This document shows positions 1 through 64,000 of a stretch of 64,000 bases of DNA, piece after piece. This stretch comes from Acidimicrobiales bacterium. Lineage in GTDB: Bacteria > Actinomycetota > Acidimicrobiia > Acidimicrobiales > Poriferisodalaceae. The stretch covers positions 870,939-934,938 of the forward strand of contig OZ220497.1 of NCBI GenBank assembly GCA_965116245.1, read 5' to 3'. The translations under genes were made by a program, and so were the position numbers. Below the pieces are notes generated by a model. That model was not told where the DNA came from and did no database searches. It was given only the letters and a program-made list of their open reading frames with translations. Positions within the stretch are counted from its first letter, which is position 1. Every line of letters begins with the position of its first letter.

Positions 1-350
1 GGATTGTTGCTGACTCGCCCGAGTGTGATCACCCCGGTCGGGCAGCGATCTACGCACAAGGCGCAACGAGTACACACATCGTCGTCAATGATGAAGATGG
101 CGTTGTCCGAAGGGTCCAGCCCGGGTTGCTCCACACCGACTGCTTCATCAACTGCGTCGGTGGACACGTACCAGATGCACTTCCACGGGCAGATGTCCAC
201 GCAGCCTTCGCACTGGATGCACTCGGACTGGTCAATGTTGATGAACTGCTTCGGCTTGACGGCGGCTTCCAGGTAGGAGGCATCTACCTGTTGCAGCAGG
301 TAGTCGTCCCGAAACTTGGGCATGGGAGGGTTTGCGTCGTTCGCTGCCAT
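1..350 (-). CDS. 4Fe-4S dicluster ferredoxin-domain protein (3' end runs off the window)
   Basis: Absent from the ORF track because it is open at position 1. My reverse translation from ATG 350..348 gives MAANDANPPMPKFRDDYLLQQV...CIQCEGCVDICP...CTRCALCVDRCPTGV, i.e. two CxxCxxCxxxCP motifs. Confidence 0.75.
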   Translation of the reverse strand, partial: MAANDANPPMPKFRDDYLLQQVDASYLEAAVKPKQFINIDQSECIQCEGCVDICPWKCIWYVSTDAVDEAVGVEQPGLDPSDNAIFIIDDDVCTRCALCVDRCPTGVITLGRVSNN

Positions 351-362
351 GTCTTTGCGCCC

Positions 363-797
363 TTAGTTGCTCTTCACCAACGGCCGGCCGTAGTCGGAGA
401 TCGGCTCTGGGACCTCTGAAGCCTTGTCGCGTCGCTGCCACCACAACCCCAGCACTGGAAGCCCAGCTAACGCGACCAGATGCTCGATGACAACGACTAT
501 GTCGCTGACCTTCTTGAGGTCGATGCGCATCGGCGGGAACGTAATGGGCGAGGTCATGAACTGGCCCTCGGTGACCAAGTAGCGCTCCACCGACCATCCC
601 CACTCGTTGTCGGTCAGGCGAATCCAGCGGTCGGGCACGATGCCGAACAACAACATCAGCAACATGAAAACGTAGGCCGCGCCAAGCATGGCTTCGCCCC
701 AGGTGGTCGGCTGGTCGCTCGGGCGGCGCTTGCCGTACCACACGAACAGCACAACCATCAGCGCGGTAGCGAGGATTGAAGTGACTAGCGCAACCAC
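363..797 (-). CDS. small integral membrane protein, function unknown
   Basis: Track ORF 363..887(-). Its first 30 codons lie in the 13-nt tandem array, so I moved the start to GTG 797, which is preceded by GGGAGGA. It has several hydrophobic helices and stops 12 nt before the ferredoxin ATG. Confidence 0.55.
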   Translation of the reverse strand: MVALVTSILATALMVVLFVWYGKRRPSDQPTTWGEAMLGAAYVFMLLMLLFGIVPDRWIRLTDNEWGWSVERYLVTEGQFMTSPITFPPMRIDLKKVSDIVVVIEHLVALAGLPVLGLWWQRRDKASEVPEPISDYGRPLVKSN

Positions 798-840
798 TCT
801 GCTTTTCCTCCCGCTTACCTGTAACCATTGACGCGTCGTC

Positions 841-902
841 AAGACGTGTAGCCAAGACGTGTAGCCAAGACGTATAGCCAAGACCACCTAGCCAAGACCA
901 CC
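841..902. repeat. tandem array of 13-14-nt units, about 4.7 copies (aagacgtgtagcc)
   Basis: Read directly: aagacgtgtagcc x2, aagacgtatagcc, aagaccacctagcc, aagaccacc. Confidence 0.9.
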
Positions 903-993
903 GGAAAGATTACCGGCGCTCCGGGCGCGGCGCGCGATGTTCTAGCACGACAGCTCACGTCTGCCACCTCCGCACGACTGAGTTGCCCCGCAG

Positions 994-1027
994 CATGGTC
1001 AGCAACATGGTCAGCAACATGGTCGGC
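994..1027. repeat. tandem array of a 12-nt unit, about 2.8 copies (catggtcagcaa)
   Basis: Read directly in the divergent intergenic region 798..1197. Confidence 0.9.
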
Positions 1028-1112
1028 TTGGAGGGTCATCGCGAAGGTGGCCAGCCGACGACCGCGTGGCAAACTTGCGCCTCGGCGCGCTTGAGCGCGT
1101 ATCGTGCCCTGC

Positions 1113-1144
1113 GAAGTTGATCGAAGAAGTTGATCGAAGCTGAT
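1113..1144. repeat. tandem array of a 13-nt unit, about 2.5 copies (gaagttgatcgaa)
   Basis: Read directly, about 55 nt upstream of the cytochrome c start. Confidence 0.9.
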
Positions 1145-1197
1145 TTTTGTCCCGGCCCCGTGCCGCAACCCCTGGGGGCAACCCCGCGGAGGATCAC

Positions 1198-1977
1198 GTG
1201 ACCGAAGTCCCTGAGTATCTGCTAGAGCGCTCGCGACAGCGGCGCATTGCCTTGGGCGTGCTTGAGGACGACGGCAGCGGCGCGGGCGCTGCTACTGGCG
1301 CAGCGACGCCCGCCAGCGCAACAACACCAGCGGCGGGACCTTCCCAAGCGGAGATGATCTCAGCCGCTCGCGAGGCGGCACGACTTGAAGTTGAAGAGGA
1401 ACCCCCGCCGGATCCGTCATGGGTCCTAGCGGCTAGTCGCAGGCACCGGATTCCGATCTGGGTGTTGCCGGTGCTGATGTGTTTGCCGCTTTGGGCGTTC
1501 GTGTATGTGCAGATGACTGAACCTCCGCCCGAGCCCATTACGGCCATCAACGAGGGAGCCAGCGTCTATGCGGTGCGTTGCGCTAGCTGTCACGGTGGTG
1601 ACGGTTCTGGTTCGGACGGAGGTTTGGTGGGGCGTCCGCTGTGGAACGGCGAGGTGTTGCTGACATTCCCCAACCTGGACGACTCGCTTATTGAATGGCT
1701 CCAGGTGGGCTCCGAAGGCATCGGCCTAGGAGAGATTTACGGCGATCCGAACCGACCCGGCGGCGCGCACATCTCCGGTGGCAGCCCCAACGCGGCTGCC
1801 ATGCCTGCGTTCGGCGGCGTGCTCAATAGTCATCAGCTCTACGCGGTTGCGCGCTACGCCCGCGAAGTGATCGGCGGCGAAGCAATCAGCGATGAAGTGG
1901 CCGCTGAACGTGATGCCGAGTGGGAACACTTGGGCGGAGGTGCCGCGGGCGATATGGGTGGAGGCGGCGGTCACTAA
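1198..1977 (+). CDS. membrane-anchored mono-haem c-type cytochrome
   Basis: Track ORF 1147..1977. GTG 1198 is preceded by GGAGGA. One TM helix (IPIWVLPVLMCLPLWAFVYV) is followed by a single CASCH haem-binding motif. Confidence 0.8.
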   Translation: MTEVPEYLLERSRQRRIALGVLEDDGSGAGAATGAATPASATTPAAGPSQAEMISAAREAARLEVEEEPPPDPSWVLAASRRHRIPIWVLPVLMCLPLWAFVYVQMTEPPPEPITAINEGASVYAVRCASCHGGDGSGSDGGLVGRPLWNGEVLLTFPNLDDSLIEWLQVGSEGIGLGEIYGDPNRPGGAHISGGSPNAAAMPAFGGVLNSHQLYAVARYAREVIGGEAISDEVAAERDAEWEHLGGGAAGDMGGGGGH

Positions 1978-3196
1978 GACCCTCAATTGCGAGACTCTCG
2001 TAATTGGCGGCGGACCGGCGGGTTGCGCCGCGGCCTACTGGCTGGCGCGCGCTGGATGCGACGTGTTGCTTATTGAGCGCTCCACTCACCCCCGGACGCG
2101 TGTATGCGGCGATGCCCTGACACCGATTGCCGTGGGGGAACTGATCGATATGGATTGCGATCTTGATGCCACGCGTTGGCATCGACATCGCGGTTTGCGT
2201 ATCACAGCCCACGGTCGAAGCCTCGAAGTGCGGTGGCCTCAAGTTGAGCGGTGGCCCGACTACGGCCTGGTGGTGCGTCGTTCGCAGCTTGACACGCTGT
2301 TGTGTGCCACAGCGCAATCAGCGGGAGCGCGGGTGCTCACCGGCACCGAGGTCATCGCTCCGCTGATCACTCACGGCCATCTGCGTGGCTGTATTGCCAG
2401 CGCCGAACCGTCAACAGCAACACCGCTCGACGCGTCAGCCGCACAACAGCCCGGGGGCGTGATTGCGCGCGCTCGCTACGTCGTCGTGGCCGATGGTCCG
2501 CGTTCGAGGTTCGGCCGCGCGCTGGGGACTGTCCGCACCCGGACTTACGCCCAAGGTCTGGCGATGCGCGCCTATTACCCCACACCGAACCACCGCGAAC
2601 CGTGGATTGAGTCTGTCTTTGCTTTAGCCGACAGCGCGGGGCGCCAGCTACCCGGTTACGGCTGGGTTTTTCCGGTAGGCGATGGCACGGCCAACGTCGG
2701 AGTGGGCCTTCTCAGCCATCACTACGGCAATGAAGCCATCTCTCTTGAGCGGCTGTTTGAACAGTGGACCCAACAAATACCCGAGCGTTGGAATATCGAT
2801 CCCACCGGAGCACACAGTGAGCCGGAAGGCGGACGACTACCGATGGGCGGAGCGGTGCGCCCACGATCCGGGCCGAATTGGGTGGTAGTCGGCGATGCTG
2901 CGGGCAGCGTCAATCCCTGGAACGGCGACGGCATTGGCCCGGCCCTAGCAACCGGGCGGCTGGCGGCTGAAGTCATCGCGCAAACGCTTGAAGCCGACGA
3001 CGGTCTGGAGCTTCGACGCTACGAGGCTGAGCTGACTTCGCGTTGGCAGCGATATCACCGCTTCGGGCGACTGACAACCCGCGCTCTGGGCCGTCCTGGT
3101 CTGATGCGGAAGCTGACTCAGCTAGCTATTCGCTCGCCCCGCATGGGCAGGTTGGCTACGCGCGTTTCGACGGGCTTGCTGAAAGGCAACCGCTAG
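1958..3196 (+). CDS. geranylgeranyl reductase family FAD-dependent oxidoreductase
   Basis: The N-terminus LVIGGGPAGCAAAYWLARAGCDVLLIERS...CGDALTP is typical of this family. Start GTG 1958 is my choice and is uncertain; the track ORF starts at 1892 and overlaps the cytochrome c gene. Confidence 0.75.
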   Translation: MEAAVTKTLNCETLVIGGGPAGCAAAYWLARAGCDVLLIERSTHPRTRVCGDALTPIAVGELIDMDCDLDATRWHRHRGLRITAHGRSLEVRWPQVERWPDYGLVVRRSQLDTLLCATAQSAGARVLTGTEVIAPLITHGHLRGCIASAEPSTATPLDASAAQQPGGVIARARYVVVADGPRSRFGRALGTVRTRTYAQGLAMRAYYPTPNHREPWIESVFALADSAGRQLPGYGWVFPVGDGTANVGVGLLSHHYGNEAISLERLFEQWTQQIPERWNIDPTGAHSEPEGGRLPMGGAVRPRSGPNWVVVGDAAGSVNPWNGDGIGPALATGRLAAEVIAQTLEADDGLELRRYEAELTSRWQRYHRFGRLTTRALGRPGLMRKLTQLAIRSPRMGRLATRVSTGLLKGNR

Positions 3197-3202
3197 GCGG
3201 CA

Positions 3203-3221
3203 GTCCCGAAGTCCCGAAGTC
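3203..3221. repeat. tandem 8-nt unit, about 2.4 copies (gtcccgaa)
   Basis: Read directly at the hemL stop codon. Confidence 0.8.
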
Positions 3222-4506
3222 AACCGGCCGCCGCGGCCGCCGCATCAGCAATGGCAGCCAGTGCTTCGTCGATGACTTCTGACGTGTGGGATAGGCCGAC
3301 AAAGATCGCTTCGTAGGCACCTGGAGCAAACGCCACACCGCGTGCCAGCAGTTCCGCGTGCAGCCGAGCGTAGGACGCTTCATCGGTCATACGGGCATCG
3401 TCGTAGTCCCTGGGCACCCAGCCAGGTTCACGAACCTCGCCGCAGTAAAGGCCAACAAGTGTGCCGACTCGGGAGACGACCGCGCCCAGACCGCCGTCAC
3501 GCAGCGCAGCGGTCATGCCATCGGCAAAGTGGATGGCTCTTGTCTCGAGCTCCTGGTAAGCGGCTACCGTCAATTGTTGCATCGTGGCCAGTCCGGCCGC
3601 GGTCGCCAGCGGATTGCCCGACAACGTCCCCGCCTGATACACCGGACCTGTCGGGGCCAACGTCTCCATTATCTCAGCACGTCCTCCGAGCGCGCCGATG
3701 GGTAAGCCGCCGCCGATGACTTTGCCGAAGCAAGACATGTCGGGTGTAACGCCGAAACTATCGGCGGCTCCGCCACTGCCGAGACGAAAACCGGTGATGA
3801 CCTCATCAAATATCAGCAGCGCACCCGCTTGGTTGCAGACAGCACGCAAGCCGTCCAGGAAGCCAGGCACAGGCGCAACGAGGCCCATGTTGGCCGCTAC
3901 GGGCTCGACGATGACCGCTGCAATCTGCTCATCAAGCTCTGGCACGACGTTGTAGGGGGCTACCACCGTGTCGGCCACAGCGCCAGGCGGAACCCCTGCC
4001 GAGCCCGACAACCCGAGCGTGGCGACACCACTGCCCCCTGCCGCCAGCAGGGCGTCCGCGTGTCCGTGGTAGCAACCCGCGAACTTCACGACGCGCGGGC
4101 GGCCGGTGAAACCGCGCGCTAAGCGCACAGCAGTCATCGCCGCTTCGGTACCGCTGCTGGTTAGCCGCACCTGCTCAACTCCAGGGGCCAAGGCAGCTAT
4201 GTGCTGAGCGAGTTCTACCTCGCGTGCGGTGGGTGCGCCATAGGAGGTGCCTTGGGCTGCGGCTGCTGTAACTGCGTCGGTGACTGCCGGGTGAGCGTGA
4301 CCGAGAATGATTGCCCCATAGGACTGCACGAAATCGATGTAGCGCTGGCCCTGCTCATCGATCACATGGGGGCCGTGCGCTGCTGCCACGAAATACGGTG
4401 TGCCGCCAACTGACCCGAAGGCGCGAACCGGTGAGTTGACGCCGCCTGGAATTACACGTTGCGCCGCGTTGAACAGCTCTACGTTCGTTGGATGCGGTTT
4501 GGTCAC
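3220..4506 (-). CDS. hemL: glutamate-1-semialdehyde 2,1-aminomutase
   Basis: 428 aa. Contains LFNAAQRVIPGGVNSPVRAF...YIDFVQSYGAIILGHAHP and has full-length family resemblance. Confidence 0.95.
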   Translation of the reverse strand: MTKPHPTNVELFNAAQRVIPGGVNSPVRAFGSVGGTPYFVAAAHGPHVIDEQGQRYIDFVQSYGAIILGHAHPAVTDAVTAAAAQGTSYGAPTAREVELAQHIAALAPGVEQVRLTSSGTEAAMTAVRLARGFTGRPRVVKFAGCYHGHADALLAAGGSGVATLGLSGSAGVPPGAVADTVVAPYNVVPELDEQIAAVIVEPVAANMGLVAPVPGFLDGLRAVCNQAGALLIFDEVITGFRLGSGGAADSFGVTPDMSCFGKVIGGGLPIGALGGRAEIMETLAPTGPVYQAGTLSGNPLATAAGLATMQQLTVAAYQELETRAIHFADGMTAALRDGGLGAVVSRVGTLVGLYCGEVREPGWVPRDYDDARMTDEASYARLHAELLARGVAFAPGAYEAIFVGLSHTSEVIDEALAAIADAAAAAAG

Positions 4507-4573
4507 GGTTCGCAGCGTAGGAGCGTCAGCGAGCTCGTGAACGTGGCCGCAAGGGGCCTACAGCGATCCGGTG

Positions 4574-5395
4574 CTAGTGGCTAACGCTGAGCGGCGAACG
4601 CTCGGGCTTGGGGATGGCGTGTAGCGCCGTGGCTACCGCTTCAACCAATCCCTTGTCTGAGGGCTGACGCGCGACGGCTGCCACGGTCAGATTCGCATCA
4701 ACACAAGCCGCAGCCGTGGTCTTGCCGATGCAAACGACCTTGCCCGCTAACGGTTTCCCACCGATCTGGCTCAGGTGGCCGCGCACCGCTGACGGCGAGG
4801 CGAAAATCACGGCATCCGCTGCGCGCACGTCTGCGATGAGATGGTCCGACAGTGTGGGCGTCACCGTGCGGTAGGCGTGGACTGCTTTCACCGTCCAACC
4901 GCGTGCTCGAAGGCCGTCGACGAGTTCAGGGCGAGCCTGCGCCGAGTGCGGCACGAAGCAAGCTCCCCCCGGTGGCAGCTCGCCGAAGGCGGCAGCGAGA
5001 CCAGCCGCGTCGTTCTGGTCGGGCACGAGATTGGCGGGTCGGCCCAGTTCGCTTTCAACGCGTGCTGCTGTGGTAGGGCCGATGGCGGCTACACGGATAC
5101 GCGAGAAGCGGCCACGTACGCCGCGTCGGTCAGCGCGCGCCAGCGTGGCTGCTACCGCGTTGGTGGATGTGAATGCAACCCAGTTGAACTGCTCAAGCCG
5201 CAGCAGTGCATCGTCGAGCGGTTGACCGCCATCTAGTGGCGGCACCACCGCCAGAGCCGGAGCGATCAGTGGGCGCGCACCGTGCGCCCGAAGCGCATCC
5301 GCGGTGGATGTCGCTTGGTGCGAAGCCCGCGTCACCACGATGGTGCGACCGGCCAACTCGCCCAGGGAAACTTCACCGTGCGTGCTGCTGGGCAT
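4574..5395 (-). CDS. hemD: uroporphyrinogen-III synthase
   Basis: 273 aa with a HemD-like two-lobed pattern (IVVTRASHQ...AFTSTNAV...VFASPSAV). It lies immediately downstream of hemC. Confidence 0.8.
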   Translation of the reverse strand: MPSSTHGEVSLGELAGRTIVVTRASHQATSTADALRAHGARPLIAPALAVVPPLDGGQPLDDALLRLEQFNWVAFTSTNAVAATLARADRRGVRGRFSRIRVAAIGPTTAARVESELGRPANLVPDQNDAAGLAAAFGELPPGGACFVPHSAQARPELVDGLRARGWTVKAVHAYRTVTPTLSDHLIADVRAADAVIFASPSAVRGHLSQIGGKPLAGKVVCIGKTTAAACVDANLTVAAVARQPSDKGLVEAVATALHAIPKPERSPLSVSH

Positions 5396-5397
5396 CC

Positions 5398-6327
5398 CTA
5401 GCTCGCTCTGCTATTGGCTGGGTCTTGAGCATCAGCCACATACGACGCGGCTGTTCCGGTACCTGCCATTAGCTGGCGTGCCAGCGACACTCCGAGCTGT
5501 TCGCCATCGCGGTCGCTGCCAGCAACACGCGCAATGCGCGTCCGGTCTGGCGTAGCCAACATCGCCGTCATGTTCACGCTTCCGTCGGGATTGATGGTGG
5601 CGTAGGCACCGGTTGGTAGATCGCAACCGCCACCGAGTGTTCGCAGGAAGGCGCGCTCGGCGTGGACACATCTAGTCGTCACATCATCGACGATCTCGCT
5701 GACTGCGGTGGTAGTGGCGGCGTCACCGCTGCGGTGCTCTATGGCTATTGCCCCCTGACCAACCTGGGGCACCATTTCGTCGTGATTGAATCGCTGTGCT
5801 ATCTGGTGAGCCTCGCCTAGGCGCTGAAGCGCTGCGACTGCTACCACCACAGCGTCAATGTCAGCTCGGGAGGCGGCCGCGACTCGACGCGCCATGTTGC
5901 CGCGCAAGCCCGCGAAGCGCAGATCTTCTCGAAGCGCTGACAACTGGCACAGACGTCGCTGTGATCCGGTAGCCACGACTCCGCCGAGAGGGATCGCATC
6001 AAGCTCTAACCCGACCAGCGCGTCGCGCGCGTCACCGCGCTCTAGACAGCCAGCCAACCTCAGGCCCGGTGTCGGCTCCGAGCGCATGTCTTTGGCGCTG
6101 TGTACCGCTATGTCGGCGCGTCCGTCGAGCACGGCAGCCTGCACTTCGGTCACGAATACGCCCCGCCCGGACATCTGCGACATGGCAGTGACCTGATCCA
6201 AGTCGCCGCTTGTGGAGACCGGCACGAACTCAATGTCGCCACTTGGTAGTCCGTTTGCACTCAGCGCAGTAGCAACGAACTGAGCCGCCCACATGGCCAG
6301 CGGGCTCGTTCGTGTGGCGATCCTCAC
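5398..6327 (-). CDS. hemC: hydroxymethylbilane synthase (porphobilinogen deaminase)
   Basis: 309 aa. Contains RIATRTSPLAMWAA...AVHSAKDM...LRGN...GGC. Confidence 0.95.
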   Translation of the reverse strand: MRIATRTSPLAMWAAQFVATALSANGLPSGDIEFVPVSTSGDLDQVTAMSQMSGRGVFVTEVQAAVLDGRADIAVHSAKDMRSEPTPGLRLAGCLERGDARDALVGLELDAIPLGGVVATGSQRRLCQLSALREDLRFAGLRGNMARRVAAASRADIDAVVVAVAALQRLGEAHQIAQRFNHDEMVPQVGQGAIAIEHRSGDAATTTAVSEIVDDVTTRCVHAERAFLRTLGGGCDLPTGAYATINPDGSVNMTAMLATPDRTRIARVAGSDRDGEQLGVSLARQLMAGTGTAASYVADAQDPANSRAS

Positions 6328-6351
6328 TCGGGCAGATCTTCGGGTCAGGTG

Positions 6352-7611
6352 CTAGAGGTCGAACAGATCGCGCACTGAATCGGCCAGGCGGTCGCCCTTG
6401 GCCTTCCCGGCCGCCGACCTCAACGCGACGGTGGGATGGTGCAACAACTTGTTGATCAGTGCCGCCGTGGCCCGCTCAAGTGCTTCGCGGGCATCACTGT
6501 TGAGGCTGGGGTGTGCCGCCATCGCACGTTCCACCTCGGACTGGCGTATTGCCTCCGCTGTGGCGCGCAGAGACTCAATCAGTGGTGCCATCTCGCGGGC
6601 CGTTCGGCTAAGAGAGAAGCGCTCCATCTCATCAGCCAAGATCGACTCAACTTCTGCCACCTCCGCGCGCCGACCTACCTGGCCTGTCTCTGCGAAGCGG
6701 GACAGATCGTCCATGTCAAGCAGGGTGACGCCAGGAAGGCGAGCCACTGCGTGATCTACATCGCGAGGCACAGCAATGTCGACAATGAGCAGCGGTCGGG
6801 CGGCGCGGCGCTCAATGACCGCTCCGACGCTGGCGTGGTCAACGATGACCGAGGTGGCGCCAGTTGATGTCAACAGCAGATCAACCTCAACCAAGGCGTC
6901 TTCCAATCGACCGAGCGGCACTTGTTGTCCGCCTATGCGAGCAGCTAGGGCTTCGGCGTGCGAGGGCGTGCGATTGGCCACCTGAACCGTTGCAGGACCT
7001 GCCGCTGCGAGCGCAACGATCATGCCTTCGGCCATATCGCCAGCACCCACCACAAGCACCCGAGCCTTCTCTAGCGTGCCGAGATGGCTCGTGGCCATGC
7101 TGACGGCCGCATGACTGATTGAAGCTGTTCCCCGCGATATACCGGTCTGGCTGCGCGCCCGCTTGCCAGCCGAGATGCCTTGTTGAAACAGTTGGTTCAG
7201 TACTGCGCCCGTGGTGCCCTCGGCTCGGGCTAAGTCCCACGAGGTGCGTACTTGGCCCAGGATTTCGTGCTCGCCAAGCACCGCCGACTCCAGACCACTC
7301 GCCACGCGGAACAGATGACCTGCTGCAGCGTCGTCGTAGTGGATATAGAGATGGTCGGACAACTCGGCGGGCGCCACGCCAGAAAGCGTGCAGAAGAAGT
7401 CGCGCAGCTCACCGAAGGCCGCGTGGAACTTCTCGGCCACGACGTAGGCCTCGGTTCGGTTACAGGTTGACACGACAACCGCTTCACTGACGTTCTCGCA
7501 TGACGCGAGATCGCCAAGGCGTTTCGGCACGTCGGCGGCGGCAACCGTGCAGCGCTCCAGCAGCTCAAGCGGCGCACTGCGATGGCTCACGCCCATAACA
7601 ACGATGGACAC
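6352..7611 (-). CDS. hemA: glutamyl-tRNA reductase
   Basis: 419 aa. Contains VVMGVSHRSAPLELLE...STCNRTE...VGAGDMAE. Confidence 0.95.
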   Translation of the reverse strand: MSIVVMGVSHRSAPLELLERCTVAAADVPKRLGDLASCENVSEAVVVSTCNRTEAYVVAEKFHAAFGELRDFFCTLSGVAPAELSDHLYIHYDDAAAGHLFRVASGLESAVLGEHEILGQVRTSWDLARAEGTTGAVLNQLFQQGISAGKRARSQTGISRGTASISHAAVSMATSHLGTLEKARVLVVGAGDMAEGMIVALAAAGPATVQVANRTPSHAEALAARIGGQQVPLGRLEDALVEVDLLLTSTGATSVIVDHASVGAVIERRAARPLLIVDIAVPRDVDHAVARLPGVTLLDMDDLSRFAETGQVGRRAEVAEVESILADEMERFSLSRTAREMAPLIESLRATAEAIRQSEVERAMAAHPSLNSDAREALERATAALINKLLHHPTVALRSAAGKAKGDRLADSVRDLFDL

Positions 7612-7734
7612 GAGGACTACCCAGGGGTCGGGAATGCGGCAAGTCCATTCTGGCCGGTCCGAAGCCCCGTTTCCAAACGTTCAGCGAAAGAACTTCCGCA
7701 GCGGCCTCAATGCTGCTAGCCCAGCGTAATGGTC

Positions 7735-7824
7735 TCAGTTGAGCGCCACTAGCAGTTGGATTGTGGCAGCTAGCAGAATGAGTGCCGCTAGCACAGCCAA
7801 CACGAGCGCTGTTCGAGGCCTCAT
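7735..7824 (-). CDS. possible 29-aa hydrophobic micro-protein
   Basis: My own translation gives MRPRTALVLAVLAALILLAATIQLLVALN*. It sits between the DUF62 gene and hemA. Too short for the ORF track, and there is no supporting homology. Confidence 0.25.
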   Translation of the reverse strand: MRPRTALVLAVLAALILLAATIQLLVALN

Positions 7825-7845
7825 GTCAATGGCACCGGTTGCGAC

Positions 7846-8799
7846 TCATGTCCCGACATTTGAGACAGCAGTTTCTTGCAGGCTGGCGTGACCGGCTTCG
7901 CGAGCCAGGCGGATCTCGGTGCCGGGCAACAGGCCGAGATGGGCAGCGCTGCGACCCGCGACTGTCAGCTCAAGCAGCCCGAAGGGATCGTCGCTCAAGG
8001 CAAGACCAGTGGTGCCAGCAGCTCCCGCTGGAGCTAGCTGAACCAACCGAGTCGCCGCTTCTGGAGCATGTGAGCCAACCGCATCCGCTGTCCATTCCGC
8101 AAGCAGAACATCACCGAGCGGCTCCAAGAGTTCACGGTTGATGTTGAGTTGCACCGTTCCCCAACGCGTCACCGATAGCACTTCCGCGGTCACGCAACCA
8201 TCATCCGCTACTCGCGGCACCGCAACCAGCGATGGCATCAACAACGCTGGATCAATCGGCGTGCCTAGCGACTCAATGGTCTCGCCCGCCGCTAGCCGGC
8301 CCGCTGCGGGAGCAAGCACATCGCGCGACGGATGCGCTACAGACTGTGGATCCACAGACTGTGAATCTCCAGACTGTGAATCTCCAGTGTCTGGATCCTG
8401 GCTGCTTTCTATCGCGATGCGGACTGCGGTATCCGCGCCGCCCACTGCAGCCGTGGCGGCCGCCAGCACCCCGTTGTCGGGACCCACCAGCATCGATTGA
8501 CCGTCACCGACCGATACTGCAATAGCGGGCCTGTCCAAGCGGCGCCCCACTGACACGAGCACAACGCCGGGTGCGAGGTGAGGCACGCTGCGAACCAACA
8601 TCAGCGCCGCCGTCCGGGTATCTCCCGGATCGATCTCGTGGCACAAGTCAATAACCGAAGCACTTGGAGCAATCTGACGCAGGACCGAGTGAATGACCCC
8701 CACAGACTCGTCCGCTGTACCCAGATCACTCAAGCAGGTGACTGTGTTGAAGCCGTTGATTTGCCTTTGTGAGGGCTCATCTGTTAGAGACTTGCGCAT
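7846..8799 (-). CDS. SAM hydroxide adenosyltransferase / DUF62 (chlorinase-fluorinase-like) family protein
   Basis: LSDLGTADESVGVIHSVL...LVGPDNGVL resembles the DUF62 TDFG...YVG...PDNG pattern. The start is uncertain (track ORF extends to 8841). It contains an in-frame 15-nt repeat insertion. Confidence 0.65.
   Translation of the reverse strand: MRKSLTDEPSQRQINGFNTVTCLSDLGTADESVGVIHSVLRQIAPSASVIDLCHEIDPGDTRTAALMLVRSVPHLAPGVVLVSVGRRLDRPAIAVSVGDGQSMLVGPDNGVLAAATAAVGGADTAVRIAIESSQDPDTGDSQSGDSQSVDPQSVAHPSRDVLAPAAGRLAAGETIESLGTPIDPALLMPSLVAVPRVADDGCVTAEVLSVTRWGTVQLNINRELLEPLGDVLLAEWTADAVGSHAPEAATRLVQLAPAGAAGTTGLALSDDPFGLLELTVAGRSAAHLGLLPGTEIRLAREAGHASLQETAVSNVGT
8340..8398. repeat. in-frame tandem 15-nt units, about 4 copies (cagactgtgaatctc)
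   Basis: Read directly. Encodes DSQSGDSQSVDPQSV inside the DUF62 protein. Confidence 0.9.
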
Positions 8800-8922
8800 T
8801 GAAGATGTGTGCATCAAAGACGATTCATCGAAGCCTGTCAATCACAGCCGCATTCATCAAGATTTGTACATCGAAACTGGGCTTGAGTGCGATGGGCTTG
8901 TTTGGGCTGTCGATCATGTCGC

Positions 8923-9714
8923 TCAAGCCTTACCGAGTTCAGCGGAACGGCGAGTGGCAGCTTCTACCGCCGCGGCGAAAGCGGCCCTAACCCCGTGACG
9001 TTCCAACTCGCGCAGCCCCGCCGCGGTTGTGCCGCCAGGCGAGGTCACGTCAGCCCGCAGATCGGCAGGTGAACGGCCACTAGCCAGTAGCGCCGAGGCA
9101 CCCGCCAGGGTCTGGCGGCTCAGTGCTGTGGCCACGGGGCGGCTCAGGCCCATGAGCACCCCCGCTTCGATCATCGCTTCCGCCACCAGAAAAACGTACG
9201 CCGGACCAGACCCCGAAAGGCCGGTGACCGCGTCCATCAGGGATTCCGGGACGCGCTCGACACTGCCCACTGCACCGAGCACATCCTCGGCCCACCCCAG
9301 ATCGGCCTCGTCAACATGTTCGTTTCCGCAGATAGCCGCCGCACCCTGGGATACCAGCGCAGGTGTATTGGGCATGCACCGCACAATCGGGGTTGCGGAG
9401 CCCGCCGCAGCGCCCAGAGCTGCAAGCGTTACACCGGCGGCAATGGAGAGGATGCGATCGGTGCCCGCTGCGACAACCTCAGATGCAACAGCCGAAACCA
9501 CGTCTGGCTTGGTGGCCAAAACCGCTCCTGCTGAGGCCGGAAAACTGTCCGAAACGGCAACTTCGTAGCTACGAGCCAACTCGTCACGACGTTCCGGAAT
9601 CGGCTCTACCACGCAAATGCCGCTGACACTGCGGCCCGCCGCAAGCAAACCACCCAGCAGTGCTTCGCCCATCTTGCCGCCGCCCACGATCAGCAGATCA
9701 ACCCGGTCGCCCAT
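8923..9714 (-). CDS. proC: pyrroline-5-carboxylate reductase
   Basis: Contains LLIVGGGKMGEALLGGL...SPGGTTAAGLRELE. I chose the start at ATG 9714 (MGDRVDLL). Confidence 0.9.
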   Translation of the reverse strand: MGDRVDLLIVGGGKMGEALLGGLLAAGRSVSGICVVEPIPERRDELARSYEVAVSDSFPASAGAVLATKPDVVSAVASEVVAAGTDRILSIAAGVTLAALGAAAGSATPIVRCMPNTPALVSQGAAAICGNEHVDEADLGWAEDVLGAVGSVERVPESLMDAVTGLSGSGPAYVFLVAEAMIEAGVLMGLSRPVATALSRQTLAGASALLASGRSPADLRADVTSPGGTTAAGLRELERHGVRAAFAAAVEAATRRSAELGKA

Positions 9715-9973
9715 GTGGTCACGGTACCCGACCACGTCTTTGCAACTACTGAGCAGCTCCAGCGAAGCTGGGCTATAGGTATGTCTGGGGACACAGGACC
9801 GTCCGGCACTGGTTTCTCAGGGTTGGCGCACGCAAGGCCGTTCGTACACCACGCCAGTCTGGCTAAAGCCGGGGCACTCGTCTTGAGTGGAACACTTCCC
9901 TGCGTGCCTGCTGTCGAATGCCCCGGCAAGCGCACAATGAACCAGAGAAGACCGATAGTTGTCCAACCAATTT

Positions 9974-10010
9974 GCTGGACCGCACAAGTAGCTGGACCGC
10001 ACAAGCTGGA
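9974..10010. repeat. tandem 17/14-nt unit, about 2.4 copies (gctggaccgcacaag)
   Basis: Read directly in the 350-nt gap upstream of proC. Confidence 0.85.
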
Positions 10011-10086
10011 GGAGGCGTGATGCTGAGTTAGTGCTGCTGTTCAGGCCTGTCTTGTCCATCTCGCCTGACCGTGGGCCTACGGTTGC

Positions 10087-10626
10087 CTAGTTGGCTGCTG
10101 GGTTTGCTGATGGGACAGTCTGCTGCTGGAAGCCCAGCCGGAGCAGCGTCACGAAGTCCCGCTCTATGTATGACCAGAGCGATCCGATGATCCGATCAAG
10201 TTCGTCTTCGTCTACGCAGTGAGTTGGCAACTCCCCAGTCAAGTACAGGGCATCTTCGGGGCCGATGCCGTACTGGGCACCTACCAGCGAGTAGTTGCGG
10301 CGCAACACGAATTTGGCCACCTGATGTGGTTGGTGGTGCGGCGTTGGGAGCACATAGGACTCATAGGCCAATGTGCGCTGACGCAATGTCAACCAGACGG
10401 CGATCACGTCGCGGGACTCGCCAGCTAGGCGGACGTACCAACGTCGCGGCACCTCGGTGTCACGGGTCACATCAAGTAGCAGCGGACGTTCAGACAAGTC
10501 AGGTTCAGACAAGCCAGATTCAGACAATCCAGTGTGAGCCTGTGCGCGAGCCCAGCCAGCCAACCAGTCGTCCACGCGAGCCTCAAGTTGAACCAGCTCG
10601 GTTTCGGTCGCGGGGCGGCGGGTCAC
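10087..10626 (-). CDS. YbjN-like protein (counterpart of the conserved gene that follows mshA in mycobacteria)
   Basis: 179 aa, located immediately downstream of mshA. The family assignment is from memory of this synteny. Contains the in-frame repeat GLSESGLSEPDLSE. Confidence 0.55.
   Translation of the reverse strand: MTRRPATETELVQLEARVDDWLAGWARAQAHTGLSESGLSEPDLSERPLLLDVTRDTEVPRRWYVRLAGESRDVIAVWLTLRQRTLAYESYVLPTPHHQPHQVAKFVLRRNYSLVGAQYGIGPEDALYLTGELPTHCVDEDELDRIIGSLWSYIERDFVTLLRLGFQQQTVPSANPAAN
10489..10533. repeat. in-frame tandem 15-nt units x3 (ttcagacaagtcagg)
   Basis: Read directly. Confidence 0.9.
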
Positions 10627-10650
10627 GTCACGAATCCAGAAATCGGCTTC

Positions 10651-12144
10651 TCACACGCAAGCAATCAGGTCGCGGCGAGCCGCGGCCTGCAACACTTTGA
10701 GCGCTGTGACTGCGCTCGCGCGCCAACTGAAACGTTCCGCGCGCCTAGAACCAGCATCGCCGAGTCGCAGCGCCAACAGCGGATCAGCGAGAATCTCAAT
10801 CACGCGGCCAGCAAAAGCGGCTCCGTCGCGGCCAACTACTAGGTAGCCCGTACGTCCGTCAACGACGTTGTCTCGCAGACCACCCACATCGGACGACACG
10901 ACTGGCGTCCCACACGCTGCGGCTTCAAGCGCAACCAGTCCGAATGACTCCGACCTACTTGGAACCAGGCACACGTCGGCTGCCCGGTAGTAGGTCGACA
11001 ACAGGTGATGCGGAAGTGGGTCCACGAACCGCACGTGGCGAGCAACCGCGAGCTCGTCGGCCATTTCTTTCAATCGGTTCAGTGTGGCCTGGCCGTCGGG
11101 GCCGCTGGGACCTCCAACGATGACCAGTTGAGCATTGGCGCCCACTGCGGCGGCGGCTCGGGTGGCAGCGAGAGTCTCAATGGCTAGCTCGGCCCCCTTG
11201 AGAGGTTGCAGGCGACCCACAAAGAGCAGCATCGGGCCCGCAGGTAGCCCGATCGCCGAGCGAGCCGCGTGACGCTGACCCGGCGCAAAGATGGCCCGGT
11301 CCACGCCCGGGGTCAACACATGGAGTCGCTCCGGGGGAGCGCCGTACAGCGACCTAAGTTGCAGCGCTTCAGCGTCGCCCGAGGTGAACACGGTGTCGGC
11401 GCAGTCAATGACCCGCTGCTCCGCCGCAACGCGATGACGCGGCTCGGCATCGCCAGCGTTGGTTTTGACACGTCCCAACGTGTGAAACGTGACGGCCAAA
11501 GGCACACCCAAGTGGTGTTTCAGTTCGTGCCCCGCTACACCGCTCAGCCAGTAATGGGCATGGATGGCGTCAACCGGTCGGCGTGCCAGGTGCTCGCCTA
11601 CGTTGTCAGCAAATGTGGATATGACCGCCGGTAGGTCCTCTTTGTGCAGCGAGGGCGCACCGGCGTCTACCTGGGTCACGCTTACCCCAGATTCAATTTC
11701 GATGGTGGCCGGCCCATTGTGAGTTGACCCATTTCTGGAGGGCTTAATGTCAGCCGCCCCGATGTCGATGGGCATTGGGCTGAACGGCCCCATATCAGCC
11801 GGGCCTACACGGGATTGCCCCACGGTGGAGGGTTTGATGCTGGCGGTAGCGGGCTCGCCGAACCGTGATGTGTCGCCAACCTGCGACAGCCCAGCCTTAG
11901 ACAACCCGGAGTTCGATATCCCGGCTTCTGAGATACCGGTTTCTGAGATACCGGCTTTTGGGGGCCCAGCTTCTGGGGGCCCAGATTTTGGGGGTCCAGC
12001 GCGGCGCGTGTAGATGTCGCAGTCAACACCGAGATGTGCCAGAGCGGTAGTGAGTTCGCGTACGTAGACGTTTAGACCGCCACCGTCGCCGCTGCCTGGT
12101 TGTTGCACCGGCGAGGTGTGCATACACAAGACCGCAACCCTCAC
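10651..12144 (-). CDS. mshA: D-inositol-3-phosphate glycosyltransferase (mycothiol biosynthesis), with a ~115-aa low-complexity insertion
   Basis: Contains MRVAVLCMHTSPVQQPGSGDGGGLNVYVREL... and a GT4 C-terminal domain (VPSRSESFGLVALEAAACGTPVV). Confidence 0.85.
   Translation of the reverse strand: MRVAVLCMHTSPVQQPGSGDGGGLNVYVRELTTALAHLGVDCDIYTRRAGPPKSGPPEAGPPKAGISETGISEAGISNSGLSKAGLSQVGDTSRFGEPATASIKPSTVGQSRVGPADMGPFSPMPIDIGAADIKPSRNGSTHNGPATIEIESGVSVTQVDAGAPSLHKEDLPAVISTFADNVGEHLARRPVDAIHAHYWLSGVAGHELKHHLGVPLAVTFHTLGRVKTNAGDAEPRHRVAAEQRVIDCADTVFTSGDAEALQLRSLYGAPPERLHVLTPGVDRAIFAPGQRHAARSAIGLPAGPMLLFVGRLQPLKGAELAIETLAATRAAAAVGANAQLVIVGGPSGPDGQATLNRLKEMADELAVARHVRFVDPLPHHLLSTYYRAADVCLVPSRSESFGLVALEAAACGTPVVSSDVGGLRDNVVDGRTGYLVVGRDGAAFAGRVIEILADPLLALRLGDAGSRRAERFSWRASAVTALKVLQAAARRDLIACV
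11891..11995. repeat. in-frame tandem 15-nt units x7 inside mshA
   Basis: Units include ccggcttctgagata / ccggtttctgagata / ccggcttttgggggc / ccagcttctgggggc. Together they encode GPPKSGPPEAGPPKAGISETGISEAGISNSGLSKAGLS. Confidence 0.9.
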
Positions 12145-12317
12145 AGCGCGACTCCCGTCGAAAGCGCGACGCAGATAGACGGACTATGCGACACGCCAGG
12201 AGTCACAGCAGGAGCCACGGACGGTAACGCTACGCAGAACGTTGAAGCGCCGCTAAGTCGTCGCGACAGTGAGCAAACCGACCGTGCGCTCAAGACCATG
12301 CGCTCTTGACCATACGT

Positions 12318-13463
12318 TCATACAGATACGAGCCCCAGGCCCCACATCCAAACCAAGGCTGTAACACTTAGCGAGTCCAGCCTGCGAACAGCCCATTCCC
12401 GCCTCGCTCGCTGCCAAGCGCCCTGGCTCCCGCCGACATCCGACGAGGCCACATCGCGGTCATCGGCTTGAGCCGTTCGCTTCGGCCCCGACTCATTCGA
12501 CCCATGCTGATTTGACCGAGACTGAGTTGACCCAGACTGAGTTGATCCATGGGCAAGCCGAGATGTCTTGCGCGCAGCCAGTGCCGTGTTCGATCGGGCC
12601 GTAGCTGGGCCTAGCGGCAACGTCAGTACAGCGATCGCTCCGAATCTGACAACATCACTGGGCACGAACGGCGGCACGCTCAAACCAGTCAAGGCGAGAA
12701 TGACAGTCGCCGCTGCGACTCCTCCGGCCAGCGGACCGCGCAGGCCTGGAGGCTGACCCGCTGCGCTTAGGTGGGAACCAGCGTCGTAGGCAGAAGCCGC
12801 GCACACGAGCACGAGCGCTGCGCCGAGCGAGTATTTGGCAATCGCCGCCAAGCACGCAGCCGTAACCCCGACCTGCATCCATGCACGAATCAACAAGTAC
12901 CCACGAACGATGCCTGCCGCCGCGGGTATTTCGAATCTGGGCGCGGCAATCCGGCGCACTCCTACTCGGGACACAGGCGCTTGGCGTGCTTTAGGCGCCG
13001 AGGACGTATGGGAGTGTGGTGGTTGCAAAGCACTCGACACCAGGACGCTCACGGCGATGGATGCGCCGATTACCGCACCGGCCAAACGGGTGTCCAGCAC
13101 ACCGGCGCATCCGATTGCACCCGCCAGCACAGCCGCTGGCGCACGGTAACTCGCAGGCAGGACTGGCCTTGCGGGTGCCGCTTCCTCAGCCGAAACTTCG
13201 GCAGCCGATGATCGGGGCCCTAACAATCTGGGCGCAGGGCCGCTACAAGTCACGCCCACGGATTGCCATGCTGCGATCATGGCAATCGCCGTCATGGTGA
13301 GTCCAAACGTTTCAGCACCGGCCCGCAGGGCGCCGATCTGCACAACAAACCAGATGAGTCCTGCACTGATGCTGGCGTCGCGCAGCGCTACGCCAGGACC
13401 AAGCCACCACACAACTGAGTAGATGCGCGGCCGCGCCAGCCCGAGACCGGGCGCCGCTTTCAC
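12318..13463 (-). CDS. polytopic membrane protein, function unknown
   Basis: 381 aa with many Ala/Gly/Leu-rich helices. An in-frame repeat (GSTQSGSTQSRSNQHGSNESG) lies near the C-terminus. Confidence 0.55.
   Translation of the reverse strand: MKAAPGLGLARPRIYSVVWWLGPGVALRDASISAGLIWFVVQIGALRAGAETFGLTMTAIAMIAAWQSVGVTCSGPAPRLLGPRSSAAEVSAEEAAPARPVLPASYRAPAAVLAGAIGCAGVLDTRLAGAVIGASIAVSVLVSSALQPPHSHTSSAPKARQAPVSRVGVRRIAAPRFEIPAAAGIVRGYLLIRAWMQVGVTAACLAAIAKYSLGAALVLVCAASAYDAGSHLSAAGQPPGLRGPLAGGVAAATVILALTGLSVPPFVPSDVVRFGAIAVLTLPLGPATARSNTALAARKTSRLAHGSTQSGSTQSRSNQHGSNESGPKRTAQADDRDVASSDVGGSQGAWQRARREWAVRRLDSLSVTALVWMWGLGLVSV
12512..12548. repeat. in-frame tandem 15-nt units, about 2.5 copies (ttgaccgagactgag)
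   Basis: Read directly. Confidence 0.85.
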
Positions 13464-13477
13464 CGCGTCGGTGCCGC

Positions 13478-13720
13478 TCAGCCGCCCGAGACGGGCGGCA
13501 GGACGGCGATCTCGTCGCCACTATTGAGTTGCGTACCGTCTAGCGCCGGTTCACCATTCAGCCAGACCCTGCTGGCCGTTAGCACAGCACTGAAGTCCTC
13601 GCCAAAACTTGCCTTCGCCCAATCCAGCGCTTCTGCCACCGATGTCGCTTCGGTTTGAGTGCTGCCAATACCAGCCGCTTCGCGCGCTCCCGCGAACAGA
13701 CGGATCGTTACCACCGGCAT
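13478..13720 (-). CDS. MoaD/ThiS-family sulfur-carrier protein
   Basis: 80 aa. Starts MPVVTIRLFAGAREAAG and ends VLPPVSGG, i.e. a C-terminal Gly-Gly. No moaE is in the window. Confidence 0.7.
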   Translation of the reverse strand: MPVVTIRLFAGAREAAGIGSTQTEATSVAEALDWAKASFGEDFSAVLTASRVWLNGEPALDGTQLNSGDEIAVLPPVSGG

Positions 13721-13771
13721 CGCCCGAAGACTACTGAGCACTGCTGCGATGGCCCGATACGGTGGGGTGAC

Positions 13772-14521
13772 GTGACACGACGTGACGAGTTAGTGGATGA
13801 TGAGTTGAGGGATACAGCGTTGCTGGCGCTGCGACACGGCCAGTCCGAATGGAACCTACGAGGAATTTGGCAAGGGCAGGCCGACCCGGACCTGACTGCT
13901 CTGGGCGAACGGCAGGCAGAAATCGCAGCCGACGCCTTGGCAACCAAGCTCGCTGGCGCGGACGCTGGCTGGCGGACACGTACGTCACGTCCTAGCCATC
14001 TCCAGCCTGATCTGCCCAAATCTGATGTGCCCACATTTGATCTACCCACATTTGATCTAATTGTGGCCAGCGACCTGCAGCGCGCACGCCGGACCGCTGA
14101 GATCATTGCCAAACGGTTCGGCGGCGATGTCGTGACCGATGAAGCGTTACGTGAGCGCAGCGCGGGACCGTGGGAGGGCCTTACCAGGGCTCAGATTGAG
14201 AACCGCTGGCCGGGCGCTATTGCATCGCGTAGATGGCCGTCGGGTTTTGAGTCGGAAGACAGGGTGGCCGCGCGACTGTTGCCCGCGCTACGCAAGCACT
14301 TGTCTGTTTGCGGTCGTGTGCTGCTGGTAAGTCACGGCGGAGTGCTCAAGACCATTGACGCCATGCTGGGCCTCGGCAACCAGAGGGTGCCGAAGAATCT
14401 GGCGGGCCGCTGGTATTGGCTTGAAGGCGTTGCGGCCGACGCAACATGGAGTTGGAATCAACTAGAACCCCGCGACCGAGTTGAGCTGGTGCCCTCCGAT
14501 ATCGATCCCACAATGGAATAG
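13772..14521 (+). CDS. histidine phosphatase (phosphoglycerate-mutase-like) family protein
   Basis: Has the LALRHGQSEWN catalytic RHG motif and a later SHGGVL. GTG 13772 was chosen as the start. Contains an in-frame repeat insertion. Confidence 0.8.
   Translation: MTRRDELVDDELRDTALLALRHGQSEWNLRGIWQGQADPDLTALGERQAEIAADALATKLAGADAGWRTRTSRPSHLQPDLPKSDVPTFDLPTFDLIVASDLQRARRTAEIIAKRFGGDVVTDEALRERSAGPWEGLTRAQIENRWPGAIASRRWPSGFESEDRVAARLLPALRKHLSVCGRVLLVSHGGVLKTIDAMLGLGNQRVPKNLAGRWYWLEGVAADATWSWNQLEPRDRVELVPSDIDPTME
14008..14060. repeat. in-frame tandem 15-nt units, about 3.5 copies (tgatctacccacatt)
   Basis: Encodes DLPKSDVPTFDLPTFDL. Confidence 0.9.
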
Positions 14522-14602
14522 CCAGCCATCTTCACCCGATGGCCGCGGAATTGAGCTGCCCTCTCCCCAAAAAAGGGGTTAGCCCGGGTCGATGGGCCAG
14601 GC

Positions 14603-14630
14603 TCGGTTAGCCAGCGTCGGTTAGCCAGGC
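14603..14630. repeat. tandem 14-nt unit x2 (tcggttagccagcg)
   Basis: Read directly. The repeat supplies the stop codon of the small ORF below. Confidence 0.85.
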
Positions 14631-14786
14631 CGTGGCGACTCGTGGATCCATTTCGTCGTCGGCCAGCAAACTGAGAGTGCGCTCTGCTCTTGCTAGTTCA
14701 TCCTCAATGGCATCTAGCTCGTCGTCGTCCAGCTCATCGGGTGTGAGCAGTTGAGGCTCAGACACAGCGGCGCCGGGCAACGACAT
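14607..14786 (-). CDS. possible 59-aa acidic helical protein
   Basis: MSLPGAAVSEPQLLTPDELDDDELDAIEDELARAERTL... No family recognised. Confidence 0.3.
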   Translation of the reverse strand: MSLPGAAVSEPQLLTPDELDDDELDAIEDELARAERTLSLLADDEMDPRVATAWLTDAG

Positions 14787-14931
14787 GGGAGCGTTTTCGG
14801 ACACTCTCGCGAGGCTAGGTGCGTTGCGCCTCCTCGGAGTCTGAGAACTCCATGGCTGGGGGCCAGAAGCGGGACGGCGCCCGAGATTCGCCACCGGACG
14901 CTCGGACCGCAGCAGGCGAACCCGACGCCGA

Positions 14932-15912
14932 TCACCCGAAGCCAAGGTATGAGGGCACCGGAGCTACGACATCGGCGGTCTCAGCGACCACCATCCACGG
15001 TCCAAAGAACCCCACGAACGCGGCGGTTGGGGCGTACCCGATCGCCGCGAACAAGCGAGCTGGCTGCTGCAGCCCTGCGGGCAGCCGGGCTGCCCCGCGC
15101 TCAATGAACGACCGGCCTGCCCCGTTCACCGCTTCAGAGTGAAGGACCAAAGTGTAGAAACTCGCGTAGGTCGCGACGAACACCATCTCGAATAACGGGA
15201 ATTGGAACTGGCTGCCAGCATTGAGCGTCAGCACCTGCCAGCTGCGCGGATAGGAGTAGATCTCGAGCCCGATGAATGACCACTCCACGACGAGGTCAAT
15301 GAGACACAAGACGGCGAACGTCGGAACCATCGCCCGAGCGAACGACCATGAGGGATTCCGGCGCCGCAGCCATCGAATACCGGCGAGTTGTAACGATCCG
15401 AGACCGATGCCTAGATACAGATATTGCGACGGCGCCCAGAACAGACCCTCTGCGAACCGGGTCGGCCCGTTGTGGCCAGGAACGTATCCGGCCCACGCCC
15501 CGAGGTTGATGGCGTGGTGGCTCCACGCAAACGCATACTCCGAGTAGTTGATCATGGTGTCGATCGGATACGCCAGCAACCCGCCAACCACCAACATGCC
15601 GGACAGAGTCAATCGACCCGCTGCTCGCCACGGCAGATATAGGTAGCGATAGAACGTCCAGACGATCAGGACGATGCTGATGAACTCAATTAGCCGGAGC
15701 GCCGCCACCTTGTAGGGGTTGATCTCGTCGGGCCCAGCGATCGGCATCGGCGCGAATGCTTCACTGTCTGCGACCCACCGTCCTAGCACATACGCAACGA
15801 GTACAATCCAGATCACGCCGAGCATTGACCAGGCCAGCGACCCCGAGCTGGCAGATCGCGCTTGGTCCCTACTGGTTGGGACGCGCTCTCTCGTGGCAGT
15901 CGCGGGTGTCAT
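14932..15912 (-). CDS. AveC-family (spirocyclase/DUF5135-like) integral membrane protein
   Basis: AYVLGRWVADSE, LGAWAGYVPGH, QFQFPLFEM and IERGAARLP line up with my recollection of Streptomyces AveC (AYVFSRWAADGG, SWGPYVPGW, WYQFPVYQ, VERGAWRLP). Start chosen at ATG 15912. Confidence 0.6.
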   Translation of the reverse strand: MTPATATRERVPTSRDQARSASSGSLAWSMLGVIWIVLVAYVLGRWVADSEAFAPMPIAGPDEINPYKVAALRLIEFISIVLIVWTFYRYLYLPWRAAGRLTLSGMLVVGGLLAYPIDTMINYSEYAFAWSHHAINLGAWAGYVPGHNGPTRFAEGLFWAPSQYLYLGIGLGSLQLAGIRWLRRRNPSWSFARAMVPTFAVLCLIDLVVEWSFIGLEIYSYPRSWQVLTLNAGSQFQFPLFEMVFVATYASFYTLVLHSEAVNGAGRSFIERGAARLPAGLQQPARLFAAIGYAPTAAFVGFFGPWMVVAETADVVAPVPSYLGFG

Positions 15913-16318
15913 GGCATCATCTCCGTGCAGCCGGACTCGGTCCGCAGGCTCGGTCCGGAGGTCGCTCACCCACGCAACGCTAGCCGTGTCGCATTCCGAA
16001 ATCAAGCGATGTATGGTTCCGGACGAGGCCCCGGACCACGGTCACTCTGATCGGCGCTATCCGGACCCGGCCGCGGCAGCTCATCGGTCGCGCGACCGGA
16101 AGCGCTCGTCGGCTTACCAGTGAGAGCGTGCTCTCAACTGGTCCGGCGCATGGTCCAGCGCGGAGCGGCGTTCACCCAGTCTCGGGATCCAACGCACCGG
16201 GCGCCGAGCCCTCGCGAACGTCTGGACGCGTGGCGCCCACCGGTACTGCGGCTGCTCTGGCGAACAGTAATTGATCAGTGTTAGTTTATCGCTGCCGCTG
16301 ACCGCCGAGGAGATCACC

Positions 16319-17131
16319 ATGGAAATCAGCTCGTTCCCTCAGCCCCCCGTGGGCATGGAGATGAACACCACCTGGCAGGCGGTATTCACCATCGGTCAGG
16401 CGATCCCGGCCGCGATCATGATCATCATCGCGGTGCTGATGCTGCGACGGTACGGCACTCCAATCCCGCTGTTGTGCCTGGTGGGCGGCGCCGTGGCGAT
16501 CCTCATCGAACCCATTGTCGATGTACTCGGCCTGGTGTGGTTTCCCCGCGAGGGTCAGTGGGTGCTCTTAGAGGCCTTCGGCCGGCCCCTCCCGGTCTTC
16601 CTGATCGTCTACGTGTGGTTCGTCGGCGGCCAGACGTTCCTGGTCTGGCACCGGATGGAGCGAGGCGTCACGACGCGAGGGATATGGCTCATGTACCTCG
16701 CCTTCACCATCATCAACATCCCGACCGAGACACCAGGTCTCTACATGGACCTCTACGCCTACTACGGAGCGCAGCCGTTCACTCCCTTCCGTCTGCCCTT
16801 GATGTGGCCCATCGTGAATGCGCTGATGCCCCTCGCCGCCGCGACCGCCATCTACCGGTTGCGGCCTTACCTCCATGGCTGGCGGATCATCGGGGTTGTC
16901 GCGCTCGTGCCGATGGTTGACGGCACCGTCAACATCGCGACCGCGTTCCCGCTGTACATCACGCTGAACACGAACCTCGGCTTCAAGGCCACTTACCCCG
17001 CCTTCTTCGTCATGCTCGCGCTCGCATTGTTGGTGGTGAAGATCATCACCATCGCCGTAGCGACCGACACCGAGCAACCAGAACGCTCCGCAGTCACCCA
17101 CGACCGCCAGGCCGCGGTGGCCGACGGATAG
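16319..17131 (+). CDS. polytopic membrane protein (possibly distantly AveC-related)
   Basis: ATG 16319 is preceded by GAGGAG. About 7 hydrophobic helices. Confidence 0.55.
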   Translation: MEISSFPQPPVGMEMNTTWQAVFTIGQAIPAAIMIIIAVLMLRRYGTPIPLLCLVGGAVAILIEPIVDVLGLVWFPREGQWVLLEAFGRPLPVFLIVYVWFVGGQTFLVWHRMERGVTTRGIWLMYLAFTIINIPTETPGLYMDLYAYYGAQPFTPFRLPLMWPIVNALMPLAAATAIYRLRPYLHGWRIIGVVALVPMVDGTVNIATAFPLYITLNTNLGFKATYPAFFVMLALALLVVKIITIAVATDTEQPERSAVTHDRQAAVADG

Positions 17132-17287
17132 GCATCGGCGGACCTCAGACGTCGCGCTCACGGTCCACCCACGAGAGGGGATCGTGGGCACGTGGGGCTG
17201 CCTCACTAAATCGCGATCAGAGCTACGTCGTGGCGTAGGAAAGCGCTTTGGCGGGCCGATCGGGGAGGCTTCCCCGACAGATGAGTA

Positions 17288-18091
17288 TCAGCTCCACGAC
17301 TCGCCTTTCGCGGCGTCGGCCTCAGTGTCGGACAGGTAGCCGGTCCGGCGATTCGAGAGGAAGTCGCCTCGGCGTTCTGCGGCTTCGCCAAGCAGATTGA
17401 GTTCGTAGGTGTAGCTGAGTTCGGCGCGGTACCGAGTTCTGATCTCGGCCAACCCGGCTGATCCGTTCAGCGCCCGCTTCAGGCGCCTCACCACAATTGG
17501 CGATTTGTTCGCGATCGTCTGGGCCAGGACCATCGCCTCGTCGCGCAGCGACGACTCATCGACCAGCCGGTAGACGCTCCCGTGTGCTTGAAGCTCCTCG
17601 GCGCTGAAGGGCTCAGCGGTCAGCATCGCGGCGCGCAATCGCTTCTCCGGCAACAAGGCCACGGCCTGAACCCCACCGCTGGTCGCGCCGTTGTCCACCT
17701 CGGCCAGGACGAAGCGTGTGTCGTAGGCGGCAACGATAATGTCGCACATCGCGACGATCAAGACGCCGACGCCGATACAGTACCCGTGGACTGCGGCGAT
17801 GACCGGGACGGCGCATTCGGCTGCCGCGAGGCTGGCTTCTTGTGATCCGCTGGCTTGGCCAAGAATGCCGTCGTGGCTCGACAACGCATGTACTTCCTTT
17901 ACATCGCCGCCACCGCAGAACCCCTTCCCCTCTGCACGCAGCAGTACGGCGCAGACATCGGGTCGGCGTTGGACCCCAGCGAGCCGTTCGGCGAGATCGT
18001 GCAAATCGGCGATACAGAATGCGTTGACGGGTGGGTGCTTGATCACGAGTTCGAGTACACCGTCGGGATGGTGGTGCTCTGTAATCGTCAT
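17288..18091 (-). CDS. enoyl-CoA hydratase/isomerase (crotonase) family protein
   Basis: Contains VLELVIKHPPVNAF...VLLRAEGKGFCGGGDVKE. ATG 18091 is preceded by GAGG. Confidence 0.85.
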   Translation of the reverse strand: MTITEHHHPDGVLELVIKHPPVNAFCIADLHDLAERLAGVQRRPDVCAVLLRAEGKGFCGGGDVKEVHALSSHDGILGQASGSQEASLAAAECAVPVIAAVHGYCIGVGVLIVAMCDIIVAAYDTRFVLAEVDNGATSGGVQAVALLPEKRLRAAMLTAEPFSAEELQAHGSVYRLVDESSLRDEAMVLAQTIANKSPIVVRRLKRALNGSAGLAEIRTRYRAELSYTYELNLLGEAAERRGDFLSNRRTGYLSDTEADAAKGESWS

Positions 18092-18280
18092 GGTTACCTC
18101 ACAGCGGGATCGAACAGTGGCGGACACGGTGGGGAGTCGCTTGTCAACGGAAACACACGGCTCCCGCTGGTGACTGTCGCAAGACACTAGTCAGCTCGCC
18201 ATTGCATAACCAAACATCGTTTGTTAACTTGTTGCCAGACCGGTTCGACACGCGGCCGGCCGGACGTTCGGGAGCCGGAC

Positions 18281-19327
18281 ATGAAGCTCAGCCTGATGAC
18301 CCTCGGTGATCGTCTGCCAGACCCAGTCACCGGCAGGACGATGACGCCGAAAGAGCGCTACGACATGTTGCTCGACTCGGCTGTCCTGGCCGACGCGCTC
18401 GGCTTTCACGGCATCAACCTCGGCGAGCATCATGGCCTGGGCTACGAACTGTCGGCCCCACCGGTGGTGCTAGGCGCAATTGCAACCCAGACCACCCAGC
18501 TCCGCCTGTCGACGGCTGTCGCGCTGCTCGCCAACCTCGATGCCTTTCGCTTGGCCGAGGACTACGCCACCGTTGACGTGATCTCGAACGGCCGGGTCGA
18601 CATCGTCGTCGGGCGTGGCAACTTCTTCGCTTCCACCTATGAGCTCTTCGGCCAGAACGTCGACGAGTCTCGGGCTCGGTTCGACGAGAACCTAGACCTG
18701 GTCTGCCGGCTGTGGAGCGGCGAGGAGACCCACTGGCAGGGCGAGTTCCGGCCGCCGATCAACGGCGAGCCGCTGATGCCCAAGCCACTTCAGCAGGGCA
18801 CCCCACCGATCTGGGTCGGAGGCGGCAGCTCCGAGGACACGGCCCGCATCACCGGCCAGCTTGGCCTCAAACTCATGCTGCCCAGCGCGTTTGGGCCCCC
18901 AGAGAAGTTCCGCGGAGCCGTTGACGTCTACCTCGAGGCCTTCTCCGACGCTGGCCACCACCACGAGCCCGAGGTCGGCGCGAGCTGGCATCTCAACGTC
19001 GCCAAGACAAGCCAGGAAGCACGTGCGCGCTGGGAGCCGCGCTATCGCTGCTACCACGCGTGGACCCAAGACCTCCTGAAGAAGGTGAACCCCAACGTTC
19101 CCGACTACCTGCTGAGGGGGTTCGATTACGAGTGGCTCTGTGCCAGCGGCCCCGCCGTGGTCGGAAGCCCCGCGGAGACCGCCGAGAGGCTCCACAAGCT
19201 CGGCGACATGCTTGGCGCGTCGCTCCACCTCTGCTACGTCGACATGGGTGGGCTGCCCGCTGGCGAATACCTCGAGATGGTGCAGCTACTGGGCGACGAA
19301 GTCCTGCCAGCTCTCGCCGACAAGTAG
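18281..19327 (+). CDS. LLM-class (luciferase-like) flavin-dependent oxidoreductase
   Basis: Contains MKLSLMTLGD...LGFHGINLGEHHG...VVGRGNF. Confidence 0.85.
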   Translation: MKLSLMTLGDRLPDPVTGRTMTPKERYDMLLDSAVLADALGFHGINLGEHHGLGYELSAPPVVLGAIATQTTQLRLSTAVALLANLDAFRLAEDYATVDVISNGRVDIVVGRGNFFASTYELFGQNVDESRARFDENLDLVCRLWSGEETHWQGEFRPPINGEPLMPKPLQQGTPPIWVGGGSSEDTARITGQLGLKLMLPSAFGPPEKFRGAVDVYLEAFSDAGHHHEPEVGASWHLNVAKTSQEARARWEPRYRCYHAWTQDLLKKVNPNVPDYLLRGFDYEWLCASGPAVVGSPAETAERLHKLGDMLGASLHLCYVDMGGLPAGEYLEMVQLLGDEVLPALADK

Positions 19328-19359
19328 CGGGCAAGTCAAACGAGCCGGACGGGGACACA

Positions 19360-21117
19360 ATGGGGGCAATCGACAACTGGGAGACGCTGGATCCCGGCGG
19401 GCTTCACTGGGAACGCGAGGACGTGCATTGGCCCGGCAGGCTCTCGCGCTGGTGCAGCCGCATTATGGTGCGCGACTACGCACGAGGTATCGAAGAACTC
19501 GCCCGAGACCGGGGCTGGCTTATCCAAGGCGTCGGGATACGTGAGGTTGACGGGTGTGTCTACTTCGGTGTCATCCCGATAGGCGGGCGAAACCTGCCAC
19601 AGCCACCGCGATGGCTCGCGCGGATCATCATGCCGCTTGCGCTCAAGGCCATCCCCGAATTCCGTCGGCGGGTGAAGGCGCTCAACCGGGACTACGACAC
19701 CAACTACTGGGCTGGCGTCATCGACGAGTGGACGAGCGAACGCGAGTCGGAGCTGCTCGCCGAAGCAGACCGGCTGCTATCGGCGAATCTCCACGATCTC
19801 ACCGATACCGACCTCGCGAACCTGGCAATCGAGGCGATGGACCACGCGGGCGCATGCATGAAGGAACACTTCCATCTGCACGGCGCCGGGATCCACGCGA
19901 TCTCGATCCTTGGGCGTGAGCTGACCGCACACCACGGGTTCAGCACGGCGGAGTTCGCCGGGCTCTTTGTCGGCCTGAGTGATGCCACAACGGGCCCTGC
20001 CGCTGCCCAACAGAAGATCGTGGATCGCGTACGCGACGCGTCCGCCGAAGATCAGCTACGCCAAGCGGCGACGCTCGATGATGTACGCGGCATCGGCCCC
20101 GCAGTGGGCGATGCGCTCGACGAGTATCTCACCTTCTGGGGTTGTCGAGCGATCCGTTACCAGGTGGCCTTCCCCACTGTCGGCGAGCGACCGGACTGGA
20201 TCCTGTCGGCGCTGCGAACCCAACTCAACAGCCCTTCGGGCACCCCGGACCACAAGAAGCGACAAACGAGACAGCGACAGGAGGCCGAGACCCGAGTCCT
20301 CGCGGCCCTCGGCGACACGGCATCCACCAGGGCGCGCATCTCCCTCGCACAAAAGGCAGCACCGATTCGCGAGGGAAACGAGACCGCGACCGTGGCGCTT
20401 CCCGCCGCCGCGGCTCGATTCATCGGCCTCGAGATGGGCAGGCGCCTAGTCGACCGGGGAGAGCTTGAGGCGCCTGATCATGTGTTCGACCTGGAGGTCG
20501 AGGAAGTCGCCGCCCTGTTGACATCCGGCCCAGAGAGTCCTACCGTGCCGGACAACGCCCGAGAACTCGCAGCGACACGCTACGACCATCGAACGTCAGA
20601 TGCCTCCGAACCGCCGCGCGAGTTCGGCAGGCCCGTTGAGCCACCAGACGTTGAGTTCTTCCCGCCGAGGGTCGCGGAAACGATGGGCGCCCTCCTCTGG
20701 CTCGTCGAAAAGGGCGGCGCTGGCGCGGAGGCGTCAGATGACGGTGATGCAGCCGCCGCCGCGGCAGCCGCCGCCGTGGAGACCGAGCCGGGCGCGCTCC
20801 GGCTCGATGGTGTTGCTGCATCCACCGGCATCTATGAGGGTCCTGCACGAATCATTGGGGGCGAGCACGACTTCGACAAATTGGAGGATGGCGATGTCAT
20901 GGTGTGTCCGATCACCTCGCCGATCTGGTCGATGCTCTTCCCCAAGATCGGCGCATTGGTGTGTGATGCGGGCGGTCCGATGAGCCATCCCGCGATCGTC
21001 GCTCGCGAGTTCGGCATTCCAGCCGTGCTCAACGTGCGGACGGCCACCGAGACGATTCAGGACGGTCAGCTTCTGCGAGTCGATGGCGACAACGGGATTG
21101 TGCTCGCCGTCGACTGA
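19360..21117 (+). CDS. PEP-utiliser swivel-His domain protein with a ~450-aa helical N-terminal region and no ATP-grasp
   Basis: The C-terminus is DGDVMVCPITSPIWSMLFPKIGALVCDAGGPMSHPAIVAREFGIPAV. ATG 19360 lies 32 nt after the LLM stop. Confidence 0.8.
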   Translation: MGAIDNWETLDPGGLHWEREDVHWPGRLSRWCSRIMVRDYARGIEELARDRGWLIQGVGIREVDGCVYFGVIPIGGRNLPQPPRWLARIIMPLALKAIPEFRRRVKALNRDYDTNYWAGVIDEWTSERESELLAEADRLLSANLHDLTDTDLANLAIEAMDHAGACMKEHFHLHGAGIHAISILGRELTAHHGFSTAEFAGLFVGLSDATTGPAAAQQKIVDRVRDASAEDQLRQAATLDDVRGIGPAVGDALDEYLTFWGCRAIRYQVAFPTVGERPDWILSALRTQLNSPSGTPDHKKRQTRQRQEAETRVLAALGDTASTRARISLAQKAAPIREGNETATVALPAAAARFIGLEMGRRLVDRGELEAPDHVFDLEVEEVAALLTSGPESPTVPDNARELAATRYDHRTSDASEPPREFGRPVEPPDVEFFPPRVAETMGALLWLVEKGGAGAEASDDGDAAAAAAAAAVETEPGALRLDGVAASTGIYEGPARIIGGEHDFDKLEDGDVMVCPITSPIWSMLFPKIGALVCDAGGPMSHPAIVAREFGIPAVLNVRTATETIQDGQLLRVDGDNGIVLAVD

Positions 21118-21129
21118 CCCGGCGGCCAG

Positions 21130-21396
21130 CTACCTGGCGAGCGCCACCGTGTGGCGCTCTGTTAACACCTCCATCCCCCACCGACCATTCTCCACGCCAA
21201 CGCCACTCGACTTGACCCCACTGAAGGGCTGATCCACGGCAGCGACAGCGCGTGCGTTAATCCACGTCATGCCAGCATCCAGACGCGACGCCAGCGCGGC
21301 AGCTTGTGCTGGATCAGCGGACCAAATCGAGGAATCAAGCCCGTAGTCGGTAGTGTGGTCATGCGGACGCTCCCCGAGTGAGGAAGCCGCGATCAC
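21130..21396 (-). pseudogene. aldehyde dehydrogenase C-terminal remnant (about 80 aa only)
   Basis: YGLDSSIWSADPAQAAALASRLDAGMTWINA...PFSGVKSSGVGVENGRWGMEVLTERHTV matches the ALDH C-terminus. The upstream ~400 codons are missing, and that space is occupied by the hydrolase gene in another frame. Confidence 0.7.
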
Positions 21397-22540
21397 TCAT
21401 CCACGAGCCGATATGGCCGAGGGCTTCTGCGAGATGAACACGGCCATCGGGACCAGCAAAGTAGTGGCTGGCGTGAGCCACGATGTAGCTCGCGAAGTCC
21501 GAGGCTGCGATAGCAGCTTCGATCTGTGCTGTGTGTTCCACCGGGCACGCGTCGTCGGCGCCAGCCGTGATGAGCAACGTTGGGATCTGGATCCGCGGCC
21601 CCGAGTCCACGATGTCAACCTGCGCGTCGTCGTAGCTCCACTGACTGAGCCAGCTCCGAAGCGATGTGAATCGCCCGAGCCCAGCCGGTGAGTTGTTGAC
21701 CACTCCAGGCTCGCCCATGTAGGTCATGTTTGGCTTTCGGTCATTCGGATCCACGGTGACATCGAGCCAGCGAGGATCCGCCATCGTGCCGTGGACCACG
21801 AAGCTTCGCTCCTCGGCGAAGCGCTCTTCCTCGGCCAATGCGGCGAGCTGCTCTTTGACCCAGGACGTGATCCGGCGGTTCCTTTGTAGCTGCGCTTCAC
21901 GATACTCCGCCACAAACCCATCACTGTATGGCGGCTGAGCGGGGTTCTTCGGATCGTAGAGATCAAACTCGGCTCGACGATGCGACTCGGGGCGCTGCTC
22001 GTCGGTGATCGAGGCGTCGAGCTGACCGGTCAGGAGATGGTGGCGGCTGCGATGTGTGGCCATGAGAAGCAGGCCGTCGACGGGCAGGAGCTCGACATCG
22101 ACCAGCGGGGTCGGCTCGCCGGAGGCGGCCGCCGAGATCACCCGTTGGGTGCTCTCCGCGACGTAGCCAGCCATCACGGCACCACCGCCGCTCCAGCCCG
22201 CGAGGACGACCTTTTCGTAGCCAAGACGCTCCCGGGTGTCTCGAACGCAAGCCGCGAGATCGACCAATACGTTCTCCATTTGCAGGGAGGCGTCACCGGT
22301 CGAATACCGGGTGGCGCACGCGACCACGTCGAACCCGGACCGTCCAAGCTGCGAAAACATCGGCAGATAACCGGGAGCTGCGATCGGGTGCATGCCGATG
22401 ATGGCTGTATCGGCCAGGGTCTCCCCTCGAAGGTGCTGTGCCTGGAGCACCACGTTGTTGCCAATCGAGCCGTAAACATCCTTGCGCGCTGACTGCTCGG
22501 TATGGACGATCAGGTATGGCTCCCGGTTGTACTTCGACAC
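21359..22540 (-). CDS. alpha/beta-hydrolase fold protein
   Basis: 393 aa with a GWSGG nucleophile elbow. GTG start. Confidence 0.7.
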   Translation of the reverse strand: MSKYNREPYLIVHTEQSARKDVYGSIGNNVVLQAQHLRGETLADTAIIGMHPIAAPGYLPMFSQLGRSGFDVVACATRYSTGDASLQMENVLVDLAACVRDTRERLGYEKVVLAGWSGGGAVMAGYVAESTQRVISAAASGEPTPLVDVELLPVDGLLLMATHRSRHHLLTGQLDASITDEQRPESHRRAEFDLYDPKNPAQPPYSDGFVAEYREAQLQRNRRITSWVKEQLAALAEEERFAEERSFVVHGTMADPRWLDVTVDPNDRKPNMTYMGEPGVVNNSPAGLGRFTSLRSWLSQWSYDDAQVDIVDSGPRIQIPTLLITAGADDACPVEHTAQIEAAIAASDFASYIVAHASHYFAGPDGRVHLAEALGHIGSWMSDRGFLTRGASA

Positions 22541-22655
22541 GATGTCCTACTCCTGTCTCGACATCACAATCCACTTACCATACACTGTTTGATTAATGGG
22601 GGTTTCTGACAGGGTTGGCAAGATGGCAAAGGCGCTGTCGCGCGAGCGCCAGCAC

Positions 22656-24857
22656 ATGCCGATTCACTACTCATTCACGGAGCCGTCGGCAGTCAGCCGA
22701 CAAGAACGGCGCGCCCTCCTCGGCGGCAAGGGTGCTGGCCTCGCTGACATGGCCCAGCGAGGCCTCCCGGTACCCCAGGGGTTCACGCTGACCACCGAGG
22801 CATGCCGTGCCTACCGCGCCTCAGGCTGGTCCACTGTTCACGAGACCGCGGTAAACGAAGGTCTCGGCAAGCTCGAAGAGCAGTCCTCGCGGAAACTCGG
22901 CTTCCGCGATCGCCCGCTACTCGTGAGCGTCCGGTCCGGGGCAGAGATCTCCATGCCAGGAATGATGGACACCGTGCTCAACGTGGGCATGAACGACGAG
23001 GTCGAGGCCGCGCTCGCTGCCGAGACCGGCGATCCGGAGTTCGCAGCCGATGCTCATCGACGCTTCGTGCTGGCGTACGCGGAAATCGTGGAGGGCGCGC
23101 CGGGCGATGTGCTCGCCGCCGTAGCCACCGCGTATCCCGCTGCAACGGCCCAAGAGCTGCGGAACTCACTCACTGACTCCGGCTACACAGTCCCGAAGGA
23201 TCCGGCTCGCCAACTCACCGAGGCCATCAAGGCCGTCTTCAGTTCCTGGGATACCCCAAGAGCCATCGCTTACCGTCAACATGAAGGCATTGCTGCGGAT
23301 CTCGGGACTGCGTGCTCGATCCAGCGGATGGTCTTTGGCAATCTCGGTTCCGACTCCGGTACCGGGGTCGCCTTCACCCGCCACCCTTCGACGGGCGAGC
23401 CCGGCCTTACCGGCGACCTCCTCGTCGGCGCCCAAGGCGAGGACGTCGTCTCAGGCGCACATCAGACACAGGCCCTGGACACGATGGCAACCATCTGGCC
23501 AGCGGCCTATGACCAGCTCGCCCAGCTCGCCAACGAACTCGAGCACGACTACCGCGACATGGTCGACATTGAGTTCACCGTCGAGAAGGGCATGCTCTGG
23601 CTCCTGCAGTCCCGCGTCGGCAAGCGCAGTCCAGCAGCGGTGTTCAGAACCGCGTTGGACATGGCGGAGGACCCGTCCTTCCCGCTCGACCGAGACGAGG
23701 CCGTCGAGCGATGCCGCTCCCTGTTCAACAACCCGCCGATGCGCACCTCGACCCCCACGGATCCAGGTTCGACGCACGAGGTGATCGCCGCTGGCCTCCC
23801 TGCGTCGCCCGGCCGAGTTTCGGGCGCACTCCACACTGACATTGAGCGAGCAATCCGCGAGGCCGAAGCGGGCAATGCCGTCATCCTGGCTCGACCAGAG
23901 ACCTCGCCGCGGGATGTCCACGGAATGACAGCCGCCAGCGGTCTGTTGACAACCCTGGGTGGCACGGTGAGCCACGCGGCCGTCGTCGCCCGTTCCTGGG
24001 GGCTGCCAGCTGTCGTCGGAGCGGACGATGTCGACGTCACCGACACCGGGATCACCTGTTCCGGTCGACACATCGAGATCGGGACAACCGTCACCATCGA
24101 CGGGACCTCAGGCGAATTGCTGCTTGGCGCACATGATGGCGATCTCGTCCACCTCCCGGAGGTCGCGACCATCAAGAGGTGGGCCCAGGAAGGGACGACC
24201 CGAGACTCGGACCAGGTTGACCTCGCCGAGAGCGACCAGCCCGAGTTCGAACCGGCCCTTCGCCTCCTCGCGATCAAGGGCGCTGCGACGGTGACGGTCC
24301 TCGCCGACGCCCTCGCTGCCACCGAGGCGGCCACTGCGACCGTCTTGGGCAAAGCCGAAGCGAACAGTCTGGCGACCGAGAGCGCGGGCACGTGGAAGCT
24401 GACCGAGAATGCCGCCCACGTCATCGCCTCGATAGCCGGATCACCGAGCGACGCGGAGCGAGAAGCGCTTGGCGCGATCCTCGACCGGTTCCATGGACCC
24501 AACCTGGAACTAAAAGCCCTCGTGACCCAATGGCAGATGCGCACGATCGACGACGAGGCCGTGGTCAACGACCACTCGGACTCTGCCTATGACCAATCGC
24601 TCATCGGCACGCTTCGTGACGACGTCCACCCGGCTGTGACCGCCATTGTCGAGGAAACTGCAGCGCTCACCGACCACATGGCGGACTACTCGAGACGGTT
24701 AGATCGGGCCCTCTTGCGACTTGAGCAGGGCGACCGCAGTTACATGGCACACCCGCTTCTCGACTCGTATCACACGGTCTGGTTCGAGCTCCATGAAGAA
24801 CTCATCCGTCTAGCCGGGCGCACCCGACGCGACGAAGCGGAGGCTGGCCGTGCCTAA
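22656..24857 (+). CDS. pyruvate-phosphate-dikinase-like protein: ATP-grasp plus swivel-His, with the TIM-barrel domain replaced by a wHTH-like/helical C-terminus
   Basis: RRALLGGKGAGLADMAQRGLPVPQGFTLTTEAC is the PPDK N-terminus. TTLGGTVSHAAVVARSWGLPAVVG is the phosphohistidine motif. There is no PEP/pyruvate-binding region. Alternative starts are 22596 and 22623. Confidence 0.8.
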   Translation: MPIHYSFTEPSAVSRQERRALLGGKGAGLADMAQRGLPVPQGFTLTTEACRAYRASGWSTVHETAVNEGLGKLEEQSSRKLGFRDRPLLVSVRSGAEISMPGMMDTVLNVGMNDEVEAALAAETGDPEFAADAHRRFVLAYAEIVEGAPGDVLAAVATAYPAATAQELRNSLTDSGYTVPKDPARQLTEAIKAVFSSWDTPRAIAYRQHEGIAADLGTACSIQRMVFGNLGSDSGTGVAFTRHPSTGEPGLTGDLLVGAQGEDVVSGAHQTQALDTMATIWPAAYDQLAQLANELEHDYRDMVDIEFTVEKGMLWLLQSRVGKRSPAAVFRTALDMAEDPSFPLDRDEAVERCRSLFNNPPMRTSTPTDPGSTHEVIAAGLPASPGRVSGALHTDIERAIREAEAGNAVILARPETSPRDVHGMTAASGLLTTLGGTVSHAAVVARSWGLPAVVGADDVDVTDTGITCSGRHIEIGTTVTIDGTSGELLLGAHDGDLVHLPEVATIKRWAQEGTTRDSDQVDLAESDQPEFEPALRLLAIKGAATVTVLADALAATEAATATVLGKAEANSLATESAGTWKLTENAAHVIASIAGSPSDAEREALGAILDRFHGPNLELKALVTQWQMRTIDDEAVVNDHSDSAYDQSLIGTLRDDVHPAVTAIVEETAALTDHMADYSRRLDRALLRLEQGDRSYMAHPLLDSYHTVWFELHEELIRLAGRTRRDEAEAGRA

Positions 24858-26037
24858 TGAATCCGACAACACAGTTGGCGCGCTGGCCGGGCTACGCGTC
24901 CTTGAAGTCGGCCACCTCATTGCGGGCCCATTCTGTGGCCACCTGTTCGCCGACCACGGCGCTGAGGTGATCAAGATCGAGCCGCCAGGCGGTGACCCGA
25001 TGCGTCACTGGGGTCGGGACTATCGGGGCATCGGCTTGTATTGGCCGATCATCGCACGCGGGAAGAAGTCGGTCACGCTGGACCTTCGTACCGACGGTGA
25101 TCGGCAATCATTTCGTCAGTTGGCTCGGGGCGCCGACGTGGTTATCGAGAACATGAGGCCTGGGGTGATGGAACGTTGGGGCCTCGGGCCCGACGATCTT
25201 CGAACCCGTAACGAAAAGCTCATCATGGTTCGGATCAGTGGCTACGGCCAGACCGGCCCGTACTCGGACCAAGCGGGTTATGGGCTCGTCGCCGAGGCGA
25301 TGAGCGGATTCCGGCACCTGTCCGGAGAACTGGGCCGCGCTCCGGTTCGCGTCGGAATTTCCATCGGGGACTCGCTCGCGGCGACGCAGGGCTTCATCGG
25401 CGCCCTGATGGCGCTCTGGCGCAGAGATCGGCCGGGTGGCACCGCACACGGACAGGTCATTGACGTTGCGCTGTACGAGGCGATGTTCATGTACATGGAG
25501 TCGATTGCGGCGGAGTACGACAAACTGACCGAGATTCGCCAACCCGCTGGGCCCACCTTGCCAGGCATCGCTCCCTCGAACGCATACCCGACCGCGGACA
25601 AACAATGGGTCCTCATCGGAGCCAACCAGGACTCAGTCTTCGCTCGCCTCGCTTCGGCAATCGGCCGACCTGACTGGGCCGAACCGCCCTCGCCGTTCGT
25701 CAATCATGTCGGACGCGGTGCCGCGCAGGCTGAACTCGACGGACTGATCGCCGAGTGGACCGCCGCCCAATCTCTCGACGCCATCCTCGACCACATGGCC
25801 GCCGCGGGGGTCCCGGCAGGCCACCTCTACACGGCTGCAGACATCGTCGCGGACCCGCACTACGCCGCGCGCGAGATGCTGATCCACATCGACGAGCCGA
25901 ACCTGAACAACGAGTCCGTGTTGCACCCAGGTGTCGTCCCGAAGCTGAGCGGCACGCCCGGCCGGATCCGCCGAGGCGCACCGCTCTTGGGCGAACACAA
26001 CGACGAAATCCGAGCAGAACTGGAGGCAGTGGCATGA
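24850..26037 (+). CDS. family III (CaiB/BaiF) CoA-transferase
   Basis: Contains LRVLEVGHLIAGPFCGHLFADHGAEVIKIEPPGGDPMR. The GTG start overlaps the upstream stop by 8 nt. Confidence 0.9.
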   Translation: MPNESDNTVGALAGLRVLEVGHLIAGPFCGHLFADHGAEVIKIEPPGGDPMRHWGRDYRGIGLYWPIIARGKKSVTLDLRTDGDRQSFRQLARGADVVIENMRPGVMERWGLGPDDLRTRNEKLIMVRISGYGQTGPYSDQAGYGLVAEAMSGFRHLSGELGRAPVRVGISIGDSLAATQGFIGALMALWRRDRPGGTAHGQVIDVALYEAMFMYMESIAAEYDKLTEIRQPAGPTLPGIAPSNAYPTADKQWVLIGANQDSVFARLASAIGRPDWAEPPSPFVNHVGRGAAQAELDGLIAEWTAAQSLDAILDHMAAAGVPAGHLYTAADIVADPHYAAREMLIHIDEPNLNNESVLHPGVVPKLSGTPGRIRRGAPLLGEHNDEIRAELEAVA

Positions 26038-27554
26038 CCTCGGACACGATCGCCCATGACTGGGTCAACCATCACGCGAGTCGCACTCCTGACAACGTCG
26101 CCCTCGTCGATGCCGACAGTGGAGAGATGTGGACTTGGGAGCGACTGAATGATCGCGTGGGGCGCCTCGCGGCCGCACTGAGACAGGCCGGGGTGCAACG
26201 CGGAGAACGGGTAGCCGTGCTGGCCGACACCTACCCCGGCATCTTCGAGATCCAGTTCGCTTGCTTTCGCCTGGGCGCCATCTTCGTGCCGCTCAATTGG
26301 CGGCTCCAGGTCGACGAACTCGTGACCATCTGCGCCGACGCCGCGCCAGTCGCCATGATCCACGACGAGGTGTGGGCTGAGCGGACCCAAGAGGTCCTCA
26401 CCCGCTCCCCCGTCGACCTCGTCTTCGACACCGCCGGGCTGGACGAGCTTCTCGCGGCGCACCAGCCGATGCCGCCCGGGACGGACAACACCATGGCAAC
26501 TCCGTGCCAGCTTTTGTACACCTCGGGAACGACGGGCCTCCCGAAGGGTGTGATCTGCACCTTCGGCACGCTGACGTGGAACATGGTGAATGGCGTCCAA
26601 CCGAAAGGGCTTACAGCCGCTGGCGTCAATGTCTATAACCCTCTCCCGCTCTTCCATGCTGGCGGGCTCAACTCGATGGCGAACCCCGCGCTGATGAACG
26701 GCGCGTGCGTCACAACGGCCGCTCGCTTCGACCCGGCCGCGGCGCTCGCCGCCATGACAGATCCCGACAACCCTGCCACCCACATCGCAGCCGTGCCCGT
26801 CATCTACCAAGAGATCGCCGCCTTGCCGGAGTTCCCCGATGCCGACCTGTCAGCGGTTCGCATCGCGGTCGTTGGTGGCGGGGCTGCGTCGGCCGATCTC
26901 GTCAAGGCATTCTTAGCAAAGGGCGTCAAGCTCGAAGCCCACTACGGCAGCACCGAGCTCGGGCCCGCGACCCTGGCGATCTCCCCACCGGACCCCGACC
27001 TGATGCTCACTGGCTCTGTCGGCCGTCCGGTGCTGCACCAGGCCGTCCGCCTCGTGGACGACAGCGGGAACGACGTCGACGACGGTGCCATCGGCGAGAT
27101 TTGGGTGAAGGGGCCCAGCGTCACACCCGGCTACTGGGGTCTTGACAACGCCGAGTTCTTCAGCGACGGCTGGTTCAAGACCGGGGACATGGCATGGAAA
27201 GACGAAGCGGGCAACTACTTCCTCGCTGATCGCGCCAAGGACATGTACAAGTCTGGCGGCGAGAACATTTACCCCTCGGAGGTCGAGCGACTCGTTCTCG
27301 ACTCCCCAGCGGTGGCAGAAGTCGCCATCATCGGGATCCCCGACGAGAAATGGGGTGAGGTCGGTCTTGCCATCGTGGTCGCGGCACCCGGTTCGGCACC
27401 CACGCTGGCCGACATCCACGAGGCCATCGGCGACCGAGTCGCCCGATACAAACTGCCGCACGCGCTCGAACTCGTCGATGAGCTGCCTCGTAACGTCACA
27501 GGCAAGGTGGCCAAGGTCGAGCTTCGGGAGCGCTATGTGAGAGCCGATCGGTAG
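26034..27554 (+). CDS. AMP-dependent acyl-CoA synthetase/ligase
   Basis: Has the LLYTSGTTGLPKGV AMP-binding motif. ATGA overlap with the CoA-transferase stop. Confidence 0.9.
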   Translation: MTSDTIAHDWVNHHASRTPDNVALVDADSGEMWTWERLNDRVGRLAAALRQAGVQRGERVAVLADTYPGIFEIQFACFRLGAIFVPLNWRLQVDELVTICADAAPVAMIHDEVWAERTQEVLTRSPVDLVFDTAGLDELLAAHQPMPPGTDNTMATPCQLLYTSGTTGLPKGVICTFGTLTWNMVNGVQPKGLTAAGVNVYNPLPLFHAGGLNSMANPALMNGACVTTAARFDPAAALAAMTDPDNPATHIAAVPVIYQEIAALPEFPDADLSAVRIAVVGGGAASADLVKAFLAKGVKLEAHYGSTELGPATLAISPPDPDLMLTGSVGRPVLHQAVRLVDDSGNDVDDGAIGEIWVKGPSVTPGYWGLDNAEFFSDGWFKTGDMAWKDEAGNYFLADRAKDMYKSGGENIYPSEVERLVLDSPAVAEVAIIGIPDEKWGEVGLAIVVAAPGSAPTLADIHEAIGDRVARYKLPHALELVDELPRNVTGKVAKVELRERYVRADR

Positions 27555-27698
27555 GTCCGCCGCTTACCGTGTCTGGCGGGTCGTGACCGGTCTCGCCCGA
27601 CGACGGGCCTGGATCGCCGACCGTCCGGGCGCCCCGGGTCACATCAATCACCTGGCCGAGCACACGACGGCACTGCGAAGCACGTTGTTCCACAAGGG

Positions 27699-28421
27699 CT
27701 ACGCGCGGGACAGCGTCGGTTCTCCGTTCGTCGCGTCAATGAGCGCCGCAAAGCCCGCGATGATCGATCGCGCCACGAGGTCGAACGTCTCGTCGTGGTC
27801 CATGCTCGCCTGACGGGCGAGCGCGAAGAGATGCGGGTAGTCCTCTTGCCAGTCGCGGGCATCGTCGGTGTCTTCGGCGGCATCGATCGGGCTGGCGTAC
27901 ATGACGGTGCCAATCGCCAACGCCTCGAGGCTCTCGAGCAACGGGAGAACAAGATCGCGGGTGACGCCTTGGACGGCGAGGAGCGCGGCTGTCGCGTTGT
28001 GTTCACGGAGGCCGATACGCATCGCGTGGCGTCGTACGAGCAACGGCATCAGATTTGGGTGCGCCAACAATGCGCGACGGAACTCGAGGAGGTTCGACAG
28101 CAGCCACTCCTGCCAGTCGGCAGCGGGATCTGTGGGCGTGCGCACTCCCTCGAGGGCAAGCGTCGCGACGCCGACCAGAATCTCGTCCTTGTTCCGGAAG
28201 TGGTGGTAGAGCGAGGCACCGTTGATGCCCAACTCCTCCGCCAAGCGGCGGATCGTCAGCGCTTCCAACCCTTCGCGGTCTGCGATCGCCAGTGCGACAT
28301 CCAGCGTCTTTCGCTGCGAGACCAGCGGAACTTTCGGTCGGGCCACGGGCTGCTCCTGGTCGTGGTGCGTTTGGTAACCAGGGTTCACGGTACCGCGCAG
28401 ACCACCGAAAGATACCTGCAT
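27699..28421 (-). CDS. TetR-family transcriptional regulator
   Basis: Contains LDVALAIADREGLEALTIRRLAEELGINGASLYHHFRNKDEIL. The start may be internal. Confidence 0.85.
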   Translation of the reverse strand: MQVSFGGLRGTVNPGYQTHHDQEQPVARPKVPLVSQRKTLDVALAIADREGLEALTIRRLAEELGINGASLYHHFRNKDEILVGVATLALEGVRTPTDPAADWQEWLLSNLLEFRRALLAHPNLMPLLVRRHAMRIGLREHNATAALLAVQGVTRDLVLPLLESLEALAIGTVMYASPIDAAEDTDDARDWQEDYPHLFALARQASMDHDETFDLVARSIIAGFAALIDATNGEPTLSRA

Positions 28422-28568
28422 CTCAACCCGCTGGCAGATTATCCATCGTTGTTTGATATAATAGCGGCGCGTGGTTGCTGACAGCGTTCGCGTTCGTGAT
28501 GTCGGACCCCGGGACGGGCTTCAGTCGGTTGCGCCCGATCTGAGCCTTGACGCGAAGCTTCGCTTGAG

Positions 28569-29123
28569 TCAGTTGCTGGCGCGGGCAGCGTCTTTCACTG
28601 CGGACCGGGTCACGATGCCCTCATAATCGGCCTCGGTTGCCGGGGAGTCGTCCCTGAGGAGGCGCGCAGCCTCGCTGCGTTCATCGGGGCCAAGCACTCG
28701 TGTCGGCAACGTCCACTCAACCAGCGAGCCGTCGGGATCACGGGTGTAGATACTGACGATGAAGTCGTGGTCGACCTCGACGACGTGGTAGCCATTATCG
28801 AGCCAGCGTTGCTTTTTGGCATCGAGTTCGGCGCGGCTGTCGACCTGAAACGCGACGTGGTTTACCCACCAGGGCAGACCCGCGCCTGTGGAGATGCCTC
28901 CGGACCAATCGTCTGCCTCGAGCTGCTCCCCTTCGAGCCCACGGAGGTCCCAGATGGCAAAGAGTGTGCCGTCGCCGATGTCATAGAAGATGTGCTTGGT
29001 CCAGCCCCCGCCTGGGGCTTCGCGCTTCACGACCTTCACCAACTCAAACCCCATCGCCTCGGTGTAGAACCGATGCACATTCTCGACGTTCTTCGCGGCG
29101 ACGGCCAGGTGGTGTACGGGCAT
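28569..29123 (-). CDS. VOC (glyoxalase/bleomycin-resistance/dioxygenase) family protein
   Basis: Contains VHHLAVAAKNVENVHRFYTEAMGFELV... and a second beta-alpha-beta-beta-beta half. Confidence 0.8.
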   Translation of the reverse strand: MPVHHLAVAAKNVENVHRFYTEAMGFELVKVVKREAPGGGWTKHIFYDIGDGTLFAIWDLRGLEGEQLEADDWSGGISTGAGLPWWVNHVAFQVDSRAELDAKKQRWLDNGYHVVEVDHDFIVSIYTRDPDGSLVEWTLPTRVLGPDERSEAARLLRDDSPATEADYEGIVTRSAVKDAARASN

Positions 29124-29191
29124 CCTCTAACCTCCAAAGACCGAATCTAACAATGCTTGGTTACGCTGTGCAAACCCACCGCAAGACAGCA

Positions 29192-30298
29192 TCAGAAATC
29201 AAAGGTCACGACGGAGCGGGCATGGGCCCCCACACGTAGGCGCTCGTATCCCACGTTGACGTCATCCAATGCGAGGTGCTCCTCGATCAAGGCGTCGAGC
29301 TCGAGGCGACCCTGCAGGTACAAGCGAGCCAACATCGGGATGTCGTCGGTGAAACGACTCGACCCCATGATCAACCCTCTGATCGCCTTTTGCCGGAAGA
29401 CCATCGGACCGCCCGGTATCTCGACCGTGGCATCGGCCGCGGGAACACCAACGATGTACGCGGTGCGCCCGGGCGCGGCCATGTCAACCGCCTGGGCGAT
29501 CGTCGCTGGCAATCCGACGACCTCGAATGCATGGTCGACACCGCCTCCCGATGCCTCGAGGACCGCGTCGGCGCCAGGTCCGGCACTGGCGTCAACGATG
29601 TCGGTCGCACCTAAACGACGAGCCAGCTCAAGCTTGGCTGGCTCGGTGTCGACCGCGAAGATGCGCTCCGCACCGGCGAGCCGCGCCCCTTGGACCACGT
29701 TCAAGCCCACGCCACCGCACCCAATCACGGCAACCGTCTCACCCACACCAACACGCGCACCGTTGATCACCGATCCCACGCCGGTGAGTACGGCGCAGCC
29801 CAACAACGCAGCGCAATCGAGGGGCACCTCTTTGGGGATAGCAACGACAGCGTTACGGTGAACCAACATCTGCTCGGCGAGGCCGCCGAGGGAACCAAGC
29901 GGGTAGAGCGGTTGGTTCGACCAGCGCAGGGGCGGGTCACCCGCGCCGCGCCCGATCGCTCGGCGGCGAGCACACAACCAGGGCTCGCCGCCGCGGCAGC
30001 GAGGACACGACCCACAGAACTGGGACGTGCATGTGACCACGTGATCGCCGACCCCAACGTCGGTGAACTCGCTGCCCACGGCCTCCACTACCCCGGCGCA
30101 CTCGTGGCCGATCACGGCTGGCAACGCCGCTGGCAGATGGCCGTCGAGCACGTGGACATCGCTGTGACAGAGCCCACACGCCGCCACGCGGACGAGCACC
30201 TCGTCTGGGCGCGGAGCGGCGATCTCGACATCTTCGATCCGCAATTCGCCCGGGGTTTGAGTGAGTACCGCTGCTCTGATGGATCTTCGCTCACTCAT
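29192..30298 (-). CDS. zinc-dependent alcohol dehydrogenase
   Basis: Contains VAACGLCHSDVHV and GHECAGVVEAVG, plus a structural-Zn Cys cluster (CGSCPRC) and GCGGVG. Confidence 0.9.
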   Translation of the reverse strand: MSERRSIRAAVLTQTPGELRIEDVEIAAPRPDEVLVRVAACGLCHSDVHVLDGHLPAALPAVIGHECAGVVEAVGSEFTDVGVGDHVVTCTSQFCGSCPRCRGGEPWLCARRRAIGRGAGDPPLRWSNQPLYPLGSLGGLAEQMLVHRNAVVAIPKEVPLDCAALLGCAVLTGVGSVINGARVGVGETVAVIGCGGVGLNVVQGARLAGAERIFAVDTEPAKLELARRLGATDIVDASAGPGADAVLEASGGGVDHAFEVVGLPATIAQAVDMAAPGRTAYIVGVPAADATVEIPGGPMVFRQKAIRGLIMGSSRFTDDIPMLARLYLQGRLELDALIEEHLALDDVNVGYERLRVGAHARSVVTFDF

Positions 30299-30453
30299 TG
30301 GTCCCTCCTCATCTGTACCAGCATCGAGGCTTTCCGGTCGATCTCAGCCACAGAGGCATTGGCGTCGATGAACAGCTTGATGATTGCGGCACCGATCCCC
30401 TGTGCTGCTCCGGTGAAGACGACGTCGCCGGTGAAATCGAAGGCGGTCGTCAT
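30295..30453 (-). pseudogene. 52-codon stub of a short-chain dehydrogenase (N-terminal Rossmann beta-alpha-beta only)
   Basis: My base-by-base translation gives MTTAFDFTGDVVFTGAAQGIGAAIIKLFIDANASVAEIDRKASMLVQMRRDQ*. The TGxxxGIG motif is present. There are ATGA overlaps with the P450 stop and with the ADH start. Confidence 0.6.
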
Positions 30454-31640
30454 TGAGTTGCTCCCGTGGCCTCAACCGGGACCGCGACTGGCCCGCGGAC
30501 ATGGCCGGGCGTCCACTCGACCTCCTCAGGATTCGGCACGCGGAACGTAGGGAACGCCCCGATGAACTCCTCCAGCGCGACCCGCAGCTCCATGCGGGCG
30601 AGGTTGGAGCCCAGGCAACGGTGGATCCCCAGGCCAAACGTTGCGTGCCGGTTGGCCGCACGGTCGATGACGAACTCATCCGCCCGGTCGAACGCTGATA
30701 GATCCCGGTTGGCGGAGACGAAGGGCAGCAGAAGGCGTTCACCAGCCCGAATCGGGCAGCCAGCGAAGTCGATGTCGTTGGCGGCGATCCGTCCGACGGC
30801 GACAGGGGCGTAGAACCGCAGCACCTCCTCAACCGCACCGGGGATCAGCTCTGGCTCAGCGACCAACCGAGCGAGGTCTGCCTGGTGGCTGCCGAGATGC
30901 CAGAGCGCTGTGCCCAAAACGCTCCACGTCGTGTCGATACCGGCCACGACGAGGAGGTACGCCATTCCGACCGCCATCTCGTCGGACAGCGGCTCGCCAT
31001 CGATCTGCTGGCTTGCGACGATCGTCAGAACATCGGTGCCGTCGCCTCCCCGGCGGTCCTCGAGCAGGGGGCGGAGGTACTGCTGCAGCGCAGCAATGGC
31101 ATCGTGTCGTGCGCGTGGATCGGCATATCCCTCGACCATGATCGCTCGTATCCATCCGCGGAACGTCGCGGCATCGGCGGGGGGCAAGTCAAGCAACATC
31201 GCCACCGCCTGAGTCGGGATGTGCTGGGCAAAACGTCCGGCTGCGTCAAAGCGGCCGTTCGCTGGCAATGCTGCGATCAGACTCTTGCAGTAGCCGCGGA
31301 GCTCGTCCTCAAGCCCCGCGATAGAGCGTGGTGCGAAGCTCGGCAACAGGACACGCCGATGATCACCGTGGTCGGGCGGATCGCTGGTGATTGGAGGTGA
31401 TTTCTTTGTGTTCGTACCGGGCGGGCGAACGCCGGTCTCGCGCGAGCTGAAGGCCTCGTGATCCAGTATCACTGAGCTGATCAGGTCGTGAGTCGTCACC
31501 AACCAGGCTCCTCCGTAGCGCTCGGTGCGCGCCACTGGACAGGTGTCGCGCAGCGTGGCCGCTATCGAGAACGGATCCCGCGCCCAAGCCGGATCGGCGT
31601 GGTCCCAGTCGGTGCACCAGTCCTGCACTGGATCCGTCAT
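30450..31640 (-). CDS. cytochrome P450
   Basis: Has the FGLGIHRCLGSNLAR haem-thiolate loop and EEVLRFYAP (ExxR). Confidence 0.95.
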   Translation of the reverse strand: MTDPVQDWCTDWDHADPAWARDPFSIAATLRDTCPVARTERYGGAWLVTTHDLISSVILDHEAFSSRETGVRPPGTNTKKSPPITSDPPDHGDHRRVLLPSFAPRSIAGLEDELRGYCKSLIAALPANGRFDAAGRFAQHIPTQAVAMLLDLPPADAATFRGWIRAIMVEGYADPRARHDAIAALQQYLRPLLEDRRGGDGTDVLTIVASQQIDGEPLSDEMAVGMAYLLVVAGIDTTWSVLGTALWHLGSHQADLARLVAEPELIPGAVEEVLRFYAPVAVGRIAANDIDFAGCPIRAGERLLLPFVSANRDLSAFDRADEFVIDRAANRHATFGLGIHRCLGSNLARMELRVALEEFIGAFPTFRVPNPEEVEWTPGHVRGPVAVPVEATGATQ

Positions 31641-31739
31641 ACAGCGGCCTCCCGCAACCGAGTGTTACTGCAAATCTATCACTGTTTGATTAGCGAGACC
31701 AGGCGGTGTCGTAGGCGCATGCGAGCGACGGAAGTCCGG

Positions 31740-32882
31740 TCACGATGCGTCCGCAACGACGCCAGCGCCGATCCAGGCCTCGATTTCCTCGCTTGACGCG
31801 CCGATCTCTGCGAGCACCTGGGCAGCGCTGAGTCCACGAGACTCGATAGACGAGGTGGTGTCAACGTGTGCGGAGAGCCTGGGGGCTGGCCCACTATGAA
31901 GCCGATCGCCGTGCCGGTACACGGTCCGTCGCTCGACCAGATGCTCGTCGTCGTCAAGTTCGTCGATACCGAGCACCGGAGCCACGCAGGCGTCGACCCC
32001 CGCGAACGCGGCGTCCCACTCGGGTCGAGTTCGGTTGAGAAACTCGGCAGCGAACCGCCTGCGCAACGCTGGCCAGCGAGTGGCATCCCACTGGGCGGTG
32101 GGGTCCTCGCCTGGCGCGACCACGTGGATCAACGCCGCGTAGAACTGCGGCTCGATCGCACCGACGGAGTACCAGTCGCCGTCACGGCATTCGTAGACGC
32201 CGTAGAACGGGGCAGTCCCCGACAACAGGTGGGTGCCGCGGCGTCCGTCCCACAAGCCACTCGCCCGCTCGCCGAACGCGGCTGACAACAGCAGCGTCGC
32301 GCCGTCGACGATCGACGCATCGACAACTTGGCCCTCGCCTGTCTGTCGCCGCTCAAACAGAGCCAGGATCGTCCCGATCACGGCCATGAACGAGCCCGAA
32401 GCAAGGTCGCCGAGGAAGGCGAGCGGCACGACAGGCTCGTCGGTTCCGATCAACCCGAGCAGGCCGGAAGTCGCCAGATAGTTGATGTCGTGTCCCGCAC
32501 GCTGGGCGTAGGGACCCTGCTGGCCCCAGCCCGTGAGGCGGACGTAGACCAGCCCGGGGTTGCGGGCGAGCAACACGTCCGGGCCCAGCCCACGTCGCTC
32601 CATCGCGCCCGGCCGATTCCCCTCGAGCAGGACGTCACACTCGTCAGCGAGGCGGCGGATCACGTGGGGCCCGTCGGGCGCGCGAATGTCGATCACGAGT
32701 TCGGACTTCCCGCGGCGGAGAAACGCCGCGGGATCGGGCCCGGACGCGTCCGGCCGGAGCACGTGGATCACCTCGGCGCCGTAGTCCGCGAGCATCATCG
32801 TCGCGAACGGACCTGGACCGAGTGCGCTCATGTCGAGCACCCGGATACCTTCCAGCGGCCCAGCGTTGGACTCACGCATCAC
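31740..32882 (-). CDS. alpha-methylacyl-CoA racemase-like family III CoA-transferase
   Basis: AGPLEGIRVLDMSALGPGPFATMMLADYGAEVIHVLRPD closely resembles the N-terminus of mycobacterial MCR. Confidence 0.85.
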   Translation of the reverse strand: MMRESNAGPLEGIRVLDMSALGPGPFATMMLADYGAEVIHVLRPDASGPDPAAFLRRGKSELVIDIRAPDGPHVIRRLADECDVLLEGNRPGAMERRGLGPDVLLARNPGLVYVRLTGWGQQGPYAQRAGHDINYLATSGLLGLIGTDEPVVPLAFLGDLASGSFMAVIGTILALFERRQTGEGQVVDASIVDGATLLLSAAFGERASGLWDGRRGTHLLSGTAPFYGVYECRDGDWYSVGAIEPQFYAALIHVVAPGEDPTAQWDATRWPALRRRFAAEFLNRTRPEWDAAFAGVDACVAPVLGIDELDDDEHLVERRTVYRHGDRLHSGPAPRLSAHVDTTSSIESRGLSAAQVLAEIGASSEEIEAWIGAGVVADAS

Positions 32883-32965
32883 CGATCACCGTCCTCCATT
32901 CGATTCACTACGATCCATCATCATTAGGCAATTCGAGGAGATCGGAGGCGGGCCACACCGGGCCT

Positions 32966-34294
32966 TCACCGGGTCAGGCGGCCAGCGGCAAGCTCGCCTG
33001 AGGTGACTGCGGCGTTGACGCTCGAGCGGGCAAGGTAGTCACCGGCAAGTTGGATCGACGAGCGCTCGCCTGTCGCCTCCCGAAGATGCACCAAGTCCCG
33101 ATACGTCCCCACCCGAGAGGCAACGAGCGCGGGGTCCCATCGCGTCACGACCGCCGTTTGCATCGAGTCGAGGGACCAGGCGGGAAAGCGGAGCCGCAGG
33201 GTGTCAACGAAACCATCGACTAATCGGTCGTCTTCGTCGGCCCAGTGCTCGTTGCTCCAGTCGGTCATGTAGAACGCGGTCAGGATTCCCCCACCCGGGG
33301 GCGTGCGACCGTCGGCCATGTTGTGATTCAGGCCGACCACCGGAAGGGATGGATCGATCTCGCGAGGGATGAGCACCATCGAGGATGTCTCGTCAGGAGC
33401 GGCTGCCAGCCCGAGACTGACGACGATCGTCCTGGAGTGCGACAGCGCAGACAAGTACTGACGCGCCTTGGGCGTGAGGCGTTCGACAAGATCGGGAACC
33501 CGCGACGCAGGCGTGGCCACCACGACTCCGTCGACCGTGTCCGATCGCGGGAAGCTGCCGGCGGTCCACTCCACGTTCACTCCCCGACCCGCAGGTGACA
33601 CCCGGTTGACCTCGGCACCGACCTCCACGTCGAGTCGCTGCGCGATTCGTTCAAGAAAGAAGCCGACGCCATCGGAGTGCGAGAGCAGACGACCGGCCAG
33701 CAGCAACGACTTCATGGCTCCGAACAGGTCCACGATCGACGTTTGGTCAGGCTCGACCAGGAACAGGGCCCGACACAGGGGGCGGATGAACAACGTCACC
33801 ACCTGCTCGTCAACACCTCGGCGGCGGCACCAGTGATCGACGGATTCGACGTCGAACCGCGCCGCACTCGCGAGGTCGGAGTCGTTCACCGATCGATAGA
33901 TTCGAAGGAAAGGACCGAGCAGCGTCGTGATCCGCAGCTTCGCCCCCGCACTGAGGTGACCCGCCGACAGGAACGTCCACGGACGCGCGCGGTCGATACG
34001 ATGAACTGCCCCATCGTGCAGCGTGCCGATGACCGGCGGCACGCGGTCCACCTCGGCACCGACGCTCGCGTCGGCCAACAGGCGCTCCACAGCGTCGTAG
34101 GTGTCCGGCAGAGCCCCAGCGCCCACATCGAATCGATAGCCATCCGCCTCGATCGTGCGACAGCGTCCACCAACGCGCCCTGAAGCCTCGAGCACCCGGA
34201 CCGACCAACCAGCCTGATGAAGACGGAACGCTGCCGAGATGCCCGCGGCACCGGCGCCGACGACTAGCGCTCGAGGCACTCGAATTCCCGGCAT
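32966..34294 (-). CDS. FAD-dependent oxidoreductase (amine-oxidase / protoporphyrinogen-oxidase-like fold)
   Basis: Contains ALVVGAGAAGISAAFRLHQAGWSVRVLEASGRVGGRCRT and the C-terminal QLAGDY motif. Confidence 0.8.
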   Translation of the reverse strand: MPGIRVPRALVVGAGAAGISAAFRLHQAGWSVRVLEASGRVGGRCRTIEADGYRFDVGAGALPDTYDAVERLLADASVGAEVDRVPPVIGTLHDGAVHRIDRARPWTFLSAGHLSAGAKLRITTLLGPFLRIYRSVNDSDLASAARFDVESVDHWCRRRGVDEQVVTLFIRPLCRALFLVEPDQTSIVDLFGAMKSLLLAGRLLSHSDGVGFFLERIAQRLDVEVGAEVNRVSPAGRGVNVEWTAGSFPRSDTVDGVVVATPASRVPDLVERLTPKARQYLSALSHSRTIVVSLGLAAAPDETSSMVLIPREIDPSLPVVGLNHNMADGRTPPGGGILTAFYMTDWSNEHWADEDDRLVDGFVDTLRLRFPAWSLDSMQTAVVTRWDPALVASRVGTYRDLVHLREATGERSSIQLAGDYLARSSVNAAVTSGELAAGRLTR

Positions 34295-34368
34295 TTATCC
34301 ATCATTGATTGGATTATGTCAGACTGTCTCGACACTGTCAGTCAGCCGGATGAGGAGAGCGCAGATCG

Positions 34369-35712
34369 ATGACCGACACACCGCACGCGATCATCATCGG
34401 AGCGGGGATCGCCGGGCTCAGCGCGGGGTTCCGGCTGCATGAAGCTGGCTGGCGGGTCACGGTCCTGGAGGCGAGTGACCACGTCGGCGGTCGCATGAGC
34501 AGTGTGGAAATCGACGGGTTCATCTGCAACCGGGCCGCGAACATCTTGCCCGGCTCGTACGATGCCATCCGGCAGCTCGCCGCCGATGTTGGCATCGGCG
34601 ACAAGCTCGGCGTGACGGACGGCGTCATCGCGACACTGCGCGACGGACACATTCATCGACTGCGATCAGACAAGCTCATTCGTGACGGCCTCCGGACGCG
34701 GCTGGTGCCGTGGCGGACGAAACTCCGTGCAATCCCGATCCTGATCGACGCCCGGCGCATGCGCGGGAGCCTGAGCTACCAGAACCTCGGCGCGGCCGCC
34801 GACTTCGACGTTGAAACCGTCGCTGAATACTGTGCCCGGCGACTCACCCCCGAGCTTCGCGAGTACGTCGTCGAGCCGGTGGTCCGGGCCCTCTACGTCT
34901 CGGAGGCGGAGCGGCTGTCAGTGGTGGACTTCTTCTTCGCAGCATTGAACTTCATCGGCTCCGGGTTCATGCAGTACCCGGGCGGCATCGGGTTCCTGGC
35001 CGAAGCGCTCGCCGCGACGCTGGACGTTCGCCTTGAATGTCGCGTCGAGAACGTGAGCCACACTGGCGAGGGCGCGCAGGTGACCTGGGAACATAACGGC
35101 ACGCAGGAGGTCGCGGTAGCCGATGCTGCCGTCATCGCCACCGTCGGAGCCGTCGTCCCCGAGTTGTACCCCGATCTGGACAAACGAGCGTCGGAGATAC
35201 TGCGCACAGACCTCGAGTACGCGTCGGTGTTTAACGCCCACTTTGGACTCGCCGAGCGACCCGAGGAACCAGCATCGATTATCCAGGTGCCCCGGGCCGA
35301 GGACGAGGCGCTTTGCGTGGTCACCCTCGACCACAATGCCAGCCCGTCGATCGTTCCCGCTGGCAAAGGGAAACTCGCGACCTACTGGCACCACCACTGG
35401 TGTTCAAGCCGCATGGATCGCGAAGACGCGGACCTGCTCGCCGAGATGCTTCCTTCCGTTCGGAAGGTCGTGCCCGACGTCGAGGCGTTGACCGTCACCT
35501 CGCGTATCGATCGCTGGCCGCTCGGCGTCGTCCGTAGTCGCCCGGGCACGTATGCGCTCATGCGAGAACTCGGCTCTCGCATCGACGCCCGATCACCGAT
35601 CCAACTGGCTGGCGACTACTTCTCGGCGTCGTCAACCAACGGCTGCGCTGTGTCTGGGGATCTCGCTGCCGAGCGACTCCTCGGGACCCGATCCGACTTG
35701 CGGCTCGCATGA
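34369..35712 (+). CDS. FAD-dependent oxidoreductase, divergently transcribed paralogue of 32966..34294
   Basis: Contains AIIIGAGIAGLSAGFRLHEAGWRVTVLEASDHVGGRMSS and QLAGDY. Confidence 0.8.
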   Translation: MTDTPHAIIIGAGIAGLSAGFRLHEAGWRVTVLEASDHVGGRMSSVEIDGFICNRAANILPGSYDAIRQLAADVGIGDKLGVTDGVIATLRDGHIHRLRSDKLIRDGLRTRLVPWRTKLRAIPILIDARRMRGSLSYQNLGAAADFDVETVAEYCARRLTPELREYVVEPVVRALYVSEAERLSVVDFFFAALNFIGSGFMQYPGGIGFLAEALAATLDVRLECRVENVSHTGEGAQVTWEHNGTQEVAVADAAVIATVGAVVPELYPDLDKRASEILRTDLEYASVFNAHFGLAERPEEPASIIQVPRAEDEALCVVTLDHNASPSIVPAGKGKLATYWHHHWCSSRMDREDADLLAEMLPSVRKVVPDVEALTVTSRIDRWPLGVVRSRPGTYALMRELGSRIDARSPIQLAGDYFSASSTNGCAVSGDLAAERLLGTRSDLRLA

Positions 35713-35720
35713 GTTTACGA

Positions 35721-35768
35721 TACGTTGTTGGATTACCGTACGTTGTTTGATTACCGTTTGGTTACCGG
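35721..35768 (+). promoter_or_regulatory. tandem AT-rich box, 2 full copies plus a partial (tacgttgtt[g/t]gattaccg), upstream of the SCP2-P450 operon
   Basis: Read directly. It belongs to the island-wide motif family described in the findings. Confidence 0.5.
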
Positions 35769-35787
35769 TACTGAGAGGATTCAGTGT

Positions 35788-36198
35788 ATGGGCATGTTCC
35801 GGGACGCCGAGGAGCTGTACACCGTCCAAGGCGGCTTCTTCGACCTCATCACGGTCGATTCAAGCCTCGGACCCAAGTTCGCAGCATCCAACACATCGTT
35901 CCTCGTGAAATACACCGCCCCCGAGGCCTTCATCCTCGTGGACTGCACTGGTGACGAGAACCAGGTCATCTACCCGGCCAGCCCCGACACGGATGCGGAG
36001 ATCACCCTCACCATGGAGGCCGATGCGGGGCACCGGTTCTGGCTCGGCGACCTCAACCTCACCGGAGCGATCGCTCGGCGAAAGGTCACGATCCATGGCT
36101 CGATGAAGGACGCGCTCCGTCTGCTTCCGGCGATGAAGCCTGCCTTCCCGAAGTACCGCACCTACTGCGTTGAGAACGGCCACGCAGACAAGATCTGA
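35788..36198 (+). CDS. SCP2 sterol-carrier-like lipid-binding domain protein
   Basis: 136 aa. GHRFWLGDLNLTGAIARRKVTIHGSMKDALRLLPAMKPAFPKY is typical of actinobacterial SCP2 proteins. Confidence 0.7.
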   Translation: MGMFRDAEELYTVQGGFFDLITVDSSLGPKFAASNTSFLVKYTAPEAFILVDCTGDENQVIYPASPDTDAEITLTMEADAGHRFWLGDLNLTGAIARRKVTIHGSMKDALRLLPAMKPAFPKYRTYCVENGHADKI

Positions 36199-36206
36199 GG
36201 ACACCA

Positions 36207-37511
36207 ATGACCGAGCTTGCGAAGACGGCGAATCCTCAGACCGACGACACCGTAGATCGACTACTCGATGATTTCGATCACCAATCTGCGGACTTCGCCC
36301 ACCACTGGGCCGAGGTGTACGGCAAGGCCCGGGCCAACCAATGCCCGGTGATCCACTCCGACAAGCATGGAGGGTTCGACGCCGTCCTCGGCTATGAAGA
36401 TGTGGTCACGGCGTTTCGCGACTGGAAGACCTTCGCCTCCGAGCGGCTGCTCGACGAAGACGGGATCGAGATGGAGGGTGGCGTGGGCATTCCCGCCCAT
36501 GTGTTCCGGATCGGGTTCCTCGAGATGGATCCGCCGCAGTCACTCAATCTGCGCCGACTCTGCAATCCGTGGTTCAACCGGAACACCATCGATGCAGCTC
36601 GGCCCCGCCTGGGCGAGATCATGCACTGGGCCTTCGACAGCGTGGCGGAGAAGGGCCAGTGTGATGTCGTCACCGACCTCGTGACCCCGTTCCAGTGTGT
36701 GTCGATCATGGACCTCCTGGGGATTCCTCTTGAGAAGTGGCCGCGCTACAAGGAAGTGGTTGACCAGGAGGTCGCCCAGGAGGAGTCGAGCCTCGAAGGG
36801 ATGCAGTGGCTTCTCGCCGACATCTTCGATGAGATCGAGCGGCAGACTGCCGAAAGGGGCCACGGGCTGCTGGCCGTCCTCGCGTCAAGTGAACTCGATG
36901 GCGAACGATTGGACCCCGAGCTCGTGACCGAGCTGATCCTCATGTTGCTCCTCGGGGGGATGGACACCACCATCGCGACGGTCGGGCTCGCGGTTCGGCA
37001 TCTCCACGACACACCAGAGGATCGAGCGCGCCTAAAGGAGAGCCCCGACCTCATCGAGTCGTTCGTCGAGGAGGTGCTGCGTTTCTACACGCCAGCGACC
37101 GGAATGGGTCGTACGATCCGTACGCCGACCACGTTCGCGGGCCAATCCTACGAGCGTGGCGACCGCGTCTACCTCGCGATCGCCTCCGCGAATCGCGACG
37201 AGCGGGCCTTCGACCGAGCCGACAAGTTCGTGATCGACCGCTCGCCCAACCCACACATGAGCTTCGGCACCGGCACCCATCACTGCATCGGCTCCGAGTT
37301 CGCCCGAAGCAACACCCAACTCTTCCTCACGACGTTGCTCAGCAGGATGCCCGACTTCGAGGTGGACGTTGCCGCCGCTCACATGGCGACCAGCATCCCG
37401 CACGCCCGGTCCTACCTCACGCTCCCGATCAGCTACGACCCCGGCCGATCATTCGGCCTCGGCGACAATGCATGGCCCGAGTTCAAGACCGACCCCATCC
37501 GGCCGGTCTAG
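36207..37511 (+). CDS. cytochrome P450
   Basis: Contains FGTGTHHCIGSEFAR and EEVLRFYTP. Confidence 0.95.
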   Translation: MTELAKTANPQTDDTVDRLLDDFDHQSADFAHHWAEVYGKARANQCPVIHSDKHGGFDAVLGYEDVVTAFRDWKTFASERLLDEDGIEMEGGVGIPAHVFRIGFLEMDPPQSLNLRRLCNPWFNRNTIDAARPRLGEIMHWAFDSVAEKGQCDVVTDLVTPFQCVSIMDLLGIPLEKWPRYKEVVDQEVAQEESSLEGMQWLLADIFDEIERQTAERGHGLLAVLASSELDGERLDPELVTELILMLLLGGMDTTIATVGLAVRHLHDTPEDRARLKESPDLIESFVEEVLRFYTPATGMGRTIRTPTTFAGQSYERGDRVYLAIASANRDERAFDRADKFVIDRSPNPHMSFGTGTHHCIGSEFARSNTQLFLTTLLSRMPDFEVDVAAAHMATSIPHARSYLTLPISYDPGRSFGLGDNAWPEFKTDPIRPV

Positions 37512-37682
37512 ACAAGCGGCAAGCGTCGCGGCTACCAGCTAGGCCGCTGTCAGGGCGTCCGGGCTCAGCGAACGATCTCACGAGCGGTCATGCGGGCGCC
37601 TCAGCATTGATGGTTCCCATCGGATGGGCTCCCGCTCCGGTGTGCCAGCCTCCGCCGCCGACGATCGCGTCGGCTCGTGCTG

Positions 37683-38378
37683 TCACGTATGCACGCCAAG
37701 CAGCTCATAAACGTACAGTCCGACCATCATGGCGGTGGCGAAAGCCGCGTGTGGCAGCGCCAGCCCGATCAAGAAGATCGCCGTTCGAGTGCGTGGTGGG
37801 TGTTGGCGATCATCGGCGGCGACGTTGAGGTCGTCCCAGCCAAGCTGATCGAGAATGTGTCGAGCCTGCGAGATCATGAACAGAGTGACCACGAGCATCA
37901 GGCCCGTCGTAACGAAGTGCAGCCACGGGATGTTGAAGAAAAGCCACTTGTCATCGAGCCCGTAGATGTTGGCCTCGGTCAGCTCGATCATCATGCCCTC
38001 GACAATGATGTTGGCGACGTAGACCCCGACCATGGCGATGCCATAGCGCCATCCGCCGAGACGATCTCGAAGTGGCTCGTCGAGGTACTTGAGCCACACC
38101 ACGGTCAAGATGCCGAAAAAGGCACCATAGGAGAGCGGCGCCCAGAGCGCTTCGCCGCGCCCGCCCCATGTCGCGATCCACATCGAGTCCGGGTGGAACT
38201 CCATGTTCCACATCTCCGGACCAGCGTATACCCAGTCGTGTTGCCAACTCAGGAATGCGCCTAAGTAGACGCCGAGTATGAGCCCGCGCCTGGTCTGGGT
38301 CCAGACGAGCCAGAGCCCCGCGAGGAAGGCGAGGAGAAACCCGGCCTCCACCAGCCTCACACCTACCGTTGCGATCAT
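37683..38378 (-). CDS. polytopic membrane protein, possibly a short AveC-superfamily member
   Basis: 231 aa. LSWQHDWVY resembles the AveC ASWQSPLMNW region. ATG is preceded by AGGGGAG. Confidence 0.5.
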   Translation of the reverse strand: MIATVGVRLVEAGFLLAFLAGLWLVWTQTRRGLILGVYLGAFLSWQHDWVYAGPEMWNMEFHPDSMWIATWGGRGEALWAPLSYGAFFGILTVVWLKYLDEPLRDRLGGWRYGIAMVGVYVANIIVEGMMIELTEANIYGLDDKWLFFNIPWLHFVTTGLMLVVTLFMISQARHILDQLGWDDLNVAADDRQHPPRTRTAIFLIGLALPHAAFATAMMVGLYVYELLGVHT

Positions 38379-38520
38379 CGCGCGTCTCCCCTAACTAGCC
38401 GGAGGCACCATAATCTAACGACGTTCGGTGACTCGGTCGACCGAATAGCCCTGGCCATCCGCCGCCCACCTCCGTCGTGTCGACGCCGCCTGCGATCGCG
38501 TGCCACCACCTCTGGTTCGA

Positions 38521-38549
38521 TTGACACGCGTAACCCAACGTCGTATGGT
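38521..38549 (+). promoter_or_regulatory. sigma-70-like promoter TTGACA-17 nt-TATGGT
   Basis: Read directly, about 50 nt upstream of ATG 38601. Confidence 0.45.
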
Positions 38550-38600
38550 TTCACTGAGTCGACAGCAAGTCAACGACCGCCCAAACACATCAGGATTGGT

Positions 38601-39575
38601 ATGGAAGTTCACGGAGGGGGCACGGCGCCCGAGCTCGGGTCCGAGGACGAAGGGCACCACCCGACCGGCAACGACGAGACCTGGCAGGAGAGCGTGGTTC
38701 TCGTCTGGTGGGACCTCACTGCCGAGGTCGGGGGAATGCACCGCATCGGCTATGAGCCGAACTGGCGAGACGGCGGCCAAGTCTCATTGTGGAACAACAT
38801 CTTCTCTGCCGATGCTGTCTTCAAGCGCTCCGCGACGATCCCCCTCACGGACGTTCACCCGACCGGCACGATCTTCTCTTCGGGCGATGGCACCTGCCAG
38901 TTCGAATACACCGACCACGCGATCTGGACGATCTCAGAGGAGGAGGTCCAGGCCGAGTTGCACGTGACCGATGCCCACACGCCGGTTGACATCTATCCCA
39001 AGCAGTCCACCCTCGGCCAAGACTTCGCGCCGAATCACATGGAGGTCGGCGGAACGGTGCGGGGGACATGCACCATCGATGGGCGCCGCTACGACGTCGA
39101 TGGGCTAGCCTTTCGCGACCACGGCTGGGGGACACGTCGGTGGGATACCCTGCTGAGCCATCGCTGGGTCGCTGGCGCATTCGCGCCCGACTTCAGCTTC
39201 TTCGCGGTGTCGTTCCACACCAGCGATGACGAAATCGTCGGTTTCGGCTGCGTGATCCGGGAGGGTGTCCTAATCTACGCCCAGGTCGACATCGTGGCGT
39301 ACCTTGAAGTCGACGGTCTCACCCACCGAGGTGGTCGAGTGACGATGTCTCTGACGACAGGCGAGACGCTCGTGCTCGAGTGCGACGCCTTGCAGAAGGG
39401 AACCGTTTCCTGGATTCACGACATTGCCTGCGTCGACACGATGTGCAAGGTGACTCTCGGCGACCGCGTGGGAATGTGTGATTTTGAGACGACCAACAAC
39501 GCACTTCGAGGGTCACATCAACCGAGGAAGGCGATCGGCGGCTACATCGAGAACGGGCTGCACCGAATCCAGTGA
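38601..39575 (+). CDS. conserved-looking beta-rich protein of unknown function (RDHGWGTRRW motif; possibly CrtC/AttH-like)
   Basis: 324 aa with no TM segment. The family assignment is a weak recollection. Its stop overlaps the GTG of the next gene (GTGA). Confidence 0.6.
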   Translation: MEVHGGGTAPELGSEDEGHHPTGNDETWQESVVLVWWDLTAEVGGMHRIGYEPNWRDGGQVSLWNNIFSADAVFKRSATIPLTDVHPTGTIFSSGDGTCQFEYTDHAIWTISEEEVQAELHVTDAHTPVDIYPKQSTLGQDFAPNHMEVGGTVRGTCTIDGRRYDVDGLAFRDHGWGTRRWDTLLSHRWVAGAFAPDFSFFAVSFHTSDDEIVGFGCVIREGVLIYAQVDIVAYLEVDGLTHRGGRVTMSLTTGETLVLECDALQKGTVSWIHDIACVDTMCKVTLGDRVGMCDFETTNNALRGSHQPRKAIGGYIENGLHRIQ

Positions 39576-41209
39576 GAACCGCAGGAGACGCGATGGACCT
39601 CAACCGTAGCCCTGTACACACCCGATCGCACCCGACCACGAGATGGTCCCGGGCGAACTTCGCCGAAGCGGTCCAAGGAGTCCAGACTCCCCTGGGCTGG
39701 ACATTTTGGGATCACGTCGCCGAGACCTCGGTGCGCCAGTGCTTCTCCGACATCGGTGGTATTGCGGCCAAGGACGCCCCGCCCCCAGCCGACCCGAACC
39801 TTAAGTTCAACGCGCCGTTCTTCGGTCTCCCGGCTGGCAACGTCACCTTCTTTCACTCTATCGGCGAGGCGCTCCCGGGAACCTCTGGCGACGTCGTCAT
39901 CAAGCAAATGTTCGGGGAGGAGCCCGGGGTCGTCACCCCCAGCGCCCGCGCGAGCTGGCTCCGACCGATCATTGCGGGATTCAAGATGCCAGCGGCTGCG
40001 ATCCGCTCGACGCGGCGGGTCGTCACCGTCCACAACCAAGTCGCAGACTGGTGGCGTCGAGGGGTGCTCAAGCAACCGCCGGACGACCTGGCCGGAGCGC
40101 AACGGCTGTTGAACGAGGCGGCCGAGTGGTTCATCCGCGTTGGACGGCATCACGCGACGGTGTCGCTGATCGGTCAAGCCCTAGTCGAACAAGTTGAACT
40201 CGTCATTGAGCACGCGTTCGGTGACCGAAGCCGAACCTCTGATGTCCTCACCGGCCTCGGGGGCATGGAGGAGACAAAACTCATGACCGCGATCTGGGAG
40301 GCGGCCCAGGGGCAAAGCGACGTCGCCTCGATCATCGCCGCCTTCGGCTTCCACGGACCCGACGAGGGAAACGTGACGAGCGTCTCGTGGCGAGAAGACG
40401 ACGGCCCGGTTCACGACCTCGTGGCCAACTATGAGGATGCCGGGGTGCATGACCCACGGGAGCGAGAACGCGAGCAGACCACCAAGCGCGAGGTCGTCGA
40501 GCGGGAACTCCTCGATGCGCTCGACCCGCTCAGACGCCAGCGCGCCAAGATCGTGCTTCGCCTCACGCGCACGCTCGTCCCCCGCCGCGAGATCGGCAAG
40601 GCTGGCTTCCTGATGGCGATCGATGGCGCACGCTGCGCCGCACGGTGCGCTGGTAGTGAGATGGCGCGGGCCGGAACGCTCAACGAAACCGACGACATCT
40701 TTTTCGTCACCTTCGACGAACTGGCAAGCGGGGATCAGGTCGACCGCGCAACGATCGAGTCGCGCAAACGACACCATCGCCACTTCGAAGGGCTGACCGT
40801 TGCCCAGGCATGGACTGGGAACCCGGACCCGATCGAAGACCCTGACGTCAGCGAGGCCAGTGCGCCGCGAACGAGGCCGCCGGGAAACGTCGTCCAAGGG
40901 ATCGGCGTCGTGGGTGGGACAGTCCGGGGGCGCGCGCGGGTCTTGGACGACCCGACCTCGGGTCCACTGGCGCCAGGCGAGATACTCGTTTGCCGAACGA
41001 CTGATCCGAGCTGGACACCGCTATTCCTGGTCGCTGACGCTCTGGTGATCGACACTGGCGGATCGATGAGCCACGGTGCGATCGTGGCGCGGGAACTCGG
41101 CGTGACGTGCGTGATCAACACGATCGATGGCACGGCCGCGATTCCCGACGGCGCCATGATCGAAGTCAACGGCAGCGACGGCACCGCCGTCATCATCGAT
41201 GCCGAATAG
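39572..41209 (+). CDS. PEP-utiliser swivel-His domain protein, paralogue of 19360..21117
   Basis: The C-terminus is GEILVCRTTDPSWTPLFLVADALVIDTGGSMSHGAIVARELGVTCV. The alternative start is ATG 39593. Confidence 0.8.
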   Translation: MRTAGDAMDLNRSPVHTRSHPTTRWSRANFAEAVQGVQTPLGWTFWDHVAETSVRQCFSDIGGIAAKDAPPPADPNLKFNAPFFGLPAGNVTFFHSIGEALPGTSGDVVIKQMFGEEPGVVTPSARASWLRPIIAGFKMPAAAIRSTRRVVTVHNQVADWWRRGVLKQPPDDLAGAQRLLNEAAEWFIRVGRHHATVSLIGQALVEQVELVIEHAFGDRSRTSDVLTGLGGMEETKLMTAIWEAAQGQSDVASIIAAFGFHGPDEGNVTSVSWREDDGPVHDLVANYEDAGVHDPREREREQTTKREVVERELLDALDPLRRQRAKIVLRLTRTLVPRREIGKAGFLMAIDGARCAARCAGSEMARAGTLNETDDIFFVTFDELASGDQVDRATIESRKRHHRHFEGLTVAQAWTGNPDPIEDPDVSEASAPRTRPPGNVVQGIGVVGGTVRGRARVLDDPTSGPLAPGEILVCRTTDPSWTPLFLVADALVIDTGGSMSHGAIVARELGVTCVINTIDGTAAIPDGAMIEVNGSDGTAVIIDAE

Positions 41210-41250
41210 GCGCGCCAGCGACCGCTTGGGATCCGGCCACGCGGCATGGT

Positions 41251-43161
41251 TCAGCCCGCTATGCCGACGTCTGCGCCGCCTCCATCGCGCCGTTCTTCGA
41301 GGAGCTGCTTGAGACGCGCCGACAAGCTCGTGAGGCCGTCGGGCATGAGAGTGAGGGTGAGCAACACCAGGAGGCCGCTTGCCAGATCGATGACATCGGG
41401 GGAAGCGCCGAGTTCACTGGCGAGGTACGTGAGCAGTCCACCGGAGACCAGCATCCCGGCGACGACCCCGCCCCCGGCGGCGCCAACACCACCGATCACG
41501 ACCACCACGAGCAGGAACACGGACTGGAGCGAGACGAAGGAAGCGGCCGACACTCGGCCTGATCGATAGCCCAGCAGAGCGCCGCCAGCGGCCGCCATCG
41601 ATGCTGAGATCGAGAACGCGAGCAGTTTCACTCGAGGAACCGAGATCCCGACGCCCTCGGCCCCTCGCTCGTTGATCCGTACCGCGAGAAACGACTGACC
41701 GGCTGGCCTGCTTCGGATCAACTGAACGACGAGGCAGGCCAGCGCTAGTGCGATCACCACCACTACGCCAAATCGCCGTGGATGTTCGAAGCTGTCGAGG
41801 CTCCAACCGGCGAGGCTCGGTCGCGGAAACTCGATCCCTTCAGGGAAACGATCACGGTCGCTGAAAAACATCTCGTCGAACATCACGGCAACACCGAGCG
41901 TCACGATGGCGAGGTTCACGCCGCGGACCCGAATCGACGGTGCGCCAAGGGCGAGACCGATCGGGAAAACGAGGAGGACCGCAACGAGGACCGGGAGCGG
42001 GAAAGGGAGGTTAAGACTGATCGCTGCCCATGACCCGAACGCCGCGCCGAGCCCGGCGAAGGTCATTTGGGCGAGTGAGAGCTGCCCCACGAAACCCACC
42101 ACGAGCACGAGCGACACGGCGACGATCGCGAGAATGGCGCTTCGAGTCAGCGGATCGATGATCGCGGACGGGCCCAGAACCATGGCCGCACCCCCCACCG
42201 CTGCGACGGCCGCTGGCAACCGGGCCGGTTTCTTGACCGGTGGTGCGGCGGGGAGACTGCTTTCGAAAGAAACCTCACGAGTCGGAATCGCGCTGCCCGT
42301 GGCGACAATGACGACGATCAGGACGATGAAGGGCACGGCTTCGGGCCACCCAGGCAAGCCGGTGAACTCGGAGATATCGGCGATCCGGCCGCTGACCACC
42401 GCCTGGACTGCTGCGACGGCGAGACTCGCAACGAGGGCCACAACGACCGATCGGAAACCGGCGATTGCTGCAGTGGCGAGCGCCACGACAACGAGCAGGG
42501 TCAGGCCCAAGACCGAAACGGTCGTGATGCTCGAGAGCAAGACCCCGGCGAATCCCGACAGCGCTCCACCGAGCATCCAGTTCGACGTCGAGGCGATGTC
42601 GGGGCTGTGACCGCTCAGCGAGACCCCCGCCTCGCCGTCGGCCATGGCGCGACTCACAAGGCCGAAGGACGTGTTTCGATAGACGGCGGCGACGATGACC
42701 ACGACGACCGTCGCCGTCACCAGAATGAACAAACGGTCTCTCGTGAGGACATAGTCCCCGGGGAGCGTGAACGTCCCCCGTTCGAAGAGCCGAACCTGCG
42801 GGGTGCTTCCGTCGACGAGGAACAGGTTCACGACGGCTTGCACGACGACGAGCAACCCGAGCGTTGCCGTCACCCGGACGAACATGGCCGCGGACCGCAG
42901 CCGACGCATGACGAGCCAGTCGAAGAGACCGGCAACGGCCGCCGCGGCCACCGTGCCAACGATCGCTGCAGGCACAGCGCCGAGGCGATCCCCGTCGGCG
43001 TGGACCCACGCAGCGACATAGGCACCGAGAGCAGCGAGCGCCCCAGTTCCCAGATTGAGTGTCTTCGATCCTCGGTAGATGACGATGAGGGCGAGAGCCA
43101 AAAGCCCGTAGGCCGCGCCAGCGCCCACGCTTGCCAACGCGATCTGCAGATCGAACCTCAC
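41251..43161 (-). CDS. fused LivH/LivM-type branched-chain amino acid ABC permease
   Basis: About 636 aa with two permease halves. GTG 43161 overlaps the livF stop (GTGA). Confidence 0.8.
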   Translation of the reverse strand: MRFDLQIALASVGAGAAYGLLALALIVIYRGSKTLNLGTGALAALGAYVAAWVHADGDRLGAVPAAIVGTVAAAAVAGLFDWLVMRRLRSAAMFVRVTATLGLLVVVQAVVNLFLVDGSTPQVRLFERGTFTLPGDYVLTRDRLFILVTATVVVVIVAAVYRNTSFGLVSRAMADGEAGVSLSGHSPDIASTSNWMLGGALSGFAGVLLSSITTVSVLGLTLLVVVALATAAIAGFRSVVVALVASLAVAAVQAVVSGRIADISEFTGLPGWPEAVPFIVLIVVIVATGSAIPTREVSFESSLPAAPPVKKPARLPAAVAAVGGAAMVLGPSAIIDPLTRSAILAIVAVSLVLVVGFVGQLSLAQMTFAGLGAAFGSWAAISLNLPFPLPVLVAVLLVFPIGLALGAPSIRVRGVNLAIVTLGVAVMFDEMFFSDRDRFPEGIEFPRPSLAGWSLDSFEHPRRFGVVVVIALALACLVVQLIRSRPAGQSFLAVRINERGAEGVGISVPRVKLLAFSISASMAAAGGALLGYRSGRVSAASFVSLQSVFLLVVVVIGGVGAAGGGVVAGMLVSGGLLTYLASELGASPDVIDLASGLLVLLTLTLMPDGLTSLSARLKQLLEERRDGGGADVGIAG

Positions 43162-43850
43162 GAAGACCCTCCGAGGTAGCTGGCTTCCAAGGCGGTACGG
43201 TTGGCCAACAGCGCCTGCGCCGTCTCCTCCATGGTGACCCTTCCCAGCGAGAGCACGTAGGCCCGGCTCGCGGTGTGGAGTGATTGCCGGACATGTTGCT
43301 CGACGAGCACGACGGCAAGGTTGCGATCCGCTGCTGCTTCGCAAAGCCGCTCAAGCAATCGATCGACGACCCGCGGCGCCAGCCCGAGCGAGAGCTCGTC
43401 GACGAAGAACAGGCGAGGGCGCGTCGCCAGGGCTCTCGCCAGCGCCACCATCTGTTGCTCGCCACCGGACAAGAGTCCGGCCCGTAGGTTGAGCTTGTCG
43501 TGGAGTTCGGGGAACAGGTCGACGATCGAGCGGTCGCCTCGGCGAACGAGCCGCAGGTTCTCTGCGACGGTCAACCCCGACACGATGCCGCGTTCCTCGG
43601 GCACGAGCGCCATCCCTGCCCTGACCCGCCAATGCGGCGGAGTGTCGCGGAGGTCATCGCCATCGAACCGGACCGAGCCCGCCATAGGGCGTATGAAGCC
43701 CATGATGGTCGAGAGCAACGTCGTCTTTCCTGCGCCGTTCGGCCCGAGGATCGCCACGATCTCGCCAGCCTCGACATCGATGTCGACCTCGTGGACCGCG
43801 GCGTTGTTCCCGTAGCCCGCGACCAGACCGGTTACTTTGAGCAGGCTCAT
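43158..43850 (-). CDS. livF: ABC transporter ATP-binding protein, LivF type
   Basis: Contains GPNGAGKTT, LSGGEQQM and FVDE. Confidence 0.9.
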   Translation of the reverse strand: MSLLKVTGLVAGYGNNAAVHEVDIDVEAGEIVAILGPNGAGKTTLLSTIMGFIRPMAGSVRFDGDDLRDTPPHWRVRAGMALVPEERGIVSGLTVAENLRLVRRGDRSIVDLFPELHDKLNLRAGLLSGGEQQMVALARALATRPRLFFVDELSLGLAPRVVDRLLERLCEAAADRNLAVVLVEQHVRQSLHTASRAYVLSLGRVTMEETAQALLANRTALEASYLGGSS

Positions 43851-44590
43851 GCGCCCGATCCCAAGTAGGCCTCGACGACCCGGGGATCGGCCACAACCTC
43901 CATGGGATTTCCTGAGGCGATGAGTTCGCCGAAGTCGAGGACGAACAGATCGTCGCAGACCTTGAGGACGAGGGACATGTCGTGATCGATCAGCAAGATC
44001 CCTACCCCTGTCGACGCGATCGCTCGCAGCACGTCACCCAGCTCTGCAGTCTCATCGTGATCGAGACCCGCCGCGGGCTCGTCGACCAAGAGACACGAGG
44101 GTTGGCACATCAGAGCCCGAGCGAGAGCCACCCGCCGGAGATCACCCGCTGACAGGTCAGCAGCGGGCGTGTCCGCGAGGTGCGAGACACCCAGGAGGTT
44201 CAACACCGTCGCGGGCTCGAACGAACCATCGCGCCGAGACCCCGCACCCGCGACCGTGAGGTTCTCGCCAACTGTCAGATCATCAAACAGCTCGAGGTTC
44301 TGGAATGTCCGGACGAGGCCTGCGCGCACTCGCCGACTCGGCTTCATCGCGCCCAGCGACTCATCACCGAGCAAGACTTCGCCCGAGCGCACCGGAAGGA
44401 AACCAGTGACCGCGTCAACGAGGGTGGTCTTCCCCGCTCCATTGGCTCCGACCAGCCCCACGACCCGGCCCGGTTCTACGACAAGGGTCACATCGTGAAC
44501 TACGCGTGTCGACCCATAGGCGACATCAAGGTTCCGGATGGCGAGCGCGCGGCGGCAGTCATGTTCCAGTACGTCCCAGATGCCGCTCAT
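43847..44590 (-). CDS. livG: ABC transporter ATP-binding protein, LivG type
   Basis: Contains GANGAGKTT, LSAGDLRRV and LVDEPAAGL. Confidence 0.9.
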   Translation of the reverse strand: MSGIWDVLEHDCRRALAIRNLDVAYGSTRVVHDVTLVVEPGRVVGLVGANGAGKTTLVDAVTGFLPVRSGEVLLGDESLGAMKPSRRVRAGLVRTFQNLELFDDLTVGENLTVAGAGSRRDGSFEPATVLNLLGVSHLADTPAADLSAGDLRRVALARALMCQPSCLLVDEPAAGLDHDETAELGDVLRAIASTGVGILLIDHDMSLVLKVCDDLFVLDFGELIASGNPMEVVADPRVVEAYLGSGA

Positions 44591-44824
44591 CTCCCCCCTG
44601 TCCCACCGCCTCGGCCCTCTCTGGCGGGGTCGGCGTATCCCAACGCCAGTTGATTACCAACGACAGACCTCGCCAGCGGGGCACGCCCGCAGGCGAGCAC
44701 TCCCTCCCAACGGCCTGCCGCGCTGCGTGTTCGGAAGGCTACTTGATAATCTAGCAGTGTTAGGCAACTATGGTCTCATTGTCGGAGGTGAAAGTCGCCT
44801 CCACGAGCATCTAGGGAGAAGACC

Positions 44825-46108
44825 ATGTTCAAGGGGAAGCGACTCGCCATCGCCATCATGTTGCTGTTCGCACTCGTCGCCGCGTCGTGCGGTTCCGACG
44901 ATGACAACTCCACGGTGTCGGATGGCGACGCCGCAGACAGTGCCGCGACCGAGGAACAAGAGGCAACGGGAGCCGACGAAGCGGAGCCAGCCGAAGAAGA
45001 CCCAGTGGAACAAGACCCTGCCGAAGAGGAGCCCCAGGCAGCGGCGCCTTCCGGCGAGCCGATTCGGGTTGCCAACATCTTCTCCCAGGCAGGCCCGATC
45101 GATCTCCACTTCACACCGGCAGGATTCGATGCCTGGGTGGCGGACGTCAACAGTCGAGGCGGCATCCACGGGCGCCCGGTTGAGGTCGTGAGCTGCAACG
45201 ACGAACTCGATCCCGCGTTGAACGAGGAGTGCGCCCGTTCGATCGTCGGCGACGACACGATCATCGCCGTAGCAGGCGGAATCGCAGGGCTCGAACCATG
45301 GATCCCGATCCTCACCGAAAGCGGAGTCGGCGCAATCACGAGCATTCCCACCACGCTTGGCGAGTTCAACGCTCCGAACTTCCTCGCGATCGGAGGTGGC
45401 GCCATCGGCGGCTACGCGAACCTCTTGGCCGACGCGGTCGCGAGCGGCTACGGACGAATTGCTTTCATCCGAACGGATCTTCCGACCGGCAACCAAGCCG
45501 CCAGCATCTTCACCGCCTTCCAAGCCCAGATCCCCGGGTGGGAGTTCATCGACGTTCCGGTAAACGAAGGGGCCGCCGACTTCCTGCCAGCCGTCCAGAA
45601 CGCACTGTCGCAGAACGCCGACTACATCACCACTGGCCTCACCGGCGCTGCCGCAGCGAGGGTCGCACTCGATGCGCAGTCACTCGGCTTCGAAGGGACC
45701 GTCTCACTCATCGGGGGCGGGTTCGACCCAGCGTTGCTCGAGGTCGAGGGATTCGTCCTGACCGCCGACTTCCCCGATCCGAGTGGCAGCTCCGCGGTCA
45801 TCGAGGCCTACCGCGCCAACCTGGCCAATCCCGACGACATCGGCGACGCATCGCTCGGTGGGTACTTCGCCGGACTGACCCTGGAAGAAATCCTCGTCGA
45901 ACTCAGCCCTGACAATCTAACCCGCGAGGCTGTACTCGCCCGCATCGAAGATCCGACACCGCTCACGGTGCCCGAACTTGGCGACCTCGAGGCTGGGTTC
46001 TTCCCGCTGGCCCCACGGCTCGCACGGTCGGCTTCGTGGATTGTGACGGTCGAGGACGGCGAGCTCGTCTACGGCAATCCCGTCGATGCCCTCGGCGCCG
46101 CTGGCTGA
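44825..46108 (+). CDS. ABC substrate-binding lipoprotein (LivJ/type-I periplasmic binding fold)
   Basis: Has a lipobox (LVAASCGS), then an acidic low-complexity linker, then the PBP domain. Confidence 0.8.
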   Translation: MFKGKRLAIAIMLLFALVAASCGSDDDNSTVSDGDAADSAATEEQEATGADEAEPAEEDPVEQDPAEEEPQAAAPSGEPIRVANIFSQAGPIDLHFTPAGFDAWVADVNSRGGIHGRPVEVVSCNDELDPALNEECARSIVGDDTIIAVAGGIAGLEPWIPILTESGVGAITSIPTTLGEFNAPNFLAIGGGAIGGYANLLADAVASGYGRIAFIRTDLPTGNQAASIFTAFQAQIPGWEFIDVPVNEGAADFLPAVQNALSQNADYITTGLTGAAAARVALDAQSLGFEGTVSLIGGGFDPALLEVEGFVLTADFPDPSGSSAVIEAYRANLANPDDIGDASLGGYFAGLTLEEILVELSPDNLTREAVLARIEDPTPLTVPELGDLEAGFFPLAPRLARSASWIVTVEDGELVYGNPVDALGAAG

Positions 46109-46235
46109 GTTCAACCAGCGTGGAACTGCTCCGCTTGCTTGAACTCGGCGGGCTTAGAAGTACGGCGGCGTTAGTAGCCTCCGCCAGAGTGTCGATGCGT
46201 CTTGAATGCCGATACGCCGGATCGGCGAAGCAATG

Positions 46236-46295
46236 TCGGCAAAGTTCGGGTCGGCAGACGTCGGGCCGGCGGAGGCTGGGTCGGCGGAATTTGGG
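46236..46295. repeat. tandem 15-nt units x4 (tcggcNNNNNNtNggg) running into tRNA-Lys
   Basis: Units are tcggcaaagttcggg / tcggcagacgtcggg / ccggcggaggctggg / tcggcggaatttggg. The last ggg is tRNA bases 1-3. Confidence 0.85.
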
Positions 46296-46368
46296 CCGCT
46301 AGCTCATCGGGTAGAGCAGGGGACTTTTAATCCCAAGGTGCCGGGTTCGAGTCCCGGGCGGCCTACCA
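46293..46368 (+). tRNA. tRNA-Lys (anticodon UUU)
   Basis: I folded the cloverleaf by hand. The acceptor stem is GGGCCGC/GCGGCCU, the D arm is GCUC..GAGC, the anticodon loop is CUUUUAA, the T arm is CCGGG-UUCGAGU-CCCGG, and CCA is encoded. Confidence 0.9.
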
Positions 46369-46451
46369 CAGCGAGATACAACCGCCAGCTACACGACCGC
46401 TAGCAAAATAGTGAGCAACACCAGCTAGAGACTCACCTACAGTTTCCCGCC

Positions 46452-46889
46452 GTGGTGACAGTTCCGATCCGAAGGCTGGACCCAGAGCTGGCGTTGCCTA
46501 CGTATGCGAAGCCTGGCGACGCCGGATGTGATCTGCTAGCGGCCAAGTCAGTGACGCTGGCCGCGGCGGGCGGACGCGCCATGGTACCCACAGGCATCGC
46601 CGTGGCCATTCCCGCTGGCTACGCCGGATTTGTGCAACCCCGCAGCGGCTTGGCATTGCGACACGGGGTCACCTGCGTGAACTCGCCCGGCCTAATTGAC
46701 AGCGGATACCGGGACGAACTGCGAGTGCTGCTGTTGAACACCGACCCGGATGAGCCCTACGAGATTCAGCGCGGCGACCGCATCGCCCAGCTAGTAGTCC
46801 AGCGTGTCGAACAGGCCGAATGGCACGAGGTAGACGCGCTCAATGAGACCGAGCGAGGCCTAGGAGGGTTCGGACACTCCGGCCGCTGA
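46452..46889 (+). CDS. dut: dUTP diphosphatase
   Basis: Contains [25 protein letters not shown] and [10 protein letters not shown]. Confidence 0.95.
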
Positions 46890-46934
46890 ACTCACGGGTC
46901 ATAGCTGTCACACCCCACCGGTAACCATTTGGCC

Positions 46935-47318
46935 ATGACCAAGACCCCCATGGCACCTCCACAGTCACTTCGGCCCGGTCGGCCAAAGAAAGCACAACTC
47001 ACCTTGTTTGATATCCCCGAGTTTGATGTCCCTGCATCGCTTGAGGGCCCCCGTTACGCAAAGAGCCCAAGCTCGCCTAACGTCACTAGTCCAAAGTTTG
47101 AGGGGCCAAAGTTTGAGGGGCCACAGTTCGAAGCCGTACGGGCTCGGAGGCACCGCTCCCTGGCACGGCTAGCCAAGCGCCGCTACCTCGCAGATTCCGA
47201 GAGCTATTTGCGTATTGAGCAGGTCCGCAGTTCCCTTCGCCTCGTCATCAGCCAAACGGGCCAAGTTGACACAGGGCAACTCGGCACGGAACGACGCGGT
47301 ACGGGGCAAGCCGACTAA
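46935..47318 (+). CDS. hypothetical basic protein with in-frame repeat
   Basis: No family recognised. Contains SPKFEGPKFEGPQFE. Confidence 0.4.
   Translation: MTKTPMAPPQSLRPGRPKKAQLTLFDIPEFDVPASLEGPRYAKSPSSPNVTSPKFEGPKFEGPQFEAVRARRHRSLARLAKRRYLADSESYLRIEQVRSSLRLVISQTGQVDTGQLGTERRGTGQAD
47091..47135. repeat. in-frame tandem 15-nt units x3 (ccaaagtttgagggg)
   Basis: Read directly. Confidence 0.9.
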
Positions 47319-48376
47319 TCCGATTCGAGCAGGGACAGCGCCACGCTCAACTGCTCCTCGGTGCCCAGCACAACCAGTAGATCGTGTTCGGCTAGCTGCT
47401 GATCACCACTCGGGTTGGCGAGCCAACGCCCCTCACGCCGGATCGCCAACGTCTCACAACCGGCGCGCTGAGCTAACTCAAGCTGCGACAACCGCTTGCC
47501 TACGGAGTGGTCTCCGTGCGCTATGTGGTGTTCAAGCAGGCGCACGTCCTGGTCTGTGCGCCCAATGACCTCCTCCAGATAGTCAGACACACCTGGGCGC
47601 AGCGCGATGGCCGCCATGCGTGATCCTCCAAGCTGGTGCGGGTTGATGACTCGATCCGCGCCCGCTCGGTGCAGCTTCGGTACCGCGTTCGCAGAGTTCG
47701 CGCGGGCCACGATGAACAACCCCTCACAGAGAGAGCGGGCACTCAGCGCCACATAGAGATTGTCGACATCTGAGTCAAGCGCCAACACCATCGTGGTCGC
47801 TCGCTCAATGCCAGCATCACGCAGGATGCGATCATCGGTGGCGTCACCACTCACGTGACGCACCCCGGCGGCCTCAATGTCGGGGTCACGATCGATAATG
47901 ACGACGTCAATGCCCTCGTCAATCATCACCGAGGCAATGGCTCGACCGACCTGGCCATAGCCGCAGATGATCGAATGGCCACTGATTTGGTCGATGTCAC
48001 GCTGCATGCGTCGCCTCCGCAGTTGGTCGTCGAGCCGCCCCTCCAGCAACATCTCGAAGACAACACCAATCATGTACAGCGAGGTGCCGGTTCCTAACAG
48101 GATGAGGAGGATCGTGAAGAGCTGGTACCGACGGCCGACATCTTCCGGATCGCCAAAGCCGACCGTCGAAATAGTTATAACCGTCTGGTACAACGCATCG
48201 AGCGGTCGCAAGCCGAGCATCACATAGCCGGTCGTGCCAGTTGCCAAAATGACGGTCAGAACAATGAGACTCCCGATCAGTCGTTCGCTGGGTTCGAGGC
48301 GGCCGACTAACAGGCGGCGTCTGGGGACAGAGCGTGGCCGTCGCCTGAAGCGACTCCGGTCCCGCGCCACAGCCAT
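47315..48376 (-). CDS. potassium channel with RCK (TrkA-N/TrkA-C) domains
   Basis: Has the TVGFGD selectivity filter and a GYGQVG Rossmann motif. Confidence 0.85.
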   Translation of the reverse strand: MAVARDRSRFRRRPRSVPRRRLLVGRLEPSERLIGSLIVLTVILATGTTGYVMLGLRPLDALYQTVITISTVGFGDPEDVGRRYQLFTILLILLGTGTSLYMIGVVFEMLLEGRLDDQLRRRRMQRDIDQISGHSIICGYGQVGRAIASVMIDEGIDVVIIDRDPDIEAAGVRHVSGDATDDRILRDAGIERATTMVLALDSDVDNLYVALSARSLCEGLFIVARANSANAVPKLHRAGADRVINPHQLGGSRMAAIALRPGVSDYLEEVIGRTDQDVRLLEHHIAHGDHSVGKRLSQLELAQRAGCETLAIRREGRWLANPSGDQQLAEHDLLVVLGTEEQLSVALSLLESD

Positions 48377-48419
48377 CGTTTGAACGCTATTGCCGCCAAC
48401 AGCCGCGGGCGTGCCTACG

Positions 48420-49019
48420 ATGCAGCCCGTGATGGTTTGGATGGATCTGGAGATGACTGGGCTTGATCACCGACGTCATCGCATTGTGGAGATAGCCACA
48501 GTTATCACCGACGACGCACTTGAGGTCATCGCCACCGGTCCGTGCATGGTCATTGGAGCTGCGCAGGCCGATCTGGACGCAATGGAGCCTGTAGTTCGTG
48601 AGATGCACACCAAGAGTGGGCTGCTCAACGAGATTCAGGCATCGCAAATCACCGTCGCGGAGGCCGCTGAACGCACGCTTGAATTCGTGAAAACACACGT
48701 TCCAGAGCCACATAAGGTGCCGCTGTGCGGCAACACCATCGGAATGGACCGTCGATTCTTGGATCAGTACATGCCGGAACTCGAAAACTACCTTCACTAT
48801 CGAGTAATTGACGTGTCAACAATCAAAGAGCTGGCCAAGCGCTGGCTGCCGGAGTTAGCTGAGGCCTCGTCTGACGCAAAAAAAAGCCGTGTTGCCAGCA
48901 CCAAGCACCGAGCCTTGGACGACGTGCTTGAGAGCATCGAAGAACTGCGCTTGTATCACGAACACTGGCTCACACCGGGCGCTACCGAAATCCACCGCAA
49001 CAAATCGAACACTGATTAG
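48420..49019 (+). CDS. orn: oligoribonuclease
   Basis: Contains VWMDLEMTGLD...CGNTIGMDRRFL...HRALDD (DEDDh). Confidence 0.9.
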   Translation: MQPVMVWMDLEMTGLDHRRHRIVEIATVITDDALEVIATGPCMVIGAAQADLDAMEPVVREMHTKSGLLNEIQASQITVAEAAERTLEFVKTHVPEPHKVPLCGNTIGMDRRFLDQYMPELENYLHYRVIDVSTIKELAKRWLPELAEASSDAKKSRVASTKHRALDDVLESIEELRLYHEHWLTPGATEIHRNKSNTD

Positions 49020-49062
49020 AAGACTCGGGAGTGGGCTCGATTAGCTGGCTAGCCTGCGTCGC

Positions 49063-50151
49063 ATGTCACGCCCGACTCGCGAGGAGCAGCTACCGCCCGA
49101 TGGCAAGGTAGCTGAGCTGGCGCCCGACGTGCGCAGACTGCAACTGCCAATGTCAATGCCCGGTTTGGGGCACGTGAACTGCTACATCCTCGACGACGAC
49201 CGCGGTGCTGCGTTGGTAGATCCCGGATTGCCGGGTCCAGCCAACTGGAAGGCACTCATGGCTGGTCTTGACCAAGCCGAGTTGCCACCCGAGCGGGTCC
49301 ACTCAATCATTGTCACCCACAGCCACCCCGACCACTTCGGTGCAGCGGGCCGCTTCGCGCGTGAGTTTGGCGCCGACCTAGTGACCCATCGCAGATTTCG
49401 ACTGTGGTGGGACACGGCCGACGAAGACGAGGAAGCGCTTGAACCGGTAGCGGCCGATGGCGAGAACAACGAACTCGTCGCCGACCCTGTGTACAGCGGA
49501 CGCGACACCGGCCCGAGCGGACCGACGCCATGGGGCGGCCAGCGTTACAAGATGCCGGTCAGAGCCAAGCTGGGCTACATGGCGATGCGTAAGGGCTGGG
49601 GCGGCCGCTGGTTTGCTACGCCGCACCCCACCCACCGCGTGGAGGATGCAGACCGAATCAAACTCGCGCGTCGCGAATTTGTAGCAGTCCACACTCCGGG
49701 TCACACCATTGACCATCTCTGCCTGTTCGATCCCGAGAGCGGCTTGATGATCTGCGGCGACCATGTGTTGCCCACAATCACCCCTCACATATCGGGCATC
49801 ACCTCGGCGCGCGATCCACTAAAGGACTTCTTCTCGAGTCTGGATCGGGTCGCCAGCTTTGAGGGTGTCAGCCTGGGCTTGCCAGCCCACGGTCAGCCCT
49901 TCACAGACCTGGCGGGACGAGTGGAGGACATCAAACGTCACCATGTGGAGCGACTGGACCTGCTGCGCTCCTCATCTGACCGCCTCGGCCGTGCATCTGT
50001 GCAGGACTACATGAAGCAACTGTTCAAGGAGCGCTCATGGGGCCCAATGGCCGAGTCGGAGACATTCGCTCACCTAGAACATCTGCGCTACACAGGCGAA
50101 GTCAACGTCTCCAGACGGCCCGACGATGTCCTGGAGTACGAGTTCAAGTGA
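49063..50151 (+). CDS. MBL-fold metallo-hydrolase
   Basis: Contains VNCYILDDDRGAALVDPG and THSHPDHFG. Confidence 0.85.
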   Translation: MSRPTREEQLPPDGKVAELAPDVRRLQLPMSMPGLGHVNCYILDDDRGAALVDPGLPGPANWKALMAGLDQAELPPERVHSIIVTHSHPDHFGAAGRFAREFGADLVTHRRFRLWWDTADEDEEALEPVAADGENNELVADPVYSGRDTGPSGPTPWGGQRYKMPVRAKLGYMAMRKGWGGRWFATPHPTHRVEDADRIKLARREFVAVHTPGHTIDHLCLFDPESGLMICGDHVLPTITPHISGITSARDPLKDFFSSLDRVASFEGVSLGLPAHGQPFTDLAGRVEDIKRHHVERLDLLRSSSDRLGRASVQDYMKQLFKERSWGPMAESETFAHLEHLRYTGEVNVSRRPDDVLEYEFK

Positions 50152-50586
50152 CCACACCCCAACTACACAGCCTCATCTAGAGCAAGCCACCGCTGTACAG
50201 AGCGACCAAAATAACTTGACGCAATCCGACCTGACGTGCTGCTATCAGCACCGCAGCGGCTTATCGTCGGGTATCCGCAGCAGGCCATCGAACCCGACCT
50301 TTCGCCTAATGGGATCATCGATGTCCAACATTGGCGCCGTTACCGAAGCGCGTGTCTGGCGACGATGTGCACAGGTGCCCGCGAAGCAGGATCGGCTCTG
50401 ACAGCCGATAACGCGCACACAGCTTCCAGCACGGCCATCGACATACCCACAAGGGCTGACCTCATGCAGGTCAGGTTCACACAGGCGATGAGCGGTCCAG
50501 CGGCTATCGGTCGAAAGCCGCCAACCGCCACCGCTTGCGGCCCTCGGAATATCTGATGTAGTCCACAGAAGCACCAGATTTCTCCG

Positions 50587-50623
50587 AACGGCCGCTGGGA
50601 CCCCTAGCGGTCGTTTTGCGTTT
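50587..50623 (+). terminator. intrinsic-terminator-like hairpin inside the whiB7 leader (candidate attenuator)
   Basis: A 10-bp stem aacggccgct/agcggtcgtt (one G-U pair), a 9-nt loop, then ttgcgttt. Confidence 0.45.
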
Positions 50624-50754
50624 CCAGAACGCCGCCGATGCCACAGGGCTGCGTAGTCCATAGCTGCTGAATTTCGCGGCTGTGTGTTCCAGCCGTTGTG
50701 AACAACCCCTTTGCAATCGACACAGCGTCGTGAACACGACGCAGGAGGCAGCTC

Positions 50755-51099
50755 ATGTTGGAAACTTTTATCGAAAACACCGACAACGCCGATAAGGAGG
50801 ACTGGCGCACGCAGGGCCGCTGCCGCGATCTCGCAGGCACGCTCACCCCTCTGTTTTTTTCAGAGCACTTCTATGAGATTGCTCGTGCCAAGGCCATCTG
50901 CTCGTTGTGCCCGGTGATGAACGACTGTCTTGCGGCCGCGCAGGCACGGCGTGAACCATGGGGTGTGTGGGGCGGGGAGCTGTTTGAGAACGGCCACATC
51001 TGCAGAAACAAGCGTCCGCGCGGACGGCCTCCCAAGCGACCTCGGCCACCGCTCGTCATTGAGGAGGTGCCGCTGCCTCCCGACTTGGTGCGCGCCTGA
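50755..51099 (+). CDS. whiB7: WhiB7-type (WblC) Fe-S transcriptional activator with C-terminal AT-hook
   Basis: Has four Cys residues. EPWGVWGGELFENGHICRNKRPRGRPPKRPRPP closely parallels M. tuberculosis WhiB7 EPWGVWGGEIF...KRPRGRPRK. Confidence 0.85.
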   Translation: MLETFIENTDNADKEDWRTQGRCRDLAGTLTPLFFSEHFYEIARAKAICSLCPVMNDCLAAAQARREPWGVWGGELFENGHICRNKRPRGRPPKRPRPPLVIEEVPLPPDLVRA

Positions 51100-51176
51100 G
51101 ACTCCCCGCCTCAGGCGGGCCCGTGGGCCTGCCAGCTAACAACCGCAGGCACCGGCGGCGATTCTGCCCCTCCCGA

Positions 51177-51205
51177 ACCTGCCCCCCCCCCCCCCCCAGG
51201 CAGGT
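51177..51205. repeat. C16 homopolymer (51182..51197) inside a 7-bp inverted repeat acctgcc/ggcaggt
   Basis: Counted directly. Confidence 0.85.
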
Positions 51206-51347
51206 GTGTGCCGACGGTCTGTCCCGGAGGTCTGAGGCTGCCCGAAACGGGCGGCTGACAGCCCCAGGGCAGGCCGTCAAGACAGGTCACAAACTGTCGA
51301 GTAGCCCTAAACAGTCATCTGGGAGACCGCAGTAGCCTCACTTTCGC

Positions 51348-52091
51348 ATGAGAAATGCGTCGAGTTCACGCTTGCGAGCGCGGCTGGCGGGTTGGCGAGG
51401 CTGGCTGTTTGCACTGTTAGGCCTCTATGCGCTCGGTGCCGCGGCATTCTTGATAGCGGAGGGCCTAATCGCGGACGACAGTCCCGCGGCAAACGCCTCG
51501 GCGACCCAGGCGCCAACCGAGCTAGCCGACGTAGCAAGCGGCCAGCCGAACACGGGGGCCCAGCCGAACACTGAGATCCAGTCGAACACAGGAGCATCGT
51601 CTGCCACCAGAGTGGATGAGCAAGCCGCCACAGCGACCGCGTGCAACGACGTTGACCCCGCCGCTCACAGCGTCGACCCAAGCCTCAACGGGGTGCATGG
51701 CCTAGGTTTCGTGACGCTCGACGAGCAACCCGCTGGCTTCTCCGGCTATGACGGATGTCCGCTCATCGTGAACTTCTTCGCTTCCTGGTGCGTACCTTGC
51801 GTGACCGAAATGCCCGACTTCGAGCGTTTTTGGCAATCTCACGGAGCGAACATTGCGGTACTGGGCCTAGCCGCCAATGATCGACTCTCTGATGCGATAG
51901 CAACAGTGGAAGAACGCGGTGTGAGCTACCCCACCGGTCTCGACGAAGGCGAGCTGTTTATTGACTTTGGCGGTCTCGGCATGCCCACAACAGTCTTCGT
52001 CTCCCGGCAGGGCGAAATACTGGAAACCCACAGCGGACTGCTCACCCTTGACAACATCACCGACCGGGCACGTAAGCACTTCGGCCTATGA
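51348..52091 (+). CDS. TlpA/ResA-like thiol:disulfide oxidoreductase (membrane-anchored thioredoxin fold)
   Basis: Has a WCVPC active site and an N-terminal TM helix. Contains the in-frame 18-nt repeat GQPNTGAQPNTEIQSNTGA. Confidence 0.85.
   Translation: MRNASSSRLRARLAGWRGWLFALLGLYALGAAAFLIAEGLIADDSPAANASATQAPTELADVASGQPNTGAQPNTEIQSNTGASSATRVDEQAATATACNDVDPAAHSVDPSLNGVHGLGFVTLDEQPAGFSGYDGCPLIVNFFASWCVPCVTEMPDFERFWQSHGANIAVLGLAANDRLSDAIATVEERGVSYPTGLDEGELFIDFGGLGMPTTVFVSRQGEILETHSGLLTLDNITDRARKHFGL
51541..51594. repeat. in-frame tandem 18-nt units x3
   Basis: gccagccgaacacggggg / cccagccgaacactgaga / tccagtcgaacacaggag. Confidence 0.85.
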
Positions 52092-52097
52092 ACGAAC

Positions 52098-52187
52098 GCC
52101 GTAAGAACCAACACCGTATGAGCCAAGACCGTATGGGCCAAGACCGTATGAGCCAGAACTGCATGAGCCAGAACCGTAGAAGACCGC
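52098..52187. repeat. intergenic tandem 15-nt units x6 (accgtatgagccaag)
   Basis: Read directly. It fills most of the tlpA-ccdA spacer. Confidence 0.9.
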
Positions 52188-52221
52188 GCCGATCGGGGCA
52201 GCGAGCTGCCAGGCTTTCGCC

Positions 52222-53172
52222 GTGAACAGTGCGCGTCTCAGCTTCGCCTTTACCGCTGGCATCGTGGCCACGGTCAACCCGTGCGGATTCGCGATGCTGC
52301 CTGCCTACCTCTCGTTTTTCATGGGGATCGACCGACGCGCTCACGAAGGCAGCGCCCGAGCTGGCGTCGGGCGCGCGCTGGCCACCGGAGCCGTCGTTAC
52401 GGCTGGCATCGTTGTGGTGTTTGGCATCGTCGGCATCGCATTGTCAGCCGGATTGAGTGCGCTGCGCGACTACGTACCCTGGACGGCCATTGTTATCGGG
52501 GCGAGTCTGGTCGCGCTGGGCGTCTCAATGTTGGCTGGCTTCCGCTTCACGGCTTTCTTGCCTAAGTTTGAGCGCGGGCCAAGCGGTCGCGACGTTCGTT
52601 CGCTGTTTCTGTTTGGCGTGAGTTACGCGGTGGCCTCCGTCTCGTGCGGGCTCGCCACCTTCCTTGTCGTGGTCACAGCCTCGGCGGGCAACGACAGCGT
52701 TGCCGCCAACATCGTGTCGTTCGTGCTGTATGCACTGGGCATGGGCATGGTGCTGACCTCACTGGCGGTAAGCCTGGCTCTTGCGCGTAGCTGGCTGCTG
52801 GGCAAGTTGCGGACGCTTATGCGTCACACCGACACCATTGCCGCTGTCTTGTTGATCGCAGCGGGCTTTTTCACCATGTGGTACTGGATCGTGGACCTCA
52901 CTGGCCGCGGCGGTGACGGCCTTGTGGTGACCGTTGAGAGCTGGAGCAGTGGCTTGAGTAACTGGGTGGCCACCGTGGGCGGCTGGCGCCTGGGGGTCAT
53001 CATGAGCATCGTTCTAGCCATCGGTGGCATGGCGATGCTGGCGACAAGGCGGCCGCCCACGACGCAGCTCCCCGCAATGTCCGCTAATCACAGCGAAGAC
53101 AGAACCTCAAAGCCATCAACTCCAGCAATGCCAGACGACCAAGCAGACAGCGCCGTGCGGGTGCTGGACTGA
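52222..53172 (+). CDS. ccdA: cytochrome c biogenesis protein CcdA (DsbD-like thiol transporter)
   Basis: Contains FTAGIVATVNPCGFAMLPAYLSFF and a second Cys helix (SCGLATFLV). Confidence 0.9.
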   Translation: MNSARLSFAFTAGIVATVNPCGFAMLPAYLSFFMGIDRRAHEGSARAGVGRALATGAVVTAGIVVVFGIVGIALSAGLSALRDYVPWTAIVIGASLVALGVSMLAGFRFTAFLPKFERGPSGRDVRSLFLFGVSYAVASVSCGLATFLVVVTASAGNDSVAANIVSFVLYALGMGMVLTSLAVSLALARSWLLGKLRTLMRHTDTIAAVLLIAAGFFTMWYWIVDLTGRGGDGLVVTVESWSSGLSNWVATVGGWRLGVIMSIVLAIGGMAMLATRRPPTTQLPAMSANHSEDRTSKPSTPAMPDDQADSAVRVLD

Positions 53173-53178
53173 CCACCT

Positions 53179-53871
53179 GTGGCACTGCACCTCAAGGACC
53201 CCTCACTGCTTGACGCCAAGCGTCCCTTCGCTGAGCTACTGAAACGGCCCGGCGTGAGCGAGTTCCTGCGGCTGCGCTCACGTTTCGGCTTCATGGCCTT
53301 TCACGGTGGCTGGCTGGAGGAAGTGACCGACGACATCGCCATCACCGCGGCTCAGCGCAGCGGTGCTTCTGTGTATGCCTGCCTGCAGGGCCCCGACGAT
53401 CAGTGGCATCTGCCGAGCCACTGCTTCGACCCGCAGGACTCACCGGTGCTGCGTCAGTTTCTGGACCACGTGGATGTGGTAGTCGCGGTTCACGGCTTTG
53501 GCAGCCCACGGCTGTTGCGGGCCGTGCTGCTAGGGGGCGCCAACCGCACGCTAGCGACGCACGTAGCTGTGCATCTGATCAAACGGCTGCCACACTATGA
53601 GGTGCTTCATCGGCTAGATGAGGTTCCAAAGTCACTGGCCGGGCAGCACCCGCGCAATCCGTGCAATCTGCCACGCATGGGCGGCGTTCAGATTGAACTG
53701 CCCCCGCGCATTCGCGGCAAGAGTCCGATGTGGACAGGATTCGTTGGCCCCGGCCGCGTCCCTCACCACGAAGCGCTCATAAAAGGTCTGGCAGCAGCGG
53801 CTCGAGCCTGGCCGTCCGAACCATCCGCGTCTTCTGGGGCGCCGACTACTCAGGTGCGGGTATCTCGGTGA
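53179..53871 (+). CDS. poly-gamma-glutamate hydrolase-like (DUF867/UPF0714) family protein
   Basis: MAFHGGWLEEVTDDIA and VVAVHGF resemble the family HGG..E.GT..IA and ..HG motifs. The assignment is tentative. Confidence 0.5.
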   Translation: MALHLKDPSLLDAKRPFAELLKRPGVSEFLRLRSRFGFMAFHGGWLEEVTDDIAITAAQRSGASVYACLQGPDDQWHLPSHCFDPQDSPVLRQFLDHVDVVVAVHGFGSPRLLRAVLLGGANRTLATHVAVHLIKRLPHYEVLHRLDEVPKSLAGQHPRNPCNLPRMGGVQIELPPRIRGKSPMWTGFVGPGRVPHHEALIKGLAAAARAWPSEPSASSGAPTTQVRVSR

Positions 53872-55099
53872 AGTTCAGCCACCGATGCAATGCTGCGGGT
53901 ACCGCTATAGAGCCGTCGCGTCGTTGGTGATTCTCCATGATGAAGACCAGTGTGCGACCAATCGCGCAGGCCGTGCCGTTGAGCGTGTGAACCAGCCCGT
54001 GTCCGTCCTCGCTGAACCAACGCGTCCCGAGACGGCGGGCTGAGTAGTCCGTGTAGTTCGAGCACGAGGTGACCTCTCGGTAGGCCCGCTCCGAAGGCAG
54101 CCAAACCTCCAAGTCATACTTCTTAGCTGCGGCGGCCCCAAGATCGCCAGCGGCCACGTTTATGACCCGGTAGGGCAGATCTAACGAACCGACGATTTCC
54201 TCTTGAATATCGCGCAGCACCTCCAGTTCATCCCAGCTCGTGTTCGGATCACAGAACGAGAACATCTCCACCTTGTCGAACTGATGCACACGAAAGATGC
54301 CTCTCGTGTCCTTGCCATAGGTGCCCGCTTCGCGTCGGAAACACGATGAGAACCCCGCGTATCGCAGCGGCAGCGCTGCTTGCGCCAAGCGTTCACCTCG
54401 ATGAAGGCCCGCCAGCGCCACCTCCGATGTCCCAATCAGAAAAAGATCGTCGCCATCAATCTCGTAGACCTGGTGCCGGTCGGCGGGGAAAAACCCTGCC
54501 TCGATCATCATTTCCTCACGCACAAGCACCGGCGGAACAACCGGCACGAAGCCGTGTCGCTCCAGCAAATCCATCGTCCACTGCACTAAAGCAAACTCCA
54601 TACGCACAGCGGCGCCCAGGAGATACGAAAATCTTGCACCGCTGTTGCGAGCCCCGCTCTCGGCATCCACTAGACCGCTTCGCGCTGCTATCTCGGCATG
54701 ATCGTAAGCGGGCGGAGCGGCGCGCTCACCAACCTCGTGGAGCGTCTCAAAGTGCTCCGCGCCGCCCGCGGGCACATCAGTGGCAGCCGGGTTGGGAACC
54801 GCCAGCGCCAGTTCGCTGCGTCGCTCCGAAGCCCGCCGCTCGGCGCTCTCTAGGCGTTCCACCTCCTCTTTCAAGCGCGACGCTTCAGCGATCTTGACTG
54901 GACGTTCGTCGAGCGCTGCACGCCCGATCTCCCGAGAAGCGACATTTCGCGCGGCCCGCGCTTCCTCGGCCTGATGGGTCACAGTCCGCCACGCCTCATC
55001 GGCCGCTAGCACTTCGTCAATGAGCGTGACAGGGGCACCCTTGCGCAAGGCGCCATCGCGGTAAGCGACGTCGTCACGCAACCGGCGGATGTCAATCAC
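53846..55099 (-). CDS. serS: seryl-tRNA synthetase
   Basis: Contains VIDIRRLRDD, a coiled-coil arm and class II motifs (FRREAG, GTACA). GTG 55099 chosen as the start. Confidence 0.95.
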   Translation of the reverse strand: MIDIRRLRDDVAYRDGALRKGAPVTLIDEVLAADEAWRTVTHQAEEARAARNVASREIGRAALDERPVKIAEASRLKEEVERLESAERRASERRSELALAVPNPAATDVPAGGAEHFETLHEVGERAAPPAYDHAEIAARSGLVDAESGARNSGARFSYLLGAAVRMEFALVQWTMDLLERHGFVPVVPPVLVREEMMIEAGFFPADRHQVYEIDGDDLFLIGTSEVALAGLHRGERLAQAALPLRYAGFSSCFRREAGTYGKDTRGIFRVHQFDKVEMFSFCDPNTSWDELEVLRDIQEEIVGSLDLPYRVINVAAGDLGAAAAKKYDLEVWLPSERAYREVTSCSNYTDYSARRLGTRWFSEDGHGLVHTLNGTACAIGRTLVFIMENHQRRDGSIAVPAALHRWLNFTEIPAPE

Positions 55100-55183
55100 G
55101 CCGAGCGAAGCTACCGGAGCGGCCAGCATCCGAGCCGTGCATCAAGACTTGCGCAGCGAGGCGGGTCCCGCAAGCATGGTCGG

Positions 55184-56923
55184 ATGAACGAATCTGCGCC
55201 AGCTCCAGGTCGTCACCTTCGTTTCGAAGCCGACGACAAGCCGCCACTGCCGCTCACTGCGGGACTCGGACTGCAGTTCGCAATTCTCGCTATCGCGGGC
55301 ATCGTGCTTACTCCAGCCATCGTCATTCGGGCCGCGGGAGGCACCGACGCGCACCTGACTTGGGCAGTGTTCGCAGCCGCTGCCATAAGCGGCATTAGCA
55401 CGATTCTGCAAGCGGCTCGGCTCGGTCGCATTGGCGCTGGCTACGTGCTGTTGATGGGAACCTCTGGCGCGTTCATTGCGGTGTGTGTCACCGCGTTGGT
55501 CGACGGTGGTCCCGGACTGCTTGCCACTCTGGTTGTGGTCTCGTCGTTGTTTCAATATTTGCTAGCAGCCAAGCTGGCGTTATTTCGGCGGCTGTTGACG
55601 CCGACCGTGGCTGGCACAGTAGTGATGCTGATCGCCGTCACAGTGATGCCGCTCGTGTTCAACTTGGTGACGGCCTCACCCGAAGGGGCATCTTCGGCGA
55701 GTGCTCCAGTCACCGCGCTCGCAGCGGCGAGTGTCATCGTGGCTATCGCCCTGAAAGCCGGCGGGCAGCTTCGGCTTTGGGCACCGGTGATTGGTATTGC
55801 GGTCGGCTCGGTGGTAGCGGCCTTCTTCGGACTGTATGACTGGGATAGGGTCGCCGAAGCGAACTGGATTGGCGTGCCCGACGGCGGATGGCCCGGTTTT
55901 GATTTCACGTTCGGTGCAGACTTTTGGGGTTTGCTGCCCGCGTTCGTGTTCGTGACGCTCATCGGCGCGATTGAGACCATCGGTGACTCGGTGGCCATTC
56001 AGCGCGTTTCGTGGCGACATCCCCGAGCCGTCAACTACCGCTCTGTGCAGGGAGCTGTCGCAGCCGACGGCACCGGCAACTTGCTTTCGGGGCTAGCGGG
56101 CACGGTGCCAAACACCACTTACTCCACCTCTATCTCCATAACCGAACTCACTGGTGTTGCAGCGCGCCGAGTGGGTATCGCCATTGGCATTTCGTTCATC
56201 GTGATGGCCTTCGTGCCCAAACTGCTGGCGTTGGTACTAGCGATTCCCGACGCTGTGGTGGCTGCGTACGTGACGGTGCTGTTGGGGCTGCTGTTCGTGG
56301 TGGGCATGAAGATCGTGATTGCGGATGCCACCGACTACCGCCGGGGGCTGATCGCGGGTTTTTCGTTTTGGATCGGCGTGGGGTTTCAGAACAATCAGAT
56401 ATTTCCGGAGTATTTGAGCGGATTTGCGGGAGGATTCCTAGAAAACGGTATGACGGCTGGTGGACTGACCGCTATTTTGCTGACGCTGTTCGTGGAGGTC
56501 ACCGGGGCTCGCCCTAAGAAACTGCACTGTTCACTGGCCGCCGAAGATTTGCCCAAGATTCAGGACTTCCTCGGCGCCTTCGCTGAGCGCAGCGGCTGGG
56601 ACAACGCCATGTCAACAAGACTCAGCGCGGTAGCCGAAGAAACACTCCTGACAATGCTCAATTCACCACTGCCACCAGGAGCCGACGAGCGACGCGCGCT
56701 GCGGTTGACCGCTAGCAAGCGAGACGGCGGCGCGATGTTGGAGTTCGTGGCTGCCGCCAGCGAAGAGAACATTTCCGACCGTCTTGCAGTGCTTGATGAG
56801 CCCACCGCAGAGCGTCCCGCCGAGCGGGATCTCTCGCTGCGAGTGTTGCAACACTACGCGTCGTCAGTGAATCATCAGCAGTATCACGAGGTGGACATCG
56901 TCACCGTGCAGGTAGATGTGTAG
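55184..56923 (+). CDS. NCS2 (xanthine/uracil-type) permease with a ~135-aa cytosolic C-terminal extension
   Basis: About 440 aa of polytopic permease (GLGLQFAILAIAG...). The tail LPKIQDFLGAFAERSGW...LSAVAEETLLTML resembles RsbW/SpoIIAB-type GHKL modules. Confidence 0.75.
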   Translation: MNESAPAPGRHLRFEADDKPPLPLTAGLGLQFAILAIAGIVLTPAIVIRAAGGTDAHLTWAVFAAAAISGISTILQAARLGRIGAGYVLLMGTSGAFIAVCVTALVDGGPGLLATLVVVSSLFQYLLAAKLALFRRLLTPTVAGTVVMLIAVTVMPLVFNLVTASPEGASSASAPVTALAAASVIVAIALKAGGQLRLWAPVIGIAVGSVVAAFFGLYDWDRVAEANWIGVPDGGWPGFDFTFGADFWGLLPAFVFVTLIGAIETIGDSVAIQRVSWRHPRAVNYRSVQGAVAADGTGNLLSGLAGTVPNTTYSTSISITELTGVAARRVGIAIGISFIVMAFVPKLLALVLAIPDAVVAAYVTVLLGLLFVVGMKIVIADATDYRRGLIAGFSFWIGVGFQNNQIFPEYLSGFAGGFLENGMTAGGLTAILLTLFVEVTGARPKKLHCSLAAEDLPKIQDFLGAFAERSGWDNAMSTRLSAVAEETLLTMLNSPLPPGADERRALRLTASKRDGGAMLEFVAAASEENISDRLAVLDEPTAERPAERDLSLRVLQHYASSVNHQQYHEVDIVTVQVDV

Positions 56924-56976
56924 CAGCCGATGTCTAGCCGCGCCTTTGACGTCACGACGGCACGGTCGCCAACTGG

Positions 56977-57474
56977 TTACTCGCGCGGTAGCAACCCGAC
57001 ATGAGCCTCCAGCCGCGCGAGCCGGTCAGTGTGATCCAGCAAAATGACATGGATCTCCCGAAACCCAGCCTGCATCTCAGTTCTAAGGGCACCAATCTCC
57101 GACCGCAAAGCAGCAATCTCGGTGCCAAACTCAGAACGCAGGCCTCCAATCTCGGCACGCATCTCAGACCGCAGGCCGCCAATCTCCGCGCCTAGCTCGG
57201 CACGCAACTCGTTGCCGAGGTTGTCAATGCGAGCGTTCATCGCCGCGAGCTGTTCGTTCATCGCTCCAAACTGGGTCATCATCACCAAGACCAGGGCGCC
57301 AAGAAGCGCTGTCACGATTCCGCCGAACACAGTGATGAGCACACCCGGCGACACTCCGACGCGACCATCGCCCCGCACGAGAGCACGCCGCGACGCACCG
57401 AAATCCGGCCCGGCAGATGAAGCTGGCGCTTGTTGAGGATCCATGGTGGTGGTCGATTCCAAAGAAGCGGACAT
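56977..57474 (-). CDS. single-pass membrane protein with an 11-residue-repeat coiled coil
   Basis: ATG 57474 is preceded by GGAGG. One TM helix, then AEIGGLRSEMR / AEIGGLRSEFG / TEIAALRSEIG repeats (33-nt units at about 57070..57200). Confidence 0.6.
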   Translation of the reverse strand: MSASLESTTTMDPQQAPASSAGPDFGASRRALVRGDGRVGVSPGVLITVFGGIVTALLGALVLVMMTQFGAMNEQLAAMNARIDNLGNELRAELGAEIGGLRSEMRAEIGGLRSEFGTEIAALRSEIGALRTEMQAGFREIHVILLDHTDRLARLEAHVGLLPRE

Positions 57475-57647
57475 CAGGCCTCCTGCACGTTGGGGCGCAA
57501 CTCTGCGCACACCTGGTAACTGACAGACCGCCGCGTCAGCCGGGCAGCGAGGCACACACCAACATAGACCACACCAATACCCACCAACCCCCGATTAAAG
57601 GAGAGGCGCAAGAAACCCGTGTCGCACCGACACAGCGCGCCCCTGCT

Positions 57648-57722
57648 AACTGGCTAGTCGCGCGACATAAACCCGACATGAGCCTCCAGCCGCGCGAGGC
57701 GGTCAGTGTGATCCAGCAAGAC
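57648..57722. repeat. second copy of a ~75-nt segment also present at 56971..57046
   Basis: Aligned by eye. A 45-nt core is shared with one mismatch (cccgacatgagcctccagccgcgcgag[c/g]cggtcagtgtgatccagcaa). It corresponds to the 3' end of the coiled-coil gene. Confidence 0.85.
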
Positions 57723-57803
57723 GCGGCCGAGCCGAGGCCTCGCAGTCTTTGGGGGGTTACTAGCCGAACAGGCCAGGTAGTCGTGTAGTTGGCAGCCGGA
57801 TGC

Positions 57804-58172
57804 TCAGCAGTGAGAGCTGGGACTGACTTCGCAACCCGCCGGATCAGTCCACAACAGCATGGAAGTGCCCATGGCAGCGTAAACAGCCACCGCGAGCACC
57901 AGTCCACCCACGAATAGCCAGGTGAACAGCTTGTTGTCAAAGCGCAGATGCATGAAGTACGCGACAACTATCTCGAACTTCACGACCATGAGAATCAGCA
58001 ACGCTGGAACCTCAACCGGGCCCGTGTCCACGAAATAGGTCATCACCTCGGCCGCTGTCAGCACGCCTAGCAACACTGCGACCTTGATGTAGCCGAAATC
58101 GCTCAGACCATGTTCGTGGCTCTGGTGTTCGTCAACGGCTGCTTCGGCCGTGGCCTCAGTGACAGTGCTCAT
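57804..58172 (-). CDS. cytochrome c oxidase subunit IV (Bacillus/COX4_pro type)
   Basis: 122 aa with three helices. YIKVAVLLGVLTAAEV...VVKFEIVVAYFMHL is typical. Confidence 0.7.
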   Translation of the reverse strand: MSTVTEATAEAAVDEHQSHEHGLSDFGYIKVAVLLGVLTAAEVMTYFVDTGPVEVPALLILMVVKFEIVVAYFMHLRFDNKLFTWLFVGGLVLAVAVYAAMGTSMLLWTDPAGCEVSPSSHC

Positions 58173-58184
58173 CGCTTGCAGTTC

Positions 58185-58886
58185 CTAAGGGATCAGGTAG
58201 ACAACCGCGAAGATCACGATCCAGACGATGTCAACGAAATGCCAGTACAGACCAATGATCTCGACCGTCTCGGCCCGTTCAGGGCCGATGATCCCTCGAT
58301 TTACCATCATCCACAGCGTGACGAGCATGATGATTCCCAACGACACATGGACGCCGTGGAAGCCAGTCAGGGTGTAGAACGCTGACGAGGAGATACTGAC
58401 GGTGTATCCGAGACCTTCCCGATAGAAGCCCGTGAACTCATAGACCTGCCCAGCGATGAAAACGGCACCCAAGGAGGCGGTTGTGAGCAGCCACAACTTG
58501 CAGCGTTCCAGTTCGCCTCTAGTGATCGCCGACACTGCTAGCACCATCGTGAGCGAACTCATCAGCAGCACATACGAACTCACCGAAGTAAACGGAATAT
58601 CAAACAGATCGGCTGGGCTCAGTACATCTTCACCCGAAAGAGGCCGACGATTGCGCAGCAACAGGTAGGTCGAGATGAGCGCGCCAAAGAGCAGACAGTC
58701 TGAGCCCAAAAAGGCCCACATCGTCATCTTTTCGTTGGACAGGCTTGTCGTGGGTGGAACTATCTCGTAGTCGTCCCACTCGGTACGCGGGTAAGCAATC
58801 GGGGGCTCGTCGGCGTTAGCCGAACTGGCTGGATTAGCTGGTTCGACAGCGGCCTCAGCGGTATCATTCACCGACAGCCTCCCCAT
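58185..58886 (-). CDS. ctaE: cytochrome c oxidase subunit III
   Basis: Contains FYTLTGFHGVHVSLG and GLYWHFVDIVW. The start is ATG 58886 or GTG 58871. Confidence 0.9.
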   Translation of the reverse strand: MGRLSVNDTAEAAVEPANPASSANADEPPIAYPRTEWDDYEIVPPTTSLSNEKMTMWAFLGSDCLLFGALISTYLLLRNRRPLSGEDVLSPADLFDIPFTSVSSYVLLMSSLTMVLAVSAITRGELERCKLWLLTTASLGAVFIAGQVYEFTGFYREGLGYTVSISSSAFYTLTGFHGVHVSLGIIMLVTLWMMVNRGIIGPERAETVEIIGLYWHFVDIVWIVIFAVVYLIP

Positions 58887-60933
58887 TCGACACACTGACC
58901 GCCGACACACCGTTGGCACTGGCGTGTTCAACACCGCCGCCGACCGGATCAGCGTCATGGCTATTGCCGTGGGCACCTGAGACGTCATGACCATGGCCCG
59001 GATCAGTAGAGGGTTCAAGCGTCCATCCGTACATTGCGCCGACTAGCAGCAGCAGTCCGAAACCGGCGATCCAGAGGCTGTAGATCAGCCCGAACCCAAT
59101 GAGAGGTAGTCCGGCGGCCAGAACGATTGGCCAGTAAGACGGCGATGGCAGGTGTGGATGTTGGTCTCCGCGTTGGGCAATGTCATTGCCGTTGGCAATG
59201 CGGCGCAGTTTGCCGGATTCGTCTGGTTGATACTTCTTGTGCCAAAAGTCGTCGACGTCGCTAACCACTGGTACATAGTCAAAGTTGTGTTCGGGTGTTG
59301 GTGACGGAATAGCCCACTCCAGTGTGCGGCCGTCCCACGGGTCGGCGTCGGCCTTCGGTTCAAGGTCTCGGCGGTAGCGCCCCCAGGTACGGAAGATGTT
59401 GACCGCCAGGATCACCATGGCGGCGAGCATGAAGAAATAGCCAATAGTCGCGATCTTGTTCCAGAACTCGAACCCGTCAAACTCTCCGTACACACTGTGA
59501 CGGCGAGCCATGCCCTGCAAACCGACGATGTGCATTGGTCCGAACGTAACGTTGAAGCCGATCAGCATGAGCCAAAAATGCCAGCGCCCCAGCCGGTCGT
59601 TCAAGTGGTACCCAAAAGCCTTGGGCCACCAGTAGTAGAGACCCGCGAACATGCCCATGAGAGCGCCGCCGACCAGCACATAGTGAAAGTGCGCCACGAT
59701 GAAATACGTGTCGGTCTGCTGAGTGTCGGCGGGCGCGATCGCGTGCATAACGCCCGACAGGCCGCCAATTGTGAACATGGCCACCAGCGACACTGAGAAC
59801 ATCATCGGAACTGTGAAACGGACCCTGCCAGCCCACATGGTCGCGATCCAGTTCAGGATCTTCACACCGGTTGGCACGGCAATGAACATGGTGGTCGCCG
59901 AGAACGCCGCTACCGAGACTGGGCCCATGCCTGAGGTGAACATGTGGTGCGCCCAAACGCCCCACCCCATGAAGCCAATAGCTGCTCCCGACAGAACCAC
60001 GATCGGATAACCGAAGAGCGGCTTACGGCTGAAAACCGGCAGCGTTTCGGATACGACACCGAAGGCTGGCAAGATCAATATGTACACCTCGGGATGGCCG
60101 AATATCCAGAACAAGTGCTGCCACAGCAGCGGGTCGGCACCCGCAGCGACATCAAAGAAGTTGGAGTCAAATGTGCGGTCAAAGGTCAGCAGTATCAGCG
60201 CCACGGTGATGACCGGCAATGCAAAGACCAGTAAGAACTGGACTACCAGGATCATCCAGGTGAACACCGGCATGCGCAGCAAGCTCATGCCCGGGCAGCG
60301 CATATTGATGATCGTCACAAGCAGATTCAAAGCGCCCAGCAACGAGGCGATGCCTGCGATCTGCAAACCCAAGGCGTAGAAGTCCATGCCGTGGCCCGGG
60401 CTGTAGGCCATTCCGGTGTTGGGCGCGTATGCGAACCAGCCACCGTCAGCGCCTCCACCCAAGAACCAACTTAGGTTCAAAAACAAGCCGCCGAACACAA
60501 ATATCCACAAGCCCAGTGCGTTCATACGCGGGAAGGCCACGTCCCTTGCGCCGATCTGCAGCGGCACTAGATAGTTGGCGAACGCGTTCGCCAAAGGCAT
60601 GATCACCAAGAAGACCATGGTCACGCCATGCATCGTGAACAACTGGTTGTAGGCGTCTGCGCTGAGCACTTCTCCATCGGGTGCCCACAACTGCAGGCGC
60701 ACCAGCCCAATCTCTAGCCCGCCCACCAAGAACCAGAACATGGCGGCCGCGCCGTACATGATCCCGATCTTTTTGTGGTCCACCGTGAACAACCACTCGC
60801 GCCAGCCAGTTGCGTGCAGAGGGCGAGCAAACACGCCCGTACGCGCGGAGTCCTGCACGTGTGGCTCCGGCTCAGCCACCTCTAGTTCAGTGCTTGCTAT
60901 TTCGCTGTCCGGTCGATCGGTGATGATTGCCAT
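58864..60933 (-). CDS. ctaD: cytochrome c oxidase subunit I with a ~125-aa C-terminal two-helix extension
   Basis: Contains WFFGHPEVYILILP-type motifs (LFWIFGHPEVYILILPAFG) and HHMF. 689 aa against the usual ~550. Confidence 0.95.
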   Translation of the reverse strand: MAIITDRPDSEIASTELEVAEPEPHVQDSARTGVFARPLHATGWREWLFTVDHKKIGIMYGAAAMFWFLVGGLEIGLVRLQLWAPDGEVLSADAYNQLFTMHGVTMVFLVIMPLANAFANYLVPLQIGARDVAFPRMNALGLWIFVFGGLFLNLSWFLGGGADGGWFAYAPNTGMAYSPGHGMDFYALGLQIAGIASLLGALNLLVTIINMRCPGMSLLRMPVFTWMILVVQFLLVFALPVITVALILLTFDRTFDSNFFDVAAGADPLLWQHLFWIFGHPEVYILILPAFGVVSETLPVFSRKPLFGYPIVVLSGAAIGFMGWGVWAHHMFTSGMGPVSVAAFSATTMFIAVPTGVKILNWIATMWAGRVRFTVPMMFSVSLVAMFTIGGLSGVMHAIAPADTQQTDTYFIVAHFHYVLVGGALMGMFAGLYYWWPKAFGYHLNDRLGRWHFWLMLIGFNVTFGPMHIVGLQGMARRHSVYGEFDGFEFWNKIATIGYFFMLAAMVILAVNIFRTWGRYRRDLEPKADADPWDGRTLEWAIPSPTPEHNFDYVPVVSDVDDFWHKKYQPDESGKLRRIANGNDIAQRGDQHPHLPSPSYWPIVLAAGLPLIGFGLIYSLWIAGFGLLLLVGAMYGWTLEPSTDPGHGHDVSGAHGNSHDADPVGGGVEHASANGVSAVSVSNGEAVGE

Positions 60934-60968
60934 CAGGTCGTTCTCCTAGGCCCACATGCCAGCGCTCA

Positions 60969-62132
60969 TCAGGGCAGCACCGGCGGGCTGCCGAGGGTCT
61001 TCAGGTACTCCATCAAGTTGTCAAGGTCTTCATCGGTTAGGACCTCAGAGAAGCCGAGCATGCCCTGCTGGTTGTCCGCACGAGCAGGTTTCATGTCGGG
61101 CGCGTTGCGCACCCATTCCCGCATTTCGGCCACGTTCGGCACTAGCCGCCCGTCAGACCCGCGCAGGTACTCGCCATCGGGTCCAGTGAGGTAGGTCTCG
61201 AACATCGCTCCAGCGAAGGCCGTGCGGCTCATCAGGTTGGTGAGGTTTGGAGCGATACCTGCGAGCAGTGCCGCGTTGCCTCCGGCGGCACTTTCGTAGG
61301 ACCCGTCCACCACGTGGCAACTGATGCAGTGGGTCTCAAACAAGTCAGCACCAGCAGCTTGCGCGGTGCCCTCAGCCGGTGCCGTGCGGACTGCTGCTTG
61401 ACCATCTAGTTGTTCTTGCACCCAACGCTCAAAGTCTCCGGGAGCGAGAGCTATGGCTCGCATTTGCATGTTGGCGTGGCTCAGACCACAGAATTCCACG
61501 CATTCTCCATAGAAGACGCCCGGTTCGTCGGAGCTGATCCGCCAATGGTGAACCCGCCCCGGCACGGCGTCTCGTTTGCCGTTTAGTTGGGGTATCCAAA
61601 ATGAGTGGATGACGTCGTTGGAGTGAATCTCAAGGTTGACTTCTTCACCGGTCGGAATGACCAGGTCATTCGCGGTGACGATGTCGTACTGTCCGTCTTC
61701 GTCTAGGTCGTAGCTGAACTGCCACCACCATTGTTGACCCTCGACCTTGATGGTGCGGCCGTCCCCGTCGGAGGCGAGAGCGAACACAGTCGGGAGCGTG
61801 ACGACTGTTAGGAACACCAGCATGGCTGTGGGGATAAGTGTCCAAGTCAGCTCGGCTTTGCGATTGCCATGTATCTGCGGCGGCAGATCGTCGGGGTCAT
61901 CTGTGGGTCGAGCCCGGAACTTCACGATGATCGTGATTACGGCGGCCGCTACGAACACGCCCACAGCGACTGCCATCCAGCCTGACAGCCGCATGAGCCC
62001 GTCAATATCGCGGGCGTTGGGTCCGGCGGGTCGGGTGGCGTCCAGGCGGCCGGTGGCGCAGCCAGCAGCTACTAGTCCCGCCAAGGCCGCGAATACGACG
62101 CGGCAGCTTCGGGCACTGCGAGCGCCGATCAT
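60969..62132 (-). CDS. ctaC: cytochrome c oxidase subunit II fused to a cytochrome c domain (caa3 type)
   Basis: Has the CuA site HSFWIP...CVEFCGLSHANM, a C-terminal CISCH haem c motif and a lipoprotein-like signal. Confidence 0.9.
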   Translation of the reverse strand: MIGARSARSCRVVFAALAGLVAAGCATGRLDATRPAGPNARDIDGLMRLSGWMAVAVGVFVAAAVITIIVKFRARPTDDPDDLPPQIHGNRKAELTWTLIPTAMLVFLTVVTLPTVFALASDGDGRTIKVEGQQWWWQFSYDLDEDGQYDIVTANDLVIPTGEEVNLEIHSNDVIHSFWIPQLNGKRDAVPGRVHHWRISSDEPGVFYGECVEFCGLSHANMQMRAIALAPGDFERWVQEQLDGQAAVRTAPAEGTAQAAGADLFETHCISCHVVDGSYESAAGGNAALLAGIAPNLTNLMSRTAFAGAMFETYLTGPDGEYLRGSDGRLVPNVAEMREWVRNAPDMKPARADNQQGMLGFSEVLTDEDLDNLMEYLKTLGSPPVLP

Positions 62133-62908
62133 TCGTGCCCTCCGTCGGTATCGCTTGGCGTGCCTGACTCGTCGCCGTGATCGTGCGCGTGGTCACCTGA
62201 CACCTCGGCGTGTCCCGGTTGGTGGAACTCACGCTCGCCTATCGCAGCCGACGTGATGCCAGCCACGATCAGAGCGACGCCTCCCAGTACCAGCACCGAT
62301 GCAGTGACAGCGCGGCGCAGGAGCGGTTTCGAATAGAGCACAAACGCGAATGCCAAAATTGCCGCTGAGATAGCAAGCGCCGCGTAGCTCGCCGCGGTCT
62401 TGCTGACCGTCAGGAAGATTCGAGAGGCAAGTACTACTGGAACGGCAATGCCTAATGCGCCGTAGAGCGCGATTTCAAAGGGGCGTAGCAGCCTTGCTCG
62501 CTCAACCGCATTCGACGCAACATCGGTAGACAGATGCTCCGCCCATGCGCTCATCGTCCATTCGATAGCGGAGATCACCAACAAGGCGATACCCGCGATG
62601 GCCAGAAGCGCGTCGGTTACCAAGCCCACCATGAGCACGCCGAGGCCGACTGCGGCCATGATTGGCCAGTAAGCCGGGGTTGGGCTGTGCTGATATGAGT
62701 GCTCCCGATCCAGCGAGTCGCCGTCGCCCACGGTGAGCGCCAGCGCAAACAGCAAGGCAAACGCGCCTGCGGCAACGCCCAGCACGATCGTGGCGTACAT
62801 AGCCACGTGACCTGTGCCGTCCATGCCGGTGAGCAGGCCAATAGCCATAGCGGCCGCTGCTGCCAGTGCGATGCGCCCGGCGAAGTATCTGCTGGCAATG
62901 CCGACCAT
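62129..62908 (-). CDS. polytopic membrane protein with an actinobacterial CtaF-like motif
   Basis: SPTPAYWPIMAAVGLGVL resembles mycobacterial CtaF SPHSWWPIMVAL. It overlaps the ctaC start by 4 nt. Confidence 0.5.
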   Translation of the reverse strand: MVGIASRYFAGRIALAAAAAMAIGLLTGMDGTGHVAMYATIVLGVAAGAFALLFALALTVGDGDSLDREHSYQHSPTPAYWPIMAAVGLGVLMVGLVTDALLAIAGIALLVISAIEWTMSAWAEHLSTDVASNAVERARLLRPFEIALYGALGIAVPVVLASRIFLTVSKTAASYAALAISAAILAFAFVLYSKPLLRRAVTASVLVLGGVALIVAGITSAAIGEREFHQPGHAEVSGDHAHDHGDESGTPSDTDGGHE

Positions 62909-62914
62909 TGATTC

Positions 62915-63583
62915 CTACTTCACCACGTAGACGACGTACCAGGTGGCAGCCCAAGCAAGCACACCGAAATCCCAGAAGAAAACCGCTGCGCCTAGCGGTG
63001 TTGAACGATCTCGACCTACGCTGCCGCCCAGCGATCGTAGGGTCATGAGACCTAGGTAGAACATGCCGACGATCAAAATCGCCAGGGATAGCCCCGTAAC
63101 GGCGAACGCCAACGTTGCCCATTCTCCAGAACCGATCTCAAGCTCCATGCGGTTCAGACTGAACATCACCATGTTGAAAAACGCCAGGCCCAAGACCAAG
63201 GTGAGTGCCATACCTACCCATGTGTGACCGCGCTCGTCGCGACCACTTGCCCACACAGCCCAATGGGCCGTCACGACTGACAACAGCAAGGTAATGAGCG
63301 CGTAGACAAGTTGGGGATTTGGCACTGAGTGTGAAGCGAGCCACTCATGGCCAGGGTCTGCGCCGGACCCGTGCCGACGCGCCATGTAGTGACCCAGCGC
63401 TCCCGCGACAGCCATAGCGCCCGCAGCAATAGCAAAACCGGTGCCAACAAGCTGGCTGCGGGGACGCGGCGGCGGGCCCGGAACGTGGTAGCGGTCTGGC
63501 GCATACGCCTGCATAGCAACACCTACGGTTGCGGCGCCGACAGGGCCAGCATCTACTGCCGTACTCGTGGTGTCCGCCATCAC
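62915..63583 (-). CDS. haem-copper oxidase subunit III-like protein (second copy)
   Basis: The C-terminus AVFFWDFGVLAWAATWYVVYV parallels the subunit III YWHFVDVVW region. Confidence 0.6.
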   Translation of the reverse strand: MMADTTSTAVDAGPVGAATVGVAMQAYAPDRYHVPGPPPRPRSQLVGTGFAIAAGAMAVAGALGHYMARRHGSGADPGHEWLASHSVPNPQLVYALITLLLSVVTAHWAVWASGRDERGHTWVGMALTLVLGLAFFNMVMFSLNRMELEIGSGEWATLAFAVTGLSLAILIVGMFYLGLMTLRSLGGSVGRDRSTPLGAAVFFWDFGVLAWAATWYVVYVVK

Positions 63584-64000
63584 GCCAGTACCTTTGCCGA
63601 GTCGTCCGCTTCTGAAGACCTACTTGCTGAAGATCCAGTTTCTGAAGATCCAGATTCAGAAGACTCAGAAGTCAGCAGGGGTGTTCCCGAGGAAAGCATG
63701 GCCAGGGAATCGGCTACGCCTATCGGCGGTGGCGACGGCAATAGCCATTCTGGTGTCAGAGCACCCCACGGATCCGCGTCGGTTTGAGCGCCCCTGCGCC
63801 GCACCACACCAACCACCAAATTCGCCACCATGACCGCCATGCCTGCCAGCACCAACACGACGCCTATAGCGGAGACGATTGACAACCCCTCAGCAACCGA
63901 TGCTCCAGTTGAATCAACCTCGCTGACATAGCGAGTGGTGAGCAATGGTTCGACGTAAACGAACTGGGGCTGCTCGGTCAGCATGCCCGACAGTGTGGAC
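63580..64000 (-). CDS. C-terminal part of a second subunit I-like protein (5' end beyond the window)
   Basis: The frame stays open to position 64000. DADPWGALTPEWLLPSPPP parallels ctaD DADPWDGRTLEWAIPSPTP. Ser/Glu-rich repeat tail. Confidence 0.6.
   Translation of the reverse strand, partial: STLSGMLTEQPQFVYVEPLLTTRYVSEVDSTGASVAEGLSIVSAIGVVLVLAGMAVMVANLVVGVVRRRGAQTDADPWGALTPEWLLPSPPPIGVADSLAMLSSGTPLLTSESSESGSSETGSSASRSSEADDSAKVLA
63608..63670. repeat. in-frame tandem 15-nt units, about 4 copies (gtttctgaagatcca)
   Basis: Encodes SESSESGSSETGSSASRSSE. Confidence 0.85.

Follow-up and report, generated by a model that had tools for sequence, protein, structure and literature searches.

Short tandem arrays, often with a 15-nt unit, pervade the native genes and spacers of a 64-kb stretch (the window) of one genome, from which the native and island densities given here are taken. 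They are probably minisatellites born locally, by microhomology-mediated tandem duplication followed by slippage expansion, and filtered by selection in one sponge-symbiotic lineage. The source is a Candidatus Poriferisodalis-like sponge symbiont of the Acidimicrobiia with a chromosome of ~2.9 Mb (2,897,933 bp), whose MshA is 76–83% identical to those of Ca. Poriferisodalis spp. The collections searched yielded no second genome, contig or read data for this species. The window was compared with 24 congeners, and arrays were also counted in 80 diverse control loci.

A Tandem Repeats Finder (TRF) scan of the whole window, with 30 dinucleotide-preserving shuffles as the null, returned 50 rows against 14.9 expected. 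The excess is larger for rows scoring at least 50 (26 versus 0.43) and for rows with a period of 15 or 30 (16 versus 0.3). Nine arrays of ~4 or more units emerged from a stricter lag-autocorrelation scan, eight of them with period 15, all in the flanks and none in a central acquired island, and 20 shuffles gave none. Head-to-tail direct copies at constant period thus exceed chance in both scans. A preliminary description had listed at least 20 arrays by eye; TRF recovers every array named there, and the list was incomplete, having overlooked arrays at 12280 (14 nt) and 44987 (15 nt).

Array density reaches 4.9 per 10 kb in native DNA, compared with 0.96 in the 80 control loci (maximum 3.4) and 1.3 in the island, and multi-copy arrays are ~20-fold more abundant in the window than in the 24 congeners. 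The density is therefore unusual, as first supposed, yet similar values (4–6.6 arrays per 10 kb) occur in L026–L028, which are small-genome Poriferisodalaceae. Counts are raised, too, in two long-branch congeners, L014 and L018 (7 and 5 arrays per 21 kb), so the window is the extreme end of a continuum, and its contrast with relatives is one of degree. Of the 16 native arrays, 9 have period 15, compared with 12 of the 92 control arrays, whose unit-length spectrum is flat across 12–24 nt; two of the three long intergenic arrays also have 15-nt units. In-frame minisatellites of recent origin occur in roughly one of every three native genes of this region, and the coding arrays in native DNA are these:

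8340..8387, minus strand: 15-nt × 3.2, in-frame, in the SAM hydroxide adenosyltransferase (DUF62) gene 7846-8841
10488..10532, minus strand: 15-nt × 3, in-frame, GLSE units, in the YbjN-like gene 10087-10626
11728..12000, minus strand: mshA minisatellite, 273 nt (91 aa), ~18 units of 15 nt, in-frame, in gene 10651-12144
12499..12549, minus strand: 15-nt × 3.4, in-frame, GSTQS units, +20 aa, in the membrane protein gene 12318-13463
14008..14059, plus strand: 15-nt × 3.5, in-frame, in the histidine phosphatase gene 13655-14521
47091..47128, plus strand: 15-nt × 2.5, PKFEG units, in the unconserved ORF 46929-47318
51542..51594, plus strand: 18-nt × 2.9, in-frame, QPNTGA units, in the TlpA/redoxin-like gene 51348-52091
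63610..63671, minus strand: 15-nt × ~4, in-frame, ESGSS units, in a cytochrome oxidase subunit I-like gene

The DUF62 insertion adds 15 residues through duplication of the ancestral DPQSV unit (GATCCnCAATCnGTG), and the YbjN-like protein gains ~10 residues that congeners lack. In the histidine phosphatase, an ancestral two-unit proto-repeat, FDLPA/FDLIV (TTCGACCTGCCCGCA/TTCGACCTCATCGTG), has expanded by five residues. The TlpA-like array lies in a hypervariable linker, and the ESGSS array forms the C-terminal tail of the subunit I-like protein, whose gene runs beyond the window edge. The mshA array had been described as seven units and is in fact much longer, with a lag-15 autocorrelation of 0.52 over its 273 nt against a baseline of ~0.24; the TRF match spans 11921-12000. 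Its product is inserted between IYTRR and the following strand. This position maps onto a loop of Corynebacterium glutamicum MshA (3C4Q), in keeping with the expectation that such inserts fall in loops, and in an AlphaFold2 model the insert has pLDDT <50 and no secondary structure, while the remaining fold exceeds 90. The MshA insert is thus predicted to sit in a disordered loop. No Pfam repeat family is matched by the array peptides and, given also the low pLDDT of the MshA insert, structural repeat proteins such as pentapeptide repeats were rejected.

The insertions in the DUF62, YbjN-like, MshA, membrane and histidine phosphatase proteins are absent at the orthologous sites of 24 congeners, and the same loops hold independent inserts in L018 and L026–L028. 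By these comparisons, the coding arrays are in-frame insertions specific to the lineage, and they fall in variable loops, linkers, and disordered or hypervariable segments. Periods divisible by three are found in all nine coding arrays of the window (eight of 15 nt and one of 18 nt, as the preliminary description had reported) and in three of nine non-coding arrays (Fisher p=0.0045). Together with units copied from local sequence, this difference agrees with the original proposal of duplication or slippage filtered for reading frame. Since all nine coding arrays have 15- or 18-nt units, phase-variable contingency loci were rejected as an explanation. The intergenic arrays include a wider range of unit lengths:

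830..902: 13/14-nt, ~5 units (GACGTGTAGCCAA), divergent intergenic region
990..1024: 12-nt × 2.9 (GCAACATGGTCA), intergenic
1112..1144: 13-nt × 2.1, perfect duplication, intergenic
3202..3221: 8-nt × 2.5, perfect duplication, between convergent genes
9974..10005: 17-nt × 1.9, perfect duplication, intergenic
12280..12313: 14-nt × 2.4, immediately 3' of the stop codon of gene 12318-13463
14577..14630: 14-nt × 3.8
46235..46295: 15-nt × ~4, intergenic, abutting the 5' end of tRNA-Lys
52087..52178: 15-nt × 6, filling the TlpA–CcdA spacer

Spacers have lengthened at two of these sites: the one holding the 9974 array measures 351 nt (relatives' median 134 nt), and the TlpA–CcdA spacer 130 nt (median 78 nt). 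The 14577 array is a ~4-fold copy of ancestral AGCGAGCCAGGCCG, a sequence that takes in the stop codon of a small ORF on the minus strand. TRF also identifies perfect two-copy, young duplications at 875, 1113, 3202 and 9974, and the duplication process may still be running. A C16 tract at 51182 is the sole repeat in the window that resembles a contingency repeat.

Comparison with orthologous DNA identifies the units as copies of local ancestral sequence at DUF62, histidine phosphatase, 14577 and 35721, the four arrays at which local origin is readable. Microhomology arms are expected to leave partial terminal copies (bioRxiv 10.64898/2026.02.28.708716; PMC8639346). A partial extra end copy of at least 2 nt is present in 17 of 20 arrays, a count in which decayed units of old arrays would look alike, and 35721, where the pre-duplication state is known, has no obvious microhomology arm. 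About half of the private protein insertions lack clear tandem structure.

The island interrupts the native sequence, and its landmarks are:

~14730..46280: acquired island, ~31.5 kb, boundaries approximate
35721..35767: tandem duplication, 18-nt + 11-nt, inside the island
44987..45027, plus strand: PAEED array, 15-nt × 2.7, in the lipoprotein linker of a LivK-like protein, inside the island
46293..46368, plus strand: tRNA-Lys (UUU), at the island's right edge

The island encodes P450s, CoA-transferases, amine oxidases, PEP-utilising enzymes, a TetR regulator and a Liv-type ABC transporter. Between the histidine phosphatase gene and a dUTPase-like gene (46452-46889) there are 31,930 nt here, where 17 congeners have a median of 472 nt. 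GC3 is 0.77 in the island and 0.67 in native genes, and the right 11.5 kb (34,661-46,151) is 91–93% identical at the nucleotide level to a Ca. Poriferisocius contig; this comparison covers that right-hand part of the island. Proteins of the right region are 92–95% identical to those of Ca. Poriferisocius, and the repeat-bearing LivK-like protein 83%. The island is thus shown to be foreign and absent from the syntenic site in relatives. No island ORF contains an integrase domain, and it is the 5' side of tRNA-Lys, not the 3' end of the tRNA gene, that borders the island.

Arrays had been thought to be confined to the two flanks. Depletion of the island is supported, its 31.5 kb holding 4 arrays and the 32.5 kb of flank 16 (p=0.007), but the island is less empty than described, containing the 44987 array as well as 35721. 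The PAEED array was inherited along with the island, and the homologues P0133/P0134 have longer versions of it. The 35721 tandem, once read as operator-like, has an extra 29 nt that the 93%-identical Ca. Poriferisocius copy lacks; it is a new duplication that arose within the island, not an operator. The suggestion that arrays separate native from acquired DNA holds in so far as GC3, synteny and sequence identity all mark the island as foreign. Because one new duplication is already present there, however, the arrays are better likened to a clock than to an absolute label. A rough rate of duplication per kb per unit divergence is similar in island and native DNA, so the emptiness of the island reflects recent arrival and says nothing further on mechanism.

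The alternative that survives best, although we consider it unlikely, is drift alone, in which duplications arise at an ordinary rate and a small host-restricted population fails to purge slightly harmful insertions. Native-gene GC3 in the window (0.67, against 0.78–0.83 for orthologues in relatives) and the smaller chromosome (2.9 Mb, where complete congener chromosomes span 2.8–4.7 Mb) fit relaxed selection. The other array-richer genomes (L014, L018 and L026–L028) are likewise long-branch or small, and the coding arrays are all located where their cost should be minimal. Drift should also fix deletions, yet private protein indels in the window lineage comprise 15 insertions and 3 deletions (roughly 5:1), whereas L014 and L018, the other two long-branch congeners, together have 8 and 11. 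Private substitutions are similar in number to those of L018 (158 versus 137), but inserted residues are ~8 times more numerous. The narrow unit lengths, against the flat spectrum of controls, point to a property of mutational input. We infer that the excess reflects raised or skewed input and not merely weak selection, possibly caused by faulty Okazaki-fragment or flap processing.

Selection for function, with the repeats serving as linkers or host-interaction motifs and the intergenic arrays as binding sites (operators or iterons), is very improbable. Some arrays do occupy promoter-like spacers (830-1144, 46235 and 35721), the repeat peptides are polar and linker-like, and homologues of the LivK-like lipoprotein keep its PAEED linker as a repeat. 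Nevertheless, unrelated units occur across unrelated cytoplasmic enzymes, membrane proteins and spacers, the 24 congeners have the same genes without arrays, and the 52087 array merely lengthens an intra-operon spacer. The predicted disorder of the MshA insert, the lack of a Pfam repeat family and the lack of the 35721 tandem in the donor-like copy also argue against function. An origin as copies or footprints of a small mobile element with sequence specificity, or as target-site duplications, can be dismissed almost entirely: CCAG/AGAC-like words seemed at first look to recur on the plus strand of many units whatever the gene strand, and CAAGACC is found in four arrays, but no k-mer (k=4–7, stranded or not) exceeds matched random segments (best P 0.06), units are recognisable as local ancestral sequence, and copy numbers of 3–18 are incompatible with target-site duplications. 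Dispersed mobile mini-repeats of the REP/MITE/MIRU type, whose copies at different loci would share a consensus, were rejected on the same k-mer result.

Under the preferred reading of local duplication and slippage, the process would copy 8–18 nt of any native sequence present, with a mode of 13–15 nt. Selection would purge coding DNA of all but in-frame units (15 nt, occasionally 18) in disordered loops, linkers and tails, and intergenic DNA would retain every unit length. Arrays would accumulate in a host-dependent lineage while native GC3 drifted from ~0.80 to 0.67, towards AT. The catabolic 31-kb island would have been imported later from a Candidatus Poriferisocius-like donor, with time for one new duplication. 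A more speculative and rather doubtful extension is that the window lineage and, independently, the ~2-Mb L026–L028 carry a heritable mutator-like signature of ~15-nt duplication, for which defective removal of flaps or RNA primers as Okazaki fragments mature would be a candidate cause.

Slippage-type tandem duplication is textbook; the density, the sharp 15-nt mode and the ~5:1 insertion bias are unusual. Housekeeping proteins of Plasmodium falciparum carry low-complexity, slippage-born, hydrophilic inserts in surface loops, and there, as here, lineage-specific loop inserts interrupt otherwise conserved enzymes and their composition follows mutational bias. Plasmodium is an extremely AT-rich eukaryote in whose repeats trinucleotide or homopolymeric Asn/Lys runs predominate, whereas the window has a discrete 15-nt unit. 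Ehrlichia ruminantium, reportedly with tandem repeats of actively variable copy number, is likewise a symbiont or pathogen in which continual repeat creation reshapes spacers and genes. Its repeats are said to be mostly intergenic and tens to hundreds of nt long, with demonstrated strain-to-strain variation, while those of the window have units of ~15 nt, are often coding and are known from one genome. Contingency loci share slippage-prone tandem repeats, but their 1–8-nt units shift the frame or promoter spacing of surface, restriction-modification and virulence genes, whereas the coding arrays here are in frame, lie in metabolic and respiratory genes and are unable to switch genes off.

Mycobacterium leprae and Burkholderia are examples of host-dependent, repeat-enriched bacteria. 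Long simple sequence repeats are reported to correlate with dependence on eukaryotic hosts (PMC4060949, citing Mrazek et al. 2007). Such SSRs/VNTRs resemble the window in their excess in a genome-eroding, host-associated lineage and in lying both between genes and in frame; they differ in having units of 1–11 nt, where those of the window are 12–18 nt, and in lying mainly in pseudogenes, spacers and surface-protein genes, where the window arrays lie in intact housekeeping genes. Microhomology-mediated tandem duplications (MTDs) are likewise head-to-tail copies of local single-copy sequence, with a partial extra end copy, growth from two copies to many and scarcer out-of-frame events in coding DNA (PMC8639346; bioRxiv 10.64898/2026.02.28.708716). 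A link of MTDs to Okazaki-fragment maturation has been proposed through rad27 (same sources). Unlike MTDs, the events in the window are numerous, have become fixed and cluster in a single lineage, and they combine a narrow 13–15-nt mode with insertion-biased indels.

The genus Candidatus Poriferisodalis has no mention in the literature searched and, as far as those searches show, sponge-symbiotic Acidimicrobiia represent a new phylum and habitat for the repeat-rich pattern. For annotators, long "unique" inserts in such MAG proteins are real sequence and not assembly errors. If the mutator reading were true, these bacteria would be a natural counterpart of yeast rad27 mutants, their micro-insertion bias would oppose the usual bacterial deletion bias despite a shrinking genome, and unit length would reflect a physical dimension of the replication machinery. 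If the pattern is genome-wide, it would provide a natural system for what sets the rate and length of bacterial tandem duplication, a practical internal clock for resident versus recently imported DNA in sponge-symbiont genomes, and a view of early symbiont erosion, with disordered loops growing in proteins as the genome contracts.

Short tandem micro-duplications, reported in the preliminary description from reading by eye, are confirmed as a feature of the window. Tandem Repeats Finder (TRF) returns 50 rows where 14.9 are expected from 30 dinucleotide-preserving shuffles; by the same standard, 26 rows score at least 50 (0.43 per shuffle) and 16 have a period of 15 or 30 (0.3 per shuffle). 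Every array named earlier is recovered, and two that had been missed are added:

12280, array with a 14-nt unit
44987, array with a 15-nt unit, inside the island (the acquired block at about 14.7-46.2 kb)

A lag-autocorrelation scan, which is independent of TRF and requires about four units, finds nine arrays, eight of them of period 15. All nine lie in the native flanks and none in the island, and 20 shuffles yield none.

The suggested comparison of coding with non-coding unit lengths separates the two classes. All nine coding arrays are in frame with their enclosing ORFs (eight with 15-nt units, one with 18-nt units), so that 9/9 have a period that is a multiple of three, against 3/9 non-coding arrays (Fisher p=0.0045). 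Non-coding units span 8-17 nt with a mean of about 13, and the two longest intergenic arrays have 15-nt units. The arrays at 875, 1113, 3202, 9974 and 47091 are perfect. A terminal partial copy of at least 2 nt is present in 17 of 20 arrays, the pattern expected from microhomology-mediated tandem duplication, which decayed terminal units could mimic.

Comparison with 10-kb flanks around mshA in 24 congeners, with which synteny is kept for window positions 0-14.6 kb and 46.3-53.9 kb, identifies the arrays in protein alignments as insertions private to the window lineage:

7846-8841, DUF62 protein, +15 aa
10087-10626, YbjN-like protein, about +10 aa
10651-12144, MshA, +91 aa
12318-13463, membrane protein, +20 aa
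13655-14521, histidine phosphatase, +5 aa

The MshA insertion, first counted as seven units, is periodic over its full 273 nt (identity 0.52, 0.46 and 0.40 at lags of 15, 30 and 45, over a baseline of about 0.24) and comprises about 18 units, those at one end sharp and those at the opposite end decayed. At three sites, array units are DNA-level copies of sequence already present locally in the ancestor. In relatives, GATCCnCAATCnGTG matches the DUF62 unit; the histidine phosphatase array is an expansion of a two-unit proto-repeat found in all congeners; and the array at 14577 is a four-fold copy of AGCGAGCCAGGCCG, a stretch that takes in the stop codon of a small ORF on the minus strand. In the private insertions that remain (LLGPRSSAA, VGVRRIAAPRFEIPAAAG, LVDDELRDTA and others), lag signals of tandem structure are only weak.

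No k-mer is significantly common to the arrays when they are set against random native segments, so the arrays are not a dispersed element. AT skew is higher in the arrays (+0.18 vs +0.05). A shared strand-specific motif (CCAG/AGAC/CAAGACC on the + strand), with a link to primase sites, had good-looking uncorrected p-values and was rejected by random-segment controls. Unit-age polarity within arrays is uninformative about replication direction. On the coding strand, the older unit in DUF62 and the histidine phosphatase, and the more decayed units in MshA, lie at the 3' (C-terminal) end; because the genes lie on opposite chromosome strands, this gradient follows the gene and not the chromosome.

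The protein sites are predicted to be structurally permissive. The GT4 glycosyltransferase encoded at 10651-12144 resembles MshA, and among solved structures that of Corynebacterium glutamicum MshA (3C4Q/3C48) is closest. The insert separates strands two and three of the N-terminal Rossmann domain, at a short loop in 3C4Q. An AlphaFold2 model built with 46 homologues gives the fold a pLDDT above 90 and residues 58-140 a pLDDT below 50 with no secondary structure, so that mapping onto a predicted structure places the insert in a putative loop, as had been anticipated. At the DUF62 and YbjN-like sites, both of them loops, related loci L018, L026-L028 and L043 bear unrelated inserts of their own. 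The TlpA-like array lies within a hypervariable linker after the membrane anchor, and the 63610 array in the C-terminal tail of a subunit I-like oxidase gene. Intergenic arrays make spacers longer: the one separating the pyrroline-5-carboxylate reductase-like (ProC) and YbjN-like genes measures 351 nt (median 134 nt in relatives), and the TlpA-CcdA one 130 nt (median 78 nt). An Rfam search of the window finds a tRNA alone.

The spacer upstream of the TlpA-like gene holds a perfect C16 homopolymer (51182-51197) flanked by CCTG...CAGG, and no related locus has a homopolymer of at least 9 nt at the matching place. This tract could be a phase-variable promoter element or a length error of long-read assembly. 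The oxidase cluster (58185-64000) contains two COX3-like genes, at 58185-59018 and 62915-63583. Its second subunit I-like gene, with a tail at 63580, is listed as a 134-aa ORF; the frame is open to base 63999 and the gene extends past the window end.

Density was measured as TRF arrays scoring at least 45, with a period of 6-40, per 10 kb. Native DNA of the window reaches 4.9 and the island 1.27, whereas the controls, 80 diverse loci that surround proC in metagenomes (956 kb), reach 0.96 overall; for control loci of at least 10 kb the median is 0.70 and the highest value 3.4. The native excess over these controls is significant (p=5e-7), and strict multi-copy arrays are about 20-fold denser than in congeners (9 per 32.5 kb vs 7 per ~495 kb, p=1e-7). 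Period 15 accounts for 9/16 native arrays against 12/92 control arrays (p=4e-4), among which 12, 15, 18, 21 and 24 nt are about equally frequent. Private protein indels in the same genes comprise 15 insertions (206 aa) and 3 deletions in the window lineage, compared with 4:6 and 4:5 in the related loci L014 and L018 (p=0.011); private substitutions are similar in number (158 in the window lineage, 137 in L018). The relaxed recount of 15:3 excludes an ORF at 48387-48797 (-), which is still within the stricter count. This 136-aa ORF aligns to relatives only as a Cys/His/Arg-rich translation of erratic length, and it is probably no gene but a spurious frame.

The high density is a matter of degree and not exclusive to the window lineage. 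Three Poriferisodalaceae (L026-L028) with ~2-Mb chromosomes and 55-62% GC carry, over the corresponding region, 3.8-6.6 arrays per 10 kb; many have 15-nt units and some are perfect. Perfect multi-copy arrays in relatives suggest very recent expansions:

L028 11952-12123, 24-nt unit, 7.2 copies
L026 18432-18544, 36-nt unit, 3.1 copies
L004 7325-7457, 7-nt unit, ~19 copies

The L004 array occupies the same spacer, between a dUTPase-like gene and a tRNA, as the window's 46235 array.

The window MshA shares 76-83% identity with proteins from Candidatus Poriferisodalis spp., sponge-associated members of the Acidimicrobiia. Its exact sequence occurs once in a 15-billion-protein collection, on a 2,897,933-bp contig; complete congener chromosomes measure 2.8-4.7 Mb and mostly at least 3.4 Mb. 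Native genes (0-14.6 and 46.3-64 kb) have a GC3 of 0.67, lower than the 0.78-0.83 of their orthologues in ten congeners. The 2.9-Mb chromosome and low GC3 therefore place the lineage below most congeners in size and drifting towards AT; GC is 55% in the arrays and 62% in the flanks. Exact-protein look-ups with four window proteins found no second representative of the species in the collections searched, the MshA sequence cluster has a single member, and a metagenome scan with the ProC-like protein found nothing closer than 81%. Literature searches found no mention of Poriferisodalis and, in general searches, no prior description of such a tandem-duplication pattern.

The separation of native from acquired DNA holds. 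The gap between the histidine phosphatase and dUTPase-like (46452-46889) genes is 31,930 nt long; across 17 congeners its median length is 472 nt. The island within it is located 5' of tRNA-Lys and has a GC3 of 0.77 (native genes 0.67). It encodes a TetR regulator and a Liv-type ABC transporter alongside P450s, amine oxidases, family III CoA-transferases and PEP-utilising enzymes, and it yielded no integrase. Window positions 34661-46151 are collinear with positions 1-11404 of L067, which comes from a 3.57-Mb Candidatus Poriferisocius contig, at 91-93% nucleotide identity over 11.5 kb (amine oxidase, SCP2-like protein, P450, DUF7065/7064 protein, PEP-utilising enzyme, LivHMGF-K). Nine of the ten proteins compared in this block are 92-95% identical, and the repeat-bearing LivK-like protein 83%, whereas native proteins reach only ~80% even to the nearest genus; the best 120 matches to the window MshA include none from that Poriferisocius contig. 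Together with the gap and GC3, this high identity shows that the island was horizontally acquired, and the block is evidence that two genera of sponge symbionts have recently exchanged genes.

The reported near-absence of arrays from the island stands as a lower density (1.27 vs 4.9), but not as exclusion, since the 44987 and 35721 arrays lie within it. The 44987 PAEED linker repeat arrived with the island and is longer in homologues. The 35721 tandem, described earlier as operator-like, includes 29 nt missing from the Poriferisocius copy and is a new post-arrival duplication rather than an ancestral operator. At ~8% divergence, one new event in 11.5 kb roughly matches the native rate when both are scaled by divergence, so the island is nearly empty because it arrived recently. 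L067 has its own 18-nt tandem duplication at the start of its LivK-like gene (~9999-10035, MFQWKA/MFKWTR) and 7-8 PAEED-type units against three in the window; micro-duplication and copy-number change therefore occur in Poriferisocius too. A small ORF at 14607-14945 (-) is kept in congeners between the histidine phosphatase gene and tRNA-Lys. Its homology to relatives ends at ~14727, so its N-terminal half may be cut off or replaced at the island junction.

The best-supported mechanism is local tandem duplication followed by slippage expansion of the duplicated unit, with selection then screening the products for reading frame and for what the structure tolerates. The slippage or duplication process proposed earlier, filtered by reading frame, agrees with units that are local copies and coding arrays that are all in frame. 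A preprint (bioRxiv 10.64898/2026.02.28.708716) argues that the tandem duplication process is universal and shows that it rises when the flap endonuclease Rad27 is lost (see also PMC8639346). Long repeats are known to go together with reliance on eukaryotic hosts (PMC4060949). Three features, namely the excess over relatives, the bias towards insertions and the narrow length mode, which extends to non-coding DNA, are read as pointing to a lineage-specific skew in mutational input atop weak purifying selection in a host-dependent population. That primer or flap length sets unit length is offered as a hypothesis only. With the corrections made here, the preliminary interpretation is essentially right. 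The mechanism class is already known. What makes the case noteworthy, as a variant rather than a new kind of element, is its density, unit-length mode and bias towards insertions in a sponge-symbiont genome that is shrinking.

What the first reader, a model, noticed from the sequence alone, without database searches (positions are those of the whole stretch)
14932..46108. A ~31-kb accessory catabolic island for a hydrophobic (branched lipid / isoprenoid / sterol-like) substrate, inserted between conserved housekeeping blocks
The gene set combines:
- 2 P450s, 2 amine-oxidase-fold flavoenzymes, an LLM monooxygenase, a Zn-ADH and a VOC protein
- SCP2 lipid carrier
- a crotonase, an MCR-like racemase, a second family-III CoA-transferase and an acyl-CoA synthetase
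- an alpha/beta hydrolase, a TetR regulator, membrane proteins and an ABC importer

This is the toolkit seen in sterol side-chain or methyl-branched lipid degradation, but none of the classic sterol ring-opening genes is present. No ferredoxin or ferredoxin reductase accompanies the P450s.

The flanks are core genes (mshA, hem genes, dut, orn, serS). The island differs from them in two ways visible by eye:
- It almost lacks the ~15-nt tandem micro-duplications that pepper both flanks.
- Its codons look more G/C-ending. Single 60-nt spot counts gave 70% and 63% GC inside, against 62% and 48% in the flanks. These counts are anecdotal only.

It also contains two gene stubs, which suggests ongoing remodelling.
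Basis: partly seen in the sequence, partly recalled or inferred. Interest (0 to 1): 0.6.

Follow-up and report, generated by a model that had tools for sequence, protein, structure and literature searches.

The report
Acquired isoprenoid-type catabolic island, sponge symbiont
A 31-kb block of degradation genes was recently inserted into the chromosome of a sponge-associated actinobacterium, and besides P450s and CoA enzymes it carries an unusual 'phosphorylate the alcohol, then eliminate the phosphate' enzyme pair related to one known so far only from anaerobic cholesterol breakdown.

Summary
Window ~14.83-46.2 kb is a 31.4-kb insertion. In at least 12 related 'Ca. Poriferisodalis' genomes the histidine phosphatase is followed directly by tRNA-Lys and dut. 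Island genes have GC3 0.78, against 0.66-0.69 in the flanks (p=7e-10). The island holds 3 of the window's 18 short tandem arrays (p=0.005). Two gene stubs are real.

Two corrections:
- The host core has drifted AT-ward, not the island. The same core genes in relatives have GC3 0.78-0.87. The island is 90-94% identical to a copy at a different chromosomal site in 'Ca. Poriferisocius' OZ241977.1.

The DUF7065/7064 model's best structural match is 25-phosphosteroid lyase, and it keeps that enzyme's RDxxWGxR motif. In 41 of 48 assessable metagenomic loci this DUF sits beside a kinase or sulfotransferase.

Together with a P450cin-like and a CYP125/142-like P450, an alpha-methylacyl-CoA racemase, an acyl-CoA synthetase, a crotonase, SCP2 and a Liv-type importer, the best reading is aerobic catabolism of an isoprenoid, alicyclic or sterol-side-chain-like compound that includes an ATP-driven alcohol dehydration. 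The substrate is unproven.

The parts
14607..14789 (-). Small conserved ORF (~60 aa) between HisPhos and the island. It is the last element of the left flank shared with relatives.
   Evidence: blastn homology to L001-L018 ends at 14727-14741. Sequences were read directly. No Pfam hit.
14790..14931 (.). Left junction of the insertion
   Evidence: No direct or inverted repeat of 9 bp or more is shared with the right junction.
14932..16005 (-). AveC-like multi-pass membrane protein
   Evidence: Pfam PF17198, 8.7e-23. Hydrophobic segments. 90% aa identity to the Poriferisocius copy.
16271..17131 (+). Membrane protein of unknown family ('hyp286'). Its homologues recur next to APH-DUF7065 gene pairs.
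   Evidence: No Pfam or NCBIfam hit. A homologue lies within 3.5 kb of DUF7065 in 18 of 80 metagenomic loci.
17151..17210 (-). Gene stub: last 20 aa of a PDH-E1-like gene that is intact in OZ241977.1
   Evidence: tblastn, 80% identity over residues 787-806 of 807. The extra genes are seen in L090.
17288..18187 (-). Enoyl-CoA hydratase/isomerase (crotonase)
   Evidence: Pfam ECH_1, 1.8e-34. NCBIfam PRK07938, 224 bits, below its cut-off of 260.
18221..19327 (+). Luciferase-like flavin monooxygenase
   Evidence: Pfam Bac_luciferase, 8e-55. Best PDB match 2i7g, 2e-43.
19360..21117 (+). PEP-utilizer protein 1: unknown N-terminal ~480 aa plus a C-terminal swivelling phospho-His domain (GGPMSHPAIVARE). 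No ATP-grasp domain. Start approximate.
   Evidence: The orthologue in L090 carries precomputed Pfam Rph_4th + PEP-utilizers.
21359..22540 (-). Alpha/beta hydrolase
   Evidence: Pfam Hydrolase_4 and Abhydrolase_1.
22596..24857 (+). PPDK-like protein: ATP-grasp nucleotide domain plus phospho-His domain (GGTVSHAAVVARS), then a ~240-aa C-terminal region of unknown fold. It has no PEP/pyruvate TIM barrel.
   Evidence: Matches PDB PPDK residues 11-510, E 1e-112. NCBIfam PRK05878, 470 bits against a cut-off of 456. No Pfam hit for the C-terminal region. Fusions with an Rph_4th protein exist: P0244 and P0346.
24850..26037 (+). Family-III CoA-transferase (succinyl-CoA:dicarboxylate type). Reduced to a 46-aa stub in the Poriferisocius copy.
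   Evidence: Pfam CoA_transf_3, 2e-119. NCBIfam hits are below their cut-offs. Stub seen.
26034..27554 (+). Acyl-CoA synthetase (AMP-binding)
27699..28421 (-). TetR-family regulator
28569..29123 (-). VOC/glyoxalase-fold protein
29192..30298 (-). Zn-dependent alcohol dehydrogenase (class III/NDMA-type)
30313..30453 (-). Gene stub: first 48 aa of an SDR gene. Two SDR genes are intact here in OZ241977.1.
   Evidence: tblastn, 62.5% identity over residues 1-48 of 245. The SDR genes are seen in L090.
30450..31640 (-). Cytochrome P450 whose closest solved relative is P450cin (CYP176A, a monoterpene hydroxylase)
   Evidence: PDB 2.5e-70, against 2.6e-53 for the next family. Haem motif FGLGIHRCLG and I-helix AGIDTT.
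31740..32882 (-). Alpha-methylacyl-CoA racemase-like protein
   Evidence: PDB match to M. tuberculosis MCR 1x74, 5e-90, and Far 2g04, 1.5e-81.
32966..34294 (-). Amine-oxidase-fold flavoprotein a (HpnE/PPOX/CrtI-like)
   Evidence: 35% identical to its neighbour.
34369..35712 (+). Amine-oxidase-fold flavoprotein b, the divergently transcribed paralogue
   Evidence: It has GFICNRAA where CtmAB and delta-24-SD have the covalent-FMN histidine.
35725..36198 (+). SCP2-fold lipid-binding protein
   Evidence: Pfam SCP2, 2e-5, above the cut-off.
36207..37511 (+). Cytochrome P450 whose closest solved relatives are the CYP125/CYP142 steroid C26-monooxygenases. It is not well separated from other families.
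   Evidence: PDB 1.7e-45 to 4e-42. Haem motif FGTGTHHCIG.
37683..38378 (-). Membrane protein of unknown family ('hyp231')
38601..39575 (+). DUF7065/DUF7064 protein, the predicted phosphoester (C-O) lyase. Double beta-barrel of the AttH/CrtC fold. Invariant R172, D173, W176, G177 and R179.
   Evidence: Pfam. AF2 model, pLDDT 94.7. Foldseek top hit is 25-phosphosteroid lyase 9g4c/9fzn, E 1e-11. The only PDB hit of the family profile is 25-PSL, with the motif aligned. Kinase adjacency.
39572..41209 (+). PEP-utilizer protein 2: equals rifampin phosphotransferase minus its ATP-grasp domain (substrate-binding helical domain plus swivelling His domain, GGSMSHGAIVARE). It abuts the lyase gene.
   Evidence: NCBIfam RIF_Ptrans_rph positions 561-860. 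AF2 model, pLDDT 90. Foldseek match to RPH 5fbt, E 9e-22, TMq 0.69.
41251..43161 (-). Fused LivH/LivM-type ABC permease (start approximate)
   Evidence: Pfam BPD_transp_2, two stretches. The orthologue is 636 aa.
43158..44590 (-). LivF and LivG ABC ATPases
44825..46108 (+). LivK-type substrate-binding lipoprotein (lipobox VAASC). Its linker contains the island's one 15-nt tandem array, at 44987-45027.
   Evidence: The array is polymorphic in run X2.
46109..46290 (.). Right junction. Homology to the Poriferisocius copy ends at 46151. Homology to relatives' empty sites resumes at ~46215-46284.
46293..46368 (+). tRNA-Lys(UUU). The island lies on its 5' side.

Best explanation
The block is a horizontally acquired accessory catabolic island.

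Origin.
- A sponge-associated Acidimicrobiia lineage received it from a co-resident relative with the clade's normal high GC3. The recipient's own core genome is drifting AT-ward and accumulating 15-nt tandem duplications.
- A near-identical copy sits at another chromosomal site in 'Ca. Poriferisocius'.
- No integrase or border repeats are present. The site next to tRNA-Lys is a hotspot for insertions in this clade.

Proposed function (inferred): uptake and aerobic degradation of an isoprenoid, alicyclic or sterol-side-chain-like compound.
1. A Liv-type ABC importer, three membrane proteins and an SCP2 carrier handle the substrate.
2. Two P450s (P450cin-like and CYP125/142-like), a luciferase-like monooxygenase, a Zn-ADH and two flavoproteins oxidise it. 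An alpha/beta hydrolase may open an ester or lactone.
3. An acyl-CoA synthetase or CoA-transferase makes the thioester.
4. An alpha-methylacyl-CoA racemase and a crotonase feed a methyl-branched chain into beta-oxidation.

The distinctive step is an ATP-driven dehydration.
1. The PPDK-like protein supplies the ATP-grasp activity (ATP to AMP + Pi + His~P).
2. The phosphoryl group passes via a swivelling histidine to a hydroxyl held in the rifampin-phosphotransferase-like substrate domain of PEP-utilizer protein 2. A second substrate would be served by protein 1.
3. The neighbouring DUF7065/7064 protein eliminates phosphate to give an alkene, as 25-phosphosteroid lyase does.
4. This would remove an alcohol that cannot be oxidised directly, such as a tertiary one.

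The confidence of 0.55 is for the whole statement. By part it is about 0.9 for acquisition by transfer, about 0.6 for isoprenoid-type catabolism, and about 0.5 for the kinase-plus-lyase dehydration.
For: Shown: the island was inserted and transferred.
- The site is empty in at least 12 related species, and other cargo occupies it in 5 more.
- Both junctions are spanned by independent contigs from two samples.
- The whole island is 90-94% nt identical to OZ241977.1, where it has different flanks (KatG, Fur). Core genes of the nearest species are only 72-83% aa identical.
- GC3 contrast, p=7e-10.
- Relatives' core GC3 is 0.78-0.87.
- Flank genes in Poriferisocius have GC3 0.71-0.86.
- The window's copy is AT-shifted: 1140 versus 903 sites, p=1.7e-7.

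Shown: the parts of the dehydration module.
- The PPDK-like protein has ATP-grasp and His domains but no TIM barrel.
- All three PEP-utilizer proteins keep the phospho-His motif.
- The PEP-utilizer 2 model matches rifampin phosphotransferase over its whole length, E 9e-22, TMq 0.69.
- Natural fusions of the two protein types exist, P0244 and P0346.
- The best structural match of the DUF7065/64 model is 25-phosphosteroid lyase.
- The family profile's only PDB hit is that enzyme. The invariant RDxxWGxR motif aligns, and the product/phosphate complex 9g4c carries Asn at the aligned Asp.
- A kinase or sulfotransferase gene lies next to DUF7065 in 41 of 48 assessable metagenomic loci, and also in Alteromonas and M. 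lentiflavum.

Shown: the catabolic toolkit.
- MCR-like protein, 5e-90.
- P450cin-like P450, 2.5e-70.
- CYP125/142-like P450.
- ACS, ECH, CoA-transferase, SCP2 and Liv importer.
- The same toolkit recurs around DUF7065 in soil loci L147 and L149 and in M. lentiflavum L091.

Background from the literature. Phosphorylation of a tertiary C25 alcohol by 25-HSK, followed by elimination, is established in Sterolibacterium (PMC8449060, PMC11061730).
Against: - No enzyme here has been assayed, and the substrate is unknown.
- Identity to 25-PSL is only 14-15%. AttH (2ich), of unknown function, matches the model equally well. The profile-to-sequence hit is marginal (E 0.057).
- The Sterolibacterium kinase is APH-type, not dikinase-type. 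Its pathway is anaerobic and molybdenum-dependent, and none of that is present here.
- The island lacks acyl-CoA dehydrogenase, thiolase, aldehyde dehydrogenase and P450 redox partners, so it cannot be a complete pathway.
- There are about 13 strand switches, and modules differ between the two copies. The genes may therefore serve more than one pathway.
- Liv-type importers usually carry polar solutes.
- Transfer in trans from the PPDK-like protein to the two ATP-grasp-less proteins is inferred only from fusions and from the precedent of phenylphosphate synthase (own knowledge).
- The donor assignment rests on five flank genes in one genome.
Confidence: 0.55

Rival explanations
1. The island is a patchwork of two or more unrelated modules that travel together, not one pathway. 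Candidate modules are a CoA/monooxygenase module at 14.9-30.3 kb and a P450/flavoprotein/kinase-lyase/importer module at 30.3-46.1 kb.
For: - There are many divergently transcribed units.
- The two known copies differ by whole-gene indels at module borders: PDH-E1 + HisPhos, two SDRs, and CoA-transferase a.
- The PPDK-like gene is only 82% nt identical between copies, against 90-94% elsewhere.
- Contig L081 and soil loci L147 and L149 carry only the right-hand gene set.
Against: - The ATP-grasp donor (22596-24857) lies in the left part, while one of its presumed clients and the lyase lie in the right part.
- Both halves have the same GC3 and stay collinear in both genomes.
- Soil loci L147 and L149 combine the P450s, PEP-utilizer, DUF7065, PPDK-like protein, ACS and MCR.
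Confidence: 0.2
2. The island tailors or makes a secondary metabolite (biosynthetic) and does not degrade a nutrient.
For: - It has an AveC-like protein, a family named after the avermectin spirocyclase.
- The PEP-utilizer proteins also resemble the prodigiosin ligases PigC and RedH.
- The P450s score against natural-product P450 models.
- The beta-oxidation core is absent.
Against: - No PKS, NRPS, terpene synthase or prenyltransferase is present.
- It has an ABC importer with a substrate-binding lipoprotein.
- MCR, ECH and ACS are present, and FadE pairs lie in the related M. lentiflavum locus.
Confidence: 0.08
3. The phosphotransferases are resistance or detoxification enzymes. Like rifampin phosphotransferase, they would inactivate a toxic sponge or microbial metabolite, and the rest of the island is incidental.
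For: - The whole-length fold matches rifampin phosphotransferase.
- A TetR regulator and a hydrolase lie nearby.
- The setting is a sponge, which is rich in bioactive compounds.
Against: - The architecture is split, with three His-domain proteins.
- The tight pairing with a 25-PSL-like lyase means the phosphoester is processed further and not left as an inactive end product.
- The genes are embedded among CoA-thioester enzymes in several phyla.
Confidence: 0.08
4. The block is ancestral and was lost repeatedly from relatives, so no horizontal transfer occurred.
For: - No integrase, transposase or border repeats are present.
- The island's GC3 equals the clade norm.
Against: - It is absent from this site in all 80 species loci, and at least 12 show a clean empty site.
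- It lies at a different site in Poriferisocius.
- It is 90-94% nt identical there, while core genes are 72-83% aa identical to the nearest species.
- It escaped the host's GC3 decline and its tandem duplications.
Confidence: 0.04

Closest known systems
25-hydroxysteroid kinase (25-HSK) plus 25-phosphosteroid lyase (25-PSL) of Sterolibacterium denitrificans: ATP-dependent dehydration of a tertiary side-chain alcohol
   Same: - The logic is the same: phosphorylate an alcohol, then eliminate phosphate to form an alkene.
- The lyase has the same double-barrel fold and the RDxxWGxR motif with the Asp that is mutated in the product complex.
- Most DUF7065/64 genes elsewhere sit beside APH-type kinases. 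One such APH matches PDB 9fsg at 3e-51; 9fsg may be 25-HSK, but this is unverified.
   Different: - Identity to 25-PSL is only 14-15%.
- There is a single lyase gene, whereas the 25-PSL entries have two distinct chains.
- The partner here is a split PPDK/rifampin-phosphotransferase-type dikinase, not an APH kinase.
- The context is aerobic (P450s) with no molybdenum hydroxylases.
- The kinase and lyase genes are adjacent here but unlinked in Sterolibacterium (PMC8449060).
Rifampin phosphotransferase (RPH)
   Same: - PEP-utilizer 2 superposes on the rifampin-binding and swivelling-His domains of RPH-Lm (E 9e-22, TMq 0.69).
- It keeps the catalytic His motif.
   Different: - The ATP-grasp domain is missing from both PEP-utilizer proteins and is encoded on a separate PPDK-like protein that has its own His domain.
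- Identity is 18-19%.
- The genomic context is catabolic and paired with a lyase.
Pyruvate phosphate dikinase, and the short mycobacterial 'PPDK' (NCBIfam PRK05878)
   Same: - The ATP-grasp and phospho-His domains align to PPDK residues 11-510, E 1e-112.
- The protein passes the PRK05878 cut-off.
   Different: - It has no PEP/pyruvate-binding TIM barrel. Instead there is a 240-aa C-terminal region with no family match.
- It therefore cannot make PEP in the way PPDK does.
Phenylphosphate synthase of Thauera aromatica (own knowledge, not tested here)
   Same: It is a split dikinase in which a separate ATP-binding subunit phosphorylates the histidine of a substrate-binding subunit. This is the precedent for the in-trans model proposed here.
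   Different: It acts on phenol in an anaerobic carboxylation pathway. No sequence comparison was made.
Aerobic sterol side-chain and methyl-branched lipid catabolism of mycobacteria (CYP125/CYP142, FadD, MCR, ChsE/ChsH, Ltp2)
   Same: - A CYP125/142-like P450, an acyl-CoA synthetase, MCR, a crotonase and an SCP2-fold protein are present.
   Different: - There are no Mce4 transporter, acyl-CoA dehydrogenases, thiolase/aldolase, KstD, KshAB or HsaA-D.
- The P450 similarity is modest.
Monoterpene catabolism (P450cin/P450cam-type hydroxylase, alcohol dehydrogenase, luciferase-type Baeyer-Villiger monooxygenase, lactone hydrolase, CoA ligase)
   Same: - The P450cin-like P450 is the clearest P450 assignment.
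- A Zn-ADH, a luciferase-like monooxygenase, an alpha/beta hydrolase and an ACS are all present.
   Different: - There are no cindoxin or putidaredoxin-type partners.
- The luciferase-like protein's nearest relatives are uncharacterised.
- The I-helix keeps the Thr.
Limonene dehydrogenase CtmAB and delta-24 steroid desaturase (paired phytoene-desaturase-like flavoproteins)
   Same: - There are two adjacent paralogous amine-oxidase-fold flavoproteins (35% identical).
- The source paper notes homologues in Acidimicrobiales and Halieaceae (PMC11061730).
   Different: - The proteins here are smaller (442 and 447 aa, against 57-63 kDa).
- The covalent-FMN histidine of the G-F-L/R-x-N/S-T/L-H-A motif is absent.

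Membership tests
Horizontally acquired genomic island | Absent from the orthologous site in close relatives | tested here: met
   HisPhos is directly followed by tRNA-Lys/dut in at least 12 species. None of the 80 loci carries island genes at this site.
Horizontally acquired genomic island | Composition differs from the host core | tested here: met
   GC3 is 0.778 against 0.658 and 0.690, p=7e-10. Tetranucleotide contrast is weak.
Horizontally acquired genomic island | The same block occurs elsewhere at a different locus with more similarity than the core | tested here: met
   It is 90-94% nt identical to OZ241977.1, where the flanks are KatG and Fur. Core identity to the nearest species is 72-83% aa. 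The core identity to OZ241977.1 itself could not be measured.
Horizontally acquired genomic island | Integrase or transposase and flanking direct repeats | tested here: not met
   No such Pfam domains occur in any island ORF. No repeat of 9 bp or more is shared between the borders. The island lies 5' of tRNA-Lys, whereas relatives' insertions lie 3' of it.
25-phosphosteroid-lyase-like C-O lyase | AttH/CrtC-type double beta-barrel fold | tested here: met
   AF2 model pLDDT 94.7. Foldseek rank 1 is 9g4c_B, E 1.1e-11, TM 0.57-0.65.
25-phosphosteroid-lyase-like C-O lyase | RDxxWGxR motif, including the Asp replaced by Asn in the product/phosphate complex | tested here: met
   R172, D173, W176, G177 and R179 are invariant in 54 family members. 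They align to 25-PSL SRDRSWGVR; 9g4c has SRNRSWGVR. That the Asp is catalytic is inferred from the deposited variant.
25-phosphosteroid-lyase-like C-O lyase | Works with a kinase that makes the phosphoester | tested here: met
   The gene abuts the RPH-like gene in the window. A kinase or sulfotransferase is adjacent in 41 of 48 assessable loci, and in L082, L086 and L091. The kinase family differs from 25-HSK.
25-phosphosteroid-lyase-like C-O lyase | Significant sequence homology to 25-PSL | tested here: inconclusive
   The profile search gives E 0.057, as the only PDB hit. Identity in the structural alignment is 14-15%.
25-phosphosteroid-lyase-like C-O lyase | Phosphate elimination activity on a phosphorylated alcohol | not testable with these tools
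   This needs an enzyme assay.
Rifampin-phosphotransferase-type dikinase | Swivelling phospho-His domain with the conserved His | tested here: met
   GGPMSHPAIVARE, GGSMSHGAIVARE and GGTVSHAAVVARS. Pfam PEP-utilizers hits.
Rifampin-phosphotransferase-type dikinase | Helical substrate-binding domain like the rifampin-binding domain | tested here: met
   Shown for PEP-utilizer 2: Foldseek match over ~590 columns, TMq 0.69, and NCBIfam RPH positions 561-860. Not modelled for PEP-utilizer 1.
Rifampin-phosphotransferase-type dikinase | ATP-grasp domain in the same polypeptide | tested here: not met
   It is absent from both PEP-utilizer proteins and present on the separate 753-aa protein. Fused forms exist elsewhere.
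Pyruvate phosphate dikinase | C-terminal PEP/pyruvate-binding TIM-barrel domain | tested here: not met
   The alignment to PPDK stops at residue ~510. There is no PEP-utilizers_C hit, and the C-terminal 241 aa have no Pfam match.
Aerobic steroid-nucleus degradation cluster | KstD, KshAB, HsaA-D and Mce4 | tested here: not met
   None of these domains (Rieske, FAD_binding_2 KstD type, extradiol HsaC type, MCE) occurs in any island gene.
Alpha-methylacyl-CoA racemase | Full-length similarity to characterised MCR, well above other family-III CoA-transferases | tested here: met
   5e-90 to M. tuberculosis MCR, against 1.8e-36 for the best non-racemase. Catalytic residues were not checked.
Limonene dehydrogenase / delta-24 steroid desaturase | Covalent-FMN histidine in the G-F-L/R-x-N/S-T/L-H-A motif | tested here: not met
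   AOb has GFICNRAA and AOa has GYRFDVGA.
Liv-type (HAAT) ABC importer | Peripla_BP_6 binding protein, two permease domains and two ATPases | tested here: met
   (lipobox).

The most novel reading that the evidence does not exclude
DUF7065/DUF7064 proteins are a widespread family of 'activated-alcohol' lyases. They eliminate phosphate, and perhaps sulfate, from hydroxyl groups that are first activated by one of three interchangeable partners:
- APH-type kinases (the common case),
- split rifampin-phosphotransferase/PPDK-type dikinases (this island),
- sulfotransferases (the sponge Halieaceae locus).

If so, the ATP-dependent dehydration discovered in anaerobic cholesterol degradation is one instance of a general strategy that is also used aerobically. 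It would serve to get past non-oxidisable alcohols in isoprenoid and steroid catabolism. In this island one PPDK-like ATP-grasp/His protein would serve two different substrate-binding subunits.
Probability: 0.35. Interest if true: 0.75.

Novelty: new variant of a known kind. Interest (0 to 1): 0.62.

Why it matters
- It gives a testable function to a domain-of-unknown-function family, DUF7065/7064. The family is found in Actinobacteria, Gammaproteobacteria and even fungi. It also assigns a role to a common class of 'PEP-utilizing enzyme' and 'pyruvate phosphate dikinase' annotations that cannot be real PPDKs.
- It extends the kinase-plus-lyase dehydration, so far known from one anaerobic cholesterol degrader, to aerobic, P450-based pathways and to a different phosphoryl-transfer machinery.
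- It shows gene flow of a complete catabolic block between co-resident sponge symbionts.
- It offers a natural clock. Freshly imported DNA has so far escaped the recipient's AT-drift and its burst of 15-nt tandem duplications.

Tried and rejected
- Exact-match look-ups of window proteins (dut and the PPDK-like P0241) found no public contig record. The window's own assembly could therefore not be named.
- No paper in the library mentions 'Poriferisodalis', DUF7065/7064 or the 25-PSL structures. The sponge-sterol paper PMC9531527 concerns biosynthesis and was not relevant.
- Low-threshold Pfam scans gave nothing for hyp286, hyp231, the PPDK-like C-terminus, the N-terminal parts of the PEP-utilizer proteins or the small ORF.
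- BLASTP found no relationship among the three island membrane proteins.
- The two PEP-utilizer proteins share only the His domain.
- The tetranucleotide signature on 8-kb pieces was too noisy to separate the island from the flanks (within island 0.44, within flanks 0.34, between them 0.27).
- Rfam found only the tRNA.
- No RNA-seq run holding the island was identified, so expression is unknown.
- I considered and rejected a CtmAB/delta-24-desaturase identity for the flavoprotein pair, because the motif histidine is absent.
- I rejected a true PPDK identity, because there is no TIM barrel.
- I rejected classical tRNA-targeted integration, because there is no integrase and the island lies on the 5' side of the tRNA.

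Full report
**1. What organism and what flanks**

The dut protein finds its closest relatives (88-91% aa) in metagenome-assembled genomes of 'Candidatus Poriferisodalis', Microthrixaceae and Acidimicrobiales. Public runs holding this DNA are from one host organism, and related variants occur in sponge, coral and marine metagenomes.

The flanks are core genes:
- Left: cytochrome c, a MenJ-like reductase, hemL, hemD, hemC, hemA, a SAM hydrolase, proC, mshA, a membrane protein and a histidine phosphatase.
- Right: tRNA-Lys, dut, a K+ channel, orn, an MBL hydrolase, TlpA/CcdA-type proteins, serS, a nucleobase permease and cytochrome oxidase.

**2.

*Synteny.* tblastn of all window proteins against 80 species-level loci centred on dut shows that the histidine phosphatase is followed within 0.4-1.3 kb by tRNA-Lys and dut. 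This holds in L001-3, 6, 7, 10, 14-17, 22 and 24. No locus has any island gene there.

*Borders.* Nucleotide alignment places the left border after a small conserved ORF (14607-14789, minus strand) and the right border at about 46215-46284. This gives about 31.4 kb.

*Assembly check.* An independent 74.7-kb Logan contig from run X1 covers 13000-48500 without a mismatch. A diverged strain in a second sample (X2) has contigs across both junctions. The junctions are therefore not assembly artefacts.

*Other insertions at the site.* Five related genomes carry other insertions here: an IS110 element in L012, and a large PPC-domain protein plus a zeta-toxin-like kinase in L009 and L005. Wherever the tRNA could be located (L009, L012, L019), these lie on the 3' side of tRNA-Lys, whereas this island lies on its 5' side. 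No integrase, transposase or border repeat was found in the window's island.

**3. Composition and repeats**

- Every island gene has GC3 of 0.73 or higher (mean 0.778). Flank genes average 0.658 on the left and 0.690 on the right (Mann-Whitney p=7e-10). Total GC differs by only 1-3 points.
- Short tandem arrays (period 12-18, or double that) number 15 in the flanks and 3 in the island (binomial p=0.0047).
The comparison with relatives reverses that reading. The same core genes in 19 close species have GC3 0.78-0.87 and 0-3 arrays per 20 kb. It is therefore the recipient's core that has drifted AT-ward and acquired in-frame 15-nt duplications. An example is the ~90-aa repeat-rich insertion in mshA.
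- Two other low-GC3 lineages, L022 and L024, also have many arrays.
- The arrays are still changing. Strain X2 differs by +15 nt at 45019 and -15 nt at 47089.

**4. Where the island came from**

- The whole block is present, collinear, at 90-94% nt identity in 'Ca. Poriferisocius sp.' OZ241977.1. The PPDK-like gene is the exception at 82%. There the right flank is a catalase-peroxidase and Fur, not tRNA-Lys/dut.
- A 7.1-kb contig from another run carries the same genes at 92% identity.
- The flank genes in OZ241977.1 have GC3 0.71-0.86, like the island.
- Where the two copies differ, the window's copy has A/T 1140 times and the other copy has A/T 903 times (p=1.7e-7). This is as expected if the island is being ameliorated towards its new host.
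- The two copies show reciprocal losses. The window keeps only a 20-aa stub of a PDH-E1-like gene (17151-17210) and a 48-aa stub of an SDR gene (30313-30453). OZ241977.1 keeps only a 46-aa stub of CoA-transferase a.

**5. What the genes are**

- Two P450s, two amine-oxidase-fold flavoproteins, a luciferase-like monooxygenase, a Zn-ADH, a VOC protein and SCP2.
- A crotonase, two family-III CoA-transferases, an acyl-CoA synthetase, an alpha/beta hydrolase and TetR.
- Three membrane proteins and a five-component Liv-type importer with a lipoprotein binding protein.

Sharper assignments:
- 31740-32882 is an alpha-methylacyl-CoA racemase relative (5e-90).
- 30450-31640 is closest to P450cin, with a 17-order E-value gap to the next family.
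- 36207-37511 is closest to the CYP125/CYP142 steroid C26-monooxygenases, though not clearly separated from others.
- The two flavoproteins are 35% identical paralogues. They lack the covalent-FMN histidine that defines limonene dehydrogenase and delta-24 steroid desaturase (PMC11061730).
- No ferredoxin, ferredoxin reductase, acyl-CoA dehydrogenase, thiolase or steroid-ring enzyme is encoded.

**6. The part that was missed**

Three genes encode proteins with the swivelling phospho-histidine domain of PEP-utilising enzymes. All three keep the catalytic histidine.

- *22596-24857* aligns to the ATP-grasp and His domains of pyruvate phosphate dikinase (E 1e-112). It lacks the pyruvate/PEP barrel and ends in 240 residues of unknown type.
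- *39572-41209* has no ATP-grasp domain. Its AlphaFold model (pLDDT 90) superposes over its whole length on rifampin phosphotransferase (E 9e-22, TMq 0.69). All other hits cover only the His domain.
- *~19360-21117* has a different N-terminal region.
- Proteins that fuse the two types exist in other organisms: P0244 (1304 aa) and P0346. This argues that the types work together, with the ATP-grasp protein charging the histidine of the substrate-binding proteins. That transfer is inferred, not shown.

**7. The lyase candidate**

- The gene abutting 39572-41209 encodes a DUF7065/DUF7064 protein.
- Its model (pLDDT 94.7) is a double beta-barrel. Its best match in the PDB is 25-phosphosteroid lyase (9g4c, 9fzn, 9g2i; E 1e-11). 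AttH follows at the same level, then kievitone hydratase and fungal Diels-Alderases.
- A profile of 54 family members hits only 25-PSL among 177,635 PDB sequences. The hit is weak (E 0.057).
- The family's invariant R-D-x-x-W-G-x-R aligns with SRDRSWGVR of the lyase. The deposited product/phosphate complex carries Asn at that Asp.
- Gene neighbourhood supports a kinase partnership. Of 80 metagenomic DUF7065 loci:
  - 34 have an APH-type kinase within 700 bp;
  - 4 have an RPH/PPDK-type gene;
  - 1 has both;
  - 2 have a sulfotransferase within 3 kb;
  - only 7 loci with enough flank have none.
- The same adjacency is seen in Alteromonas sp. M12 (APH), a sponge Halieaceae MAG (sulfotransferase, plus a full-length RPH-like gene) and Mycobacterium lentiflavum (APH).
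- The M. lentiflavum locus and two soil loci (L147, L149) repeat much of the island's toolkit: P450s, an acyl-CoA synthetase and a PEP-utilizer protein. M. lentiflavum adds amine-oxidase flavoproteins and ECH; the soil loci add a PPDK-like gene, MCR and Liv genes.
- In Sterolibacterium, an APH-type kinase phosphorylates the tertiary C25 alcohol of the cholesterol side chain, and a lyase then forms the delta-24 alkene (PMC8449060, PMC11061730).

**8. Synthesis**

*Shown:*
- A recently imported 31.4-kb accessory block.
- Its gene families.
- A split dikinase.
- A 25-PSL-like protein that is statistically tied to kinases.

*Inferred:*
- The island degrades an isoprenoid, alicyclic or sterol-side-chain-like compound aerobically.
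- One step is an ATP-driven dehydration of an alcohol that cannot be oxidised directly.
- Methyl-branched acyl-CoA products are racemised and hydrated for beta-oxidation by enzymes partly encoded elsewhere.

*Rivals:* a patchwork of modules, a tailoring/biosynthetic role, detoxification, or vertical inheritance with loss. Each is given with its evidence in the Rival explanations section.

*Status:* the substrate is not identified and nothing has been assayed.

*Novelty:* genomic islands with catabolic cargo are common. What is new here is the pairing of a rifampin-phosphotransferase/PPDK-type dikinase with a 25-phosphosteroid-lyase-like protein in an oxygen-dependent context. The general kinase association of the DUF7065/7064 family is also new.

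Noticed in passing
window 8340-8387, 10488-10532, 11921-12000, 12499-12549, 14008-14059, 47091-47128, 51542-51594, 63610-63671 (and the intergenic arrays 830-1144, 14577-14630, 46235-46295, 52087-52178): Core genes of this genome carry in-frame 15-nt (pentapeptide) tandem duplications that are absent from orthologues in close relatives. Affected genes include the SAM hydrolase, mshA, the histidine phosphatase and a TlpA-like protein. Copy number differs between two host samples (+15 nt at 45019, -15 nt at 47089 in run X2). Two other low-GC3 lineages (L022, L024) show the same density. This looks like a lineage-specific slippage or repair defect that accompanies AT drift.
   Followed up: partly
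window flanks 1-14800 and 46300-64000, compared with L001-L019: The host's core genes have GC3 0.66-0.69, while the same genes in 19 related species have 0.78-0.87. The genome contig is reported as 2.9 Mb, against 3.4-4.7 Mb for the related complete chromosomes listed. This suggests ongoing genome erosion in this symbiont.
   Followed up: partly
window 10651-12144 (mshA): mshA carries a ~90-aa repeat-rich insertion near its N-terminus. As a result it scores below the NCBIfam equivalog cut-off (362 against 462.5 bits), although the rest aligns to MshA.
   Followed up: no
window 14607-14789 (-): A small acidic ORF (~60 aa, ...DELDAIEDELARAERTLSLLADDE...) is conserved at 75-81% nt between the histidine phosphatase and tRNA-Lys in many relatives. 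It has no Pfam family.
   Followed up: no
L002 9710-9960; L011 9578-9960; L009, L012, L019, L005, L013: The tRNA-Lys/dut interval is a variable hotspot. L011 has one intact tRNA-Lys plus three degenerate copies. L002 has only tRNA fragments. L012 carries an IS110 transposase. L009 and L005 carry a ~1180-aa PPC-domain protein and a zeta-toxin-like kinase.
   Followed up: partly
L086 (Halieaceae sponge MAG JAPOQD010000073.1) 1-20978; L083 16893-19428: In sponge-associated Gammaproteobacteria the DUF7065 gene is surrounded by several Sulfotransfer_3 genes, DUF1214, Rieske oxygenases and a full-length RPH-like gene. This hints at a sulfate-ester variant of the activate-then-eliminate scheme, or a link to sulfated sponge lipids.
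   Followed up: no
L093-L095, L101-L103, L107, L108, L110, L119, L130, L133, L138 etc.; window 16271-17131: Homologues of the uncharacterised membrane protein 'hyp286' recur beside APH-DUF7065 gene pairs (18 of 80 loci). It is probably a third component of that module, either for uptake or as a membrane-embedded enzyme.
   Followed up: partly
L147 and L149 (soil metagenome contigs Ga0137415_10000996 and Ga0137412_10000830): These soil loci carry LivHM, LivG, two P450s, a PEP-utilizer, DUF7065, a PPDK-like gene, ACS and MCR in one block. The right-hand gene set of the island is therefore not sponge-specific.
   Followed up: no
L091 16722-18921 (Mycobacterium lentiflavum): The APH gene next to a DUF7064 gene matches PDB 9fsg ('aminoglycoside phosphotransferase-like protein', 3e-51), M. 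tuberculosis Rv3168 (3ats) and the kinase domain of ACAD11. The 9fsg accession lies close to those of the 25-PSL entries, so it may be 25-hydroxysteroid kinase. This is unverified.
   Followed up: no
L092 1629-5543 (P0244, 1304 aa): A natural fusion in the order Rph_4th, His domain, PPDK_N, His domain sits next to amidohydrolase, amidase and ECH genes. This suggests the split dikinase is also used in other catabolic contexts.
   Followed up: no

Follow-up and report, generated by a model that had tools for sequence, protein, structure and literature searches.

What is the function of an AT-rich box that recurs in the promoter-bearing gaps of a 29-kb gene island in a sponge-associated, uncultivated actinobacterium (Acidimicrobiia)? 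The island lies in a 64-kb stretch of DNA, analysed here in full (the window). The initial annotation of this DNA read the box either as the operator of a single regulon, with the TetR-family protein encoded in the island as candidate regulator, or as a promoter element recognized by an alternative sigma factor. Our analysis makes it very probable that the box serves as operator in a local regulon under a TetR-family repressor, with a dimer of the island TetR binding a 21-bp site.

A 21-bp palindrome in the promoter gaps of the island

All 11 box positions quoted in the initial annotation carry the sequences given for them. The same holds for the 13-mer CACTGTTTGATTA, found in identical form at 22583 and at 31680, for the tandem pair spanning 35721-35755 and for the TTATCCATC / CGATCCATC element at 28439, 34295 and 32911. 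The box is also enriched over shuffled background: TGTTNGNTTA has 6 matches, all 6 in gaps (range 16279-35753), against 0.33 expected (sd 0.57, max 2; 100 dinucleotide shuffles), and TGTTTGATTA, allowing at most 2 mismatches, has 30 against 13.3 expected. The box is not, however, the one-sided element of 15-17 nt that had been described, but half of a palindrome of 21 bp, TAAyCnAACr-N-yGTTnGrTTA, that is centred on a single base; the supposed separate second sub-box, GATGGATAA, is the opposite arm of the same palindrome. When a weight matrix was trained solely on the arms quoted earlier and the mirrored arm was then scored, this untrained arm fell within the top 0.02-0.2% of half-site scores in the window (tail probability 0.0002-0.002) at 10 of 10 sites. 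The half-site, reading outward from the central base pair, is yGTTnG(A/G)TTa, with G at position 2 in 24/24 copies, G at position 6 in 22/24 and T at position 8 in 23/24. The element is thus a short inverted repeat, as an operator would be.

A scan of the whole window with the palindrome returned 12 sites of at least 17 bits (next best 9.8) and 13 of at least 16 bits, all of them within 15999-44767, with none of at least 16 bits in the remaining 35 kb (Table 1). Two of the strong sites, 15999-16019 and 44747-44767, had been overlooked, and three of those quoted or implied earlier (34295-34316, 44636-44656 and 32911-32931) are weak.

Table 1. Putative operators of the island and the gene for their proposed regulator (L001, Candidatus Poriferisocius; L083, a further locus from Acidimicrobiia)
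Feature	Position	Gene context	Score	Conservation, promoter elements and remarks
Operator AAATCAAGCGATGTATGGTTC	15999..16019	Start of AveC-like membrane protein gene (-)	19.6 / 22.1 bits	
Operator TAATTGATCAGTGTTAGTTTA	16268..16288	31 nt ahead of ATG 16319, multi-pass membrane protein gene (+)		
Operator TAACCAAACATCGTTTGTTAA	18207..18227	Common to divergent enoyl-CoA hydratase (-) and luciferase-like monooxygenase (+) genes	28.9 bits	20/21 identical in L001
Operator TTACCATACACTGTTTGATTA	22575..22595	Common to alpha/beta-hydrolase (-) and PPDK-like (+) genes	31.2 bits	20/21 kept in L001, flanks down to about 80%; overlaps sigma-70-like -10
TetR-family regulator gene, proposed repressor	27699..28421	(-)	Pfam TetR_N (PF00440) 1.4e-12, TetR_C_1 (PF02909) 8.7e-8	
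Operator TTATCCATCGTTGTTTGATAT	28439..28459	Upstream of TetR gene (-)		Left arm is GATGGATAA; 21/21 identical in L001, flanks diverged; overlaps minus-strand -10-like hexamers TATTAT / GATAAT
Operator GAATCTAACAATGCTTGGTTA	29143..29163	Upstream of glyoxalase-family gene (-)	26.2 bits	21/21 in L001
Operator AAATCTATCACTGTTTGATTA	31672..31692	Upstream of P450 gene 30450-31640 (-)	30.3 bits	21/21 in L001
Doubtful degenerate site CGATCCATCATCATTAGGCAA	32911..32931	Upstream of CoA-transferase gene 31740-32882 (-)	-5.0 bits, sub-threshold	L001 counterpart CGATCCCTCATTGTTGGGATA closer to consensus, right arm near-consensus
22-bp variant operator TTATCCATCATTGATTGGATTA, one extra central base	34295..34316	Between two divergent amine-oxidase-type flavoprotein genes	16.6 bits as 21-mer	22-bp spacing kept in L001; overlaps 10/12 sigma-70-like promoter of minus-strand gene
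Overlapping operators 35715-35735 and 35733-35753, plus half-site 35755-35764	35715..35764	Upstream of SCP2-P450 genes (+)		Array arose through local duplications of 18 and 11 bp; L001 has one clean palindrome here
Operator TAATCTAACGACGTTCGGTGA	38411..38431	33 nt ahead of membrane protein gene 37683-38378 (-)		
Operator TAACCCAACGTCGTATGGTTT	38531..38551	Upstream of DUF7065/7064 and PEP-utiliser genes (+)		Contains -10 (TATGGT) of 10/12 sigma-70-like promoter with perfect TTGACA; near-identical copy precedes AveC-like gene in L083
Weak site TATCCCAACGCCAGTTGATTA	44636..44656	ABC ATPase (-) side of gap	9.1-9.2 bits	
Operator TAATCTAGCAGTGTTAGGCAA	44747..44767	58 nt ahead of solute-binding protein gene 44825 (+)	18.7 / 23.3 bits	

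At 42-60% GC, the site-bearing gaps are richer in AT than the genes, which would fit a similarity that reflects generic AT-rich promoter composition, or a small dispersed repeat (MITE- or REP-like), and involves no specific binding protein. We consider this extremely unlikely, since composition-preserving block-wise shuffles (n=300) yielded a mean of 0.017 palindrome sites (max 1) against the 12 observed, and the same consensus is found in orthologous gaps of distant phyla (see below). Moreover, the copies vary from one to another at the variable positions but keep G2, G6 and T8, a pattern more in line with selected contacts than with copying and pasting, and an RNA hairpin with a stem of 10 bp and a loop of 1 nt is implausible. 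Promoter gaps beyond the island, as far as the 64-kb window extends, likewise have no palindrome; the regulon may nevertheless be larger or less island-specific than the window suggests.

Within the island, the palindrome occupies 11 of the 12 promoter-bearing gaps and none of the 5 convergent ones; no site was found ahead of the Zn-ADH gene (gap 30299-30449). Where divergent gaps are long (222-265 bp), they hold two sites, one near each gene; where they are short (33-74 bp), they hold a single site that would serve both. For 14 of 16 flanking genes the site lies 11-68 nt upstream of the likely start codon, and the set is completed by the LivG-side site and the TetR-gene site (about 100 nt upstream of the likely TetR start). 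Three of four sigma-70-like promoter predictions overlap a palindrome, and the outer AT-rich arms hold -10-like hexamers (e.g. TATGGT, CATAAT and TATAAT). At the level of predicted promoters, the sites are therefore placed as operators would be, at the promoters of their candidate targets, overlapping core elements and including the promoter of the regulator itself. Location in promoter gaps and the presence of such hexamers would also be expected of a -10 or -35 element recognized by an alternative sigma factor, but this second suggestion of the initial annotation is highly improbable. A promoter of that kind is a directional, bipartite -35/-10 structure, whereas the element is dyad-symmetric about a fixed one-base centre, shows no consistent orientation to the downstream gene, serves both genes of a short divergent gap from one copy and is accompanied by no recurrent second hexamer at a fixed spacing of 16-18 nt. 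Nor is there a sigma factor gene within the island.

The island TetR protein and its relatives

Of the 25 island genes, we find that only the one for the TetR-family regulator encodes a DNA-binding domain (Pfam), and that the two genes lacking Pfam matches encode multi-pass membrane proteins. The regulator combines a TetR-type helix-turn-helix with a putatively ligand-binding C-terminal domain and is encoded among the genes it would regulate. Its longest open reading frame starts at ATG 28421 (240 aa), but the true start is likely GTG 28346 (215 aa), because GGAG lies 6 nt before this codon and the N-termini of orthologues begin M(A/G)RPK; this start places the operator about 93 nt upstream, farther than at other genes. 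Across the orthologues and the more distant relatives, the recognition helix, SLYHHFRNKD, does not vary. The orthologues also have a common basic N-terminal arm, RPK(V/I)PL(I/V)S, and it may be that this arm contacts the outer AT-rich arms of the operator, as the N-terminal extension of SimR does.

Loci that encode a TetR orthologue (34-68% identity) contain 2-8 palindromes of at least 16 bits each, 39-41 in total, nearly all in gaps adjoining gene starts and with the consensus found in the window, tGTTtGnTTa. These loci come from Acidimicrobiia (L002, L005, L008 and L083), Streptomyces (L003, L004 and L007), Amycolatopsis (L006 and L011), a member of the Thermoleophilia (L018), the alphaproteobacterium Terricaulis silvestris (L081) and one further locus (L082). 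The Terricaulis sites occupy the same divergent gap between the enoyl-CoA hydratase and luciferase-like monooxygenase genes as in the window. Control loci with only more distant TetR relatives gave 2 palindromes of at least 16 bits in 1.16 Mb of GC-rich DNA. Regulator and operator thus co-occur and co-vary across genomes of two phyla; the loci were retrieved by a TetR search, so this co-occurrence was tested TetR-first and not motif-first. Several orthologue loci (L002, L003, L005 and L007) have no clear site directly before the TetR gene, indicating that autoregulation is not universal. In a related genome, Candidatus Poriferisocius (L001), whose TetR is 96% identical, operators are identical at 20-21 of 21 positions where the flanks fall to about 80%, and the substitutions that do occur are at degenerate or central positions; judged from this comparison, the operators appear to be under purifying selection. 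At 40 of 72 loci with more distant relatives, against 1.05 expected, the highest-scoring palindrome in the entire 20 kb falls upstream of the TetR gene and no more than 250 bp from it. This related site reads yGTAAGGTT and shares the one-base centre, G2 and G6.

It is conceivable, but in our view unlikely, that the palindrome is the operator of another dimeric transcription factor, a global or pathway regulator encoded outside the window, and that the island TetR controls something else or only itself. Binding of TetR is here predicted from sequence, the loci were collected through TetR, and some of them lack a site before the TetR gene, all of which would be compatible with another factor. 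Against this, the island encodes no second DNA-binding protein, the motif tracks the TetR orthologue over two phyla and is almost absent from the control loci, and the palindromes that precede the distant relatives' own genes are typical of TetR autoregulation. Symmetry, placement, the sole DNA-binding protein, co-occurrence, conservation and the palindromes of distant relatives all support the single-operator proposal of the initial annotation, with the island TetR as predicted regulator.

Comparison with known TetR-family systems

The closest solved structures by sequence are those of ActR (2opt) and TetR(G) (6rxb), both with E about 1e-14, and SimR (2y2z, 4.5e-9), which share the C-terminal family TetR_C_1 with the island protein. 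The tetracycline operator tetO is an odd-centred palindrome, ...TATCA-N-TGATA..., and several island arms match this pattern literally (e.g. CTATCA-C-TG at 31672), although the island operator is longer and is conserved out to position +/-10. The island TetR is nevertheless not a tetracycline repressor of the TetR(A-H) type, scoring 85.1 bits against an NF010319 equivalog cut-off of 265, and whereas tetracycline TetR controls one efflux gene, the island protein is proposed to act at about a dozen catabolic promoters. Among distant actinomycete relatives (L020-L072), most of which are 28-38% identical to the island TetR, the recognition helix is the same and so is the operator geometry, with a one-base centre, G at +/-2 and +/-6 and TT at +/-8 and +/-9. 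They differ in having AA rather than Tn at half-site positions 4-5, and a single site before the regulator gene rather than a multi-promoter regulon. Our literature search found no published description of either the TetR orthologue group or these relatives.

In its regulatory layout the island resembles the system of KstR, the TetR-family protein that represses cholesterol and lipid catabolism in Mycobacterium and Rhodococcus and whose dimer binds a short palindrome with AAC...GTT overlapping putative -10 regions; the KstR motif is found in many intergenic regions of a catabolic cluster, often divergent ones, sometimes twice per gap and also at its own promoter (PMC1995591). The island shares with it the AAC...GTT palindrome, the overlap of this palindrome with -10-like sequences, its recurrence across a catabolic cluster that includes the regulator's own promoter, its placement between divergent genes and in some gaps in two copies, and a gene content similar in style (P450s, CoA ligases and transferases, hydratases and flavoenzymes). 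The KstR core, however, is TnnAACnnGTTnnA, 14 bp long and with an even centre of 2 nt, while the island site spans 21 bp, has AAC and GTT spaced 3 rather than 2 nt apart (r-N-y) and carries conserved outer TTA arms, and so does not correspond to that core. The island TetR is not a KstR orthologue either, as it scores 20.8 bits against the NCBIfam NF033703 cut-off of 280 and has a C-terminal domain of the TetR_C_1 family. The system is therefore analogous to KstR but outside the KstR family, and its regulatory principle, a TetR dimer on promoter-overlapping palindromes, is a textbook one: a regulatory system of ordinary kind controlling a catabolic island whose pathway is uncharacterised.

A proposed repressor regulon

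We propose that dimers of the island TetR (27699-28346/28421, minus strand) would bind the 21-bp dyad-symmetric sites, one dimer per site, and would repress rather than activate transcription. About 13 sites are predicted to overlap -10-like hexamers at roughly 11-12 transcription units, so that bound repressor would block RNA polymerase. The repressed units would be those for three membrane proteins; the enoyl-CoA hydratase and luciferase-like monooxygenase; the hydrolase, PPDK-like enzyme, CoA-transferase and CoA ligase; TetR itself; the glyoxalase; a P450 and the Zn-ADH; two flavoproteins; SCP2 and a P450; DUF7065 and a PEP-utiliser; and the Liv-type ABC importer. The island would then be turned on when the C-terminal domain binds a small-molecule ligand, presumably either the substrate of the pathway or one of its CoA-thioester intermediates, and TetR leaves the DNA.

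The operator would tie about 25 genes of unassigned pathway into one co-regulated unit, as read from the DNA alone, and with its portable weight matrix the same predicted regulon can be picked out in Streptomyces, in Amycolatopsis, in other Acidimicrobiia and in Terricaulis. More tentatively, and with considerable doubt, we suggest that this TetR/operator pair may mark an uncharacterised conserved catabolic regulon that is common to Actinomycetota and Alphaproteobacteria, has probably passed between them and here has recruited unusual parts for the ATP-dependent breakdown of a host-derived compound. Those parts would be three PPDK/PEP-utiliser-type phosphotransferases, DUF7065/7064, three AveC-like or unknown membrane proteins, two P450s and HpnE/CrtI-like flavoproteins, and the compound undergoing ATP-dependent activation and breakdown could be alicyclic, terpenoid or sterol-like. 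The conserved core of the regulon comprises an enoyl-CoA hydratase, a luciferase-like monooxygenase, a CoA-transferase and ligase, an alpha/beta-hydrolase, a glyoxalase, a P450 and flavin reductases, and could guide substrate identification in culturable hosts. If the shared-regulon reading is true, the operator would allow regulon-guided discovery of a whole pathway together with a new ligand-responsive TetR switch.

A palindrome in the promoter-bearing gaps of the island

We have found that the AT-rich box reported as recurrent in the initial annotation, all of whose quoted sequences occur at the coordinates quoted for them, is strongly over-represented in the window, but that it is merely one arm of a larger element. 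The core TGTTNGNTTA occurs six times against 0.33 expected, in every case between genes, and TGTTTGATTA, allowing up to two mismatches, occurs 30 times against 13.3 expected. Inspection of the flanks revealed that each box belongs to a 21-bp palindrome centred on a single base, TAAyCnAACr-N-yGTTnGrTTA, of which it forms one arm. When a matrix trained only on the ten arms of that annotation was used to score the mirrored positions, each of the ten other arms ranked among the highest 0.02-0.2% of the window's half-site scores. The sequence GATGGATAA, previously taken for a second, separate sub-box, is simply the opposite arm of the palindrome at 28439-28448 and 34295-34304.

Scanning the whole window with both arms of the matrix gave 12 sites of at least 17 bits, the next best match scoring 9.8 bits. 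All 12 lie within 15999-44767, two of them are new (Table), and 300 block-wise shuffles yielded a mean of only 0.017 such sites. The half-site reads y-G-T-T-n-G-(A/G)-T-T-a; counting outward from the central base, G2 is present in 24 of 24 half-sites, G6 in 22 of 24 and T8 in 23 of 24. Exact IUPAC patterns with at least 14 specified bases matched no more than 13 of 54 known sites, full-length patterns matched 0-3, and no Rfam RNA family overlapped the boxes.

We refer to these sites as operators, a name that presumes binding by the TetR-family protein encoded in the island. Counting the doubtful site at 32911, 11 of the 12 island gaps that require a promoter carry one; the exception is the sole promoter-type gap of the window without an operator, and no site occurs in the 753 bp that make up the five convergent gaps. 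Long divergent gaps have two sites each, one beside each gene, and short divergent gaps (33-74 bp) have one site common to both genes. The box had alternatively been proposed to be a promoter element for an alternative sigma factor, a reading that is excluded by the dyad symmetry of the element, its lack of orientation and the sharing of one copy in divergent gaps.

For genes other than that of the regulator, site centres lie 11-68 nt 5' of the best-supported start codons, several of which follow a ribosome-binding site of the GGAG type. Of the four sigma-70-like promoters predicted in the island, three overlap a site; one of them is a perfect TTGACA-N17-TATGGT with its -10 inside the operator at 38531-38551. 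Since the promoter scan was a crude consensus match, we regard the overlap of sites with -10 elements as suggestive only. We also considered whether the box is itself the -10 of leaderless genes, and dropped this reading because the element is symmetric and most of the genes start downstream of it, behind a Shine-Dalgarno sequence (examples are GGAG-N7-GTG at 22540, GGGAG before ATG 18281 and GGAG before ATG 16319).

Recent local duplication produced the tandem copies at 35721-35755 and placed three operator right arms consecutively; in the nearest genome (L001, a MAG of Candidatus Poriferisocius) one clean palindrome occupies the position of this array. We note that directly 3' of the 34295 operator lies TGTCAGACTGTCTCGACACTGTCAG (34318-34346), with repeated CTGTC/TGTCAG units that are mostly kept in L001, and that CTGACAG also occurs at 22607 and 28478, close to operators. 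As a second motif CTGACAG was set aside; it lies downstream of three boxes in inconsistent orientation, and one copy is the -35 of a predicted promoter.

Features of the window named in the text (window positions)
Feature	Position	Strand	Remark
TetR-family regulator gene	27699-28421	-	longest ORF
Site new to this analysis	15999-16019
Site new to this analysis	44747-44767
Weak/atypical site	34295-34316		one extra central base; spacing kept in L001
Weak site	44636-44656		about 9 bits
Weak site	32911-32931		below threshold in window; better in L001
Direct array of three operator right arms (TGTTGGATTA, TGTTTGATTA, CGTTTGGTTA)	35715-35764		spacing 18 and 11 bp
Long divergent gap	16006-16270		two sites
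Long divergent gap	38379-38600		two sites
Long divergent gap	44591-44824		two sites
Promoter-type gap	30299-30449		no site
Multi-pass membrane protein gene	14932-16005	-	own operator
Multi-pass membrane protein gene	16319-17131	+	own operator
Multi-pass membrane protein gene	37683-38378	-	own operator
PPDK-like/PEP-utiliser gene	19330-21117
PPDK-like/PEP-utiliser gene	22596-24857
PPDK-like/PEP-utiliser gene	38601-41209
tRNA-Lys (anticodon ttt)	46293-46368	+	185 bp after last cluster gene (solute-binding protein, ends 46108)

The island TetR protein and its relatives

The TetR-family protein is the only island protein with a DNA-binding domain. Its longest ORF (240 aa, from ATG 28421) appears over-extended, and from the sequence its true start is probably GTG 28346, which lies 6 nt downstream of a GGAG and yields an N-terminus, MARPKVPL, matching that of the orthologues, which begin M(A/G)RPK; the 25-residue extension is the part least conserved in L001. 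With GTG 28346 as start codon, about 93 nt would separate it from the gene's upstream operator (28439-28459).

In L001 the TetR protein is 96% identical and gene order is syntenic. The operators are identical at 20-21 of 21 positions where the flanks drop to ~80% identity, and the few changes are at degenerate or central positions. L001 lacks the first CoA-transferase gene (window 24967-26014) and has an additional ~1.36 kb of sequence separating Zn-ADH from P450 (window 30315-30318), in the operator-free gap.

Homologues were sought in one genome per species and by a metagenomic look-up. Loci with TetR orthologues (34-68% identity) carry 2-8 copies of the palindrome each, 39-41 sites of at least 16 bits in total, nearly all in gaps adjoining gene starts; they come from other Acidimicrobiia (L002, L005, L008, L083), Streptomyces (L003, L004, L007), Amycolatopsis (L006, L011), a Thermoleophilia MAG (L018), the alphaproteobacterium Terricaulis silvestris (L081) and a further contig (L082). 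These sites, absent from matrix training, have the consensus tGTTtGnTTa, and those of Terricaulis lie in the divergent gap between enoyl-CoA hydratase and luciferase-like monooxygenase genes, the same gap as window site 18207-18227. In a control set, 1.16 Mb of GC-rich loci with only distant TetR relatives gave two matches of at least 16 bits outside the regulator's upstream region. A reading of the box as generic AT-richness or as a dispersed repeat is excluded by the shuffles that preserve composition, by which positions are fixed and which are free, and by conservation across phyla in orthologous gaps. That the palindrome is the site of a different regulator encoded elsewhere is an unlikely alternative, which nothing supports. 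The motif, its symmetry, placement and conservation, and its co-occurrence with TetR orthologues are direct observations, and together they support the earlier proposal of a single regulon operator, predicted to be bound by the island TetR protein.

The recognition helix SLYHHFRNKD is invariant in orthologues and distant relatives, and orthologues alone have the basic N-terminal arm RPK(V/I)PL(I/V)S. On tetO, the contacts of TetR span roughly +/-7 bp, a reach that leaves out the conserved outer TTA (positions 8-10); this TTA may be read by the N-terminal arm, by analogy with SimR.

Among 72 loci of distant relatives, 40 have the highest-scoring palindrome of their 20 kb no more than 250 bp upstream of the TetR gene, where 1.05 such loci would be expected. 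There the half-site is yGTAAGGTT, in which G2, G6 and TT are retained, as is the one-base centre. In a large group of actinomycete TetR relatives (L020-L072; 28-38% identical, with the same recognition helix) the 21-bp palindrome (A)ACCTT(A/G)C(G/A)-N-(C/T)G(T/C)AAGGTT stands directly 5' of the regulator's own gene, at ~9890-9995 of each locus, and on this sequence evidence it is apparently an undescribed class of autoregulatory operator. A full-text literature search with the half-site strings and the related palindrome returned unrelated primer or vector matches only, a keyword search for a described regulon with such a gene set returned nothing relevant, and a literature search on 'Poriferisocius' gave coral microbiome papers only. 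All 85 TetR homologues bear generic TetR/AcrR names, and neither these names nor the literature searches yielded a named or published orthologue.

Genes associated with the operators

The window is ~63% GC, and at ~15-46 kb of it Pfam and NCBIfam describe a dense catabolic cluster. Besides the regulator it encodes an enoyl-CoA hydratase, a luciferase-like monooxygenase, an alpha/beta-hydrolase, two family-III CoA-transferases, an AMP-ligase, a glyoxalase-family protein, a Zn-ADH, two P450s, two amine-oxidase/HpnE-like flavoproteins, SCP2, DUF7065/DUF7064, a Liv-type ABC importer, one PPDK-like protein, two PEP-utiliser 'mobile domain' proteins and three multi-pass membrane proteins, one AveC-like and two without a Pfam or NCBIfam match. 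An AveC-like gene beside the TetR orthologue in L083 (Acidimicrobiia) also bears an operator. The 3' end of the tRNA-Lys that follows the cluster is not repeated elsewhere in the window, and so there is no sign of an integration scar at this gene.

Orthologous regulons have in common with the island the enoyl-CoA hydratase, luciferase-like monooxygenase, CoA-transferase, AMP-ligase, alpha/beta-hydrolase, glyoxalase and P450 homologues. They add flavin reductases, OYE-type reductases, nitronate-monooxygenase-like proteins, EthD, dodecin, riboflavin kinase, HMG-CoA-lyase-like proteins and, on contig L082, a limonene-epoxide-hydrolase-like protein. This enzyme set resembles that of alicyclic or terpenoid ketone catabolism via CoA thioesters, a likeness that goes no further than resemblance. 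One PEP-utiliser of the island is paired with a DUF7065/DUF7064 protein, and the TetR orthologue of Amycolatopsis L006 is flanked by operator-bearing homologues of the PPDK-like and PEP-utiliser proteins; these proteins suggest an ATP- or PEP-dependent activation step in the pathway. In L005 (347-847, 9576-9914) and L007 (254-1453, 7874-8476) the genes with predicted operators include those for riboflavin kinase, for dodecin and for flavin reductases of two kinds, which points to a conserved pathway that needs much flavin or has a flavin-related substrate.

Comparison with known repressors and a model

The best-supported model is that a TetR-family repressor controls the island. At about a dozen transcription units, that of its own gene included, a TetR dimer would repress from operators that overlap the core promoter, until a pathway-related small molecule released it; binding, sign of regulation, stoichiometry and ligand are here modelled on TetR-family precedent such as KstR (PMC1995591). 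The KstR regulon has an AAC...GTT palindrome, many sites in catabolic clusters, sites in divergent gaps and autoregulation (PMC1995591), all of which have counterparts here, autoregulation as a prediction. Nevertheless, the island protein is not a KstR member, scoring 20.8 bits against a cut-off of 280 bits, and the spacing and length of the sites differ; nor is it a tetracycline repressor (85 bits against a cut-off of 265). Its closest relatives in sequence are ActR, TetR and SimR. The system is an uncharacterised member of a very well-known kind, the TetR-family repressors, and is of practical use as a marker of the regulon for a pathway of unassigned substrate.
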